Shown here in pieces: positions 1 through 64,000 of a stretch of 64,000 bases of DNA; the stretch's first letter is position 1; each line of letters opens with the position of its first letter. The notes under the pieces were generated by a model that did not search any database, had not been told where the DNA came from, and was given only the letters and a program-made list of their open reading frames with translations. The stretch comes from Heterodontus francisci. Taxonomy: Eukaryota. A program made the translations under genes and the position numbers. The stretch lies in assembly GCF_036365525.1 (NCBI RefSeq), contig NC_090387.1:89383691-89447690 (forward strand), read 5' to 3'.

Positions 1-116
1 CCCCCACCCCCCGCGACATCCTCCAGTGTAAAGTTCGAAATGGGCTGAAACAAAACGTCGGGTTGTTAACCTTGATTAATGTCCCATTAACGATATTTTC
101 CTTCATTATTTTTTAG

Positions 117-428
117 CTCCACCAACTCCACTGAAAATTAACTCTCAGCAACCTGAGAAGGATTCATCTGTTTCTCTGACTGTTGTGTGCGTGACATCTC
201 CCTTTTATCCAGAGAGTATCAGCTTCACTTGGTATAAGGATGGCAACAAAACTACAACAGGGATAAGTAACGATATTGAACCCAACACCGACGGACTATA
301 TGAAGCCTCCAGCCGCTTGCAAGAGACGCAGTTTGTCCCGCCCGGAACTGTTTATATCTGCCTGGTCTCTCACAGTAGCCTCCAAAATGCAGCCATTGCC
401 ACTTACATTGTCACCTATCACAGCACAG
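117..428 (+). CDS. Copy A C1-set Ig exon
   Basis: ttttag|ctcc acceptor, acag|gtgaga donor; VVCVTSPFYPESISFTWYKDG..NTDGLYEASSRL..YICLVSHSSL. Confidence 0.95.
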
Positions 429-3400
429 GTGAGATTTCAGATAAAATTCGGAGAATCGTCGGCATCGAAAGAGGTCATTTGGCCCAGCGTGTCTGTGCGG
501 CCTCTTTGAAAGAGCTGTCCAGTTTAGTCCCCATAACTGCAAATTAGACAACTTTAAGCAACATGTCCAATTGTCTTTTGAAAATTCCTGTCTAAATTGC
601 TTCCAACAATCTTTCAGCTCGTGTATTCTGCATCTCAACAACCCCCATGAGAAAAGAATTCCCCTCAAAACCTCTCTAGTCTTTTTGCCAATAGATTTAA
701 ACCTATGACTGCCGGCTATCGACCCATTTCTTCAGAAGAATGTTTCTTTCTACTTGATTCACTAAAAGCCTTCATAATTTTGAATATTTCTCTTAGATAT
801 CCCTTTAATTTTCTGTGTTTTAATGAGAGCAATCCTAGCTTCGCCAATATCTCCAAGTAGCTGAAGGCCCTCCTCCCTGTTCGAGCCGGTAAATCTCGCC
901 TGAATTCTCTGCAAGACCTTGACATTCTTTGAAAATGCGGTGCCCAGCATTGTGCACAATAATCTAACTGAGAACTAACCAAAGATGTGTAAACTTTAGC
1001 ATGGCTTCCATGTTTTTGTATCCAATGCCTCGATTCACAAAACTAATTACCGCACAAGCTTCCTTAACCGACTTATTAACTTGCTGTGCTACCTTCAAAG
1101 ATGTGTAAATATGCACCCCTATCTTCTCCTGATTTAGTATACCCCTCAAAATCGCACCATTTCCATTTTACTACCTCTCATTATTTCACCCAAAGTGCAC
1201 ACTTCAGACTTATCCACATTGAATTGCACCTACCATTCGCGCAACAGGGAAAGCAACGCACAGTGGCGCAGTGGTTAGCACCGCAACCTCACAGCTCCAG
1301 CGACCCGAGTTCAATTCCGGGTACTGCCTGTGTGGAGTTTGCAAGTTCTCCCTGTGTCTGCGTGGGTTTTCTCCAGTTTCCTCCCACATGCCAAAGACTT
1401 GCAGGTTGATAGGTACAGGTGGGGATGTGGTAGGAATATGGGATTAGTGTAGGATTAGTATAAATGGGTGGTTGATGGTCAGCACAGACTCGGTGGGCCG
1501 AAGGGCCTGTTTCAGTGCTGTATCTCTAAACTAAACTAAAATTCGTCTGCCCATTTCCTCACTGTATTTTCTTCCAATGTCTGCTACTTCCTTTCTCACC
1601 ATTTACTACGTTACCAATTTTGCCTCATTAACAACCTTCAAATTGTACTCCCTATATCACGTCCCAGCCATTTATGCATATCAGGTAAAGTATTAGTCCT
1701 GATACTGATCCCTGAGGGAATCCCACTGCATATTTCTCTCCTGTCAAAAATCCACTCTCTGTCACCTATCACTTAGCAAATTGCATACCCAAGGTACCAT
1801 GGTGCATTAAATCCAATATGTCATAGCTCAACATTCGTTTGTTTAATAATATCGCACCTTAATACTAAATGATTAAAACAAAAAGATTTGCATTTATGTA
1901 ACGATTTTCACGACCACTGGACATCTCAAAGTGCTTTACAGCCAATGAAGTACTTCTGAAGTATTTTCACTGTTGTAATGTAGAAAACGCGATAGCCAAT
2001 TTGCATACAGCAAGTTCCTACAAACAGCAATGTGATAATGACCAGATAATTGGTTTTGTGATTTTGATTGAGGGATACATATTGGCGAGCACACCAAGGA
2101 TAACTGCCCTGCTCTTCTTTGAAATAGTACAATGGCCATTTTTATATCCCCTTGAGAAGGCAGATAGGGGCTTGATTTAATATCACATCTGTAAATCAGC
2201 ACCTCCAACAGTGCAGCAGTGCAGCATTCCCTCAGTACTACGTTGGAGTGTCAGCCTTAACTTTTGTGCTCAAGCCCTAAAGTAGAACTTGGACCCAGAA
2301 CCTTATGACTCAGAGGCAAGAGTGCTACCAATTAATCCATGGCTGATGTCAACTGCAATAACTGACTGAAAAGATTTCGAATTCTCTATCTTTCAGGGTA
2401 TTGTCATATTGAATTGAACAGCATACAGGTTCGGATTTATATATTTAATGTACATCTTTCAGGTGGAGAAAACAACTGTTACTTGCTGGTTTCTGCATCT
2501 GCAGGGGGCGTGGTGGTATTATTGGTGATAGGTCTCATTATTGCCAAGCGATGTGTGGCAAAGAAAAACAATGGTAAGAAATAATTCAGTTTTCTTTTAT
2601 TAAAGTTAGCACAAGTTTCAAAGCGACATTAGTTAGCCTGTCCCACAGGAACACAGGTGATTGCTGAACACAAACGTTCTCCTGGGGTTTAAAATATATG
2701 GGACCCTACCCAGGCACTCCAGGGTACCAGTATAGGGGTACATTCACATTTCTGAAATGGAGTCGAATTTTCGAAGGTCTTCAGTCACTGACAAGAGATT
2801 CGGGGTGGATTTCTATGTGCTCGCTAGTGACCGGAACGGAGAAGGTAGGCCATAAAATATCAAAGGAAGGCCGCGGATGGACTGCCCTGCACCTTCTCGT
2901 CGCCATGCGTTTGTTCCGGGATGCGAAAGGCTTTCTCACCCAAAGGCTAATTGAGGCCATTAAGTGGCGAAGTAATAGCCAATTAAGGGCCTCTTCCCAT
3001 CGCCGCTGGCATTCGACGAGAGGTGGGGTGTCTCGACGTGGGAAGATCCAAGTTCAACAAGGTGATGCCCAGCAGTCTTGGGGCGGGGATGGGGACTCCT
3101 CTGTGGGCGATCTGTGACCCACAGAGGGACCCCGATGGCAAAGGCCACCCCTCCATGAACAGCCCCTCTCATCCTCAATGACCTACGTCCTCCCTCCCCC
3201 TCGGCAGGGCCTGCCGGACTAGACCTGGTGACCCCGCCACTTTTACGAGGGTATGGGGCCCCAGTGAACGTCCACTTGTAGTACCAGCAATGGTCACCGC
3301 TCCCAGTGGCCACTGATCCGCTAGCCGTTTGATTGGCTGATAGTTCTTTGGGGTGGGATCCCAAATGAAAATGACCGAAACCAAAGCCCAGGCAGTTACT

Positions 3401-6400
3401 TGCCCGACTGTCATCAAATAGAGACGGGTGAGGGGGGTGGGGGGGTGTTGGGGGAGAGGGTCCTCAAAGGTCTAAACCGAGGTTCCCCTCTTAGGCCCAG
3501 CGTCAGGACCGTTGCCGTTTCCACGAAATTCAGCGCTCAGACTTTTGGGTGCTTTATTGAAAAATCTCCTCTGTGATTTAACGCCATTCTGGTAATGAAC
3601 ATAAAAATTTATGCTGTGTCCATGCGATTTTTCAATCAGACTCTCACTATTTCACTGGTATTTGAACAATCTTGCTCCTATTGTCAAATGTGATCAGAAA
3701 CCAAGCAATTCTGAACAACAAATGTGATATCTAGGTCATATAATTTACATTGAATCTACCAGATGTATCTTTCTAAGCCGAGTAAATGTTAAAGATAAAG
3801 TCTTAAACTTCATTCATTACCAGGAGGGAAGAACGATGGTGAAAGATCCAACTCTCCCGAACAGCAGGTAGGTTTTCATAATTCGTACTAATGTATTTCA
3901 AATGTAAATATAAATGTAACAATGTTGTACTGTATTTAATGCAATAATTTGCGCGTTTCATTTCCTACTGTACAAATTCAGACAAAATAGCACAGGTTGA
4001 ATTCAGTGCTTATGCAACAGACAATCTCCTATAAGCACATAACCAGTAAAGGACTGGTAAAAAGGACGAGTGGGGTCGATTAGGGTCCTAAAAGGGAATT
4101 TACGCATGGAAGCAGAGGGCATCCCTGAGGTACGAAATGTGTACTTTGCATCGGTCTTTAGCGAGGAAGAAGATGCTGCCAAAGTCAGAGTGAAAGGGAG
4201 GTAGTTGAGACACTGGATGGGCTAAAATGGACAAAGAGGAAGTATAGATCAATTGGCTGTAATTAAAGTTGATAAGTCATCAGGTCGGGATGAGATGCAT
4301 CCAATGATATGTAAGGATAGAAATTGCAGATGCATTGGCTATAATCTTCTAATCCTCCTTCGATATAGTTGTGGTGCCAGGGGACTGGAGAATAGGAAAT
4401 GTTACACTATCGTTCAAAAATGTATGTCAGGACAAGTCCAGCAACTGCAGGCCAGTGCAACTTCGGCAGCAGGAATGCTTTTAGAAACGATGATTCAGGG
4501 CAAAATTAATAGTGACTTAGACAAATGTGGAGTAAGTAAGGAAAGTCAGCACGGATTTGTTAAGGGCAAAGCGTGTATAGCTAACTTGGCTGAGGTTTTG
4601 TTTTTGATAAGGTAACAGGCAAGGTTGATGAGGGTAATGCCACTGACGTGCTGTACATGGACTTCCAAAAGGCCTTTGATATAGTGCCACATAACAGGCT
4701 TGTCAAGAAAGTTAGATCCATGGAATAAATGGGACAGTAGCAACATGGATACGAAAATAGCTGAGTGACAGAAAGCAGAGAATAGCGGTGAACAGTTTTT
4801 TTTGGACTGGAGAAAGACTGGATTCCCAGGGGTTGGTGTTGGGACCTCTGCTTTTCTTGACACATATTACAGAGTTAGACCTGGTTGTACAAGACACAAT
4901 TTCAAAATTTTCGGTGTCACAAAACATGGAAGCATTGTGAACTGTGAGGAGGATAGTGATAAACTTCAAGAGGACACAGGCAAACTGATGGAATGGGTGG
5001 ACAAGTGGCAGATAAAATTAAATGCAGAAATTGTGAAGTGATTTGTTTTGGTAGGAAGAACGAGGGAAGACAATATAAATTAAATGTTACAATTCTAAAA
5101 TGGGTGCAGGCTCAGAGGAACCTGGGGGTGCAAGCACAAATCATGGAAGTTGCAGGGCAGGTTGAGAAATCGGTTAATAAATCATATGAGATCCTGGGCT
5201 TCATAAATAGGGGCATAGAGTACAAACACAAGGAAGTTATGATAAACCTGTATAAAACACTGGTGCGGCATCAACTGAAGTAAAGTGTCAAGTTCTGGGC
5301 ACGACACTTTCGGAAGGATATGAAGGCATTGGAGATGGTGCAGAAAAATCACGAGAATGGTTCCGGGGTGAGGAACTTCAGTTACGTAGATCAGATAAAG
5401 AAGCTGGGTCTGTTCTCTGGGAGAAGAGAAGACGAAGAGGAAATTTGATATAGGAGTTTAAACTCATGAGGCGTCTGGACAGAATAGATAAGGAGAAACT
5501 GTTCCCGTTGGCTGAAGATCAAGAATCAGAGGACACCGATTTAAGGCGATTGGCAGAAAAAAACGCAAAAGTGACAGCGAGTGGTTCGGAGTTGGAATGT
5601 ACTGCCCGGGGGTGTGGTGGTGGCTGATTCAGTTGAGGCCTTCAGAAGAAAGCTGCATAACCATCTGAAGAGAAACAAGAAGTGCAGGGTTACATGGAAA
5701 AGGCAGGGAAGCAGGGATAGGTGAGCTGCCCTTGCAGAGATCCGTCACGGACACGATGGGCCGAATGACCTACTCTGTGCTGTAGCCATTCTATGATTCC
5801 ACGATTCGATATGGAAACAATCTTTCTCAATAGATTCGAGGCACGTGAATTATAACTGTCATTTGCTGACTTATCATCCACTGTAATGAATAGTCGCAAA
5901 ACATTGCTTTAACCTCCTGGATACAATAAGATACAGGGGAGGTACCAGAGGATTCGATAGTGGCAAATGTGACATTCTTATTCAAGAAAGGTGGAAGGAC
6001 AGTCCTAGCAACTACAGGCCAGTTAATTTAACATCAGTGCTGGTTAAAGTTTTAGAAAAATATCAACGGACACTTAGAGAGGTTCGAATTACTTAAGGAT
6101 AGCCAGCATGGATTTGTAAAAGGGAGATCATGCTTGACTATTCCAGTTGTATTTTTTGATGAAAAAACAGAGAAGGTTGATGAAGGGAATGGGATGGAAG
6201 TTATTTATATGGATTTTAAGAAAGTACGTGATAAAGTGCCACATAAAAGGCTGGTAAACAAAATTGAGGCTCGTGGAATAGGAGGTTCAGTGTACAATTG
6301 GATAATAGAAATTAGCTTAAAGGCAAAAACGGTGAGTTGTATTAAATAGTTGCTTTTCGTACTGGGAGATGCTAGACAGTGATGTTCCCCAAGGTCCTGT

Positions 6401-9400
6401 GATGGGACCACTGTTTATTGCTATATAGAAATGACTTGGATCTTGGAATACAGAGTAGAATCTCAAAATTGCTGATGGCACCAAACGTGGAGAAGCAGCA
6501 AACAGTGAGCATGACATGAATCACCTACAACCGGATGTAGATGGACTAGAGAAGTAGGCAGAAAGGTGTCAGATGGAACTTAATACTGCCAAGCAAGAGG
6601 TGATGCATTTTGGCAGAAGGAATAGGGAAAGGTAATATATGCTTAACAGCACAGTTCTAAAGAGTGTGCAGGAACTGAGGAACTGGGGGTGCATGTGCAT
6701 GGATCTATGAAGGTGGCAGGACATGTTGAGAGAGTGGTTGGTAAAGCATATTGAATTTTGGGAGTTCATAAATAGAGGCATTGAGTGCAAAAGCAGAGAT
6801 ATTATGTGGAACCTTTCTCAAGCTCTGGTTAGGCCCAACTGCAGTGCTGTGTCCAGTTCTGGTTACCACACTTCAGTAAGGACGTGAAAGTTCTTGAGAT
6901 GGTGCAGAGGAGATCTACCGGAATGGTTCCAGGGATGGGAGATTTTAATTACAAGGATAGGTTTGGAAAATCTGGATTTGAACCCCTTAGAACAAAGGAG
7001 ATTGAGGAGAGATTTAATAAAAGTGTACAGGATTATCACAAGCCTTATATAAGTTCTAGATGAGCACTTAAAACGCCACAGCATACAAGGCTACGGGGAA
7101 AATGGGAGTAGAATGGTTAGGTGCTTGATGGCTGGCACGGACACCATGGCCGAAGGGCCGGTTTCTGTGCTGTATAACTCTGTGACTATATGACTCTCTC
7201 AGTTAGACAAGGAAAATATTGTTCCCATTACAAATGGTACAAGGACTAGGAGAAACAAATTGAAAATATTGGGCAAGAGATGCAGGGAGAATATGAGGAA
7301 ACAACTTTTTTATGCAGCGGGTGCTGAGGACCGGGAACTCGCTGCCCACAAGAGAGGTGGAAGTGGAGACAATCAATGACTTCAAGAGGAAGTTGGATGG
7401 CCACTAGAAGGAAATGGACTTGTAGGGTACTGAGATCGAGCCCCCTGCAGTGGGACTGATGCATAGCTCCGTTGAGCGCCGGCATGGACTCTATGGACCG
7501 AATGGCCTCCTTCTGTGCCGTAAATGACTCGATGACTCGATGGCTATCCAATGTCCATTTGCCAAATCTGACTAAATCCAGTACATAAGAGTTCAAATCC
7601 TGCCATAGTAATTTGATATTTTCAATTCAGTTTTCAAAAATCTACAAGCAAAATGTGGTAACAGCCAAAGTGACCATGAATTTGTCGTGTTCCCCTGAAA
7701 CCCCAACTGGTTCAATAATATCTGTCAGAGAAGGGCATCTGTCATCCTTAACCGCTCTGTCCGTTACTCCAGTCCACATCAACGTGGTTGACTCTTAACC
7801 TTCATCTGAAGTCTCCTGACATGCCCACCATCACCTTTTAAGGGCAGGCAGGGATAAACAATAAGTGCCGGCCTTGCCAGCGATGCCCACAGCTCTAGAA
7901 TTAATACAAAATCCTGCAGAATGTCACGAGCTGAAGATACAAGTTTTGCTATTTATTGTTCATGCGTGTGCACAGACCACGGAAGCGGAACTTCGGATGC
8001 ATTTGCTGTAATGTGAAAAAAAAAGAGGAGACAGGTGACAAGAAATCAGCATTCTTTTCAGTGGCCTCATTGGCATATCAGATTATCATTGGGTGGAATT
8101 TGTTTCTTCGCTGCACAGGCTGCGAGGACGAGCACGCACTGAGAACCTTCTCGGAAAATTGTGCGTTATTGTCCTCCATTTCCCGTAGATTGAAATCAAT
8201 GGACAGAAATGTGTTGGCATTTACTCGAGGTTTTCCCACATATACCGTCTGCTGCATGAAATTATGGATGCCGAGAAGCGAACAAAAGCTCCAACACATC
8301 AAGAGAGGCATTCCAACCATAGCTGAATCTTTCAGCAAATCTTTTCCCTTAGATATGTCTGTTATTTATTTTCCATTTGTATTACGAGTTCTAATTCTTC
8401 TCCACATTTAAGTCGTCAAAGTCTACCTGACACTGAAAGAAAGAGGTGGATATAGATATAGATGGAAAATATATAGATATATAATTGCATACATATTGTA
8501 TAGATATAATTTTTTTTGATATTCTGGATGAATTAAAGACTGAACGTAGTATTCTAAGTGTAGCGCAGAGGTGACTGCCAACTTCAAATAATCTCCTGTG
8601 TTCCACGTTCTAATAATTGTTTGCAGAATTCTATTCTCTATTTACTTGTTTGAACAATGAAAGTGACCTGACTACAGTTGTCCCAGACTCCCCTCTATCA
8701 CCCTGTGCTAATTCAATTCCATCCATTCTCTAACTGCAACACAGATTTTCCAATTCCGCTCAATTTCATAACAGGATCTAAATGATTTTTCCTATTTTTG
8801 TTGCAACAAATGTGTAGCTTCCAGTATATAAACCTTGACAGCTGCAGGTTATTTCAAGCAGTGAGTCAGGTCAATGGACTGCAGGGATGAACTTTGAGCT
8901 TTCGTTTTTCTTAATATTCTTCACCTGGATATTTCATGGGATTTCCATAACCTCAGTGGAATATTCGCGGAAATCTCAGAGAACCGACTTAAAGAGCGTT
9001 TTCAGCCATTTCCCCCATTTCTCCGGGGTTTCTCGTAATCACGAAGCCAAGTAAGATCAGGAGACGGGTTGTAGCTCTGTCGAGTTTTGAAGACAGATTT
9101 TGGCAAAATACCGCTTGACGTGAAACAACAAATGCATGTGGGGAGCACACAAACATACATCTGGTTGGTAGAATCACACTTCCCAAGGAATTTTCTTTAC
9201 ATTCATTTCAATGGAGGGAAAAGACATCGGGTCCTGTTGCCAGCAGCGCCTTCCCCGGAGTTTCCATTCTGCGCTCAGCGCTAACGTTGCTTAAAGCCGA
9301 GTCGGTAAAGACCAGACCCCCTTTTCACTGTCCCACAAACTGCTTATTTTTGTAAATAAGACTCATTCCGCCTGCTGGGCACTGATGGCGCAGGCAGACA

Positions 9401-10510
9401 CAGGGCAACAGTGACTGATATCGCATCCATTCAGTTAATGGATTGACTATGGAGTTGCAGTTTCCGTCCCTGCTCGCGTCGTTCTGCACACGGAGAGCCC
9501 AACCGAATTTATCTGACAACATAACAAGATATATATGTTTGTCCTTCAGACCATGCAGGGCACAGCCGATGTGATGGCGCCTTATGCTGAACTCGAGATA
9601 ATGAATCCCTTGAAAACTCCAAGACCAAAGCATCAAGAAAGGACAGCGCATGTCCAGGTAGGGGTGAGTAGCCGAACAAAGAGACACGGAATGCCTGTAA
9701 TTAAGAAGTAAAACGGTGAAGCGTAAGAAATGCTTTAATAGTGCTTTTATAGTGCTGTTGTACTTAACATTAATTCTGCCAAGCTTTGGCAATGGTCGTT
9801 ATGTCAGCTATAGCTCAGCTGGTCGCAACTTGACATCTAATTCACAAGGTTGTGGGTTCATCGTCGCATCCTGGAGAGTTGAGCACAAAATATTCGTTGA
9901 CATTCCTGTGCAGTACTGAGGGAAATCTACTTTGTTGGGGGTGCCGTCTGTCGAATGAGACCTTGGACTGAGGCCTCGGTTTCTTTGTTAGGCGAATCCC
10001 TTGACACTATTTCGAAGAAAAGCAGGGAGTTATCCCTAGTGTCCGAGTCAATAATTATTCTTCAATCAACATCACCAGAACAGATTATCTGCTGACTAAC
10101 ATACTGTCCGCGGGAGCTTGCTGTGAGAAAATCGGCAGCCATGTTTCCTACAGTACAACAGTTACTGCACTTCAAAAACTATTTCTTTGGCTGTTAAAAT
10201 GCTTTGGGGGTGTCTTGAGGTCGCGAAAGGCGTTATATAAATGCAAGTTTTTTCATTGTTTTTCAATTTGAATTCCAGAGCCTAACTTTACATTGCCGTT
10301 AACATATCGAACTAATTATATTCCCAAATATTGATTTCACAGACCAAGCAAAGGACACCTGATAATAAGCTGACTTACGCTGCTGTATCTATGGCAGGGT
10401 CAAAGAAAACAGCAAAGCCTAATTATAAGGATAAGAGCACGGAGTATGCTCAGCTACGGATTGAAAAACAAAGAGCAGACGTGATTTACACCGAACCGAA
10501 AGCCACGTGA
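117..10510 (+). CDS. Copy A of the same receptor, 5'-partial (leader and V exons presumably upstream of the window); exons 117-428, 2463-2573, 3824-3867, 9550-9663, 10343-10510
   Basis: Exon sizes (312, 111, 44, 114, 168), splice sites and phases identical to copy B; open frame to TGA at 10508-10510. Confidence 0.88.
445..1820 (-). mobile_element. Old CR1 LINE fragment (mirror copy ~47570-48665, +)
   Basis: Degenerate QLDYCAQCWAPHF / LGLLSLKHRKLKG RT C-terminal motifs. Confidence 0.75.
1240..1540 (+). mobile_element. tRNA-derived V-SINE (HE1-like), left arm only
   Basis: A/B boxes (tggcgcagtgg, gttcaattcc), V-domain gtggagtttgca.gttctccc, CR1-like tail and (ctaaa)n; TSD attcg 1235-1239/1541-1545; empty site in right arm ~47860. 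Confidence 0.85.
1885..2350 (-). mobile_element. Deu-domain SINE (mirror copy ~47095-47525)
   Basis: Deu core (actgagggaatgctgcact...gaagagcaggg...tatccctcaa) with L2-like tail. Confidence 0.75.
2463..2573 (+). CDS. Copy A transmembrane exon GGENNCYLLVSASAGGVVVLLVIGLIIAKRCVAKKNN
   Basis: ctttcag| acceptor, g|gtaaga donor, 111 bp, hydrophobic helix. Confidence 0.9.
2801..3537. mobile_element. GC-rich non-autonomous DNA transposon/MITE (mirror copy ~45875-46638)
   Basis: Abrupt GC-rich block in an AT-rich intron; imperfect terminal inverted repeats (ggggtggatttc / ggcctgaatttc); no coding capacity. Confidence 0.5.
3824..3867 (+). CDS. Copy A short cytoplasmic exon GGKNDGERSNSPEQQ
   Basis: cattaccag| and cag|gtaggt, 44 bp, phase 1-0. 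Confidence 0.8.
4000..5800 (+). mobile_element. CR1 LINE ORF2 remnant (mirror ~43270-45080)
   Basis: DKSSGRDEMHP, SQHGFVKGK, YMDFQKAFD, LGFINRGIEYK motifs; frameshifted. Confidence 0.85.
5910..7540 (+). mobile_element. CR1 LINE remnant(s) (mirror ~41990-43170 lacks ~0.75 kb)
   Basis: YMDFKKVRDKVPHKRL motif; CR1 3' ends with (tgactc)-like tails at ~7190 and ~7535. Confidence 0.8.
9550..9663 (+). CDS. Copy A cytoplasmic repeat-1 exon (APYAEL)
   Basis: tgtccttcag|acc, ggg|gtgagt; phase 0-0; appears identical to the copy B exon. Confidence 0.72.
9800..10250 (+). mobile_element. Deu-domain SINE (mirror ~37580-38185)
   Basis: tRNA-like head, Deu core, tail aaaggcgttatataaatgcaag. Confidence 0.75.
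10343..10510 (+). CDS. Copy A terminal exon with LTYAAV, TEYAQL and VIYTEP tyrosine motifs
   Basis: ttcacag|acc; 55 codons then TGA. Confidence 0.88.
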   Translation, partial: TKQRTPDNKLTYAAVSMAGSKKTAKPNYKDKSTEYAQLRIEKQRADVIYTEPKAT

Positions 10511-11169
10511 TATTTGCGTCCAATGCGGAATCCGTTTTTTATGTGTGTAGATCTAACTGCAGCAACATTATCCGAACAACAACATGAGAAATTAATAACA
10601 ACGATTTGAGGGGAAGGGTGGAGATTGCCAGTTTAATAGCAGTCGATAATTAATAAGTATTTAGAAGCAGTCGCTCCTGTATGATTGTCTCCTTCACTTT
10701 AATTAAGACGTTGCGAATGAAATAGATTGTAGAAATTCACTGACACGATGGTCAAATTATGCTCCAACAGGTCCCAAACGTCCAAGGCCAGTGAACTGAT
10801 TCGGCTTCACAGTTGTATTTAGTATTTACTGTCAATGGTGTTTGAATTTTACGCATCTTTTGAAAGGGTTGGGTTTACAGTTGTTTCCCGATTGACAAAT
10901 AAACCCTAAATCAGAGCACTGTGATCGGTCAGGTACCAATAACCGAGTTATTTGAAAATTAATAGAAACGGGGATATAATTTTCCGGGGTATAAATTCGA
11001 CTTGGACGGTAGTGCAAAACGGACGGTAAGGGATAGGTCACAGGTTTTGCGTTCCGTTTGATTATCTTTTATATTGAATTTTGGCTTTAGCGATTGCATT
11101 GGGGTGAAACAAAATTAGTCGCAATGAACAATGAATAAGCTATAAAGAAACAAATAATGAAACAACATT

Positions 11170-11515
11170 TATATTACAATTTCTGCGAATTCAGCTCCTC
11201 CGAAACCACTTCATGGTCACTGAAGTGCTTTTCAAGGGTAATCACCATTATCAGGGAGGACAATTGGGACAGGCAGCAACAACACAGCATGTTCCCACAT
11301 ACAATAATTAAAATGGATGATTAGATAACTGTTTCAGTGTTGGTGGTTCAGGGATAACTATGGCCAGGACACTAGGAGAAATTTGCTTTTCTTCTGCAAA
11401 TAGTACCATGGGTTCTTTTACCATGAGTGGCCAGACGGGAATTTGATTTAATGCCTCTTCCCAAAGAGGGTACAGATGTTGACAGTGCAGCATCCCACAG
11501 TGCTGCATCAACACG
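11170..11515 (-). mobile_element. Degenerate Deu-domain SINE (mirror ~36245-36660)
   Basis: ccatggtactatttgcagaaga...gtcctggcca...tatccctgaacc core. Confidence 0.6.
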
Positions 11516-11775
11516 TCCTGGATTTCTGGATTTGCTCTTCAATTTCGCATTCATTTGAACAGTGCTATTTAATATTCTGCATATAGGTGAACGCAGAATT
11601 GAAAAGTAAATCCAGGAAATAGTGCCAGAGGGCAAAACATCACAATAGAAGAAAAGCTAGTTCCCTTAAAAACAGGTATTTTAAAGTTGTTTGTTGTTAC
11701 TCAGAAGTTGCAATAATTCTTCAAAAGAGCCTGCAGAATCTAAACTGTTTAGTACATTGTAAATGTGTCAGGATT

Positions 11776-12265
11776 TTTTTTTTAGAGAAACTGGCGACCA
11801 CTAGCAGTACCCAGAATTGAACCTGGGTTCCTAGAACTGTGAGGCAGCGGTGCTAACCACTGCGCCACTCCTGATTCTTGAATGGGAGAATTGTGGTATT
11901 GGGATGAAGAGCTTCAGTGGGCAATTTTTTTTTTGCCAGTCCTTGACTTTGATATTTTGAGATGCACCACTGAAACAGGCCCTTCGGCCCACCGAGTCTT
12001 TGCTGACCAACAACCACCCATTTCACACTGACCCGACAGTGATCCCATATTCCCGACCACCTACCTCCACTGGGGACAATTTATAAAAGCCAATTTATCG
12101 ATCACCTGTCAGTCTTTGGCTGTGGGAGGAAACCGGTACACCTAGCGAAAACCCACGCGGCCACAGGAGGAACTTGCAAACTCCGCACAGGCACTACCCA
12201 GAATTGAACCTGGGTTCCTCGAACTGTGAGGCAGCGGTGCTAACCACTACGCCACTGTTGCTGCC
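11776..12265 (-). mobile_element. Two V-SINE insertions (short 11776-11872; full ~11955-12265), left arm only
   Basis: Same family as 1240-1540; absent at mirror site ~35700-35815. Confidence 0.8.
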
Positions 12266-12375
12266 AAACATCGAGCTGTAACCTAATTTCCGTGTATTAT
12301 TTTCATTCCAGTGTTAATGTCCAGGTTTGAAAAAAAAATAACATGATTGAATGTGGTTATAGACTGTTGTCTTTC

Positions 12376-15300
12376 TTATTTTCCTTCCTTTTTCCTTTCC
12401 TTCCTTTTGGCCTCCTTGTCTCGACAGACAATGGGTAAGCACCTAGAGGTGGTCAGTGGTTTCTGGAGCAGCGCCTGGAGTAGCTCTAATGGCCAATTCT
12501 AGAGTGACAGACTCTTCCACAGGCGTTGCAGGTAAAGTTGGCTGTCGGGGCTGTTACACAGTTGGCTCTCTCCTTACACTGATGTCTCTTTTCCTGCCAA
12601 CTGCTGAGTCTCTTTGACTCACCACTCTTGAACCCTGCCTTTACAGCTGTCCGCCAGCTCTGGCGACCACTGGCAACTGGCTCCGACGACTTGTGGTCAA
12701 TGACACAAGACTTCATGAAGTGTTTCCAAAGATCTTTAAAGCAGAGACATGGATGGCTGGTGGGTCTGATAGCAGTGACGAGCTCGCTGTACATTGCATC
12801 CTTGGGGATCCTGCCATCCTCCATGCGGCTCACATGGCCAAGCCATCTCAAGCACCACTGGCTCAGTAGTGCATACATGTTGGGGAAGTTGGCTGCCTCG
12901 AGGACTTCTACGTTGGAGATACGGTCCTGCCACATGATGTCAAGGATTCTGCGGAGTCGGTGAATATGGAATGCGTTGAGACGTCGCTGAGATACATTGT
13001 CCAGGCCTCGCTGCCATAGAGCAAGGTATTGAGGACACAGGCTTGAAACATTCGGTCTTTTCTGTTCCGTGTTAGTGCGCCCTTTTCCTACACCCTCTTG
13101 GCCAGTCTAGACATAGCAACAGACATGTTTTCCACACGCTTGTTGATTTCTGCATTGAGAGACAGACTGCTGCTAATGGTTGAGCCTAGGTAGGTGAAAT
13201 CCTGAACCACTTCCAGAGCGTGGTCACCGATACTGATGGATGGAGCATTTCTGACGTCCTGTCCCATGATGTTCGTTTTCTTGAAACTGATGATTAGGCC
13301 AAATTCGCTGCAGGCAACCGCAAGCACGTCGATGAATCTCTGCAGACACTCTTCCATGTGGTATGTTAATGCAGCATCGTCAGCAAAGAGGAGTTCCCTG
13401 ATGATGACATTCCATACTTTGGTCTTCGCCCTAACATGGGCAAGGTTGAACAACCCGCCATCTGATCTTGTGTGGAGGAAAATTCCTTCCTCTGAAGACT
13501 TAAACACATGAGTGGGCAGCAATGAGAAGAAGTTCCCAAACAATTTGGGTGTGCGAGCACAGCCCTGCTTCACACCACTCAGGGTGGGAAAGGAGTCTGA
13601 TCGTGCACTGTTATGCTGAATTATGCCTTTCATATTGTCATGGAACGAGTTGATGATGCTTCATAGCTTTGGTGGACATCCTAGTAGTCTGAAGAGACAA
13701 CGTCTGCTGACAAGATCAAAGGTTTTGGAGAGATCTATGAAGGCAACATCGAGGGGCATCCATTGTTCACAACATTTCTCCTGTAGCTAGCGAAGGGAGA
13801 AAAGCATAGCAATAGTGGATCTCTCTGGTCGAAAGCCACACTGAGCCTCAGAGTCGACACGCTCAGCCAGCTTCTGGAGTCTGTTTAAATTGACTCGAGC
13901 GAAGGCTTTCACCATTGTGCTGAACAGGAAGATTCCACGGTAGTTGTTGCATTCACCACGATCACCCATGTTCTTATAGAGGGTGACGATATTGGCATTG
14001 TGCATGTCCTGTGGTACTGCTCCCTCATCCAAGCACAGAAAAAGCAGTTCATGGAGTGCTGAGAGTATAGCAGGCTTGGCACACTTGATTATTTCAGGGG
14101 TAATGCTGTCCTTTTCAGGGGCTTTTCCGCTGGCTAGAGAATCGATGGCATTGCTGAGCTTTGATTTTGTGGCTGTTCGTCCAGCTCGTCCATGACTGGC
14201 AGAGACTGGGCTGCATTGAGGGCGATATCAGTGACATCATTTTCCATGGAGTTCAGTTCTAGGTAGTGCTCCCCGAGTGGTCCATTTGCTTGCTTGGGTC
14301 AGTGATCGTTTCACTTGACTTAGACTTGAGGGGGGGGGGGGGCGATCTTCTTTATGGTTGGCCCAAAGCTCTCTTAATGCCGTCATACATTCCTCCAATG
14401 TTTCCGGTGTCAAAGGCCAGCTGAATATGACTGCATAGGTGTTGCCAGTAGTCATTTGCACAGCGCCTGGCTGTTCTTTGCGTGGTGTTTCTCCCGGCTT
14501 TAAGTACAAAGAAAGTTAACTCATTGGGGCCTTTCTTGTGGTTCAGCAGTGCAGTGCTCTTGGTGGCTATGACTGGTTACATCTCTGCAAAGTGAGATTG
14601 AAACCAGTCTGTATTCTGCTTCTCACGCTTGTCAAAAGTGCCCATTGCTGAGTCATAGATGGCGTCTCTGATGTGGGCCCACTTGGTGTCTGCATCCCCT
14701 GAAGTAGTGTTTTGAAGGGCTTTTTCAAGCAAATTGAGAAACTTTTGTGACAGCTGTGGGTAAGAAATTCTGTTAGTATTGATGCGCGGGCGGCCATTCT
14801 GCTTGGAGTGATGTAACTTCTTTGGTTTGAGTTTAACTTTGCTGCACACCAGGGAGTGGTCGGTGTTGCAGTCCACACTGTGGAAGCTGCGTGTGATTTG
14901 AACACTGTTTATGGAGGCTCGCCTTGTGACGATGAGATCCAGCTGGTGCCAACGACATGACCTTGGATGTGCCATGAAAGCTGGTGACAGAACGAGTTGG
15001 TGATGCAGCGGTTGTTGTCAGTACACAGTTCCAGCAGTCTCTGTCCATTCTCATTCATCCTTCCAATACCATAGCGCCCGAGGCAGGAGGGGCATGAGTT
15101 GAGTCGGCCCCAATTCTGGCATTAAAGTCCCCCAGCAGGATCAAATGTTAGTTATTATGGATGCTACTAATGACATTTTGGAGGTCCTTGTAGAACTGGC
15201 CTTTAACATCAGGTGGGGAGCAAAGTGTTGGAGCATAGATGCTGAGTACTGGGCCAAAGTCGGTGAGCAGTCCAGTGGACAGGATGCATTCCGAGCCTTT

Positions 15301-15385
15301 TGTAGGTGACTCTATCATGCTGAACAAAGAGTTTCTGATGGAAAATCCCACTCCATGCTGTCTTGGTTCTTCTGGGTCCCTACCC
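12376..15385 (-). mobile_element. RTE-clade LINE with 24-bp TSD
   Basis: HPRS..WHQLDLIVTRR (APE), ELLFADDAAL (RT), WQDRISNVEVL, C-terminal CxxCGRxCxSRIGH; TSD tgtggttatagactgttgtctttc 12352-12375/15386-15409; purine-repeat tail. Confidence 0.92.
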
Positions 15386-15589
15386 TGTGGTTATAGACTG
15401 TTGTCTTTCATATTTTATTCATTTGTATTATATAATAAATCCAATTGTAAGATTATGTGCTGGTAAAATAAATGCATATCAGATTCCTTCCTGTTACCTC
15501 TTCATGTTGCAGCTGTTGTAAGCTTAAAGTTCCAGATTTTTATGAGCATAAACAGATACAAAGTACGCTTGTTGAGCATAAGCCGTAGG

Positions 15590-17940
15590 GAATATACGTA
15601 GAAATAGGTCTTTTGGTCCCTCAAACCTGCGTTCACATTCAATTAAATCCAGGCTGATCCAATTGTGGCCTTAACTCCCTATCTGGCCCCTATTCACTTG
15701 TAAATTAAATATCTATAAAGCTCAGCCTTGAACATATTCAATGACCCAACCTCCACTGATCCCTGGGGGAGAGAATGCCAAAGAGAATGATCCTCTGAGA
15801 GAGGAAATTCCTCCTCATCTCTGTCTTAAATGGGAGACCCCTTATTTTGAAGCTATGTCCACCAATTCCAAATTCCGCCATGAGGGGAAACATTCTCTCT
15901 GAATCTACCCGATCAAGCCCCCTCAGAATCCGATATGTTGCAATAATATCCCCACTCCTTCTTTAAAACTGCAATAAGTATTAGCACTACCTGCTCAAGC
16001 TTTCCTCATAAGGCAACGCCTTCATCCCAGAAATCAGCCCAGTGGACCTTCTCTGAACTGCCTACAATGCAAGCATGTCCCTCATTAACTAAAGGGGCCA
16101 GAACTGTTCACTGTACTCTAGGTGCCATCTCACCAATGCCCTGTGCAGATGTAGCAAGACCTCCGTACTTATATACTCCAACCTCCTTGCAATTAAGGCC
16201 AACATTCCATTTATTTTCCTAATTAACGCTATACCTGCATGGTAGCTTTTTGTGATTCATGTATGAGAACAACCAGATCCCTCCGTACTGCAGCATTCTG
16301 AAGTCTTTCTCAATTTAAATAATATTCTGCTTTTCTATTTTTCCTGCCAAAGTGGACAACATCACATTATCCAACGTTATTTTCCATCTGCAATCTTTTG
16401 TCCACACACCCTATCCACATTCATTTGCAGAGACCCCGAGTCCTCACCACAACTTTCTTTCCTATCTATCTTTGTATTGTCACCAAATGTGGCTCCAATA
16501 CACTCGCTCCCTACATTCAAGTCAATAAAATAGATTGGAAGCTGTTGAGGCTCCAGCAATGATCCCTGTAGAACCCTACAGGTTACAGTTCACTAGCCTA
16601 AAAATGACCCATTTATCCCAAATTATCCTTAGTTACCCAATCCTCTATCCACGGTCTGTCCCAACGCCATGAGCTCTTATTTTGGTTACCTTTTATGTAC
16701 TTTGTTTATGCGGTATACTTGGATTTTGAGAAGGCTTCTGATAAAGTCCCCCACAGAAGGTTGGTTAGAATTATTAAAGGATTCGGACAGGAGGTAATAT
16801 ATTGGCTTGGATTAAGGATTGGTTAAAAGGAAGAAAGCAGAAAGTAGGAATAAACAGGCCATTCTCACGTTGGCAGGCTGTGACTAGTGGGGTACGGCAG
16901 GGACCAGTGCTTTGGCCCCAGCTGTTTCCAATATATAACAATGATTTGGATGTGGGGACCAAATGTGGCATTTCCCAGTACTCAGATGACATAAAACTAT
17001 GAGGGAATGTGTGTTGTGAGAAAGAATAAAAGCAGCTTCAGGCGATTTGGAGAGACTCAGTGAGTGGGCAAGAACATGACAGATGGAATATAATGTGGAA
17101 AAATGCGATGCTTTCCAATTGGGTGGGAGGAACAGATGTGCAGGTAAGAAATTAAAAAGTGCTGATGTGCAAAGGGACCTGGGTGTCCTTGTCAATAAGT
17201 CACTGAAAGCTAACATGCAGGTGCAGCAAGCAATTAACGAGGCTAATTGTATGTTAGCCTTTATCACAAGAGGATTTGAGTACAGGAGTAGTGAAGTCTT
17301 GTCTCAATTGGATAGAACCTTGGCTAGACCGCACATGGAGTACTGGGTACAGTTTTGGACCCCTTAGCAGAGGAAAGATATTATTGCCTTAGAAAGAGTG
17401 CAACAAAGGTTCACCAGACTTGTCCCTGTGATGGCGGAACTGTCCTATGAAGAGAGATTGCGGAAACTGGGCCTGTATTCTCTAGACTTTGGAAGAATGA
17501 AAGGTGATCTCATTGAAACCGACAAATTACTTTAAGGGATAGACAGGGTAGATGCAGCTAAGATGTATCCCCTGGTTGGGGGGTGTAGAACCAGGGGACA
17601 CAATTTCAAAATAAGGTGGAAACCACTTCAGACAGAGATGAGGAGAAATTTATTTACTCAGACGGTTGTGAATCTTTGGAATTCTCTACCCCAGAGGGCT
17701 ATTGAAGCTTAGTCATTGAGTATGTCTAAAGCAGAGATCGACAGATTTCTAAGCACAAATGTCATATGGGGAGATGAAGATAGTGTAGGAAAAAGGCATT
17801 GAAGTGGATGATCAGCCATGGTCATATTAAATGGGGAGGCAGGCTCGATAGGCTGAATGGCCTGCCCCTGCACCTATGTCCCTATTATCGAATGCTTTCT
17901 GTAAATCCAAACACAGTACTGGTTCCCCTTTATCCATTAG
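15590..17940 (-). mobile_element. CR1 remnant containing a nested opposite-strand CR1 (~16703-17885, +); mirror ~30075-32420
   Basis: YLDFEKASDKV, WIKDWLKGRKQKV, RPHMEYWVQFW motifs; the host CR1 resumes at ~17886. Confidence 0.8.
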
Positions 17941-18652
17941 GTAGTGCTGTTAATCGGATGTGAAATGCATTGCATGGCACAAGCTGTTGTTTGATGAGTT
18001 GCACTTTGAAAAGTGAGCAATATTATGTCCATATGAATTAAGAGCAGGAGTAGACTATTTGGCCAATCGAGCCTACTCCACCATTATTTTTTTTCATTCG
18101 TTCATGGGATGTGGGCATCACTGGCTAGGCCAGCATATTTTGCCCATCTATAATTGCCCTTGACAAGGTGATGGTGAGCTGCCTTCCTGAACTCCTGCAG
18201 TCTATGTGAGGTAGGTACACCCACAGTGCTCTTAGGAAGGGAGTTCCAGGATTTTGACCCAATGACAGGGAAGGAATGGCGATACAGTACAAGTCAGGAT
18301 GGTATGTGACTTGAAGTGGAATTTGCAGGTGGTGATGTTCCCATGTATCTTCTGCCTTTGTCCTTCGAGGTGATAGAGGTCGCAGGTTGTGAAGGTGCTG
18401 TCTAAGAATACTTGGTGCGTTGCTGCGGTGCATCTTATAGATGGTACACACTGCTGCCACTGTACGTCTTTGGTAGAGGGACTGAATGTTTGTGGATGGT
18501 GTGCAAATCAAGCAGGCTACTTTGTCCTGGATGGTAAGAAAAACAAGAAATGCTGGAAATGCTCAGCAGCTCTGGCAGGATCTGTGGAGAGAGAAACTGA
18601 AGTTCTGGGTTCTGAGTAAGGGTCACTGACCTGAAACGTTAACGCTGCTTCT

Positions 18653-21600
18653 AGTCAAGCAACAGCCTGACATAGTCATACTCACGGAATCATACCTTAC
18701 AGACAATGTCCCAGAAACTGCCATCACAATCCTTGGGTATGCCCTATCCCACCGACAGGACAGACCCACCAGAGGTGGTGGCACAGTGGTATACAATAGG
18801 AAGGGAGTAGCCTTGGGAGTCCTCAACATCGACTCTGGACCCCATGAAGTCTCATGGCATTAGATCAAACATGGACAAGGAAACATCCTGCTGATTACCA
18901 TTTACTGCCCTCCCTCAGCTGATGATTCACTACTCCTCCATGTTGAACAGCACTTGGAGGAAGCATTGAGGGTGGCGAGGGCACAAAATGTACTCTGGGT
19001 GGGGGACTTCAATGTCCATCACCAAGAGTGGCTCGGTAGCACCACTACTGACCGAACTGGCCGAGCCCGAAAGGACATATCTGCTAGACTGGGTACTCGG
19101 CAGGTGAAGAGGGAACCAACAAGAGGGGAAAACATATTTGATCTCGTCCTCACCAATCTGCCTGCCGCAGATGCATCTGTCCATGAGAGTATTGGTAGGG
19201 GTGACCACCGCACAGTCGTTGTGGAGACGAAGTCCCGCCTTCACTTTGAGGATACCCTCCATCGTGTTGTGTGGCACTACCATGGTGCTAAATAGGATAG
19301 ATTTCGATCAAATCTAGCAATGCAAAACTGGGCATCCATGAGGCGCTGTGGGCCATCAGGAGCAGCCGAATTGTACACAACCACAATCTGTAACCTCATG
19401 GCCTGCATATCCCCCACTCTACCATTTCCATCAAGCCAGAAGACCAACCCTGTTTCAATGAAGATTGCAGGAGGGCATGCCAGGAGCAGTACCAGGCATA
19501 CCTCAAAATGAGGTGTCAACCTGGTGAAGCTACAACACAGGACTATCTGCCTGCCAAACTGCATAAGCAGCATGCGATAGACATAGCTAAGCAATCCCAT
19601 AACCAATGGATCAAATCTAAGCTCGGCAGTCATGCCACATCCAGCTGTGAATTGTGGTGGACAATTAAACAACTAACCAGAGGAGCTGGCTCCACAAATA
19701 TCCCCATCCTCAATGATGGGGGAGTCCAGCACATCAGTCTGAAAGATAAGGCTGAAGCATTTGCAACAATCTTTAGCCAGACGTGCCGAGTTTATGATCC
19801 ATCTCGGCCTCCTCCTGAAGACACCAGCATCACAGATGCTAGACATCAGCCAATTCAATTCACTCCGCACGATATCAAGAAATGACTGAAGGCAATCGAT
19901 ACTGCAAAGGCTATGGGCCCTGACAATATTCCGGCAATAGTACTGCAGGCCTGTGTTCCAGAACCTGCCACGCCCTTCGCCAAGCTGTTCCAGTATAGCT
20001 ACAATACTGACATCTAGGTGGCAATGTGGAAAGTTGCCCAAGAATGTCCTGTACACAAACTGCAGGACAAGTCCAACCAGGCCAATTATCGCTCCATCAG
20101 TCTACTCTCGATCATCAGTAAAGTGGTGGAAGGTGTCATTGACAGTGTCATCAAGCGGCACTTGCTTAGCAATAACCTGCTCATTGACGCTCAGTTTGGG
20201 TTCCGCCAAAGCCACTCAGCTCCTGGCCTCATTACAGCCTTGGTTCAAAAGAGCTGAACTCAAGAGGTGGGGTGAGAGTAACTGCCCTTGACATCAAAGC
20301 AGCATTTGACCGAGTGTGGCATCAAGGAGCCCCAGCAAAACCGAGGTCAATGGGAATTGGGGAAAAACCCTCTGCTGGCTGGAGTCATACCTAGCGCAAA
20401 GGAAGATGGTTGTGGTTGTTGGAGGTTAATCATCTGAGCTCCAGGACATCACTGCAGGAGTTCCTCAGGGTAGTGTCCTCGGCCCAACCGTCTTCAGCTG
20501 CTTCATCAATGACATTCCTTAATCATAAGGTCAGAAGTGGGGATGTTCACCGATGATTGCACAAAATTCAGCACTATTCGTGACTCCTCAGATAGTAAAG
20601 CAGTCCGTGTAGAAATGCAGCAAGACCTGGACAATATCCAAGCTTGGGCTGAGAGGTGGCAAGTAACATTCGTGCCACACAAGTGCCAGGCAATGACCAT
20701 CTCCAAGAAGAGGGAATCAAACCATCTCCCCTTGACATTCAACGGCATTACCATCGCTGATTCCCCCACTATCAACTTCCTCGGGGCTACCATTGACCAG
20801 AAACTGAACTGGAGTAGCCATATAAATAACGTGGCTACAAAAGTAGGTCAGAGGCTACTTCAACGCCAGGAGCATACGGAATAAGGTGGGTGAGCTTGCA
20901 GCATGGGTTGGTACCTGGGATCTCGATGTAGTGGCCATTTCGGAGACATGGGTAGAGCAGGGGCAGGAATGGATGTTGTAGGTTCCGGGATTTAGATGTT
21001 TCAGTAAGAACAGAGAAGATGGTAAAAGAGGGGGGGGGGGGTGGCATTGTTAATCAAGGAGAGTATTACAGCGACAGAAAGGACGTTTGAGGACTCGTCT
21101 ACGGAGGTAGTATGGGCCGAGGTTAGAAACAGGAGAGGTGAGGTCACCCTGTTGGGAGTCTTTTATAGACCTTCAAATTGTTCCAGAGATGTAGAGGAAA
21201 GGATAGCGAAGATGATTCTCGACAGGGGCGAGAGTAACAGGGTAGTTGTTATGGGGGACTTTAACTTTCCAAATATCGACTGGAAATACTATAGTTCGAG
21301 TACTTTAGATGGGTCAGTTTTTGTCCAGAGTGTGCAGGAGGGTTTTCTGACACAGTATGTAGACAGGCCAACCAGAGGCGATGCCACATTGGATTTGGTA
21401 CTGGGTAATGAACCCGGCCAGGTGTTAGATTTAGATGTAGCTGAGCACTTTGGTGATAGTGATCACAATTCGGTTAGGTTTACCTTAGCGATGGGCAGGG
21501 ACAGGTATATACCGCAGGGCAAAAATTATAGCTGGGGGAAAGGAAATTATGATGCGATTAGGCAAGATTTAGGATGCGTAGGATGGGGAAGGAAACTGCA

Positions 21601-24223
21601 GGGGATGGAAACAATCGAAATGTGGAGCTTATTCAAGGAGCAGCTACTGCGTGTCCTTGATAAGTATGTTCCTGTGAGGCAGGGAGGAAGTTGTCGAGCG
21701 AGGGAGCCGTGGTTTACTAAAGAAGTTGAAGCGCTTGTCAAGAGGAAGAAGAAGGCTTATGTTAGGATGAGACGTGAAGGCTCAGTTCGGGCGCTTGAGA
21801 GTTGCAAGCTAGCCAGGAAGGATCGAAAGGGAGAGCTAAGAAGAGCAAGGAGAGGACACAAGAAGTCATTGGCGGATAGGATCAGGGAAAACCCTAAGAC
21901 TTTCTATAGGTATATCAGGAATAAAAGAATGACTAGAGTTAGATTAGGGCCAATCAAGGATAGTAGTGGGAAGTTGTGTGTGGAATCAGAGGAGGTAGGG
22001 GAAGTGTTAAATGAATATTTTGCATCAGTATTTACAGTAGAGAAAGAAAATGTTGTCGAGGAGAATACTGAGATTCAGGCTACTAGGCTAGATGGGATTG
22101 AGGTTCACAAGGAGGAGGTGTTATCAATTTTGGAAAGTGTGAAAATAGATAAGTTCCCTGGACCAGATGGGATTTATCCTAGGATTCTCTGGGAAGCCAG
22201 GGAGGAGATTGCAGAGCCTTTGTCCTTGATCTTTATGTCGTCATTGTCCACAGGAATAGTGCCGGAAGACTGGAGGATAGCAAATGTTGTCCCCTTGTTC
22301 AAGGAGGGGAGTAGAGACAGCCCTGGTAATTATAGACCTGTGAGCCTTACTTCGGTTGTGGGTAAAATGTTGGAAAAGGTTATAAGAGACAGGATTTATA
22401 ATCATCTTGAAAAGAATAAGTTCATTAGCGATAGTCAGCACGGTTTTGTGACGGGTAGGTCGTGCCTCACAAACCTTATTGAGTTTTTCGAGAAGGTGAC
22501 CAAACAGGCGGATGAGGGTAAAGTAGTGGATGTGGTGTATATGGATTTCAGTAAGGCATTTGATAAGGTTCCCCACGGTAGGCGATTGCAGAAAATACGG
22601 AAGTATGGGGTTGAAGGTGATTTAGAGCTTTGGATCAGAAATTGGCTAGCTGAAAGAAGACAGAGGGTGGTGGTTGATGGCAAATGTTCATCCTGGAGTT
22701 TAGAAACTAGTGGTGTACCGCAAGGATCTGTTTTGGGGCCACTGCTGTTTGTCATTTTTATAAATGACCTGGAAGAGGGTGTAGAAGGGTGGGTTAGTAA
22801 ATTTACAGAGTGTACAGAGGGACATAGATAGGCTGCAGAGCTGGGCTGAGAGATGGCAAATGGAGTTTAATGCGGAAAAGAGGGAGGTGATTCACTTTGG
22901 AAGTAGTAACAGGAATGCAGAGTACTGGGCTAATGGGAAGATTCTTGGTAGTGTAGATGAACAGAGAGATCTTGGTGTCCAGGTGCATAAATCCCTGAAG
23001 GTTACTGCCCAGGTTAATAGAGCTGTTAAGAAGGGTGTGTTAGCTTTTATTAGTAGGGGGATCGAGTTTCGGAGCCACGAGGTCATGCTGCAGCTGGACA
23101 AAACTCTGGTGAGACCGCACCTGGAGTATTGCGTGCAGTTCTGGTCACCGCATTATAGGAAGGATGTGGAAGCTATGGAAAGGGTGCAGAGGAAATTTAC
23201 TAGGATGTTGCCTGGTATGGAGGGAAGGTCTTACGAGGAAAGGCTGAGGGACTTGAGGTTGTTTTCATTGGAGAGAAGGAGGAGAAGAGGTGACTTAATA
23301 GAGACATATAAGATAATCAGAGGATTAGATAGGGTGGATAGTGAGAGTCTTTTTCCTCGGATAGTGATGGCAAACAGGAGGGGACATAGCTTTAAGTTGA
23401 GGGGTGATAGATATAGGACAGATGTCAGAGGTAGTTTCTTTACTCAGCGAGTAGTAGGGGCGTGGAACGCCCTGCCTGCAACAGTAGTAGACTTGCCAAC
23501 TTTAAGGGCATTTAAGTAGTCATTGGATAGACATATGGATGAAAATGGAATAGTGTAGGTCAGATGGTTTCACAGGTCGGCGCAACATCGAGGGCCGAAG
23601 GGCCTGTACTGCGCTGTAATGCTCTAATTCTAATTCTAAATCCTGAGGCGAGTAACTCGCCTCCTGACTCCCCAAAGCCTGTCCACTATCTGCAGGCACA
23701 AGTCGGGAGTGCGATGGAATACTCTCCACTTGCCTGGATGGGTGCAGCTCCAACAACACTCAAGAAGCTCGACACCATCCAGGATAAAGCAGCCCGCTTT
23801 ATGGGTACCCCATCTACAAACATTCACTCCCTCCACCACCGACGCACAGTGGCAGCAGTGTGTACCATCTGCAGGATGCACTGCAGCAATGCACCAAGAC
23901 TCCTTACACAGCTCCTTCCAAACCCGTGACCTCTACTAACTAGGAGGACAAGGGCAGCAAATGCATGGGAACAGCACTGCCTGCTAGTTCCCCTCCAAGT
24001 CACACACCATCCTGACTTGGAACTATATCGCCGTTCCTTCACTGTCGCTGGGTCAAAATCCTGGAACTCCCTTCCTAACAGCACTGTGGGTATATGTACC
24101 CCAAATGGACTGCAGCGGTTCAAGAAGGCAGCTCACCACCACCTTGTCAAGGGCAATTAGGGATGGGCAATAAATGCTGGCCTGGCCAGCGTCGCCCACT
24201 TCCCATGAATGAATTTAAAAAAA
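18653..24223 (+). mobile_element. Second-family CR1-group LINE (near full ORF2), left arm only, itself interrupted by CR1
   Basis: WVGDFNVHHQEW, NYRSISLLSIISKV, QFGFR, FTDDC motifs; 3' tail ending gaatgaatttaaaaaaaa at ~24223. Confidence 0.88.
20858..23639 (+). mobile_element. Young CR1 LINE (endonuclease + RT; 596-aa and 219-aa ORF pieces)
   Basis: Starts at FNARSI; MGDFNFP, SDHN, PGPDG, QHGF, MDFSKAFDKVPH, GVPQGSVLGP; catalytic FADD deleted near 22805; (aattct)n tail. Confidence 0.95.
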
Positions 24224-26859
24224 ACTCTAGTTCAGTTACTGGTCAATGTTAGCTCCCAGCATGTTGAAAGTGGCTGTTTCAGCTATCATTACGTCATTGA
24301 ATGTCAAGGGGTGATGGTTAGATTCTCTCTTGTTGGAGATCATCATTGCCTGGCACTTTTGTTGGCGTGATTATTACTTGCCACTTCTAAACAAAAGCCT
24401 TGATATTGCCCAGGTCTTGCTGCATTTCTAGACAGATTGCTTCAATATCTGAGGAGTCATGAATGGTGCTGAACTTTGTTCAATCATCAGGTAACATCCC
24501 CACTTGTGACCGTATGATTGAAGAAAGGTCAGTGATGAAGCAGCTGAAGATGCTTGGGCCTGGGACACTACCCAGAGGAACTCCTGCAGTGATTTCTTGG
24601 AGCTGAGGTGATTGACCTCCAACAACCACAACCATCTTCATTTCTGCTAGGTATGATTCCAACCAGCACAGTGTTTTCCCCCCTGATTCCCATTGTCTCC
24701 GGTTTTGCTCGTGCTTCTTGATGCCAATCCCGGTAAAATGCTGCCTTCATATCAAGGACAGTTACTCTCAGCTCATCTCTTGAGTTCAGCTCTTTTGTCC
24801 ATGAACCAAGGCTGCAATGAGTTCGGGAGCTGAGTGGCCTGGCAGAATGCAAACTGAACATCAGTGAGCAGGTTTTGCTAAGCAACTACCACTTAATAGC
24901 ACTGTCGATGACACCTTCCATCACTTTACTGATGATAGAGAGTGAACTTAATGGAAGTAATTAGCCGGGTTGTATTTGTTCTGCTTTTCATGTACATGAT
25001 ATGCCTGGACAATATTCTGCATTGCTGGGTAGATGCCAATGTTGTCGGTTTACTGGAACAGCTTGACGAAGGATGCGGCAAGTTCTGGATTTCAGTACTA
25101 TTGCCAGAATATTGTCTGTCCCCATAGCCTTTGCAGTATCCACTGCCTTCAGTCATTTCTTGATATCATGTGGAGTGAATTGAATTGGCTGATGACTGGC
25201 ATCTGTGATGCTGGTGTCTTCAGGAGGAGGCCGAGATGGAGCATCAACTCGACACTTCTGGCTAAAGATTATAGCAAATGCTTCAGCCTTATCTTTCACA
25301 CTGATGTGCTGGACTCCCCCATCATTGAGGATGGGGATATTTATGGAGCCAGCTCCTCCAGTTAGTTGTTTAATTGTCCATCACAATTCATGACTGGATG
25401 TGGCAGGACTGCCGAGCTTAGATCTGATCTTTGGTTATGGGATAGCTTAGCTCTGTTGATCGTATGCTGCTTATGTAGTTTTGTACTCATGTAGTCCTGG
25501 CTTGTAGCTTCACCAGGTTGACACCTCATTTTGAGGTATGCCTTGTGCTGCGCCTGGCATGTCCTCCTGCACTCCTCATTGAACCAGGGTCGGTGTCCTG
25601 ACATGATGGTAATGGTGGAGTTGGGGATATGCCGAGCCGTGAGGTTACAGATTGTGGTTGAGTACAATTCTGCTGATGATGATGATCCACAGCGCCTCGT
25701 GGATGCCCAGTTTTGCATTGCTAGATGTGTTCGAAATCTATCCCATTTAGCACAGTGATAGTGCCACACAACACGATGGAGGGTATCCTTAAAGTGAAGG
25801 GGAGGACTTCGTCTCCACAAAAACTGTGCAGTGGTCACTCCTACCAATACTGTCATGGACAGATGCATCTGCGGCAGGCAGATTGGTGAGGATGAGGTCA
25901 AGTATATTTTCTCCTCTTGTTTCTTTCCTCACCACCTGCCGCATACCCTTTCTAGCAGCGATGTCCTTTAGGAATCGGCCAGTTTGGTCAGTAGTGGTGC
26001 TACCGAGCCATGCTTGGTAATGGACTTTGAAGTCCCCAACCCAGACTACATTCTGAGCCCATGCTTCCCCCAATTGGTGTTCAACATGGAGGAGTACTGA
26101 CTCATCAGCTGAGGAAGGCTGGTAGGTAATAATCAGCAGGAGGTTTCCTTGCCCATGTTTGACCTGATGCCACGTGACTTCAGGGGGTCTGGTGTCGATG
26201 TTGAGGACTACCACGGCAACTCCCTTTCGACTGTATATCACTGTGCTGTCACCTCAGCTGGGTCTGTCCTGCTGGTGGGACAGGAGATACCCAGGGATGA
26301 TTATGGCAGTGTCTGGGACATTGTCTGGAAGGTATGATTCCGTGAGTGTGACTACGTCAGACTGTTGCATGACCAGTCTGTGGGAAAGCTCTCCTAACTT
26401 TGCCACAAGCTCCCAGATGTTAGTATGGGAGGACTTTGCAGGGTCGACAGGGCTCGGTTTGCCATTGTTGTTTCTGGTGCCTGGGTCGATGCCCAGTTGT
26501 TCAACTGGTTTCATCCTTTTTTATTGTCTTACCAGAGGTTAGATACAACTGAGTGGCTCGTTCAGCCATTTCGGAGGGCATGTAAGAATCAACTACATTG
26601 TTTTGGGTCTGGAGCCACATGTGAGCCCGACCAGATAAGGACAGCAGGTTTCCTTTCCTAAAGGATATTTATGAACCAGACGGGTTTTTACAACAATCGA
26701 CTATGGTTTCATGACCATCACTAAATTAGTTTTTAATTCCAGATTTATTAATTGAATTCAAATTCCACCTTCTGCTGCGGTGGGATTCGAATCCATGTCT
26801 CCAGAGAGACCCTGGGTCTCTGGTCCAGTGACAATACCAATACGCCAGCGCCTCGCCCT

Positions 26860-28255
26860 TAATTATATAGCACCTTTAACGTAATAAATGTTCCGAGAAA
26901 CATCACAAGAAATGTATCAAACAAAATTTGACACTGAGCCACATCAGGCGAAATTAGGGCAGGTGGCAAAAAACATAATCAAAGAGATAAATTTTAAGAA
27001 GCGTCTCAAATGAGGAAAGAGAGGTCGAGAGGCGGAGATGTTAAGGGAGGAAATTCTCGTGCTTAGGGGCTAGGCAGCTTAAGGCCACCAATGATGGAGA
27101 ATCAATAAGAGGCCAGAATTAGAAAAGTGTAGGTATCTCGAAGGGTTGTGGGTCTGCAGAAGATTACAGAGATGGGGAAGGGCGTGGCCTTAACGGTGTT
27201 TGAAAATAAGGATGAGAATTTTAAAACTTAGGCATTGCTTTACCAGGAAGCAATGTGGGTCAGACAGCACAATGGTGATGGATGAATTGGATGTGGTATG
27301 AGTAATGGCACAGGCAGAGGAGTTCTGGATGACCTCAAGTTTACAGAGAGTGGAATGTGGTAGACTAGCCAGAAGCACATTGTAATTGTCAAATCTAGAG
27401 CAGTGTTCTAAAGAGGTCCACAAGGGTTCTCCAGGTGGTCAGGTGGATAGGCCATAATATAAGTCAATGATGTACAATGCCACAGCTGAGGCCATAGGCG
27501 AGAACAGGCCAGAACCATCATCCCCACAACCTGCTTGACATTGCACAAACAAGACTGGCTTTCCTGTGCCCTGCACGTATTGTCACAAGTGCGAGCAACA
27601 ACAATATAGTTTTATAAGCCAGATTTATGCTACCGTTGCAACATACAACTGTCATAGCAGATTTTCAAAACTTGTGGGGCTGCAAACAAAGAAAAGGAAA
27701 GGGCTGAACGTGAAGCCTGACATGAGACTGAAACCTCTCCAGTTTGGAATCAGATGTCACCTCATTGGTGTATTAGCAAATGCAGGGCCATGCTTTCCTT
27801 AATTCTGATGATATTTTTTGAGTGGCAAGCAAAAGCAGGTGGGATAGGATCTTTTTCCCTGCATAAGTGGTATATGGATGACCAAGTTTGCAAACTACTG
27901 GTCTAGAGGGAACAAAGGCACTTCTGAGGGTTTCAGCAGCAGCTGAACTGAGATAGGGACAGAGATGGCAATGTTATGGGAATAAGCAGTCTTAGTGATG
28001 CCGCAGATATCTGGTCAAATGCTCCTCTCAGGGTTGAATCTAACACCACGTTTGTGAGCCATCTGGCTCAGCCTCAGAGATTTACCAGGGAGAGTGATGA
28101 AGTTGCCAACTAGAGAATGCAGTTTACAACAGGAACCGAAAACAATGGCTTTGCTCCACCAAATATTTAATTCAAGGAAATTTCTGCTCATGTGGTACTG
28201 GATGTCGGACGAGCACTCTGATATTTTAGTGAAAATGGAGGAGTAGATAGAAAGG
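26860..28255 (-). mobile_element. L2 LINE remnant in the palindrome spacer
   Basis: SRFDNYNVLLASLP..KLEVIQNSSA..FKILILIFK (L2 RT C-terminus) and L2 3' end aaaggtgctatataa. Confidence 0.75.
27401..27900 (+). mobile_element. hAT/Charlie non-autonomous element
   Basis: Ends CAGTGTT.../...ACTACTG; 8-bp TSD atctagag/gtctagag (Charlie NTCTAGAN target); transposase C-terminal relic ATYNCHSRFSKL..TKKRKGLNVKPDMRL. Confidence 0.85.
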
Positions 28256-28257
28256 CC

Positions 28258-29928
28258 ACTGAAGCATTTGCAACAATCTTCAGCTAAAAGTGCTGAATGG
28301 GTGATGCATCTCGGCTCCTCTTGAAGACACCAGCATCACAGATGTCAGTCTTTAGCCAATTCAATTCGCTCCACATGATATCAAGAAATGACTGAAGGCA
28401 GTGGATACTGCAAAGGCTATGGGGCCAGACAATAGTCTGGCAATAGTACTGAACTCCAGAGCTTGCTGCATTCTTAGCCAGTAAAGCTGCAACATTGGTA
28501 TCTACCCAACAATGTGGAAAATTGCCCAGGCATATCCTGTACATGAAAAGCAGAACAAATACAACCCGGCTAATTGCTTCCCATCAGTCCACTCTTTATC
28601 ATCAGTAAAGTGATGGAAGGTGTCGTCAACAGTGCTATTAAGCGGCAGCTGCTTAGCAACAACCTGCTCAGTGATGTTCAGTTTGTGTTCTGCCGGGGCC
28701 ACTCAACCCTTGACCTCATTACAGCCTTGGTTCATGGACAAAAGAGCTGAACTCAAGAGGTGAGCTGAGAGTAACTGTCCTTGATATGAAGGCAGCATTT
28801 GACTGAATATGGTATCAAGAAACACTAGCAAAACTGGAGTCAATGGGAATCAGGGGGAAATCACTCTGCTGGTTGGAGTCATATCTAGCACAAATGAAGA
28901 TGGTTGTGGTTGTTGGAGGTCAATCATCTCAGCTCCAGGAAATCACTGCAGGCATTCCTCTGGGTAGTGTCCTAGGCCCAACCAACTTCAGCTGCTTCAT
29001 CATTGACCTTTCTTCAATCATGCGGTCACAAGTGGGGATGTTACCTGATGATTGAACAAAGCTCAGTACCATTCATGACTCCTCAGTTATTGAAGCAATC
29101 TGTTTAGAAATGCAGCAAGACCTGGACAATATCCAGGCTTTTGCTGATATGTGGCAAGTAACATTCGTGCCACACAAGTGCCAGGCAATGACCATCTCCA
29201 ACAAGAGAGAATCTAACCATCACCCCTTGACATTCAATGGCATTATGATAGCTGAAACAGCCACTTTCAACATGCTGGGAGCTACCATTGACCGTAACTG
29301 AACTGGAGTAGCCATATAAATATCATGGCTACAAGAGCAGGTCAGAAGCTCGGAATCCTGTAGCGAATAACTCACCTCCTGACTCCCCAAAGCCTGTCCA
29401 CCATCCATAAGGCACATGTCAGGAGTGTGATGGAATACTCTCCAGTTGCCTGGTTGGGTGCAGCTCCAACAACATTCAATAAGCTCGACACCATCCGGGA
29501 CAAAGCAGCCTGCTTGATTGGCACCCCATCAATATTCACTCCCTCTACCACAGACGCACAGTGGCAGCAGTGTGTACTACAAGATGCAGTGCAGCATCGC
29601 ACCAAGGCTTCTTAGACAGCGCCTTCCAAACCAGCGACCTCTATCACCTCGAAGGACAAAGGCAGCAGATGCATGGGAACATCACCACCTGCAATTTCCA
29701 TTCCAAGCCACACACCATCCTGACTTGGAACTATATCGCCGTTCCTTCACTGTCACTGGGTCAAAATCCTGGAACTCCCTTCCTAACCGCACTGTGGGTG
29801 TACCTTCCTCACATTGTCTGCAGGAGTTCAGGAAGGCAGCTCACCATCGACTTGTCAAGGGCAATTAGGGATGGGCAATATGTGCCAGCTTAGCCAGTGA
29901 TGCCCACATTCCATGAACGAATAAGAAA
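28258..29928 (+). mobile_element. Second-family LINE, duplicated partner of 18085-25286, truncated at the duplication breakpoint
   Basis: Shares diagnostic variants (cctctgggtagt; cacaagtggggatgttacctgatga) with the left-arm copy but not with 18653-24223. Confidence 0.85.
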
Positions 29929-32617
29929 ATTGGTGGAGCAGGCTCCAGGGGCCCAGTAGTCTACTCCTGCTCCTAATTTTTATGTACATAATATTGCTCA
30001 CTTTTCACAGTGCAACTCATCAAACAACAGCTTGTGCCATGCAATGCATTTCACATCCGAATAACAGCACTACCTAATGAATAAAGGGGAACCAGTACTG
30101 TGTTTGGATTTACAGAAAGCATTTGATAATTGGAACATAGGGGCAGGGGAAGGCCATTCAGCCTATCGAGCCTGGCTGTCCATTCAATATGACCATGGCT
30201 GATCATCCACTTCAATGCCTTTTTCCCACACTATCCTCATATCCCCATACGTCATTTGTATTTAGAAATCTGTCAATCTCTGCTTTAAATATACTCAATG
30301 ACTGAGCTTCCAAAGCCCTCTGCGGTAGAGAATTCCAAAGATTCACAACCGTCTGAGTAAATAAATTTCTCCTCATCTCTGTCTGAAGTGGTTTCCACCT
30401 TATTTTGAAATTGTGTCCCCTGGTTCGTCACTCCCCAACCAGGGTAAACATCTTTGCTGCATCTACCCTGTCTATCGATTAAAGTACGTTGTTGGTTTCA
30501 ATGAGATCACCTTTCATTCTTCCAAAGTCTAGAGAATACAGGCCCAGGTTCCGCAATCTCTCTTCATAGGACAGTTCCGCCATCACAGGGACAAGTCTGG
30601 TGAACCTTTGTTGCACTCTGTCTATGGCAATAATGTCCTTCCTCTGACAATGGGACCAAAACTGCACCCAGTACTCCATGTGCGGTCTAGCCAAGGTTCT
30701 ATCCAATTGAGACAAGACTTCACTACTCCTGTACTCAGATCCTCTTGTGATAAAGGCTAACATACAATTAGCCTTATTAGTTGCTTGTTGCACCTGCATG
30801 TTAGCTTTCAGTGACTTATTGACAAGGACACCCAGGTCCCTTTGCACATCTGTACTTTATAATCTCTTATCTGCACATCTGTACCTCCCACCAAATTGGA
30901 AAGCATCACATTTTTCCACATTATATTCCATCTGCCATGTTTTTGCCCACTCACTGAGTCGCTCCAAATCCCCTGAAGCTGCTTTTATTCTTTCTCACAG
31001 CACACATTCCCACCTAGTTGTGTATCATCCAAGTACTGGGAAATGCTACATTTGGTCCCCACATCCAAATCATTGATCTATATTGTAAACAGCTGGGGCC
31101 AAAGCACGGGTCTTCACGGTACCCCACTAGTCACAGCCTGCCAATGCGATAATGACCCATTTATTCTTACTTTTTGCTTTCTTCCTTTTAACCAATCCTT
31201 AATCCATGCCAGTATATTACCTCCTATCCCATGTGCATTAATATTGCTAACCAACCTCCTGTGGGAGACTTTATCAGAAGCCTTCTCAAAATCCAAGTAT
31301 ACCACGTAAACAAAGTACATAAAAGGTAACCAAAATAAGAGCTCATGGCGTTGGGGATAACAGTGGCATGGAATGAGGATTGGGTAACAGGAAACAGAGA
31401 TTGGGACAAATGGGTCATTTTTAGGCTAGTAAACTGTAACCTGTAGGGTGCCACAGGGATCTTTGCGAGAGCCTCAACAACTTCCAATCCATTTTAATGA
31501 CTTGGATGTAGGTACCGAGTGTATTGCAGCCAAATTTGCTGACAGTACAAAGATAGGTAGGAAAGGAAGCTGTGGTGAGGACACAGGGTGGCTGCAAAGG
31601 AATTTAGATAGGATATGTGGGCAAAAGATTGAAGATGGAATATAACTTTGGATAATGTGACGGTGTCCGCTTTGGCAGGAAGAATAGAAAAAGCAGAATA
31701 TTATTTAAATTGAGAGATGTCAGAATGGTTGTTCTCATACATGAATCACACAAAGCTAGCATGCAGGTATAGCATTAATTAGGAAAATAAATGGAATGTT
31801 GGCCTTAATTTCAAGAAGGCTGGAGTATATAAGTAGGGAGGTCTTGTTACATCTGTACAGGGCATTTTTTGAGACTGCGCCTAGAGTACTGTGAACAGTT
31901 TTGGTCCCCTTATTTAAGGAGGGATATGCTTGCATTGGAGGCAGTTCAGAGAAGGTCCACTCGGCTGATTTCTGTGATGAAGGGGTTGCCTTATGAGGAA
32001 ATCTTGATCAGGTAGAGCTTATACTCATTGCAATTTAGAAGAAGGAGTGGGGCTATTATTGCGACATATCGGATTCTGAGGGGGCCTGATCAGGTAGATG
32101 CTGAGAGAATGTTTCCCCTCATGACGGAATTTGGAACTGGTGGACATAGCTTCAAAATAAGGGGTCTCCCATTTAAGGCAGAGATAAGGAGGAATTTCCT
32201 CTCTCAGAGGGTCATTTTCTTTGGAATTCTCTCCCCCAGGGAGCAGTGGAGGTTGGGTCATTGAATATGTTCAAGGCTGAGCTTTATAGGTATTTGATCT
32301 ACAAGTGAATAGGGGCCAGGCAGGGAGTTAAGGCCACAATTGGATCAGCCTGGACTTAATTGAATGTGAAAGCAGGTTTGAGGAACCAAAAGACCTATTT
32401 CTACGTATATTTCTTACGTTCTCATGCTCACCAAACATACTTTGTATATGTTTATGTTTATAAAAATCTGGAACTTTAAGCTTACAATAGCTGCAATATG
32501 AAGATGTAACAGGAAGGAATCTGATATGCATTTATTTTACCAGCACATAATCTTACAATTGGATTTATTATATAATACAAGTGAATAAAATACGAAAGAC
32601 AACAGTCTATAACCACA

Positions 32618-35603
32618 GGGTAGGGACCCAGAAGAACCAAGACAGCATGGAGTGGACTTTGCCATCAGAAACTCTTTGCTCAGCATGATAGAGTCACCTA
32701 CAACAGGCACGGAATGCATACTGTCCATCCAACTGCTCACCGCCTCTGGTCCAGTAGACCTACGCAGCATCTATGCTCCACACTTTTCTCCCCCCCTGAA
32801 GTTAAAGACCAGTTCTACAAGGAACTCCATAATATCATTAGTAGCATTCCTCATACCAAACATTTGATCCTGCTGGGGGACTTTAACGGCAGAATCGGGG
32901 CTGACTCAACTCATGCCTCTCCTGCCTCAGGCACTATTGCATTGGAAGGATGAATGACAATAGACAGAGACTGCTGGAATTGTGTACCTACCACAACCTC
33001 TGCATCACCAACTCGTTCTTTCAAACTAAACCCTGTCACCAGCTTTCATGGAGACACCCAAGATCACGTCATTGGCACCAGCTGGACCTCATCGTCACAA
33101 GGCGAGCCTCCATAAACAGTGTTCAAATCACACGTAGCGTCCACAGTGTGGACTGCAACACCGACCACTCCCTGGTGTGCAGCAAAGTTAAACTCAAACC
33201 AAAGAAGTTGCATCACTCCAAGCAGAATGGCCGCCCGCGCATCAACACTAACAGAATTTCTTACCCACAGCTGTCACAAAAGTTTCTCAATTTGCTTGAA
33301 AAAGCCCTTCAAAACACTACTTCAAGGGATGCAGAGACCAAGTGGGCCCACATCAGAGACGCCATCTATGACTCAGTAATAACCACCTTTGGCAAACGTG
33401 AGAAGCAGAATACAGACTGGTTTCAATCTCACTTTGCAGAGATGGAACCAGTCATAGTCACCAAGCGCACTGCACTGCTGAACTACAAGAAAGCCCCCAA
33501 TGAGTTAACATTCTTAGCACTTAAAGCCGGGAGAAGCACCACGCAAAGAACAGCCAGGCGCTGTTCAAATGACTGCTGGCAACACCTATGCAGTCGTATT
33601 CAGCCGGCCTCCGACACCGGAAACATCAGAGGAATGTATGACGGCGTTAACAGAGCCTTTGGGCCAACCGTCAAGAAGATTGCCCCCTCAAGTCTAAGTC
33701 AAGGAAAACGATCACTGACCCAAGCAAGCAAATGGACCACTCGTGGAGCACTGCCTAGAATTGTACTCCAGAGACAATGATGCCATTGATACCACCCTCA
33801 ATGCAGCCCAGTCTCTGCCAGTCATGGACGAGCTGGACGAACAGCCACAAAATCGAAGGTCAGTAATGCCATTGATTCTCAACCAGCATAAAAGCACCTG
33901 AAAAGGATGGCAATACCCCTGAGATAATCAAGTGTGCCAAGCCTGCTATACTCTCAGCACTCCATGAACTGCTTTTCCTGTGCTGGGATGAGAGAGCAGT
34001 ACCACAGGACATGCATGATGCCAATATCATCACCCTCTGTAAAACAAGGTTGATCGCGGTGACTGCAGCAACTACCATGGAATCTCCCGGCTCAACATAG
34101 TGGGGAAAGCCTTCGCTTGAGTCATTTTAAACAGGCTCCAGAAGCTGGCTGAGCGTGTCTACCCTGAGGCTCAGTGCGGCTTTCGAGCAGAGAGATCCAC
34201 TATTGATATGCTTTTCTCCCTTCGCCAGCTACAGGGGAAATGCTGCAATCAACGGATGCCACTTTATGCTGCCTTCAGAGATCTCACCAAAACCTTTGAC
34301 CTCGTCAGCAGACGTGGTCTCTTTGGGATGTCCACCAAAGTTACTAAGCATCATCACCTCATTCCATGACAATATGAAAGGTATAATTCAGCATAAATGT
34401 GCATCATCAGACTCCTTTCCCACCCTGAGTGGCGTGAAGCAGGGTTGTGTGCTCGCACTCACGTTGTTTGGGAACTTCTTCTCACTGCTGCTCGCTCCTG
34501 CGTTTAAGTCTTCAGAAGAAGGAATTTTCCTCCACACAAGATCAGATATCAGGTTGTTCCAAGTTGCCCATATTAGAGCAAAGACCAAAGTACGGAAAGT
34601 CCTCATCAGGGATCTCCTCTTTGCTGAAGATGCTGCATTATCATCTCACATGGAAGGATGTCTGCAGAGACTCATCGACAGGCTTGCGGCTGCCGCAATG
34701 AATTTGGCCTAACCATCAGTTTCAAGAAAACGAACATCATGGAACAGGATGTCAAAAATGCTCCCTCCACCAATATCGGTGACCACACTCTGGAAGTGGT
34801 TCTGGAGTTCACCTACCTGGGCTCAACCATTACCAGCAACCTGTCTCTCGATGCAGAAATCAACAAGCGTGTGGGAAACGTGTCTGTTGCTATGTCCAGA
34901 CTGGCCAAGAGGGTGTAGGAAAAGGGCGCACTGACACAGAACACAAAAGTCCAAGTGTTTCAAGCCTGTGTCCTCAATACCTTGCTCTATGGCAGCAAGG
35001 CCTGGACAACGTATGCCAGCCAAGAGCGACGTCTCAACGCATTCCATCTTCACTGTCTCCGAAGAATCCTTGGAACTTGGTGGCAGGGCTGTATCTCCAA
35101 CGCAGAATTCCTCGAGGCAGCCAACTTCCCCAGCATGTATGCCCTACTGAACCAATGGCGCTTTGAGATGGCTTGGCCATCTGAGCCACATGGAAGATGA
35201 CAGGATCCCCAAGGACGTATTGTACAGCGAGCTCGTCACTGGTATCAGTCCCACTGGCCATCCATTATTTCTTGTGACATTGACCACAAGTCGTGGGAGC
35301 CAGTTGCCAGCAATCGCCAGAGCTGGCGGACAGCTATCAAGGCGGGGCTAAAAAGAGGCGGGTCAAAGAGACTCAGCAGTTGGCAGGAAAAGAGACATCA
35401 GTGTAAGGAGAGAGCCAACTGTGTAACAGCCCCGACAACCAACTTTGCCTGCAGCGCCTGTGGAAGAGTCTGTCACTCTAGAATTGGCCATTATAGCCAC
35501 TCCAGGCGCTGCTCCAGAAACCACTGGCCACCTCTAGGCGCTTACCCATTGTCTGCCGAGACAAGGAGGCCAAAAGGAAGGAAAGGGAAAAGGAAGGAAA
35601 TAA
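32618..35603 (+). mobile_element. RTE-clade LINE, duplicated partner of 12376-15385
   Basis: Same motifs (276-aa ORF at 32950); same TSD 32594-32617/35604-35627. Confidence 0.92.
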
Positions 35604-37320
35604 GAAAGACAACAGTCTATAACCACATTCAATCGTGTTATTGTTTTTTTTTCAAACCTGGACATTAACACTCGAATAAAAGTAATACACTGAAATTAGG
35701 TTACAGCTAGCTGGATGATAACAACGTTGCAAAAGTCAAGGACTGGTTAAAAAAAAGCAATTGCCCACTGAAGCTCTTCATCCCAATACCACAATCTCCC
35801 ATTCAAGAATCCTGACACATTTACAATGCACCAAACAGTTTAGATTCTGAAGTCTCTTTTGAAGAATTATTGCAACTTCTGAGTAGCAACAAACAACTTT
35901 AAAATACCTGTTTTTTAAGGGAACTAGCTTTCCTTCTATAGTGATTTTTTTGTCCTCTGGTACTATTTTATGGATTTACTTTTCAATTCTGCGTTCACCT
36001 ATTTGCAGAATATTAAGTAGCACTGTTCAGCTGAATGCAGATTTGAAGAGCAAATCCAGGAAGTAGTACGACTGGAGAAAACAGAACTAAGCAAGTAAAA
36101 TAGTTTGTTCTCCAGTACTACTTTCTGGATTTACTTTAAATTCCGTATTCATCTTATCAGTACTGTACAATCTTTTATAGATCACAGTAAGTTCATAAAT
36201 TAACGACTTTCCACTTGTGTAGCTGGGCTTGACCTTCTCCATCAGTGGCCCTCTTGGCTCAGCAGTACCACTCTCTTCTCTGAATCGTAAGGTTAGTGCT
36301 TTGAAGACTTGAGCTCATAATCTACTCTGACATGTTGATGCAGCACTGTGGGATGTTGCACTGTCTTAGGGAGGAGGCATTAAATCAAATTCCCGTCTGG
36401 CCACTCATGGTAAAAGAACCCATGGTACTATTTGCAGAAGAACAGCAAATTTCTCCTGGTGTCCTGGCCATAGTTATCCCTGAACCATCAACACTAAAAC
36501 AGTTATCTAATCATCCATTTTAATTATTGTTTGTGGGAACATGCTGTGTTGTTGCTGCCTGTCCCAATTATCCTCCCTGATAATGGTGACTACCCTTGAA
36601 AAGCCCTTCAGTGACTATGAAATGGTTTCGGAGGAGCTGAATTCGCAGAAATTGTAATATAAATGTTGTTTCATTATTTGTTTCTTTATAGCTTATTCAT
36701 TGTTCATTGCTACTAATTTTGTTTCACCCCAATGCAATCGCTAAAGCCAAGATTCAATATAAAAGAAAATCAAACGGAAATCAGAACCTGTGGCCAATCC
36801 CCTACCGTCCGTTTTGCACTACCGTCCAAGTCGAATTTATACCCCGGAAAATTATATCCCCGTTTCTATTAATTTTCAAATAACTCGGTTATTGGTACGT
36901 GACCGATCACAGTGCTCTGATTTAGGATGTATTGGTCAATCGGGAAACAACTGTCAACCCAACCCTTTCAAAAGATGCGTAAAATTGAAACACCATTGAC
37001 AGTAAATACTAAATACAACTGTGAAGCCGAATCAGTTCACTGGCCTTGGACGTTTGGGACCTGTTGGAGCAGAATTTGACCATCGTGTCAGTGAATTTCT
37101 ACAATCTATGTCATTCGCAACGTCTTAATTAAAGTGAAGGAGACAATCATACAGGAGCCACTGCTTCTAAATACTTATTAATTATCGACTGCTATTAAAC
37201 TGGCAATCTCCACCCTTCCCCTCAAATCGTTGTTATTAATTTCTCATGTTGTTGTTAGGATAATGTTGCTGCAGTTAGATCTACACACATAAAAAACGGG
37301 TTCCGCATTGGACACAAATA

Positions 37321-37488
37321 TCACGTGGCTTTCGGTTCGGTGGAAATCACGTCTGCTCTTTGTTTTTCAATCCGTAGCTGAGCATACTCCGTGCTCTTAT
37401 CCTTATAATTAGGCTTTGATGTTTTCTTTGACCCTGCCATAGATACAGCAGCGTAAGTCAGCTTATTATCAGGTGTCCTTTGCTTGGT
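37321..37488 (-). CDS. Copy B terminal exon with ITIM LTYAAV and ITSM-like TEYAQL
   Basis: ttcacag| acceptor, phase 0; TKQRTPDNKLTYAAVSMAGSKKTSKPNYKDKSTEYAQLRIEKQRADVISTEPKAT*. Confidence 0.88.
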   Translation of the reverse strand, partial: TKQRTPDNKLTYAAVSMAGSKKTSKPNYKDKSTEYAQLRIEKQRADVISTEPKAT

Positions 37489-40400
37489 CTGTGAAATCAA
37501 TATTTGGGAATATAATTAGTTCGATATGTTAACGGCAATGTAAAGTTAGGCGCTGTAATTGAAATAGAAAAACAATGAAAAAGCTTGCATTTATATAACG
37601 CCTTTCGCGACCTCAATACATCCCAAAGCATTTTAACAGCCAAAGAAATAGTTTTTGAAGTGCAGTAACTGTTGTACTGTAGGAAACGTGCCTGCCGATT
37701 TTCTCACAGCAAGCTCCCGCGGACAGTATGTTAGTCAGCAGATAATCTGTTTTCGTGATGTTGATTGAAGGATAAAGATTGACTCGGACACTAGGGATAA
37801 CTCCCTAATAATAATATCCGAAGAAGGGTCACTGACCCGAAACGTTAACTCTGCTTCTCTTTTCACAGATGCTGCCAGACCTGCTGAGTGGTTCCAGCAT
37901 TTCTTGTTTTTATTTCAGATTTCCAGCATCCGCAGTATTTTGCTTTTATTTTAGGGATAACTCCCTGCTTTTCTTCGTAATAATGTCACGGGATTCACCT
38001 TAGAAAGAAACCGAGGCCACAGTCCAAGGTCTCATTCGAAAGACGGCACCCCCAACAGAGCAGATTTCCCTCAGGACTGCACTGGAATGTATATTTTGTG
38101 CTCAACTCTCTGGAGTGCGACGATGAACCCACAACCTTGTGAGTTCGATGACAGGTTGCTACCAACTGAGCTACAGCTGACATAACGACCATTGCCAAAG
38201 CTTGGCAGAATTAATGTTAAGTACAACAGCACTATAAAAGCACTATTAAGGCATTTCTTACACTTCACCGTTTTACTTGTTAATTACAGGCATTCCGTGT
38301 CTCTTTGTTCGGCTACTCACCCCTACCTGGACATGCGCTGTCCTTTCTTGATGCTTTGGTCTTGGAGTTTTCAAGGGATTCATTATCTCGAGTTCAGCAT
38401 AAGGCGCCATCACATCGGCTGTGCCCTGCATGGTCTGAAGGACAAACATATATATCTTGTTATGTTGTCAGATAAATTCGGTTGGGCTCTCCGTGTGCAG
38501 AACGACGCGAGCAGGGACGGAAACTGCAACTCCATAGTCAATCCATTAACTGAATGGATGCGATATCAGTCACTGTTGCCCTGTGTCTGCCTGCGCCATC
38601 AGTGCCCAGCAGGCGGAATGAGTCTTATTTACAAAAATAAGCAGTTTGTGGGACAGTGAAAAGGGGGTCTGGTCTTTACCGACTCGGCTTTAAGCAACGT
38701 TAGCGCTGAGCGCAGAATGGAAACTCCGGGGAAGGCGCTGCTGGCAACAGGACCCGATGTCTTTTCCCTCCATTGAAATGAATGTAAAGAAAATTCCTTG
38801 GGAAGTGTGATTCTACCAACCAGATGTATGTTTGTGTGCTCCCCACATGCATTTGTTGTTTCACGTCAAGCGGTATTTTGCGAAAATCTGTCTTCAAAAC
38901 TCGACAGAGCTGCAACCCGTCTCCTGATCTTACTTAACTTCATGATTACGAGAAACCCCGGAGAAATGGGGGAAATGGCTGAAAACGCTCTTTCAGTCGG
39001 TTCTCTGCAAGTTTCGCGAATATTCCACTGAGGTTATGGAAATCCCGTTAAATTTCCAGGTGAAGTATATTAAGAAAAACGAAAGATCAAAGTTCATCCC
39101 TGCAGTCCATTGACCTGACTCACTACTTGAAAAAACCTGCAGCTGTCAAGGTTTATATACTGGAAGCTACACATTTGTTGCAGCAAAAATAGGAAAAACC
39201 ATTTAGATCCTGTTATGAAATTGAGCGGAATTGGAAAATCTGCGTTGCAATTATAGAATGGATGGAATTGAATTAGCACAGGGTGACAGAGGAGAGTCTG
39301 GGACAACTGTAGTCAGGTCACTTTCATTGTTCAAACAAGTAAATAGAGAATAGAATTCTGCAAACAATTATTAGAACGTGGAACACAAGAGATTACTTGA
39401 AGTTGGCAGTCACCTCTGCGCTACACTTAGAATACTACGTTCAGTCTTTAATTCATCCATAAAATATATATCTACATCTATACAATATGTATGCAATTAT
39501 CTTTCTATATATTTTCCATCTATATCTATATCCACCTCTTTCTTTCACTGTAAGGTAGACTTTGACGACTTAAATGTGGAGAAGAATTAGAACCCGGGAT
39601 ACAAATAGAAAACAAATGTCAAACATATCTAAGGGAAAAGATTTGCTGAAAGATTCAGCTATGGTTGGAATGCCTCTCTTGATGTGCTGGAGTTTTTGTT
39701 CGCTTCTCGGCATCCATAATTTCATGCAGCAGACGGTATATGTAGGAAAACCTCGAGTTAATGCCAACACATTTCTGTCCATTGATTTCAATCTATGTGA
39801 AATGGAGGACAATAACGCACCCAAGTCTCCTGGCCCTGATGGAATGCATCCCAGGGTACTAAAAGAGATGGCGGGAGAAATAGCAGGTGAACTGGCGGTA
39901 ATTTTCCAAAATTCGCTGGACTCTGGGGTAGTCCCAGCAGATTGGAAAACAGCAGATGTGATGCCACTGTTTAAAAAGGGAGGTAGACAAAAGATGGGGA
40001 ATTATAGACCGGTTAGCTCAACCTCTGTAGTGGGGAAGATGCTTGAGTCTATTATCAAGGAAGAAATAGCAGGGCATCTCGATAGAAATTGTCCCGTTGG
40101 GCAGACGCAGCATGGGTTCATGAAGGGCAGGTCATGCTTGACAAATCTTTTGGTATTCTATGAAGACATTACGAGCAAGGTGGACAATGGGGCCCCAGTG
40201 GATGTGGTGTACCTAGATTTCCAAAAGGCCTTCGACAAGGTGCCGCACAAGAGGCTGCTGCATAAGATAAGGATGCATGGCGTTAGGGGTAAAGTATTAG
40301 CATGGATAGAGGATTGGTTGACTAACAGGAAGCAGAGAGTGGGGATAAATGAGTGCTATTCTGGGTGGCAATCAGTCACTAGTGATGTGCCTCAGGGATC

Positions 40401-43400
40401 GGTGTTGGGACCGCAATTATTTACAATTTAATATAGATGATTTGGAGTTGGGGACCACGTGTAGGGTGTCAAAGTTTGCAGATGACACTAAGATGAGTGG
40501 CAGAGCAAAGTGTGCAGATGACTGTGAAACTTTGCAGGGGAACATAGATACATTGAGTGAGTGGGCAAAGGTCTGGCACATGGAATACAATGTTAATAAA
40601 TGTGAAGTCATTCATTTCGGTAGGAGTAACAGTAAAAAGGATTATTACTTGAATGGTAAAAAGTTGCAGCATGCTGCTATGCAGAGGGACCTGGGTGTCC
40701 TTGTGCATGAATCGCAGAAGGTTGGTCTGCAGGTACAGCAAGTAATTAGGAAGGCAAATGGAATTTTGTCCTTCATTGCTAAAGGGATTGAGTTTAAAAG
40801 CAGAGAGGTTATGTTGCAGCTGTACAAGGTACTGGTGAGGCTGCACCTGGAGTACTGTGTGGAGTTTTGGTCTCCTTACTTGAGAAAGGATGTCCTGGCA
40901 CTGGAGGGGGTGCAGAGGAGGTTCACTAGGTTGATTCCGGAGTTGAGGGGGTTGGCTTATGAGGAGAGACTGAGTAGATTGGGATTATATTCATTGGAAT
41001 TCAGAAGAATGAGGGGGGATCTTACAGAAACATATAAAATTATGAAGGGAATAGATAAGATGCAAGTAGAGAGGATGTTTCCACTGGCAGGTGAAGCTAG
41101 GACAAGAATGCATAGACTCAAGATTAGAGGGAGCAGATTTAGGACTGAATTAAGAAGGAACTTCTTCACCCAGAGGGTTGTTAATCTATGGAATTCCTTG
41201 CCGAGTGAAGTAGTTGACGCTACTTCAGTAAACGTTTTTAAAGCTAAGGTAGATATCTTTTTGAACAATAAAGGAATTAAGGGATACGGTGAGAGAGCGG
41301 GTAAGTGGATCTGAGTCCACGAAAAGATCAGCCATGATCTTATTGAATGGCGGAGCGGGCTCGAGGGGCCGGACGGCCTACTCCTGCTCCTACTTCTTAT
41401 GTTCTTATGTTCCGATAAGGTTCTCAGTGCTTGCTCGGCCTCGCAGCCTGTGCAGCAAAGAAACAAATTCCACCCAAAGATAATCTGATATGCCAATGAG
41501 GCGACTGAAAAGAATGCCGATTTCTTGTCACCTGTCTCCTCGTGTTTTTTTTTCACATTACAGCAAATGCATCCGAAGTTCCGCTTCCGTGGTCTGTGCA
41601 CACGCGTGAACAATAAATAGTAAAACTTGCATCTTCAGCTCGTGACATTCTGCAGGAGTTTGTATTAATTCTGCAGCTGTGGGCATCGCTGGCAAGGCCG
41701 GTACTTATTGTTTATCCCTGGTTGCCCTTAAAAGGTGATGGTGGGCTTGTCAGGAGATTTCAGATGAAAGTTAAGAGCCAACCACGTTGATGTGGACTGG
41801 ATTCACGGACAGAGCGGTTGAGGATGACAGATGCCCTTCTATGACGAACATTATTAAACCAGTTGGGGTTTCAGGGGAACACGACAAATTCATGGTCACT
41901 TTGGCTATTACCATATTTTGCTTACAGATTTTTGAAAACTGAATTGAAAATGTCAAATTACCGGATTTGGCAAATGGACATTAGACAGCCATAGTCATTG
42001 AATCATTTACGGCACGAAAGGAGGCCATTCAGTCCATAGAGTCCATGCCGGCGCTCCACGGAGCTATGCATCACTCCTACTCCCCGGCTCTATCTCAGTA
42101 CCCTACAAGTCCATTTCCTTCAAGTGGCCATCCAACTTCCCCTTGAAGTCATTGATTGTCTCCACTTCCACCACACTTGTGGGCAGCGAGTTCCAAGTCC
42201 TTAGCACCCGCTGCAGAAAAATAAGTTGTTTCCTCATATCCCGGGGCGGCACAGTTGTTAGCACCACAGCCTTACAGTTCCTGCGACCTATGTTCAATTC
42301 TCGGTACTGCCTGTGCGGAGTTTACAAGTTGTCCCTGTGTCTGTGGGTTTCCACCGCGTGCTCTGGTTTCCTCCCACCTCCAAAAACTTGCAGGTTGATA
42401 GATAAATTGGCCATTGTAAATTGCCTCTAGTGTCGGTAGGTGGTAGGAGAATGGTGCGGATGTGGTAGAGGATATGGGGTTAATGTAGGATTAGCATAAA
42501 TGGGTGGTTGTTGGTCAGCACAGACTTGGTGGGCCGAAGGGCCTGTTTCATTGCTGTATCTCTAAATAAATAAAATTCCCTCTGTGTCGCCTAGTCCTTG
42601 TACCATTTGTAATGGGAACAATTTTGTCTAACTGAGAGAGTCATAGAGTCACTGAGTTATCCAGCACAGAAACATGCCCTTCGGCTCATGGTGTCCGTGC
42701 CGGCCATCAAGCACCTAACCATTCTAATCCCATTTTCCCCGTAGCTTTGTATGCTATGGCGTTTCAAGTGCTTATCTATAACTAATCTTAGGCCTGTCAT
42801 AATCTTGTACACTTTTATTAAATCTCTCCTCAACCAGCCTTTTATGGTGGACTTTATCAAGTACTTTCTTAAAATCCATACAAATAACTTCCATCACGTT
42901 CCCTTCATCAACCTTCTCTGTTATTTCATAAAAAAATACAATTAGATTAGTCAAGCATGATCTCCCATGCTAGTTATCCTTCAGTAACTCGAACCTCTCT
43001 AAGTGTCCGTTGATATTTATCCTGATTATTCTTTTTCAAACCTTACCCAGCACTGATGTTAAATTAACTGGCCTGTAGTTGCTGGGACTGTCCTTACACC
43101 CTTTCTTGTCACATTTGCCACTATCGAATCCTCTGGTGCCACCCCTGTATCTTGTTGTCTCCAGGAGGTTAAAGCAGTTTTTTTTTACTATTCATTACAG
43201 TGGATGATCAGTCAGCAAAAGACAGTTATAATTCACGTGCCTCGGATTTATTGAGAAAGATTGTTTCCACATAGAATCATGGAATCATAGAATGGCTACA
43301 GCACAGAGTAGGTCATTCGGCCCATCATGTCTGTGACGCATCACTGCAAGGGCAGCTCACCTAGCCCTGCTTCCCTGCCTTTTCCATGTAACCCTGCACT

Positions 43401-46400
43401 TCTTTGTTTCTCTTCAGATAATTATGCAGCTTTCTTCTGAAGGCCTCAACTGAATCTCCCACCACCACACCCCCGGGCAGTACATTCCAACTCCGAACCA
43501 CTCGCTGTCACTGCGGCTTTTTTTGTGCCAATCGCCTTAAATCGGTGTCCTCTGGTTCTCGATCCTCAGCCAACGGGAACAGTTTCGCCTTACCTACTCT
43601 GTCCAGACGCCTCATGATTTTATACTCCTCTATCAAATTTCCTCTTAGTCTTCTCTTCTGCCAGAGAACAGTCCCAGTTTCTCTATCTGATCTACGTAAC
43701 CGAAATTCCTCACCCCGGAACCATTCTCGTGATTTTTCTGCACCATCTCCAATGCCTTCATATCCTTCCGAATGTGTCATGCCCAGAACTTGACACAATA
43801 CTTCAGTTGATGCCGCACCAGTGTTTTAGACAGGTTTTTCATAACTTCCTTGTGTTTGTACTCTATGCCCCTATTTATGAAGCCCAGGATCTCATATGAT
43901 TTATTAACCTATTTCTCAACCTGCCCTGTAACTTCCATGATTTGTGTTTGCACCCCCAGGTTCCTCCGAGCCTTCACCCATTTTAGAATTGTAACATTTA
44001 ATTTATATTGTCTGCCCTCGTTCTTCCTACCAAAATAAATCACTTCACACTTTCTGCATTAAATTTTATCTGCCATTTGTCCTCCCATTCCATCAGTTTG
44101 CCTGTGTCCTCTTGATGTTTATCACTATCCTCCTCACAGTTCACAATGCTTCCATGTTTTGTGTCACCGAAAATTTTGAAATTGTGCCTTGTACAACCAG
44201 GTCTAACTCTGTAAAATGTGTCAAGAAAAGCAGAGGTCCCAACACCAACCCCTGGGAATCCAGTCTTTCTCCAGTCCAAAAGAAACTGTTCACCGCTATT
44301 CTCTGATGTCTGTCACTCAGCTAATTTCATATCCATGTTGCTACTGTCTCATTTATTCCATGGATCTAACTTTGTTGACAAGTCTGTTATGTGGCACTAT
44401 ATCAATGATCTTTTGGAAGTCCATGTACAACACGTCAGTGGCATTACCCTCATCAACCCTGTCTGTTACCTTATCAAAAACAAAACCTCAGCCAAGTTAG
44501 TTATACACGATTTTTCCTTAACAAATCCGTGCTGCCTTTCCTTACTTACACAACATTTGACCAAATCACTATTAATTTTGCCTTGAATCATTGTTTCTAA
44601 AAGCATTCCTGCTGCCGAAGTTAAACTAACTGGCCTGCAGTTGCTGGACTTATCCTGACATGCATTTTGAACAATAGTGTAACATTTCCTATTCTCCAGT
44701 CCCCTGGCACCACAACTATATCGAAGGAGGATTAGAAGATTATCGCCAATGCATCCGCAATTTCGACCCTTACATATCATTGGATGCATCTCATCCCGAC
44801 CTGATGACTTATCAACTTTAAGTACAGCCAATCGATCTATTACTTCCTCTTTGTCCATTTTAGCCCATCCAGTGTCTCAACTACCTCCCTTTCACTATGA
44901 CTTTGGCAGCATCTTCTTCCACCTTAAAGACCTATGCAAAGTACACATTTTGTACCTCAGGGATGACCTCTGCTTCCACGCGTAAATTCCCTTTTAGGAC
45001 CCTGATCGGCCCCGCTCGTCCTTTTTACCAGTCCTTTACTGGTTATGTGCTTACAGAAGTTTGTCTGTTGCATCAGCACTGAATTCAGCCTGTGCCATTT
45101 TGTCTGAATTTGTGCAGTAGGGAATTAAACGCGCAGATTATTACATTAAATAGAGTACAACATTGTTACATTTATATTTACATTTGAAATACATTAGTAC
45201 GAATTATGAACACCTACCTGCTGTTCAGGAGAGTTGGCTCTTTCACCATCGTTCTTCACTCCTGGTAATGAATGAAGCTTAAGACTTTATCTTTAATATT
45301 TACTCGGCTTAGAAAGACACTTCTGATAGATTCAATGTAAATTATATGACCTAGATATCACATTTGTTGTTCAGAATTGCTTGGTTTCAGATCACATTTG
45401 ACAATCGGACCAAGATTATTCAAATGCCAGTGAAGTAGTGAGTCTGGTTGAAAAATCGCATGGGCACAACACAAATGTTTATGTTCATTACCGCACTGGC
45501 GTTAAGTCACAGGCAATGAAAGGAGATTTTTCAATAGACTACCCATTAAGGGCGGCACAGTGGCGCAGTGGTTAGCACCGCAGCCTCACAGCTCCAACAA
45601 CCCGGGTTCAATTCTGGGTACTGCCTGTGCGGAGTTTGCATGTTCTCCCTGTGACCGGGTGCTCCGGTTTCCTCCCACAGCCAAAGACTTGCAGCCATTG
45701 TAAATTGACCCTAGTGTAGGTAGGTGGTAGTGAATATGGGATTACTGTAGGGTTAGTATAAATAGGTGGTTGTTCTAAGAAAGAAAAAGAAAGAAATATA
45801 AATGGGTGGTTGTTGGTCGGGACAGATTCCGTGGGGCCTGTTTCAGTGCTGTATCTCTAAATAAATAAGTCTGAGGCCTGAATTTCGTGGAAACGGCGGG
45901 GGTCCTGATGCTGGTCAGGAGGGGAACCTTACCTGAGACCTTTGGGGACCTCTTTCCCTCCCCGTCACCAACCCCCACCCCCCCCCCCCCCCCCACCCCC
46001 TCCCGATTCCAGTCAATGACAGTCGGGCAAGTAACTGCCTGGGCTGTGGTTCCGGTCCTTTTCAGAACGAGGATCCCAGCCCAAAGAACTATCAGCCAAT
46101 CAAACGGCCAGCAGCTCAGTGGGAGCGGTGGCCATTGCTGTACGACAAGTGGACGTTCACTGGAGTCCCACACCCCCGTAAAAGTGGCGGAGTCACCAGG
46201 AATAGTCCGGCAGGCCCTGCCGAGGGGGAGGGAGGATGTCGGTTATTGAGGACGAGAGGGGTTGTTCATGGGGTTGTTCATGGTGGCCTTTGCCACCGGG
46301 TGCCCTCTGTGGGCCACAGATCGCCCACAAATGAGACCCCGCCCCCCCCCTCTCCCGTCCCAAGACTGCAGGGAGTCACTTTGTTTAACTGGAATCTTCC

Positions 46401-49400
46401 CACGTCGAGACACCCGACCTGTAGTCGAATACCAGCGGCAATGGGAAGAGGCCCTTAAGTGACTATTAATTGGCCACTTAATGGCCTCAATTAGCCTTTG
46501 GGTAGGATGGCCTTTCGCGTCCCAGAAAAAACGCACGGCAACGGGAAGGTGCAGGGCAGTCCACCCGCTGCCTTCCTTCGATATTTTATGGCCACCGCCT
46601 CCGTTCCAGTCACCAGGGGGCACCTAGAAATCCACCCCGAATCTCTTGTCAGTGACTGAAGACCTTCGAAAACTCTACTCCATTTCAGAAATTTGAATGT
46701 ACCCCTACACTGGAACCCTGGAGTGCCCGTGTAGGGTCCCATATATTTTAAACACCATGAAAACGTTTGTGTTCAGCAATCACCTGTGCTCCTGTGGGGA
46801 CAGGCTAACTAATGTCGCTTTGAAACTTGTGCTAACGTTCGTAAAATAAAACTGAATTATTTCATACCATTGTTTTTCTTTGCCACACATCGCTTGGCAA
46901 TAATGAGACCGATCACCAATAATACCACCACGCCCCCTGCAGATGCAGAAATCAGCAAGTAATGGTTGTTTTCTCCACCTAAAAGATGTAAATTAAATAT
47001 ATAAATCCGAACCTGTATGCTGTTCAATTCAATATGACAATACCCTGAAAGAAAGAGAATTCGAAATATTTTCAGTCAGTTATCGCAGTTGATATCAACC
47101 ATGGCTTAGTTCACTCTTGCCTCTGAGTCATAAGGTTCTGGGTTCAAGTTCTACTTTAGGGCTTGAGCACACAAATTAAGGCTGACACTCCAATGTAGTA
47201 CTGAGGGAATGCTGCACTATTGGAGGTGTTGATTTACAGACGTGATATTGCCTTCTCAAGTGGATATAAAAACGCCCATGGTACTATTTCAAAGAAGAGC
47301 AGGGGAGTTATCCTTGGTGTGCCAACCAATATTTATCCCTCAATCAAAATCACAAAACAACTTATCTGGTCATTATCACATTGCTGTTTGTAGGAACTTG
47401 CTGTGTGCAAATTGGCTATCGCATATTCTACATTACAACAGTGAAAATACTTCAGAAGTACTTCATTGGCTGTAAAGCACTTTGAGATATCCTGTGGTGG
47501 TGAAAATCGTTATATAAATGCATTTATTTTAATCATTTAGTATTAAGGTGCGATATCATTAAACAAAAGAATGTTGAGCTATGACATATTGGATTTAATG
47601 CACCGAGGTACCTTGGGTATGCAATTTGCTAAGTGATAGGTGGCAGAGAGTGGATTTTTTCACAGGAGAGAAATATGCAGTGGGATTCCCTCAGGGATCA
47701 GTATCAGGACTAATAATTTACCTGATATGCATAAATGATCTGGACTTGATATCGGGAGTACAATTTGAAAATTGTTAATTAGGCAAAATTGGTAACGTAG
47801 TAAATGGTGAGAAGGGTAGGAGCAGACATTAGGGGAAAATACAGTGAGGAAATGGGCAGACGAATGGTAAGTGCAATTCAATGTGGATAAGTCTGAAGTG
47901 TGCACTTTGGGTGAAACAACATGGAGAGGTAGTATAATGGAAATGGTGCGATTTTGAGAGGCATACTAAATCAGGAGAAGCTAGGGGTGCATATCTACAC
48001 ATGTTTGAAGGTGGCAGAGCAAGTTAATAAGTAGGGTTAAGGAAAGCTTGTGCGATAATTAGTTTTGTGAATAGAGGTATTGGATACAAAAACATGGAAG
48101 CCATGCGAAAGTTTACACATCTCTGGTTAGTTCTCAGTTAGATTATTGTGCACAATGCTGGGCACCGCATTTTAAAAGAATGTCAAGGTCTTGGACAGAA
48201 TACAGGCGCGATTTACCGGCTTTAACAGGGAGGAGAGCCTTCAGCTACGTTTAGAGATTGGCGAAGTTCGGATTGCTCTCATTAGAACACAGAAAATTAA
48301 GGGGATATCTAAGAGCAGTATTCAAAATTATGAAGGGTTTTAATGAATCAAGTAGGAAGAAACATTCCTCTGAAGAAATGGGTCGATAGCCGGCAGTCAT
48401 AGGTTTAAAACTACTGGCAAAAAGACTAGAGGGGTTTTGAGGGAAATTCGTTTCTCACGGGGGTTGTTGAGATGTCGAATACACGAGCTGAAAGGTTGTT
48501 GGAAGCAATTTATACATGGATTTTCAAAAGGCAATTGGACATGTTACTTGAAGGGGTTTAATCTGCAGAGTTATGGGGATTAAACTGGACAGCTCTTTCA
48601 AAGAGGCCGCACAGACACGCCAGGCCAAATGACCTCTTTCGATATTGTACGATTCTACGATTTTATCTGAAATCTCACCTGTGCTGTGATAGGTGACAGT
48701 GTAAGTGGCCATGGCTGATATTTGGAGGGTACTGTGAGAGACCAGGCAGGAATAAACAGTTCCGGACAGGACAAACTGCGTCTCTTGCAACTGGCTGGAA
48801 GCTTCATATAGTCCGTCGGTGTTAGGTTCAACAACGTTACTTATCCCTGTTGTAGTTTTGTTGCCATCCTTATACCAAGTGAAGCTGATACTCTCTGGAT
48901 AAAAGGGAGATGTCACGCACACAACAGTCAGAGAAACAGATGAATCCTTCTCAGGTTGCTGAGATTTAATTTTCAGTGGAGTTGGCGGAGCTAAAAAAAA
49001 ATGAAGGAAAATAACGTAAATGGGACATCAATCAGGGTTAACAACCGGACATTTTGTTTCAGCCCATTTCAAAGTTAACACTGGAGGAGGTCTCGGGTGG
49101 GTCGGTGGGTGGAGGGGGGTCGGGGCTGGGGGTGGAGGGTGTGGTGAGGGGATGAGTCTTTGTGACACTGCATGGATGTTCACTTTGCGCTGTCAGTAGT
49201 TGCATCGTAAACGGATTTTCACAAGTGTCACCATTATTTCGGCGGTAATTGCAATGTTACCGCCCGGCAAAAAAAGGATGATAGCGAGTGGGTCGCCCGT
49301 TTTACAGCTCTCCCATTTTTCTATTCTAATGGGAAAGAAAATTGAGCGGGATGTATTTTGCGTTGCTCGCCCTGTTTCGCGGTACAGCTGCGAACTCTGT

Positions 49401-50557
49401 TGAACATAAGAACTGATGAGAAAATATAATTTACCAAACTAGAGGGACACTGGTGCCAAGGTCCAGTATGATACCTTATTTACAGGAGGTGAAAATCATG
49501 AAGACAAATGGGACGGGAGGCTGAAGCTACAGAATGTAAAATTTAACTGTTAGTAATATGCCCTTTCAAAGATCCTGACATATAGATTATTAAATTAGAG
49601 CTAGGGAAATCTGAATCCAGATAGAAAGTCAGTCTCGCGTAACGGAGACAAAATAAATCTCAAATAGGGCAATATCTGTGCTCACAGCGGCAGATCCGCG
49701 CTTGTATCTAACACTGTAGAGATATACACCTCCGTAAATGATACTGCAATTTTAACTTCAATAGTTTTCTGTATGCCGTTTACTGTGTATTTTGGGAATC
49801 AAGCAACTAAGAGATAATGCTTGGCTTGATCAATATTGCTGAAATATTCTGAAGCACATCAAAAAATAATTGCAGCCGTCACAGGTGCAATTTGAATGTA
49901 TGCATGCTAAAACAATGGAATTTAATTTGCGATGTGAATCCTTCGAAGCACAATCAATAAATGTTCCGAATTGTGAAATATTACAGTTACAGGGATCTCA
50001 TTCGTTGTTTTTATACTTACCCGTTACAACTAAATTGGATCCCGTTCCGTTTCCAACTATTTTGCCTCGATGAGTGACAGTGCAATAGTATGCTCCTGCG
50101 TCTTGTACACTCACATTGATTATCCAAAGAACGGCTTTGAATCCAGTCTTAACGCTAATTAATTTTCTGTCATCCTGTCCTGTGCTTAGATATTGATTAT
50201 CACCCTCCTTCCACCAGTAGACATTCACAGCTGGGCCGTCTTGAAACATGGGAAGCGTGCAGCGAAAGGAAACATTTCTTCCCGGGTTTGTGCTCGTACT
50301 CTCAGGGTACTGATTCACTTTGACTGAAGTTTCGCCGCAAGCTATCGGAAAAGATGATAATAAGATAGTATTACAGAAGGAAAAGCGCGAGAATAAGGGA
50401 ATCAGGGAATATGTACAAAGGAAAATGAAACATTTTATATCAAAGGAAGGCTAAATAAATGCCAGATTTAACGAGAAATTAAGGTATAGAGGGAACTGTT
50501 ACCTGTAAATATGATCCCCAAAACAGAGAGGCACTGAAGTACAACACTCGCTAACAT
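37321..50557 (-). CDS. Complete VJ-C1-TM-ITIM/ITSM immunoglobulin-superfamily receptor, copy B (SIRP-like tail, NKp30-like V), ~374 aa; exons 50557-50503, 50341-50021, 48990-48679, 46978-46868, 45261-45218, 38434-38321, 37488-37321
   Basis: All introns are GT-AG with compatible phases (1,1,1,1,0,0). The summed CDS of 1125 nt is open from ATG to TGA. Domain motifs are recognisable in each exon. The five exons from C1 onward have identical lengths in the inverted paralog. Confidence 0.88.
37807..37951 (+). mobile_element. Penelope-like 3' terminal fragment with hammerhead motif, right arm only
   Basis: 15-bp TSD tagggataactccct 37792-37806/37952-37966; empty site ~10023-10039; same family as 18535-18652, 58040-58080 and 59375-59507. 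Confidence 0.75.
38321..38434 (-). CDS. Copy B exon 6: cytoplasmic repeat-1 exon TMQGTADVMAPYAELEIMNPLKTPRPKHQERTAHVQVG
   Basis: tgtccttcag| acceptor, ggg|gtgagt donor (alternative in-frame cag|gtaggg 6 nt earlier), phase 0-0, YxxL motif, homologous to the last exon. Confidence 0.72.
39821..41410 (+). mobile_element. Young 5'-truncated CR1, right arm only
   Basis: KSPGPDGMHPR, YLDFQKAFDKVPH, KFADDTK; (ttcttatg)n tail; empty site ~8150-8165. Confidence 0.93.
42241..42575 (+). mobile_element. V-SINE, right arm only
   Basis: Family match, (taaa)n tail; absent at ~7255-7295. Confidence 0.8.
45218..45261 (-). CDS. Copy B exon 5: short cytoplasmic exon GVKNDGERANSPEQQ
   Basis: cattaccag| acceptor, cag|gtaggt donor, 44 bp phase 1-0, conserved in paralog. 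Confidence 0.8.
45549..45866 (+). mobile_element. V-SINE, right arm only
   Basis: ggcggcacagtggcgcagtggttagc head; absent at ~3540. Confidence 0.82.
46868..46978 (-). CDS. Copy B exon 4: transmembrane exon GGENNHYLLISASAGGVVVLLVIGLIIAKRCVAKKNN
   Basis: 111-bp phase 1-1 exon, hydrophobic span followed by basic stop-transfer residues; AG/GT sites. Confidence 0.9.
48679..48990 (-). CDS. Copy B exon 3: C1-set Ig domain
   Basis: [46 protein letters not shown] (C1 hallmarks FYP, WxKDG, NxDGxY, YxCxVxH); 312 bp, phase 1-1. Confidence 0.95.
50021..50341 (-). CDS. Copy B exon 2: V-set Ig domain with germline-joined J-like G strand
   Basis: VKVNQYP..GRNVSFRC..VYWWK..LWIINVSVQDAGAYYC..GNGTGSNLVVT: canonical Cys/Trp/DxGxYYC. 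Acceptor ccgatag|, donor g|gtaagt; 321 bp, phase 1-1. Confidence 0.95.
50503..50557 (-). CDS. Copy B exon 1: signal peptide MLASVVLQCLSVLGIIFT
   Basis: ATG at 50557-50555, hydrophobic 18-aa leader, phase-1 donor ACAG|GTAACA; continues into (A)CG-ETSVKV of the V exon, a typical IgSF leader split. Confidence 0.85.
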
Positions 50558-50747
50558 TCTGAATCACTTGATCACTCGGAACGACAGACCATGAAGTGGC
50601 TGATGGTTTGTAAGAACGCCGAAGGGTCGGAGTGCGACAAACACCTCAAAGAAGCGTAACATCCTGTGTATGGGTTCAGAAAATATTTTGGTTGTCCCTT
50701 TGCTAAAACAGTTGTAAATCCGCCAGAAGAGGGCGCCGCTCGCAATA

Positions 50748-53000
50748 TTTTCATGGGATGTGGGCATTGCTGGGAAGGCCAGCATTTTTTACCATCCCTA
50801 ATTGCCATTGAGAAGGTGGTGGTGGCATGTTCTTGAACCGCTGCTGTCCATCGGGCACGGGTACACCCACAGTTCTGTTAGGAAGGGAATTCAAGGGTTG
50901 TCATCCAGCAACAGTGAAGGAACGATATCGCCCCAAGTCAGGATGGTGTGTGGTTTGGAGGGGAACGTGCTCCCATGCAACTTTAGTTTAGTTTAGTGAT
51001 ACAGCACTGAAACAGGCCCTTCGGCCCACCGAGTCTGTGCCGACCATCAACCACCCATTTATACTAATCCTACACTAATCCCATATTCCTACCACATCCC
51101 CACCTGTCCCTATATTTCCCGACCACCCACCTATACTAGGGGCAATTTATCATGGCCAATTTAACTACCAACCTCTGGAGCACCCGGAGAAAACCCACGC
51201 AGACACAGGGAGAACTTGCAAACTCCACACAGACAGTACCCAGAATTGAACCCGGGTCGCTGGAGCTGTGAGGCTGCGATGCTAACCACTGCACCTCTGT
51301 GCCGCCTGTCTTTCTAAGAGGAAGAGGTCACTGGTTTGAAAGGTACTGTGGAAGGAGCCTTGGTGTGTTGCTGCAGTTCATCTTGTATATATTACATACT
51401 GCTGCCACTGTGCGTCAGTGCTGAAGGGAGTGAATGTTTAAGGTGGGATGCTGGTCGAGTGGACAATTTGTCCTGAATGGTGTCGAGCTTTTTGAATGTT
51501 CATGGAGCCACACACATCCAGACAAGTACAGAGAATTCCACGAAACTTGGGCCTTGCAAATGGCGGACAGGCTTTTGGGAGTCCGGAGATCAGTTACGCA
51601 AGGCAGAATTCCCAGTCTCTGACCTGCTCTTGTAGCCATAGTATTTATATGGCTGTTTGAGTTCAGTTTCTGCTCCAAGGTAACCCCCCCCCCCTCCCTC
51701 ACCCCCACCCAGGATGTTGATAGTGGATCATTAAGTAATGATAATGCTGTTGAATATGAAGGGGAGATAGCTAGATGTTCTCTTGTTGGAGATGATCATT
51801 GCCTGTCACTTGTGCGATGTGAAATTTACTTGACACGTATCAGCAGAAGCCTGAATGTTGTCCAGGTCTCACTATGTATGGACATGGGCTGCTTCAGTAT
51901 CTGAGGAGTCGTGAATGGTACTGAACACTGTGCAATCACCAGCGAATATCCCCACTTCTTACCTTATGATTGAAGGGAGGTCATTGATGAAGCAGCTGAA
52001 GATGCTTGGGCCTAGGACACTACCCTGAGGAACTCCTGCAGTGATTTCCTGGAGTTGAGATGAGTGGCCTCCAACAACTGCAACCATCTTCATTTGTGAT
52101 AGATGTGACTCCAACCAGTGGAGAGTTTTCGGTTGATTCCCATTGACTTCAGTTTTGCGCGGGATCTTTGATGCCACACTCTGTCAAAGGCAGTCACTCG
52201 CACGTCCACCTTGAGGTCCAGTCTTTTGTCCATGCTTGGACCAGAGCTGTAATGAGGTCAGGAGCCGAGTAGCCCTGGTAGAACCCAAACTGAGCGCCAG
52301 TGAGCAAATTATTGTTGTTAAAGTGCTGTTTGATAGCACTGCCAATGACACCTCTCGTGACATTGCTGATGATCCAGAAGAGGTTCGTGGGGCCGTAATT
52401 GCCTGTATTGGATTTGTCCAGTTTTTCTTGTGGATAGGACATACCTGGGCAATTTTCCACATTGTCGGTAGATGCCACTTTTGTAGCTGTACTGGAAAAT
52501 CTTGGCTACGGGCTTGGCTAGTTCTGGAGCACAAGTCTTCAGTACTATTGCCGGGATGTTGTCAGGACCTAAAGTCTTTGCAACACCCAGAGGCTTCAGC
52601 TGTTTTTTTTTATATCACGTATGGCTGGCGGGCAGCCGTAAAGACAGGGCTAAAATGTGGCGAGTCGAAGAGACTTAGTAGTTGGCAGGAAAAAAGACAG
52701 AGGCGCAAGGGGAGAGCCAACTGTGCAACTATACCACTGTGCTGCCACCTCTGCAGGGTCTGTCCTGCCGGTGGGACAGGACATGCCCAAGGATGGTGAT
52801 GGCGGTGTCCAGGGCATTGGCTGTAAGATATTATTCTGAGAGTATGACTCTGTCAGGCTGTTGCTTGACCAGTCTGTGGGACAGCTCTACCAATTGCGGC
52901 ACAAGCCCCCAGATGTTAGTAAGGAGGATGCTGCAGGGTTTGGTGTGCCGTTGCCATTTCCGGTTCCTAAGTTGATGCCAGGTGGTCCGCCCGGTTTCAT
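50748..53000 (-). mobile_element. Second-family LINE remnant with nested V-SINE (50982-51306, -) and short RTE piece (~52620-52725)
   Basis: AGVPQGSVLGPSIFSCFINDL, AQFGF motifs; SINE with (ctaaa)n tail. Confidence 0.8.
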
Positions 53001-54599
53001 TACACACAGCAGCTGGACCAGCCTTGCCTCAGGACCTCCTACATGAAGGAAAGCTGTAATGAAAAGGGCATGGACTGGTCCGGAAAGGGTGGATTTCAGG
53101 GCAGTGCGCATAAAATTTCCATGGAGTTCTCTGACAGGAAACAGGCAGACTTCCCGGAAAACGGCGAAAATGGTCCATTCCTGCCGTTACTGGTTTGTGC
53201 AGGGTTTGCGTTCATCGTCCAGAGAAGATATGGCGTGACATTGCGAGATCTGCGCCAACATTCCCCCGCAATGATCTACATCATTTCAACCAAGACAGCA
53301 GAGATGTTTCGAACCGCAGTGTCTGAAATTGTGAAACATTTAAAGCTCTACGGCCCATAAATGTAGTGATACACTCCAGGTCTGCCGCGGTAACTTCAGT
53401 GACTGCTGAAAACCCAACATAAACCACGAGCATGTGTGCAGGACGGCCGTTTATGCTGTTTTCTGTTGCACCTTTTATTTAATAATTGGTAAAAGTATCC
53501 AGATAAACTACCAATAACTATCCAACCAATGCTCAGTGACTCTTACTATTAAAATATCAGCAGCAATGTTTCTCATGTTTCATTCAAACTCGGAAGTAAC
53601 TCAGTGCACAAAGTCGATAACGGATTGGCAGAAGGTGAGCTCATCGATCACAGCATTTAATGGCTTACTGATGCTTCAGACACAGGGGCACAGACATAAA
53701 ATCAGTGTTTACCTACAAAAGGACAAAGGTTTGTCGAAAAATATTCTCGGATCACATGTACAGGGGACAAAGTGACCCACAGATTCCTTGATGTATCTAT
53801 TGATCATGGACAGATGCAGGGAGGGAAGAACTTTGACACAGGTCTGATTGAGAGGGAGAGGGACAATGGAAAGATAGTCACCAGGTTGTCAGTGTGTAAT
53901 GCATCAATCCATCCCCACAGTGAAGTGTATGAAAACCATGTCCCCCAATTTTGCGGTCAGGAACAAAAGAACCGCTCTCGCTTTTCATCACGTTTACAAC
54001 TGTCCACAGAGGTTTCATGAACTTTTGAGCGGCAACTTCGGGTTGCTCGTGATTCTTTACAGTATGCTGCCCTCTACAGTAGATCTGTGGCGTGTGTGAG
54101 CAGGACAAGCAACAGTGTGCCTCTTCAACCAATGGCTGAGCCGTGCTGGGCGAGAAATTGGGCTCAAAAACGCCCGCTTTTTGGCCGCTAGGTGCAAAAT
54201 GGCCTCTGCAACACGCGTGCACAAATGTGATGAAAAGCATGTCAAAAACCATCTTGGTGCAGGTGTTAATTTGTACGCAGTGGACGTCTGCCGGAAGTAT
54301 GCAGACCAGGCAGATGCATGTGCGAGTGGTGGATTGATAAAGACATACTCTAGTAGTTTCCCCTCCCTCCGCCTTATCGGTTCCCACACGACCTGCCGCA
54401 GGCTGCCACCTATCCCGGAGCATAGGTAAGATTTCGAGATTTCAGACAGAATCGGAGAGCATTACAGCATCGAAAGAAGCCATTTGGCCCAGCGTGCCTG
54501 TGCAGCCTCTTTGAAAGAGCTGTCCAGTTTATTCCCCATAACTCTGCATATTGGAGCTCAACGGTCCAGCCAATGCCTGCTTTTAGGCATCACACAACT

Positions 54600-57500
54600 A
54601 AACAAACTTTAAGCAGCGGGAAAGCCCCATCCACCAGCACTTTTACATGGATCATCAACTACTTACAAGTTAGTTGCTGCTTGATTTCTTCAGGTTGTTG
54701 CTGCAACTCGAAACCTTCCCCATTTTGTCCATAATTGTTTCAAGCTTCAAGAGTCTGCAGGGAGTGATGTGGCATGTGCTAAAGTACTTAGTACTGAACT
54801 TCAAGACTCCTGTACAAACTTGTAGGCCTTCCTCTTGCAGTAAAGCATGACGGAGCAAATGAGATGAGCCCATGCAGAGCAGGGCAGGCTGCTGGAAAAG
54901 AGAGGAAGAGGAGGGTGGGGGCGAAGGGGTCTCAACAGAAGGCCATACCTGCCCAGAGTGTTCAGAGAGCAATTGTCCTACCTGAACCTCAATCAAAAAC
55001 AGTGCAAGAGCAGTCTAAGGAGGTTCACATTGAAATATGCCAAGTGCTGTAGCCACATTGGCAACAGCTGTGAAGCTGACTATGGCAATCAACTGTTGTA
55101 CATCTGGCTCTTTCCAGGCTGGAGCTGGAGATCTTAGTAAAATGCAATCCACTATTGCATAAGCAAAGTCACTTTCTATTCAAAAATAATTAATTTCATT
55201 TCAGAGGCAAGCTGGCAGAGTGAGCACGAGAGTTTCCAAGAATTACAGGTTTCTCCATGGTGCAGGCTGCCAGTGACTGCAGGCACAACGCTTTGAGATT
55301 CCGGTCCCTCAATGTTGAGCTGGTGTCTGCTCAGAAGTTGTGCATCATGTATGTCAATGCCCGGGATCCTAGCAGCAGCAATAATGTCTTCATTCGATGG
55401 CAATCTATTGTGTCAGGTATATTTCAGTCATCAGCAGAAATCAAAGTACGGCTATTGGGTGACCAGAGGTATCTGCTGACGACATGGCTCCTTACTCGGG
55501 TTCACAATACATGCACACTTGTGCAGTGTATATACAAAGACAACCATGCTGCTGCAACAAATCTACTAAAGCAGACCTTTGATGTACTGAAACAACGATT
55601 CCACTGCCTGGTCAGATTTAGAGCAGTATTTGGCTAAGCCGGCTTCCAGATTCATGGTGGTGTGCTGTACACTGCGTATCTTGAGGTGACAGCTCTTGCC
55701 GCCAGCTATCACATGAGAAGTTGAGCAGAAGAATCACGAGGAAAAGAAGGGAGCGGAAAAGTATGAGAAGAGGAAGGGAGACAGCAACCAAGACAGCTTC
55801 ATTCTGCACAGGCTAAACGTGGACAACTCTGATATTGAGAACTGTGATATCTGCGTGTTACCTGTATTTACAACCCCAATTTCTCATCCACCACAGTCCC
55901 ACATTCCATACCTTCAATCCCTCACCGACTGTCACATCATCCTATTGGCCACAACACAAAAATAAAATCCATCACAAAATAAACATTTCTGACCAAATGT
56001 ATAAATGAAGTCATGTAATATTGCACAGAAACTTAAGCTAATCACTCTCGTGCCTTCCCTTAATACTTGTCTTGCAGGTACCTTTACCTGTGCTAGTTCT
56101 CCTACGCAGTGCTTTCTCAATGGCTGGTGAAAGGCTGTTCACCTTGTATGCAGAAGACTGCAATGGCCTTGGAGGACGACCTCGAGCAGCTGTGAGCCTT
56201 GAAGGTGGTACTTCAGGTGGTACCAAATCAGCATGGGTGGCAGAAGCCTGGGCTGGCTGGCAGACAGGCAACAACAAAGGTGACTGAAAGGACGAACGAT
56301 TTCATTCTGAGGAAGAACAGCAGTTCTTGTTCCCTGGAGCCATTGCTTTTTCCCTGGGGTCGTCTCAGCATTCCTAGTAATCTGTTGGAGGAAAGCTTGC
56401 TGGACCACTGTGATATCCTGCAAGAACCTTTCAATGTTGATGGCAGCAGTCTGAGTCTGAGTCTGAGCGTGCATGGTAGCAAGCTGAAATTGCATGGCAT
56501 CGGTCTGAGCTTCCACTGCAACATTCATACTTTTGGTGGAGGCTGCATGTTCTGCAATGGATACTGAAACACGGGCCATCAGACGCTGCATTATTGTTGA
56601 GTCCAGAGTATGCTGATGAAGTTGGCACTATTTCTATGCTGGAAAGTATTGACTCCAAGCTCTGCTCATAGCCCTGTGCCACGTTGGTGCTGGACTCCTC
56701 CATGTTCATTGATATTGAATGCAGGCTTTCTGCTAGACATCCTCGTGCAGCAAACATTCATTGTGTGTACCTACCAACCTCCTTCTGTAGCCTGTCCCAT
56801 CAAAATCTTCATTTGACTGCTTTGCAGTAAATCTCGTATGTGACTTCACCCTCCAGTGAGCTGGCACGTGTGCTATCCTTTTTGCCTGCCATTGCTGGAG
56901 TCCACTTGTGCCCAGTGTCTCTCCATGTGCAGATTTCACTTCTAATTTATCCCCTAGGACTCATGCAATGTCAATATCTAAGCAAGTGACTGTGAATGTG
57001 AAATCTAGTGACCGTACTGTGTCTTCATAATTGCTCTTCTCTAGGTCTTCCAACACTGTGTTGTACCTCTTGGACACCTGAAAGGAAAATGGCACAAAGG
57101 TAAGGCTGTGGTGTAGGGAGGGAGGGAAAACTCAGAGATGCATGGTTACACTATCTGCAGCTTGTAAGTCAGGACAATATGTTTAATGAGGAGGAAGTGG
57201 GATGTGAGGAATATTAAGTATGAGGTATCTTTATTGGTTTCTGCCCAGCTGCTGTCCACGGCCTCAGAAGGGCTGTTGCGATAATGACCTGCGCCATCTC
57301 CTCCACGGGACTTAGAGTATGAAGATGCACCATTCCTTCTCCAGATAGTTCCTGCTGCCTTCGGTTTCTGAGAACCTCGTGAAAGACAGAGTGTGCCAGT
57401 AAATGCCGTGCAATATGTTTAAGTGATGTGGCGCAGACCTGAAAATGATGATTCATTCTGTTTCTCCAGGATGTCCACCGAAATTACGGAAGGAGATTAG

Positions 57501-57670
57501 AACCCCATCAAAATTCAGGACCTCTATCATGAAACGCTTGTCACTCCTTGTCCTGACACTAGCATGTTAGCTCTGCTCCTCCACAGGCTATTCGAACATT
57601 TCTTCCGTTTTTCCCCCTGTGTTAGGGCCTATTGAGGATGGATTTGGCCAAAGAAAATTTGGCCCCGTCA
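54600..57670. mobile_element. Decayed PIF/Harbinger transposon: transposase (+, ~55200-55700) convergent with Myb/SANT-type partner gene (-, ~56050-57390)
   Basis: SLNVELV..VNARDPSSSNNVFI..LLGDQRYLLTTWLLT..LKQTFDVLKQRFHCL resembles the HARBI1 DDE domain; RNRRQQELSGEG..LHTLSPVEE resembles the Harbinger Myb-protein TGGG/LTPxEE motif. Ends uncertain. Confidence 0.7.
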
Positions 57671-58297
57671 GCAGTTCTGTGACTGTATATTTTCTCATCC
57701 TTTCAGACACTAAACAAGAGGCGTAAACCATGGCGGAATTAGAGCGGAATATTCCCGGTCCCAAGGAGACCGGGGCGGATTTCTGAGAAAGACGCGTCGG
57801 GTCAGTGGCCTCACGCGTTCCCACCTCTGGGCGACCTTCCCGGAGGTGGTTCAGCACCTGCAGATGCTACTCGCCTGGTGCAGGTGGATAACAAATCTGC
57901 GTAATTAAATGCTCATTTGTGGGCTGATTGGTGCCGCCGGTGGAATCTTGTTTTTTGTTCTTCTGCGAACCGCCACCCCACCTCCCCCCCTCCCCCTTCC
58001 CCAGACTCTTGCTCAAACCCGATTACATTTCTAACTCCTGCCAGTTCTGCTGAAAGGTCAAAGAGACCTGAAACGTTATAGAAGAATCTGAAATCTGCGG
58101 TATTGCTTAACCAGGGGTCAGTGCAGGTCAGTGAGCAGTTGAATTGGAACTGATGCCAGTCGGGTAACAGGTAGCAGAGATTTGATTGAACTTTAGCTTA
58201 TACAGGATGGCAAATGGAAAGCTGGCCAGAAAGTGTAGGAATAGTCAAGTCTAAAAGGTAACAACAATAAGAAAATAAAATAAAACTTTGCTTCAGC

Positions 58298-59235
58298 GGA
58301 AGTTCGCGGATGACACAAAGATTGGCCGAGTGGTTAACATTGAGGTGGAGTGTCTTGGGTTACAGGAAGATATGGATGGTCAAATGGGCAGAAAAGTGGC
58401 AGATGTAATTTAACAATGTAAAGTGTGAGGTGATACACTTTGGAAGGAGTAATGTGACACGGAAGTATTCAATGAATGGCCTGACACTGGGAAGTTCCGA
58501 GGAACAAAGGGACCTTGGTGTGTTTGTCCATAGATCTCTGAAGGCAGAAGGGCAGGTTAATAGGGTGGTGAAAAAGGCATATAGGACACTTGCCTTTATC
58601 AATCGAGGGATAGATTACAAAAGCAGACAGGTCATGTTGGAGTTGTATAGAACTTTGGTAAGGCCACAGCTGGAGTATTGTGTGCAATTCTGGTCGCCAC
58701 ATTATAGGAAGAATGTGATTGCACTGGAGGGGGTGCAGAGGCGATTCACCAGGATGTTGCCTGGGATGGAACATTTAAGCTATGAAGAGAGGTTGGATAG
58801 GCTTGGGTTGTTTTCACTGGAGCAGAGAAGACTGAGGGGTGACCTGATCGAGGTCTACAAGATTGTGAGGGGCATGAACAGGGTGGATAGGGAGAAGCTG
58901 TTCCCCTTAGTTGAAGGGTCAGTTACGAGCGGTCACAAGTTTAAGGTGAGGGGCAGGAGGTTTAAGGGGGATTTGAGGAAGAACTTTTTTACCCAGAGGG
59001 TGGTGACGGTCTGGAATGCCCTGCCTGGGAGGGTGGTAGAGGCAGGTTGCCTCACATCCTTTACAAAGTATCTGGATGAGCACTTGGCACATCATAACGT
59101 TCAAGGCTATGGGCCAAGTGCTGGCAAATGGGATTAGGTAGACAGGTCAGGTGTTTTAATGCATGGGAGCAGACTCGATGGGCCGTAGGGCATCTTCTGC
59201 ACTGTATTATTCTGTGATTCTGTGATCTGTGATTC
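58298..59235 (+). mobile_element. 5'-truncated CR1
   Basis: KFADDTK start, 235-aa RT C-terminal ORF, (gattctgt)n tail. Confidence 0.93.
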
Positions 59236-59374
59236 AATGCTGATAAAGAAGCAGCAAGGCTGTGCCTTCTACCACCTCATGACGTCTCAAACCACTTTAC
59301 AATCAATAGAATACTTTGAAATGTAGAGAAACACAGCAGCTAATTTAAGCAAAGGAAAGTCATATAAACAACTA

Positions 59375-59507
59375 AAATAAAAGCAAAATACTGCAGATGC
59401 TGGAAATCTGAACACAAAAATGCTGGCATTACTCAGCAGGACTGCCAGCATCTGTGGAGAGAGAAGCAAAGTTAACATTTCAGGTCAGTGACCCTTCATC
59501 AGAACTG
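59375..59507 (-). mobile_element. Penelope-like 3' terminal fragment
   Basis: Reverse complement of the 37807-37951 family. Confidence 0.72.
59470..59506 (-). ncRNA. Minimal type-I hammerhead ribozyme motif
   Basis: agtt-CTGATGA-a-gggtc-act-gacct-GAAA-tg-tt-aact: intact core, stem II and 4-bp stem I; stem-III C->T change. Confidence 0.6.
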
Positions 59508-60359
59508 ATAGCTCGAACATAATGTCTCTCGTTGCTGCTTGTGGGTCCTTGCTGTGTGAAAATTAGCTGTTCTTTTTTCCCTATATTTCAAAGCCATTCA
59601 TTGTGTTTAAAGGGGACTCTCTATATATTTTAAGGGGCAATTAGATTTACGTAAGGAAGAAAAGAATAGAGGGATATGCCGATAGTGTGAGTTGAAGTAC
59701 AGTGGGAGGAGGTTCCGGTAGAGCATAAAGACATACATAGATGCACTGGACCGAATGGACTATTTTTATGCCTTAATTTCTATGTAATTATATGTAACTC
59801 AAATACAGTAATTATCTTTTTTTTTCCCCTCCAGAAATATAGCAGTGTGTCTTTAAGGCAACAAAAGATGAGGACTTATTTAAGGCAGCCAGATTCAGAA
59901 GTTACCGATTGAAAAGGTATCTTAGTTGCCTGAATACAGTCAGACAGAGAGGAAGAGCAGAACATCCAATGTTCCTGTTGACTTTGAAACTGGCTGTCAA
60001 AAAAACTGTTTTGTTCAGAGACTGTTAACACAGCTGCGTGCTAGCAACTGAAGGGAGAAGGGAGATCACCCAGACCATTTAAATTGATGGAAGAGAAGTT
60101 CATTTATTTATTTCTCAAAATTCTAAAAACTTCAAGCCATATTAGCTACTTAAAATAAAATATTTTTTTTGCTGATCTGCTGTGTATTTCACTGGAGAAA
60201 GAAGAGTAACACTTCAACTGCTGAACTGGACTTCTGAATCTCCGAACGTTGAAGATTTTTTTTTTCCCCGCTCAACTTGAACTGTTCTACATTGAAGATT
60301 CCATTTTGTCAGGAACATAAATCCGCAAAGACTCGATTGTTATTTATGTTTTCTTTCAG

Positions 60360-62443
60360 ACATCTGATATGTGTGGGAGTCTTTCAAATGTCAGCTGATT
60401 AGAATCCAGGACCAGCATGTTCCTGTGAGGAAGAAAGACAAGTTTGGCAAGTATCGGGAAGCTTGGATAACACGGGATATTGTGAGCCTAGTCAAAAAGA
60501 AAAAGGAAGCATTTGTAAGGGCTGGAAGGCGAGGAACACATGAAGCACTTGAGGAATATAAAGACAGTAGGAAGGCAAGGAGTTAGGAGGGCTAAAAGGG
60601 GTCATGAAAAGTCATTGGCAAACAGGATTAAGGAAAATCCCAAGGCTTTCTATACATATATAAAGAGCAAGAGGGTAACCAGGGAAAGGGTTGGCCCACT
60701 CAAGGACAGAGATGGGAATCTATGCGTGGAGCCAGAGGAAATGGGCGAGGGCTAAATGAGTACTTTGGATCAGTAGTCACCAAGGAGAAGGACTTGGTGG
60801 ATGATGAGTCTAGGGAAGGGAGTGCAGATAGTCTCAGTCATCTCATTATCAAAAAGGAGGAGGTGTTGGGTGTCTTGCAAAGCATTAAGGTAGATACGTC
60901 CCCAGGGTCTGATGGGATCTATCCTAGAATACTGAGGGAGGCAAGGGAAGAAATTGCTGGGGCCTTGACAGAAATCTTTGCATCCTCATTGGCTACAGGT
61001 GAGGTCCCAGAGGACTGGAGAATAGCCAATGTTGTTCCTTTGTTTAAGAAGGATGGCAAGGATAATCCAGGAAATTATAGGCTGATGAGCCTTTCGTCAG
61101 TGGTAGGGAAACTATTAGAGAGGATTCTTCGGGACAGGATTTACTCCCATTTGGAAACAAATGAACTTATTAGCGAGAGACAGCATGGTTTTGTGAAGGG
61201 AAGGTCATGTCTTACGAATTTGATTCAGTTTTTTGAGGAAGTGATGAAGATGATTGATGAGGGAAGGGTGGTGGATGTTATCGATATGGACTTTGGTAAA
61301 GCCTTTGACAAGGTCCCGCATGGCAGACTGGTACAAAAGGTGAAGTCACACGGGATCAGAGGTGAGCTGGCAAGATGGATACAGAACTGGCTCGGTCACA
61401 GAAGACAGAGAGTAACAGTGGATGGGTGTTTTTCTGAATGGAGGGATGTTACTAGTGGTGTGTGCTGGGACCTTTGCTGTTTGTAGTATATATAAATGAT
61501 TTGGAGGAAAATGTAGCTGGTCTGATTAGTAAGTTTGCGGACGACACAAAGGTCGGTGGAGTTGTGGATAATGATGAGGATTGTCAGAGAATACAGCAGG
61601 ATATAGATCGGTTGGAGACTTGGGCAGAGAAATGGCAGATGGAGTTTAATCTGGATAAATGTGAGGTTATACATTTTGGAAGGTCTAATGCAGGTGGGAG
61701 GTATACAGTAAATGGCAGAACCCTTAGGAGTATTGACAGACAGAGAGATCTGGGCATACAGGTCCACAGGTCACTGAAAGTGGCAACGCAGGTGGATAAG
61801 GTAGTCAAGAAGGCATACAGCATGCTTGCCTTCATCGCTCGGGGCATAGAGTATAAAAATTGGCAAGTCATGTTGCAGCTGTACAGAACCTTAGTTAGGC
61901 CACACTTAGAATATTGTGTGCAATTCTGGTCGCCACACTACCAGAAGGACGTGGAGGCTTTGGAGAGGGTACAGAGGAGGTTTACCAGAATGTTGCCTGG
62001 TCTGGAGGGCATTAACTATGAGGAGAGGTTGGAAAAACTCGGAATGTTTTCACTGGAACGACGGAGGTGGAGGGGCGACATGATAGAGGTTTACAAAGTT
62101 ATGAGCGGCATGGACAGAGTGGATAGTCCCAGGATGGAAGAGTCAGTTACGAGGGGACATAGGTTTAAGGTGCGAGGGGCAAAGTTTAGAGGGGATGTGC
62201 GAGGCAAGTTTTTTACACAGAGGGTGGTGAGTGCCTGGAACTTGCTGCCAGGGGAGGTGGTGGAAACAGATACGATAGCGACGTTTAAGAGACATCTTGA
62301 CAAATATATGAATAGGAAGGGAATAGAGGGATATGGGCCCCGGAAATGCAGAAGGTGTTAGTTTTGGCAGGCATCAAGATCGGCGCAGGCTTGGAGGGCC
62401 GAATGGCCTGTTCCTGTGCTGTACTGTTCTTTGTTCTTTGTTC
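60360..62443 (+). mobile_element. CR1 LINE ORF2 (5'-truncated)
   Basis: 254-aa and 299-aa ORFs with QHGF, MDFGKAFDKVPH, KFADDTK; (ttctttg)n tail. Confidence 0.95.
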
Positions 62444-62444
62444 T

Positions 62445-64000
62445 AATTAAACAACAAATATACTTTTAGTTTGAGTATATGTATGAGAATTCATGTGTTA
62501 GTTTTTTTTTTCATAAATTATAAGACCTTTAGATATCGGTTCATCTTTCTCATGGTTAAGATTTGAGATTTTTTTTAAGAAACCTTTAAGTTGTTTATCT
62601 CTATCGCTACCTGGTTTGGTTCACTTCATTCGGGGGTGGGGGAGTGGGAGGGGGGCGTTACTAGATTGTTTAATTTGGCTGCTGCTTTTTTTGATTTGGG
62701 AAAGCATATGTGTGATGCGACCTGTGGAATGACAGGGCTGAATTGACACTGCATTGCTCCCACTGCAATCCAAATCATTTATTTTCATCAGGGGCTTTGC
62801 CTTGAGCAGTTGTGCCATACCATATTAATTGGGGGCTCGTCTGGGATATAGAAACATAGCCACACAGTGATAGAATCACATTGAATTATGTGACTTGCCT
62901 CTTGGATCAGAATCAGACTAATTTGGAGGGTTCATGTGTCGATTCATATTAATTGCTCATTTCTGGGAACACGTACAAATTGGGGTCTTGCCTCTGTCAC
63001 CATAGTAATTTCTCTCTCGTGTGGGATCATATCAATTCGAAACTCGATGTTTGGGATACAAATCTAACACCAATTACAAAGATATAAAAGGAACAAGGTT
63101 TCTTGTATAATAAGGTACCACCTGTACCATAGTAATGGCATTAGTGGTTGCAACAGAGTTTTTGGGAAAGCAGAGTGTTTCCCTGAGTCACTTGATAACT
63201 CTAACTAAGAACAATTTTTTTTTTAAATGGCAGCAAAATTGGGGTTAGAATTGAAATTCGGTTGCAAAAAACAGAGATAATTGACATAATAGCCGAACAT
63301 CTGGAATTAGGAGAAGAAGAACAACAACAAGAAGATGATGAAAGGGAATACGAGCAAAACGAAAGTGGTAGGTCAGAGACTGAAGCAGTGGTATTGGCTA
63401 GATTCAGTTATAGAGGTAAAAAACTTGAATTTGAAGAAAGGGAGAAAGAGAGGGAATTTAAGTTAAAAGAGGTGGAATTAAGAGGACTCTTGAATCCAGG
63501 GAAAACACAGGTCAGGAAGAACCTGAATTCAGCTCAGGAGACAGCGAAAAGTTGTTTAAATTCACCATTGGATATGGACATTAAAGATAGATACCACATA
63601 CGAGAACCTTCAAGAATTGATTCTGGTAGAGGAGTTTAAGAACTCCATTCCTTCAGTAGTGAGAACTATTATAGATAACCTGAAAGTTTTGAAAACTAGG
63701 CAAGCAGCGGAAATTGCGAATGATTGAAAGTGGAAGAATGAAAGGAAGGCAAGTAGCTGGGGACAAAAAAGAACAGCTGGGAATGCTCCAGGATGACCTC
63801 TTCAAGTCAGAAAGGAAGGTGCTGAGGCAGGAAGTGAGGTTCGCAGAGGAAAGGACTCTGACTGAGTATAGCAGACCAGGCTATAGCCTTAACGACAGGT
63901 GTAAAACCAGATACTAAAACTAAAAGGAGTGTGGACGTTAAGAATAAAATACCTGAAAATTATAATTAATTTCTGCCAAAGGGGAGATTAATTCCATATT
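62445..64000 (+). mobile_element. Gypsy (Gmr1-like) LTR retrotransposon remnant: LTR 3' part, PBS, degenerate gag
   Basis: PBS; EIIDIIAEHLEL, EFEEREKEREFKL coiled coil; SCAN-like YENLQELILVEEFKNSIPSVVR..QAAEIAND at ~63569-63724. Confidence 0.7.
62830..62847 (+). promoter_or_regulatory. Primer-binding site, tRNA-Pro type
   Basis: tgggggctcgtctgggat, 17/18 match to the tRNA-Pro PBS TGGGGGCTCGTCCGGGAT, upstream of a gag-like remnant. Confidence 0.8.

What the first reader, a model, noticed from the sequence alone, without database searches (positions are those of the whole stretch)
1..49110. Giant inverted duplication (arms >=21 kb, ~3-kb spacer) placing two receptor genes tail-to-tail
Seen: the window up to ~25286 is mirrored by ~28258-49110. 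Both arms keep open exons and splice sites. Arm-specific TE insertions with empty sites in the partner show a real, aged duplication rather than a collapsed assembly. Inference: palindromic architecture permits arm-to-arm conversion and recurrent inversion, a route to paired-receptor evolution.
Basis: partly seen in the sequence, partly recalled or inferred. Interest (0 to 1): 0.7.

Follow-up and report, generated by a model that had tools for sequence, protein, structure and literature searches.

The report
Old inverted triplication of shark immune receptors
In a shark genome, two intact and likely inhibitory immune-receptor genes face tail to tail at the hinge of an old three-copy inverted repeat hundreds of kilobases long, which was likely made when DNA folded back at two jumping-gene copies and whose arms have likely swapped sequence since, a known kind of rearrangement.

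Summary
The inverted duplication is real. The arms are much longer than reported: copy 1 (window -458 kb to 25.3 kb) mirrors copy 2 (28.3 to 315 kb; 140.6 kb aligned, 91.2%), and a third copy (about 358-629 kb) mirrors copy 2, so the order is +/-/+. The hinge is a hybrid LINE: its 3' part is the sister of arm B's truncated LINE, and its 5' part is a second LINE missing from an older paralog. That is the published fold-back signature. Exchange between copies is likely: a 602-bp identical tract covers one cytoplasmic exon, and the closest pair of copies switches along the unit. Both genes encode intact 374-aa leader-VJ-C1-TM receptors (31 differences) with uncharged TM segments and the same tyrosine motifs, so they are not an activating/inhibitory pair. 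At about 91% identity this is an aged segmental duplication in a cluster with 45 V-exon matches, not a maintained palindrome. Verdict: new member of a known kind; interest moderate.

The parts
1..25286 (+). In-window end of copy 1 (arm A); the arm continues upstream to about -458,264 with large indels, including a 159-kb block not shared with copy 2
28259..64000 (-). In-window start of copy 2 (arm B); mirrors arm A without a large break to 60232 and, in blocks, to 314,840; also mirrors copy 3 (about 358-629 kb)
25287..28258 (.). Single-copy spacer, 2,972 bp: the 5' half of LINE X2 (25287-26859) plus ancestral flank S (26860-28258)
24224..26859 (-). Hybrid LINE at the fold-back junction: 5' part from copy X2, 3' part the sister of X1 (its 3' end continues at 18535-18087); switch near 25220-25286
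28259..29929 (+). 5'-truncated LINE X1 of arm B; the same truncation point and flank occur in older paralog F
18536..24223 (+). Arm-A-only nested insertion: a younger X-family LINE (18651-24224) interrupted by another RT/endonuclease LINE (20855-23637)
117..428 (+). Gene A, C1-set exon (leader at -2484..-2430 and VJ exon at -1942..-1622 lie upstream of the window)
2463..2573 (+). Gene A, transmembrane exon, no charged residue in the hydrophobic core
3824..3867 (+). Gene A, cytoplasmic exon 1
9550..9663 (+). Gene A, cytoplasmic exon 2 (APYAEL)
10343..10510 (+). Gene A, cytoplasmic exon 3 with ITIM-like LTYAAV, ITSM-like TEYAQL and stop
9103..9704 (+). 602-bp tract identical to 38881-38280: likely recent gene conversion over cytoplasmic exon 2
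38280..38881 (-). Partner of the identical tract in arm B
50503..50557 (-). Gene B, leader exon
50021..50341 (-). Gene B, single-exon VJ-type domain (ends GNGTGSNLVVT)
48679..48990 (-). Gene B, C1-set exon
46868..46978 (-). Gene B, transmembrane exon, no charged residue in the hydrophobic core
45218..45261 (-). Gene B, cytoplasmic exon 1
38321..38434 (-). Gene B, cytoplasmic exon 2, identical to A's
37321..37488 (-). Gene B, cytoplasmic exon 3 with LTYAAV, TEYAQL and stop
37807..37951 (.). Arm-B-only young repeat with a 15-bp target-site duplication; empty site in arm A at 10024-10038
39821..41406 (+). Arm-B-only LINE fragment; empty site in arm A at 8159-8161

Best explanation
The window is the tail-to-tail hinge of an old three-copy (+/-/+) segmental repeat of a roughly 290-kb unit, each copy carrying one VJ-C1 receptor gene with likely inhibitory motifs; the hinge was likely made by a fold-back template switch between two inverted LINE copies, and the copies have likely exchanged sequence in patches since. 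Shown: the three copies and their orientation, the single-copy spacer, the hybrid LINE at the hinge, two intact genes, spliced transcripts matching gene B, the 602-bp identical tract and the switching of the closest pair. Inferred: the ancestral unit read gene - truncated LINE X1 (reverse) - 1.4-kb flank S - full-length LINE X2 (forward); a strand ending in X2 paired with X1 at the homologous position and synthesis ran back through X1 and the gene. Inferred: later TE insertions, large deletions and non-allelic conversion or crossover between inverted partners gave today's patchwork. Inferred from motifs: both proteins recruit SHP-type phosphatases, and the duplication raises the dose and ectodomain variety of an inhibitory receptor. 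Whether all three copies arose in one event or in two is not resolved.
For: Copy 1/2: 73 collinear blocks, 140,562 columns, 91.2%; copy 2/3: 78 blocks, 144,057, 92.7%; copy 1/3: 73 blocks, 121,529, 90.7%. The hinge LINE pair are sisters among 25 copies; 42 shared derived sites, the first at 28327. Older paralog F (about 80%) has the same X1 truncation and flank S, aligns to B up to exactly 26860, and has no X2 there, where an X 5' end begins in the window. S (27400-28250) has only one other full-length match in the genome, F at 81% (40 of 4,922 candidates scored). This matches the hybrid-repeat junctions with a single-copy spacer in 3 of 21 human fold-back junctions (PMC3907307, passages). The distal flank of F reappears behind copy 3 (635169-636355, 76%). 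Three-way comparison, 78,511 columns: the closest pair is copy 2/3 in most windows at 85-240 kb and copy 1/2 at 262-289 kb; heterogeneity 981 against a permutation maximum of 203. 602-bp identical run: chance about 3e-10 at 5% divergence; a same-sample contig spans exactly 9103-9809, between A/B differences at 9102 and 9810. Both ORFs intact, B identical to P0001; contigs of a run guessed to be RNA join B's V to C1 with 0 differences.
Against: The second (head-to-head) junction is not resolved: 315-355 kb holds single-copy DNA with no match left of copy 1, which a one-step triplication explains only by a later deletion. S is oriented with copy 2, whereas a one-step event starting from copy 1 would orient it with copy 1, so a later flip of the spacer or a second event is needed. 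F's distal flank is not found left of copy 1 either, which a two-event model would expect. F's X1 shares only 2 of the 42 A/B derived sites, so its orthology rests on the shared truncation point and flank. Only about half of each copy aligns. Rate variation or misaligned repeats can inflate the heterogeneity statistic. No listed contig piece bridges 25286/7 or 26859/60 (32 of more than 121,000 pieces shown). All reads laid come from one sample, probably the assembled one. Inhibitory signalling is inferred from motifs only.
Confidence: 0.62

Rival explanations
1. The unit first duplicated in tandem in direct orientation; later, recombination between the reverse LINE X1 at the end of copy 1 and the forward LINE X2 at the end of copy 2 inverted copy 2, which gives the same hybrid LINE and the +/-/+ order.
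For: It yields exactly the observed hinge and S orientation. The other close paralogs (E, F, C, D) are all in direct orientation. The three copies are nearly equidistant (private sites 2,554 / 1,890 / 2,305).
Against: It predicts a second S and a reciprocal hybrid LINE at the other end of the inverted segment. No second S at arm-level identity was found in the genome, and neither S nor F's distal flank occurs in 315-355 kb. Both would have to be deleted.
Confidence: 0.27
2. The mirror is a selected, maintained palindrome in which arm-to-arm conversion keeps a receptor pair matched, as in sex-chromosome palindromes or SIGLEC11/16.
For: 602-bp identical tract over a signalling exon and 97% identity over 37-39 kb; coding identity 96.1% against about 92.5% for the arms.
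Against: Arms are about 91% identical, not over 99%. B's ectodomain exons are closer to distant paralog D than to A. A 704-bp identical run also occurs between copies 2 and 3, far from any receptor exon. The two genes do not have opposite signalling parts.
Confidence: 0.08
3. The mirror is an assembly artefact: two haplotypes joined end to end.
For: Only one sample could be laid; the hinge lies in repeats and its LINE junctions were not seen bridged in the listed pieces.
Against: 6-9% divergence over 140 kb, against nucleotide diversity of 0.002 reported for another shark (PMC10587355, passages); 15 arm-specific gaps; three copies plus three more paralogs; no Ns; a contig with 0 differences runs 27331-28293 across the spacer/arm-B edge.
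Confidence: 0.03

Closest known systems
Fold-back inverted duplications with hybrid LINE/Alu junctions (Hermetz et al. 2014, PMC3907307; passages read)
   Same: Kilobase single-copy spacer; inverted repeat copies at the spacer edge and the duplication start; switch at homologous positions giving a hybrid LINE.
   Different: Theirs are de novo human rearrangements next to terminal deletions or translocations; this one is interstitial, carried in a reference assembly and about 9% diverged.
DUP-TRP/INV-DUP and ODIRA inverted triplications (PMC11293582, abstract and outline; PMC10766183 and PMC4689423, search listing only)
   Same: Three copies with the middle one inverted; a junction inside an inverted repeat pair.
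   Different: The second junction is unresolved and holds about 40 kb with no partner; the repeats here are LINE copies roughly 85% alike, not low-copy repeats with kilobases of full identity; one event or two is open.
SIGLEC11/SIGLEC16 (PMC5701461; start of abstract and passages)
   Same: Neighbouring inverted Ig-superfamily receptor genes homogenised in part by gene conversion.
   Different: SIGLEC11/16 are head to head, 9 kb apart, have opposite signalling and convert the ectodomain; A and B are tail to tail, both inhibitory-type, and the clearest tract covers a cytoplasmic exon.
Mammalian sex-chromosome palindromes (10.1101/800185, PMC8981503; search listing only)
   Same: Large inverted arms, short spacer, arm-to-arm conversion.
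   Different: Those keep over 99% identity; these arms are about 91% with many private insertions and deletions.
SIRP-alpha and shark UrIg2, as non-rearranging VJ-C1 proteins (PMC12227049, abstract and first of 8 parts)
   Same: Single-exon VJ-type domain followed by C1-set; best PDB hits are UrIg2 (E 1.5e-18) and SIRP-alpha (5.8e-16); tyrosine motifs in the tail as in SIRP-alpha (recalled).
   Different: One C1 only; membrane-bound, unlike secreted UrIg; CD276 and Ig light chains score nearly as well, so the database name 'SIRP-like' is not an orthology result.

Membership tests
Fold-back inverted duplication (Hermetz 2014) | Single-copy spacer between inverted copies | tested here: met
   2,972 bp; S matches only itself and older paralog F (81%) at full length
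Fold-back inverted duplication (Hermetz 2014) | Inverted homology at the junction, giving a hybrid repeat | tested here: met
   X2 5' part joined to a sister of X1; F has the empty site
Fold-back inverted duplication (Hermetz 2014) | No reciprocal junction, which separates it from an inversion by recombination | tested here: inconclusive
   None found, but large later deletions are common in this region
Fold-back inverted duplication (Hermetz 2014) | Adjacent terminal deletion, translocation or ring | tested here: not met
   Interstitial, about 10 Mb from the end of a 99.65-Mb contig, with cluster genes on both sides
DUP-TRP/INV-DUP inverted triplication | Three copies, the middle one inverted | tested here: met
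DUP-TRP/INV-DUP inverted triplication | A second junction and flanking duplicated segments consistent with one event | tested here: inconclusive
   289-315 kb is shared by copies 1 and 2 only; 315-355 kb holds single-copy DNA
Maintained palindrome (sex-chromosome type) | Arm identity over 99% | tested here: not met
   90.5-92.7%
Maintained palindrome (sex-chromosome type) | Arm-to-arm conversion | tested here: met
   602-bp identical tract and switching of the closest pair; one genome only
Paired activating/inhibitory receptors | Similar ectodomains | tested here: met
   91.7% protein identity
Paired activating/inhibitory receptors | One partner with a charged TM residue and no ITIM | tested here: not met
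   Both TMs uncharged, both tails carry APYAEL, LTYAAV, TEYAQL
SIRP family | V domain with a J-like motif followed by C1-set | tested here: met
   Pfam V-set and C1-set; GNGTGSNLVVT
SIRP family | V-C1-C1 ectodomain (feature recalled) | tested here: not met
   One C1 exon per gene
SIRP family | Linkage to NSFL1C and PDYN (human gene order recalled) | tested here: inconclusive
   SEP-domain genes lie on C5 and C16 and one opioid-precursor match on C5, none on C17; low sensitivity, orthology not established
SIRP family | Binds CD47 | not tested
   No binding prediction was run
UrIg / UrIg2 | VJ followed by three C1 domains, secreted (PMC12227049, introduction) | tested here: not met
   One C1, a TM exon and a 118-aa tail

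The most novel reading that the evidence does not exclude
A fossil inverted triplication drives modular shuffling of an undescribed shark family of non-rearranging VJ-C1 inhibitory receptors: conversion between arms only about 92% alike keeps the signalling tail the same, while ligand-binding exons are traded with paralogs up to 860 kb away, and the family descends from the same VJ-C1 stock as antigen receptors.
Probability: 0.2. Interest if true: 0.65.

Novelty: new member of a known kind. Interest (0 to 1): 0.42.

Why it matters
It shows a rearrangement type known from human patients and yeast experiments preserved, with its junction still readable, as a step in the growth of an immune gene cluster in a shark. 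It also gives a testable case of conversion between arms that are only about 92% alike. The genes belong to a large non-rearranging VJ-C1 receptor family, with relatives in other sharks, rays and probably a chimaera, that I did not find described (searches; open-access library only). None of the mechanisms is new.

Tried and rejected
(1) First suspicion that the inner block 24224-25286 was a chance match of two LINE copies and the spacer 11 kb: rejected by the tree and shared variants. (2) Dating with the epaulette-shark pedigree rate (7e-10 per generation, PMC10587355): gives 43-52 million generations, range 21-262, implausibly old once multiplied by a shark generation time; not used. (3) Positive selection on the V domain: 12 non-synonymous against 1 synonymous difference between A and B, but P = 0.18; not claimed. 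(4) Expression of gene A: contigs with A-type letters at 10340-10487 exist in a run guessed to be RNA, but paralogs E or F could give them; inconclusive. No holder is on record as RNA. (5) Contig depth as copy number for the identical tract: 17.6-19.1 against 5-10 on many single-paralog contigs, but a B-only contig also has depth 18-19; not used. (6) Activating members: TM candidates were recovered for 12 of 15 C1-bearing genes, none with a charged core residue; some candidates are doubtful, and none was found for 3 genes. (7) Rfam: 0 matches in the window; tandem repeats: one 26-bp array. (8) Earlier findings of this scan: none, by place or by words. (9) No structure or complex prediction was run. 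(10) Supplementary files of the papers were not read; a table there could list this gene family. Labels such as SINE, CR1-like or RTE-like were avoided or are recalled; Pfam shows only RT and endonuclease domains.

Full report
Setting. The window is C17:89,383,691-89,447,690 of a 6.0-Gb genome. Its V-domain protein is 100% identical to a database protein named from Heterodontus francisci, so this is a shark. About 46% of the window is covered by repeats with 8 or more local hits. Coordinates below are window coordinates, negative upstream. I read 1.576 Mb around the window, with no Ns.

Observation. Self-BLAST shows 11 collinear inverted blocks, 18,246 columns at 90.5%, between 3-25286 and 49105-28259; a shuffled arm gives nothing. 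The innermost block lies in a LINE family with many copies, so it could have been a chance match. It is not: among 25 copies these two share 27 variants that no other copy has (next pair 6) and form a clade with support 1.0. The spacer is 25287-28258. Arm A carries a private 5.7-kb nested LINE insertion at 18536-24223. Of 15 arm-specific gaps that I picked from the chain, 13 are high-copy repeats, and one has a 15-bp target-site duplication.

True extent. The mirror runs on to 60232 against -12385. Beyond a 159-kb block private to the A side it resumes and ends at 314,840 against -458,264: 73 blocks, 140,562 columns, 91.2%. Copy 2 is mirrored again on its other side by a third copy, 357,845-629,290 (78 blocks, 144,057 columns, 92.7%), which carries gene E; copies 1 and 3 are direct (121,529 columns, 90.7%). 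The order is +/-/+, with A and B tail to tail and B and E head to head. Further paralogs F, C and D (D has a frameshift in C1) lie at 674, 860 and 906 kb in direct orientation, and the contig has 45 V-exon matches in all.

The hinge. Paralog F (about 80% identical, so older) has the same 5'-truncated LINE X1 followed by the same flank S, and aligns to the B side through the spacer up to exactly 26860. At 26859 the window has the 5' end of another X-family LINE, X2, matching the 5' ends of five other copies; F runs on in the old flank with no X2. X2 is inverted relative to X1. Read along its strand, the element is X2 from 26859 to about 25287 and then the sister of X1; the first of 42 shared derived sites is at 28327 in B coordinates. 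So the LINE on arm A is a hybrid joined at homologous positions of two inverted copies 1.4 kb apart. Hermetz et al. report this for 3 of 21 human fold-back junctions, one of them a hybrid LINE (PMC3907307, passages). The same hybrid would come from inversion of one member of a tandem array by recombination between X1 and X2, but that leaves a second S with a reciprocal hybrid. A genome search found S at full length only here and in F (40 of 4,922 candidates scored), and the far end of copy 2 holds neither S nor F's distal flank. I put fold-back at 0.62 and inversion at 0.27.

What does not fit cleanly. F's distal flank reappears behind copy 3, as a one-step inverted triplication predicts (the class is described in PMC11293582; abstract and outline seen). 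But 315-355 kb is partly single-copy, and S points with copy 2, not copy 1. One event followed by a deletion and a spacer flip, or two events, both remain open.

Exchange between copies. In 78,511 three-way columns the private sites are 2,554, 1,890 and 2,305 for copies 1, 2 and 3. The closest pair is 2/3 in most windows from 85 to 240 kb and 1/2 from 262 to 289 kb (97-98%); the heterogeneity statistic is 981 against a maximum of 203 in 1,000 permutations. Rate variation and misaligned repeats can inflate this. In the window, 9103-9704 and 38881-38280 are identical over 602 bp, covering cytoplasmic exon 2 and about 450 bp of intron, the longest exact run between copies 1 and 2 (next 224); chance is about 3e-10 at 5% divergence. 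A same-sample contig spans exactly 9103-9809, bounded by the A/B differences at 9102 and 9810, which fits a tract shared in the reads but is not independent proof. Exchange is not confined to this pair: B's leader-V-C1 region is 96.4-97.3% identical to D against 90.7-94.6% to A, and copies 2 and 3 share a 704-bp run away from any receptor exon.

The genes. A and B each have seven exons (leader, VJ, C1, TM, three cytoplasmic), canonical splice sites and 374-aa frames differing at 31 positions; B equals P0001. Both TM segments are uncharged, and both tails carry APYAEL, LTYAAV and TEYAQL, which read as ITIM/ITSM-type motifs (definitions recalled). Contigs of runs guessed to be RNA join B's V and C1 exons with 0 differences and cover its last exon and 3' region with 0 differences; A's expression is unresolved. 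The V domains differ by 12 non-synonymous and 1 synonymous change, not significant (P = 0.18). Relatives occur in other sharks and rays under mixed automatic names. The best solved-structure matches are UrIg2 (E 1.5e-18), SIRP-alpha (5.8e-16) and CD276 (1.6e-15), too close to assign a family. SEP-domain and opioid-precursor genes, neighbours of human SIRP from recall, are not on C17. The genes work like SIRP-alpha-type inhibitory receptors by motif; membership of SIRP is not shown.

Comparison and novelty. SIGLEC11/16 are the known case of inverted, converting receptor neighbours, but they are head to head and signal in opposite directions (PMC5701461, start of abstract and passages). A and B do not form such a pair. 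Sex-chromosome palindromes keep over 99% identity (search listing); these arms do not. Searches for the receptor family or this locus found no description; PMC10751288 (passages) and PMC12227049 (abstract, first of 8 parts and a term search) discuss non-rearranging VJ-C1 genes, and the parts seen do not cover this cluster. The library holds open-access papers only, and supplements were not read. Verdict: a real, larger-than-reported structure, a new member of a known kind, interest 0.42.

Noticed in passing
C17, window coordinates about 35 kb to 629 kb (L021-L040, L081-L112, L041-L046): A second, larger inverted duplication (144 kb aligned, 92.7%) places genes B and E head to head around a spacer of about 69 kb; its junction is unresolved.
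   Followed up: partly
C17:70.9-71.0, 76.1-77.0, 88.4-90.8 and 92.5 Mb: 45 matches to the single-exon VJ domain on one contig: a large non-rearranging VJ-C1 receptor cluster in mixed orientation, best PDB hit shark UrIg2; no paper found describing it.
   Followed up: partly
window 48001-51000 against window coordinate 906-909 kb (gene D): B's leader-V-C1 region is 96-97% identical to frameshifted paralog D, 860 kb away, with a 267-bp exact run in the V exon; possible long-range conversion with a pseudogene.
   Followed up: partly
gene E, window coordinate 626,400-626,404 (C17:90.01 Mb): E has lost cytoplasmic exon 2 (APYAEL) by a genomic deletion yet stays in frame (P0002, 335 aa), the same exon that A and B have homogenised.
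   Followed up: no
window coordinates -183 kb to -24 kb and -435 kb to -395 kb: Blocks private to copy 1 contain further V-C1 genes (G, J, K) that copies 2 and 3 lack.
   Followed up: no
window 10488 and 10759: A same-sample DNA contig that is otherwise A-type has the letters of the B transcript at these two sites, and no laid contig shows the assembly's letter at 10759; an allele of A with B letters, or an assembly error.
   Followed up: no
window 55224-55634 (+): Decayed DDE_Tnp_4 transposase-like frame (Pfam E 5.7e-7), inside a stretch duplicated in both arms.
   Followed up: no
window 37807-37951: A 145-bp repeat with near-identical copies nearby (99-100%) and a 15-bp target-site duplication: a very young short element.
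   Followed up: no

Follow-up and report, generated by a model that had tools for sequence, protein, structure and literature searches.

The human SIRP alpha cytoplasmic tail carries four tyrosines, arranged as two ITIM-type pairs that recruit SHP-1/2, CD47 is a ligand of the SIRP family, and NKp30 (NCR3) has a V domain of the nonrearranging VJ type whose glycine-rich G strand includes an NGT sequon, like the shark gene described below. PRARP, which was described by Fu et al. in J Immunol in 2019, reportedly combines a nonrearranging VJ with one C domain, a transmembrane (TM) segment and a tail, and exists as a gene pair. In the nurse shark, UrIg2 exists as one gene only, shows linkage to the MHC or the AgR complex and has nine C1-type domains; UrIg also has several (PMC12227049). 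PRARP has been reported as MHC-linked (PMC10751288, which cites Fu et al.), and nonrearranging VJ(-C1) genes are regarded as relics of the pre-RAG antigen-receptor lineage (PMC12227049, PMC10751288). Here we describe a gene in a window of 64,000 nucleotides from the horn shark, Heterodontus francisci, whose product is probably a type I membrane inhibitory receptor, a member of a chondrichthyan SIRP-like paired family with a germline-joined V(J) and one C1.

Gene structure and transcription

The receptor gene is intact and occupies positions 50557-37321 on the minus strand, with seven exons for a leader, a V domain with built-in J strand, one C1 domain, the TM segment and three cytoplasmic parts. 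All exons are open with AG/GT borders, those for leader, V, C1 and TM end in phase 1, and 374 codons are obtained when the exons are summed. A RefSeq model from the same species, P0160 (374 aa), matches all seven exons at 100% identity by tblastn. A sequence-only reading of this DNA had proposed just such a complete gene (L/V/C1/TM/three cytoplasmic exons) and a spliced product of 374 amino acids; the former is borne out by the exon borders and the P0160 identity, the latter by the codon sum and the P0160 length. The gene has thus been seen before, as a RefSeq model with the automatic name "SIRP alpha-like"; what it lacks is a name in the literature.

The leader exon (50503..50557; all seven are on the minus strand) begins with ATG at 50557-50555 and comprises 18 codons plus one base, ending in phase 1; it matches P0160 residues 1-18 at 100% and is covered by an RNA contig (50574-50503, spliced to 50341) which extends the 5'UTR to at least 50574. 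The V(J) exon (50021..50341) reads …YYCTVTHRGKIVGNGTGSNLVVT, matches Pfam V-set, Ig_3 and ig, and is covered by RNA with 0 mismatches. Pfam C1-set is found in the third exon (48679..48990) at 1.6e-14, with 58.7 bits in P0160, and RNA joins this exon to V and TM. Evidence for the stalk and TM exon (46868..46978) comes from its sequence, an AF2 helix at 230-265, a TM survey and RNA joints 48676/46975 and 46867/45260. Among the cytoplasmic exons, cyt1 (45218..45261; 44 nt, phase 1 to phase 0, GVKNDGERANSPEQQ) has AG/GT borders, an RNA joint and a 100% match to P0160 267-281; cyt2 (38321..38434) carries the first two-tyrosine unit, as judged from its sequence, the P0160 match and the family alignment; and cyt3 (37321..37488), which matches P0160 320-374 at 100%, carries an ITIM and an ITSM (motif scan) and the stop codon at 37323-37321. 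A LINE lies inside intron 5.

Leader, V, C1 and TM are united in a single spliced RNA contig of 822 nt (run X1; 50574-50503 / 50341-50021 / 48990-48676 / 46975-46867) with 0 mismatches and canonical CT..AC joints, and contigs of runs X2 and X3, which like X1 derive from one sample of one study, splice 46867 to 45260, that is, TM to cyt1. RNA depth is confined to exons and repeats, and the RNA apparently comes from two alleles of the receptor gene. The cyt1-cyt2 and cyt2-cyt3 joints are based on the RefSeq model and on encoded peptides conserved in other species. No second C1-like exon was found in the gene by tblastn. Because C1 is spliced directly to TM, the transcript is therefore without a second C1, and an ordinary V-C1-C1 SIRP is ruled out. 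Spliced transcripts of the gene that had been read from the sequence thus exist, and its single C1 is upheld by them.

The V domain and its J-like G strand form one open exon, and RSS-flanked separate V and J segments of the kind found in IgL/TCR are absent. Neither an exact heptamer nor a heptamer-spacer-nonamer occurs on either strand of 49800-50600, and the two loose RSS matches in the whole window both lie away from the V exon. The receptor gene requires no rearrangement. When a lambda chain is aligned by HMM, the J-like strand falls into the register GTGSNLVV (GxG[S]xLxV), with the Asn of the NGT sequon replacing the Phe of FGxG; the V(J) exon with a built-in J strand and no RSS, as described earlier, stands, with its strand register shifted to GTGSNLVV as a small correction. 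This N-glycan sequon is family-wide and occupies the V-V interface position of Ig/TCR, and the receptor has no stalk or interchain cysteine, features which together argue against pairing of the Ig/TCR type.

The hinge APPTPLKI precedes the C1 exon, whose hallmarks include YSCLVSH, and the AF2 model of the ectodomain is confident, with an Ig V and C1 fold. The TM helix, YLLISASAGGVVVLLVIGLIIA, is free of charged residues, and a juxtamembrane KRC comes directly after it. A motif scan of the tail identified the ITIM LTYAAV (Y331) and the ITSM TEYAQL (Y354), 23 residues apart. In cyt2 the two-tyrosine unit is degenerate, as APYAEL (Y293) is without the canonical -2 residue and His315 stands where relatives carry Tyr (ERTVYAQ); thus, in the family alignment, the receptor has one intact pair and one degenerate unit, whereas its relatives retain all four tyrosines. 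These motifs point to an inhibitory function, and the earlier reading of an inhibitory receptor gains support from the uncharged TM and the ITIM/ITSM tail. The likeness of the tail to SIRP that it described is one of motifs and spacing.

A chondrichthyan family

The V exon, used as query in an exhaustive HMMER search, returned 111 cluster representatives at E<=1e-10, and the V-C1-type matches whose names were looked up were all from sharks, rays or chimaeras. Judged by these matches, the receptor gene is one copy of a large multigene SIRP-like family, seen only in chondrichthyans among the matches named. Invariant or nearly so among 26 aligned members are YWWK in the C strand, YYC...GNGTGSxLxV, the hinge VPPTPL and, in the C1, FYP...TWYK.G, GLYE.SS and Y.C.VSH, and the receptor gene, as represented by P0160, carries the family hallmarks. 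In a V-C1 tree of 59 rows, unrooted and with no outgroup, horn-shark sequences form a trio (SH-aLRT 100) nested in a 13-row elasmobranch subfamily (SH-aLRT 100). Going by this tree, the receptor gene is without a one-to-one orthologue and is a member of a horn-shark-specific trio; the sequence-only reading had left room for a well-described orthologue of that kind, and it is the trio that was found instead.

Two forms occur in the family: in some members the TM is uncharged and the tail carries ITIM/ITSM motifs, in others the TM contains Arg and the tail is short, and the latter look like activating partners. Automatic database names are inconsistent (SIRPα-, Igλ-, tapasin-, B7H6- and MHC II-like, and also NCR3LG1-like, CD276 homolog and PD-L1-like), the commonest being "SIRP alpha-like". 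We found no published description of the VJ-C1 family in the literature within our reach. The earlier suggestion of a possibly uncharacterised shark-lineage family is consequently sound as regards lineage and literature but not as regards the gene, for which a RefSeq model already exists.

A partial paralogue, gene A, lies at 117..10510 on the plus strand, tail-to-tail with the receptor gene (tblastn, blastn). Its exons for C1 (117-428), TM (2463-2573), cyt1 (3824-3867), cyt2 (9550-9663) and cyt3 (10343-10510) have AG/GT borders and an open frame, and its V exon lies outside the window. Between the two copies in the window the C1 differs by 14 non-synonymous and 4 synonymous changes, a dN/dS of ~1 that fits both relaxed constraint and diversification. 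The tyrosine of the terminal VIYTEPK of gene A is Ser in the receptor gene.

Proposed function and alternative readings

If the product acts as its motifs suggest, its V domain would bind a ligand, probably endogenous and conserved, since the horn-shark copies do not vary in their CDR3-like stretch. Once Y331 and Y354 had been phosphorylated by Src-family kinases, SHP-1/SHP-2 would dock on this pair through their tandem SH2 domains and dampen activating signals within the cell, by analogy with SIRP alpha or PD-1. Siblings with Arg in the TM would signal oppositely via an adaptor of the DAP12/FcR-gamma type. The V domain would most likely be monomeric, because of the family-wide NGT glycan at the FGxG Phe position and the lack of a stalk cysteine.

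From which lineage might such a receptor have come? The nearest known relatives are SIRPα, Igλ and UrIg2, and the comparisons do not separate a SIRP lineage from an Ig/TCR/UrIg-like one. It is possible, although we lean against it, that the family is the shark branch of SIRP proper, co-orthologous to SIRP alpha/beta, with its V being d1 and its C1 being d3; d2 would then be either a later acquisition of bony vertebrates or a chondrichthyan loss. The prevalence of the automatic name "SIRP alpha-like" is in keeping with such a history, as is the ESM Atlas, where the nearest named clusters are SIRP alpha-type (0.97 and 0.96, with 207 and 201 of 256 features common). The family profile scores 109 bits against SIRP alpha 2wng (V+d2 63.9, d3 44.4); d3 is the highest of the isolated C1 domains seen (UrIg2 C domains 26-33, IgG CH 20-27 bits), and the SIRP d2-d3 linker VPPT aligns with the family hinge VPPTP. 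Furthermore, the family tail, with two units of two tyrosines, probably has a spacing like that of the four tyrosines of SIRP alpha, and inhibitory forms are accompanied by Arg-TM forms, as in SIRP alpha/beta. Against this, the shark gene has one C1 rather than two, an Ig lambda stretch (V-end plus C) does as well (65.0 bits), and no bony-vertebrate SIRP was found in three word-based searches or among the 150 listed matches of the exhaustive V-exon search. As UrIg2 V-C1 reaches 60.4 bits, the SIRP likeness is, on these two profile scores, not exclusive.

The Ig lambda and UrIg2 scores can also be read as favoring an independent pre-RAG antigen-receptor relic akin to UrIg/UrIg2 or chicken PRARP, with chains that pair via V and C1 like Ig/TCR. 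The VJ and C1 layout, split leader and phase-1 exons are consistent with a relic, Fab light chains are the top Foldseek matches (E ~1e-16), and the literature views nonrearranging VJ(-C1) genes in this manner (PMC12227049, PMC10751288). We nonetheless consider it quite unlikely: throughout the family the interface Phe of FGxG is replaced by the Asn of the NGT sequon, a stalk cysteine is missing, the single C1, uncharged TM and ITIM tail stand against the many C domains of UrIg2 (PMC12227049), and the family is large and turns over fast rather than being a conserved single gene. The earlier idea that the gene could serve as a proxy for the pre-RAG antigen receptor finds no support in the present results.

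It is very improbable that the protein is a B7-type ligand (B7-H6/B7-H3/PD-L-like, IgV + IgC) rather than a receptor. Several members are auto-named NCR3LG1-like, CD276 homolog or PD-L1-like, CD276 was matched at 3e-10 in the C1 exon search, and B7-H6, B7-H3 and PD-L2 (Z 14.5-15.0) are among the low-rmsd (2.6-4.7 Å) two-domain matches obtained when structures were searched non-redundantly. However, VIA-align puts B7-H6, B7-H3, PD-L2, MHC II and Ig domains level at Z 14-15, and ties B7 structural matches (Z 14.5-15.4) with many Ig families; all values differ by no more than about 1.5, and the angle predicted between the domains is uncertain. The 60 best matches of the profile search include no B7 protein, and a J-like G strand, an ITIM/ITSM pair and Arg-TM siblings are what one expects of receptors. 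Finally, the degenerate first tail unit (His315 for Tyr; APYAEL), the Ser in place of the terminal VIYTEPK tyrosine of gene A, the C1 dN/dS of ~1 and the LINE in intron 5 might suggest that this copy is decaying and has lost most or all of its function, which we find scarcely credible for a gene with seven open exons, canonical splice sites, spliced RNA apparently from two alleles and an intact ITIM and ITSM.

Comparison with known systems

Beyond the inhibitory receptor of a SIRP-like paired family that we favor, a more far-reaching proposal, which must be considered speculative and on balance unlikely, is that the SIRPs have their sister, or their surviving ancestral form, in the chondrichthyan VJ-C1 family. 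A paired inhibitory/activating innate receptor with one V and one C1 would then date back to the earliest jawed vertebrates, and SIRP d3 would be what remains of its C1 and VPPT hinge. If this were true, the family would provide a concrete, expressed and tractable model of the non-rearranging VJ-C1 gene type thought ancestral to antigen receptors, and the SIRP lineage would be tied to the discussion of UrIg and PRARP.

The shark gene shares the V(J)-C1 ectodomain layout of Ig light chains and TCR chains, but it has no RSS, separate J or interchain cysteine, and is germline-encoded and multigene with its own TM and an ITIM/ITSM tail. NKp30 differs from it in lacking a C domain, in its short tail and in the Arg of its TM, whereas the shark gene has a C1 exon and an uncharged TM, which rule out identity with NKp30; the latter was also absent from the top 60 matches of the V exon among solved structures. 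UrIg and UrIg2 are alike in that a nonrearranging single-exon VJ is combined with C1-type domain(s) in elasmobranchs, but the shark gene has one C1, an ITIM tail and a large, dispersed, fast-evolving family, and identity with UrIg/UrIg2 is ruled out by one C1 in a multigene family versus several in a single gene.

In comparison with the SIRP family, the shark gene has one C1 where SIRPs have two that are membrane-proximal (V-C1-C1), its V identity to bony-vertebrate SIRPs is too low to surface in searches, an NGT sequon occupies the FGxG Phe position, and the first tyrosine unit is degenerate. With that family it nevertheless has in common a germline-joined V with a J-like G strand, C1-set domain(s), an uncharged TM, a tail whose tyrosine motifs are paired and predicted to serve SHP-1/2, putatively activating siblings that have a basic residue in the TM and, with SIRP alpha d3 in particular, the VPPT linker and the FYP..L.LTW..NG block.

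Gene structure and expression

The evidence supports a reading of the gene at 50557-37321 (-) as an intact, expressed and putatively inhibitory member of a SIRP-like VJ-C1 paired-receptor family of chondrichthyans. All seven exons of the complete gene proposed by the sequence-only reading were found, with AG/GT borders throughout. On the minus strand these are a leader exon (50557-50503, ATG at 50557-50555, 18 codons plus one base), a V(J) exon (50341-50021) whose 3' end reads ...YYCTVTHRGKIVGNGTGSNLVVT and is followed by a GT donor, a C1 exon (48990-48679) that starts with the hinge APPTPLKI and contains YSCLVSH, a TM exon (46978-46868) encoding the stalk and transmembrane segment, and three cytoplasmic exons, cyt1 (45261-45218, 44 nt), cyt2 (38434-38321), which holds the first tyrosine unit, and cyt3 (37488-37321), which holds the ITIM, the ITSM and the stop. 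Each of the leader, V, C1 and TM exons ends in phase 1. Starting from the V exon, an exhaustive HMMER search led us to the RefSeq model of the gene, P0160 (374 aa, Heterodontus francisci), named [quoted passage not shown]. Because every one of the seven exons is matched by P0160 with 100% identity, the 374-aa protein predicted from the sequence is the NCBI automatic model. This database record was the query in full-length searches, and the exons were used as separate queries.

Pfam assigned the C1 exon to C1-set (1.6e-14) and the V exon to V-set/Ig_3/ig. V and J form one open exon, and a scan of both strands of the V exon region (49800-50600) gave neither a recombination signal sequence (RSS) heptamer nor a heptamer-spacer-nonamer arrangement, in agreement with the earlier claim of a J strand inside the V exon and no RSS. 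There is also no hidden second C1, as tblastn with the C1 exon matched only itself and one paralogous exon at the window start.

Contigs from three RNA runs (X1, X2 and X3) of one sample in one study were compared with window positions 44750-50700, where they cover exons and repeats and leave unique intron sequence bare. An 822-nt X1 contig joins 50574-50503, 50341-50021, 48990-48676 and 46975-46867, from leader through V and C1 to TM, with zero mismatches, and in X2 and X3 contigs 46867 is joined to 45260, the TM-cyt1 joint by which cyt1 is defined; every joint seen in these contigs is canonical (CT..AC in plus-strand terms). For cyt1-cyt2 and cyt2-cyt3, whose joints lie outside the RNA-compared stretch, the basis is the RefSeq model and peptide conservation in other species. 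Spliced transcripts, whose absence had been named as one possible refutation of the gene, thus exist, and since C1 is spliced directly to TM in them, the other possibility, that this is an ordinary SIRP with a second C1, falls.

Seven differences separate the X2 and X3 contigs from the window (50231, 50134-50137, 48840, 48710 and 46911). Five of them are amino-acid changes (A>P, K>S and A>G within V, S>N and M>I within C1), in each case to a residue found in one of the paralogues P0151 and P0161. These variants may come from another allele that is also expressed, or from exchange between copies. Summed RNA contig depth is very high (up to ~6e5) at 45546-45943 and 47138-47535; these peaks are highly expressed or highly repeated intronic elements.

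Receptor features and the second copy

The product is a putative ITIM-bearing IgSF paired receptor, SIRP-like in appearance. Its transmembrane segment, YLLISASAGGVVVLLVIGLIIA, contains no charged residues and its stalk no cysteine. The tail carries APYAEL (Y293), then His315 at the site of a Tyr in relatives (ERTVYAQ), followed by the ITIM LTYAAV (Y331) and the ITSM TEYAQL (Y354), spaced by 23 residues. AlphaFold, run with the family alignment, modelled the ectodomain with confidence as two beta-sandwiches and predicted a helix spanning residues 230-265 and a disordered tail.

An NGT sequon lies at 50037-50045 (-), and its Asn is nearly invariant family-wide. In Ig and TCR the Phe of the FGxG motif sits at the V-V interface. 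HMM alignment to a lambda chain pairs the family's N-G-T-G-S with F-G-T-G-T, and therefore the sequon Asn occupies the position of that Phe. A glycan there, predicted from the sequon, would lie on the V pairing face of Ig/TCR and, because the FGxG Phe forms the V-V interface, would be expected to hinder Ig-type pairing. A homodimer prediction for the ectodomain (residues 21-232) gave no answer (score 0.00) and counts neither for nor against pairing.

A partial paralogue at 117-10510 (+) stands tail-to-tail with the gene. Tblastn and blastn located its C1 (117-428), TM (2463-2573), cyt1 (3824-3867), cyt2 (9550-9663) and cyt3 (10343-10510) exons, all on the plus strand; reading through these exons showed the copy to be intact within the window, its V exon lying off it. 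The Tyr of VIYTEPK is kept in this paralogue and is Ser in the studied gene. Identity between the two copies is 87-92% over their 5' halves, introns included, and 95.4-95.5% over the last ~3.4 kb (8161-11517 versus 39820-36329), rising to 100% across the cyt2 exon and the 12 nt on either side of it. From these identities, the signalling exons look like they are spanned by a gene-conversion tract. Between the two C1 exons dN is 0.062 and dS 0.057 (14 non-synonymous and four synonymous changes). Between cyt1 and cyt2 of the studied gene, the intron contains LINE-type reverse-transcriptase ORFs (39574-41314, +) that are missing from the paralogue, and the insertion is therefore younger than the duplication. 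RT/endonuclease ORFs were also seen at 21041-22831, 60722-62361 and 13088-13633.

A chondrichthyan family

The exhaustive V-exon search in HMMER gave 448 matches at E<=0.001, 111 of them at E<=1e-10. All V-C1-type matches that we looked up came from sharks and rays (Heterodontus, Scyliorhinus, Mustelus, Heptranchias, Hemiscyllium, Chiloscyllium, Cetorhinus, Leucoraja, Amblyraja, Hemitrygon, Hypanus, Mobula, Narcine and Pristis) or from the chimaera Callorhinchus; outside the chondrichthyans, the matches that we looked up belonged to turtles, a snake and teleosts and were multi-Ig proteins. The 150 matches listed for this search comprise only family members and multi-Ig proteins. Homologue searches with P0151, with A1, the profile of 26 family members, and with P0160 (the last at E<=10) matched family members exclusively, and no SIRP, NKp30, PRARP, NITR, TCR or IgL sequence was among them. 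Automatic names within the family are inconsistent, ranging over SIRP alpha-like, SIRP beta-like, Ig lambda-like, tapasin-related-like, NCR3LG1-like, CD276, PD-L1-like, MHC II-like and TCR beta-like.

The alignment of the 26 members has invariant and nearly invariant hallmark columns and a tail built from two units, each with a pair of tyrosines. Long ITIM/ITSM tails accompany uncharged TMs, other members combine an Arg in the TM with a short tail, and some models have no TM. As read from the sequences, this split of tail and TM has the pattern of paired inhibitory and activating receptors. With its one C1, uncharged TM, ITIM/ITSM tail and chondrichthyan-only V-C1 matches looked up, the gene supports the proposal of an inhibitory VJ-C1 receptor of the shark lineage. 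A family-only tree of 59 V-C1 ectodomains places it in a horn-shark trio (SH-aLRT 100), nested in a 13-row elasmobranch subfamily (SH-aLRT 100). The tree also contains several further subfamilies of old origin and expansions within particular lineages; no one-to-one orthologue, a further possible refutation if well described, appears among the 59 rows. The Amblyraja radiata model P0006, in which one C1 domain is directly followed by an almost identical second one, is the sole V-C1-C1 member seen, and this tandem may reflect recent duplication of an exon or an assembly/model artefact.

This VJ-C1 family is apparently undescribed in the literature and present in RefSeq under automatic names; no description was found in the open-access literature (on PRARP, shark/cartilaginous-fish SIRP and ITIM paired receptors), and one may exist elsewhere. 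Outside Ig, TCR, MHC, tapasin, SIRP and B7, a C1-set domain is a rarity. The current debate on antigen-receptor origin draws on non-rearranging VJ-C1 genes (PMC12227049, PMC10751288). UrIg, UrIg2 and NCR3/NKp30 (PMC12227049, PMC10751288) and PRARP (PMC10751288) are counted as non-rearranging VJ genes, and neither PMC12227049 nor PMC10751288 mentions the chondrichthyan family, which is large and expressed and spans sharks, rays and chimaeras. The studied locus alone is a modest gain, contributing a single intact, putatively inhibitory member and the copy that stands tail-to-tail with it; interest in the family would rise if it proved to be a basal SIRP lineage or an antigen-receptor precursor relic.

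Nearest known families

What, then, are the closest relatives of this family? The three top rows of a family-profile search against all solved structures were 2rcj, a chimeric Ig model (125 bits in total, 65.0 for a stretch of lambda V-end and C), 9dmx, shark UrIg2 (124 bits; V-C1 60.4, C domains 26-33), and 2wng, SIRP alpha (109 bits; V plus d2 63.9, d3 44.4). A top PDB match to UrIg2 (74.6 bits) was not taken as a sign of kinship, that score being the sum of three C domains of ~20-27 bits each. For the C1 exon, the highest score over a single stretch (44 bits, residues 135-199) came from PDB 9wyt_A, a 324-aa "Ig-like domain-containing protein".

Structural comparison by Foldseek and VIA-align confirmed the V and C1 folds and did not tell families apart: Fab light chains ranked top in Foldseek, and in a non-redundant structural search B7-H6, B7-H3, PD-L2, MHC II, IgNAR and Ig domains were tied at Z 14-15. 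The tail alone reached at best 0.79-0.81 in the ESM Atlas (C1orf162, LST1), which is chance level, and Pfam gave only SIT matches, all sub-threshold, on the tails of relatives.

In the ESM Atlas P0160 adjoins SIRP alpha clusters (0.97 and 0.96). SIRP alpha d3, at 44.4 bits, has the top score seen for an isolated C1 domain with the family profile; its linker VPPT aligns with the family's VPPTP, and FYPxxLxLTWxxNG lies within the matched stretch. The lambda C part is inseparable from its stretch, and therefore the d3 score leaves kinship unsettled. If the family were a shark branch of SIRP, paired SIRP-type leukocyte regulation would date to the base of the jawed vertebrates and a minimal V-C1 form would be shown to be viable. 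The defining layout of SIRP is V-C1-C1, and the studied gene, with V-C1, departs from it. Given these sequence, structure and tail comparisons, we use "SIRP-like" to describe the family's looks and probable mode of action, with no claim of proven SIRP membership.
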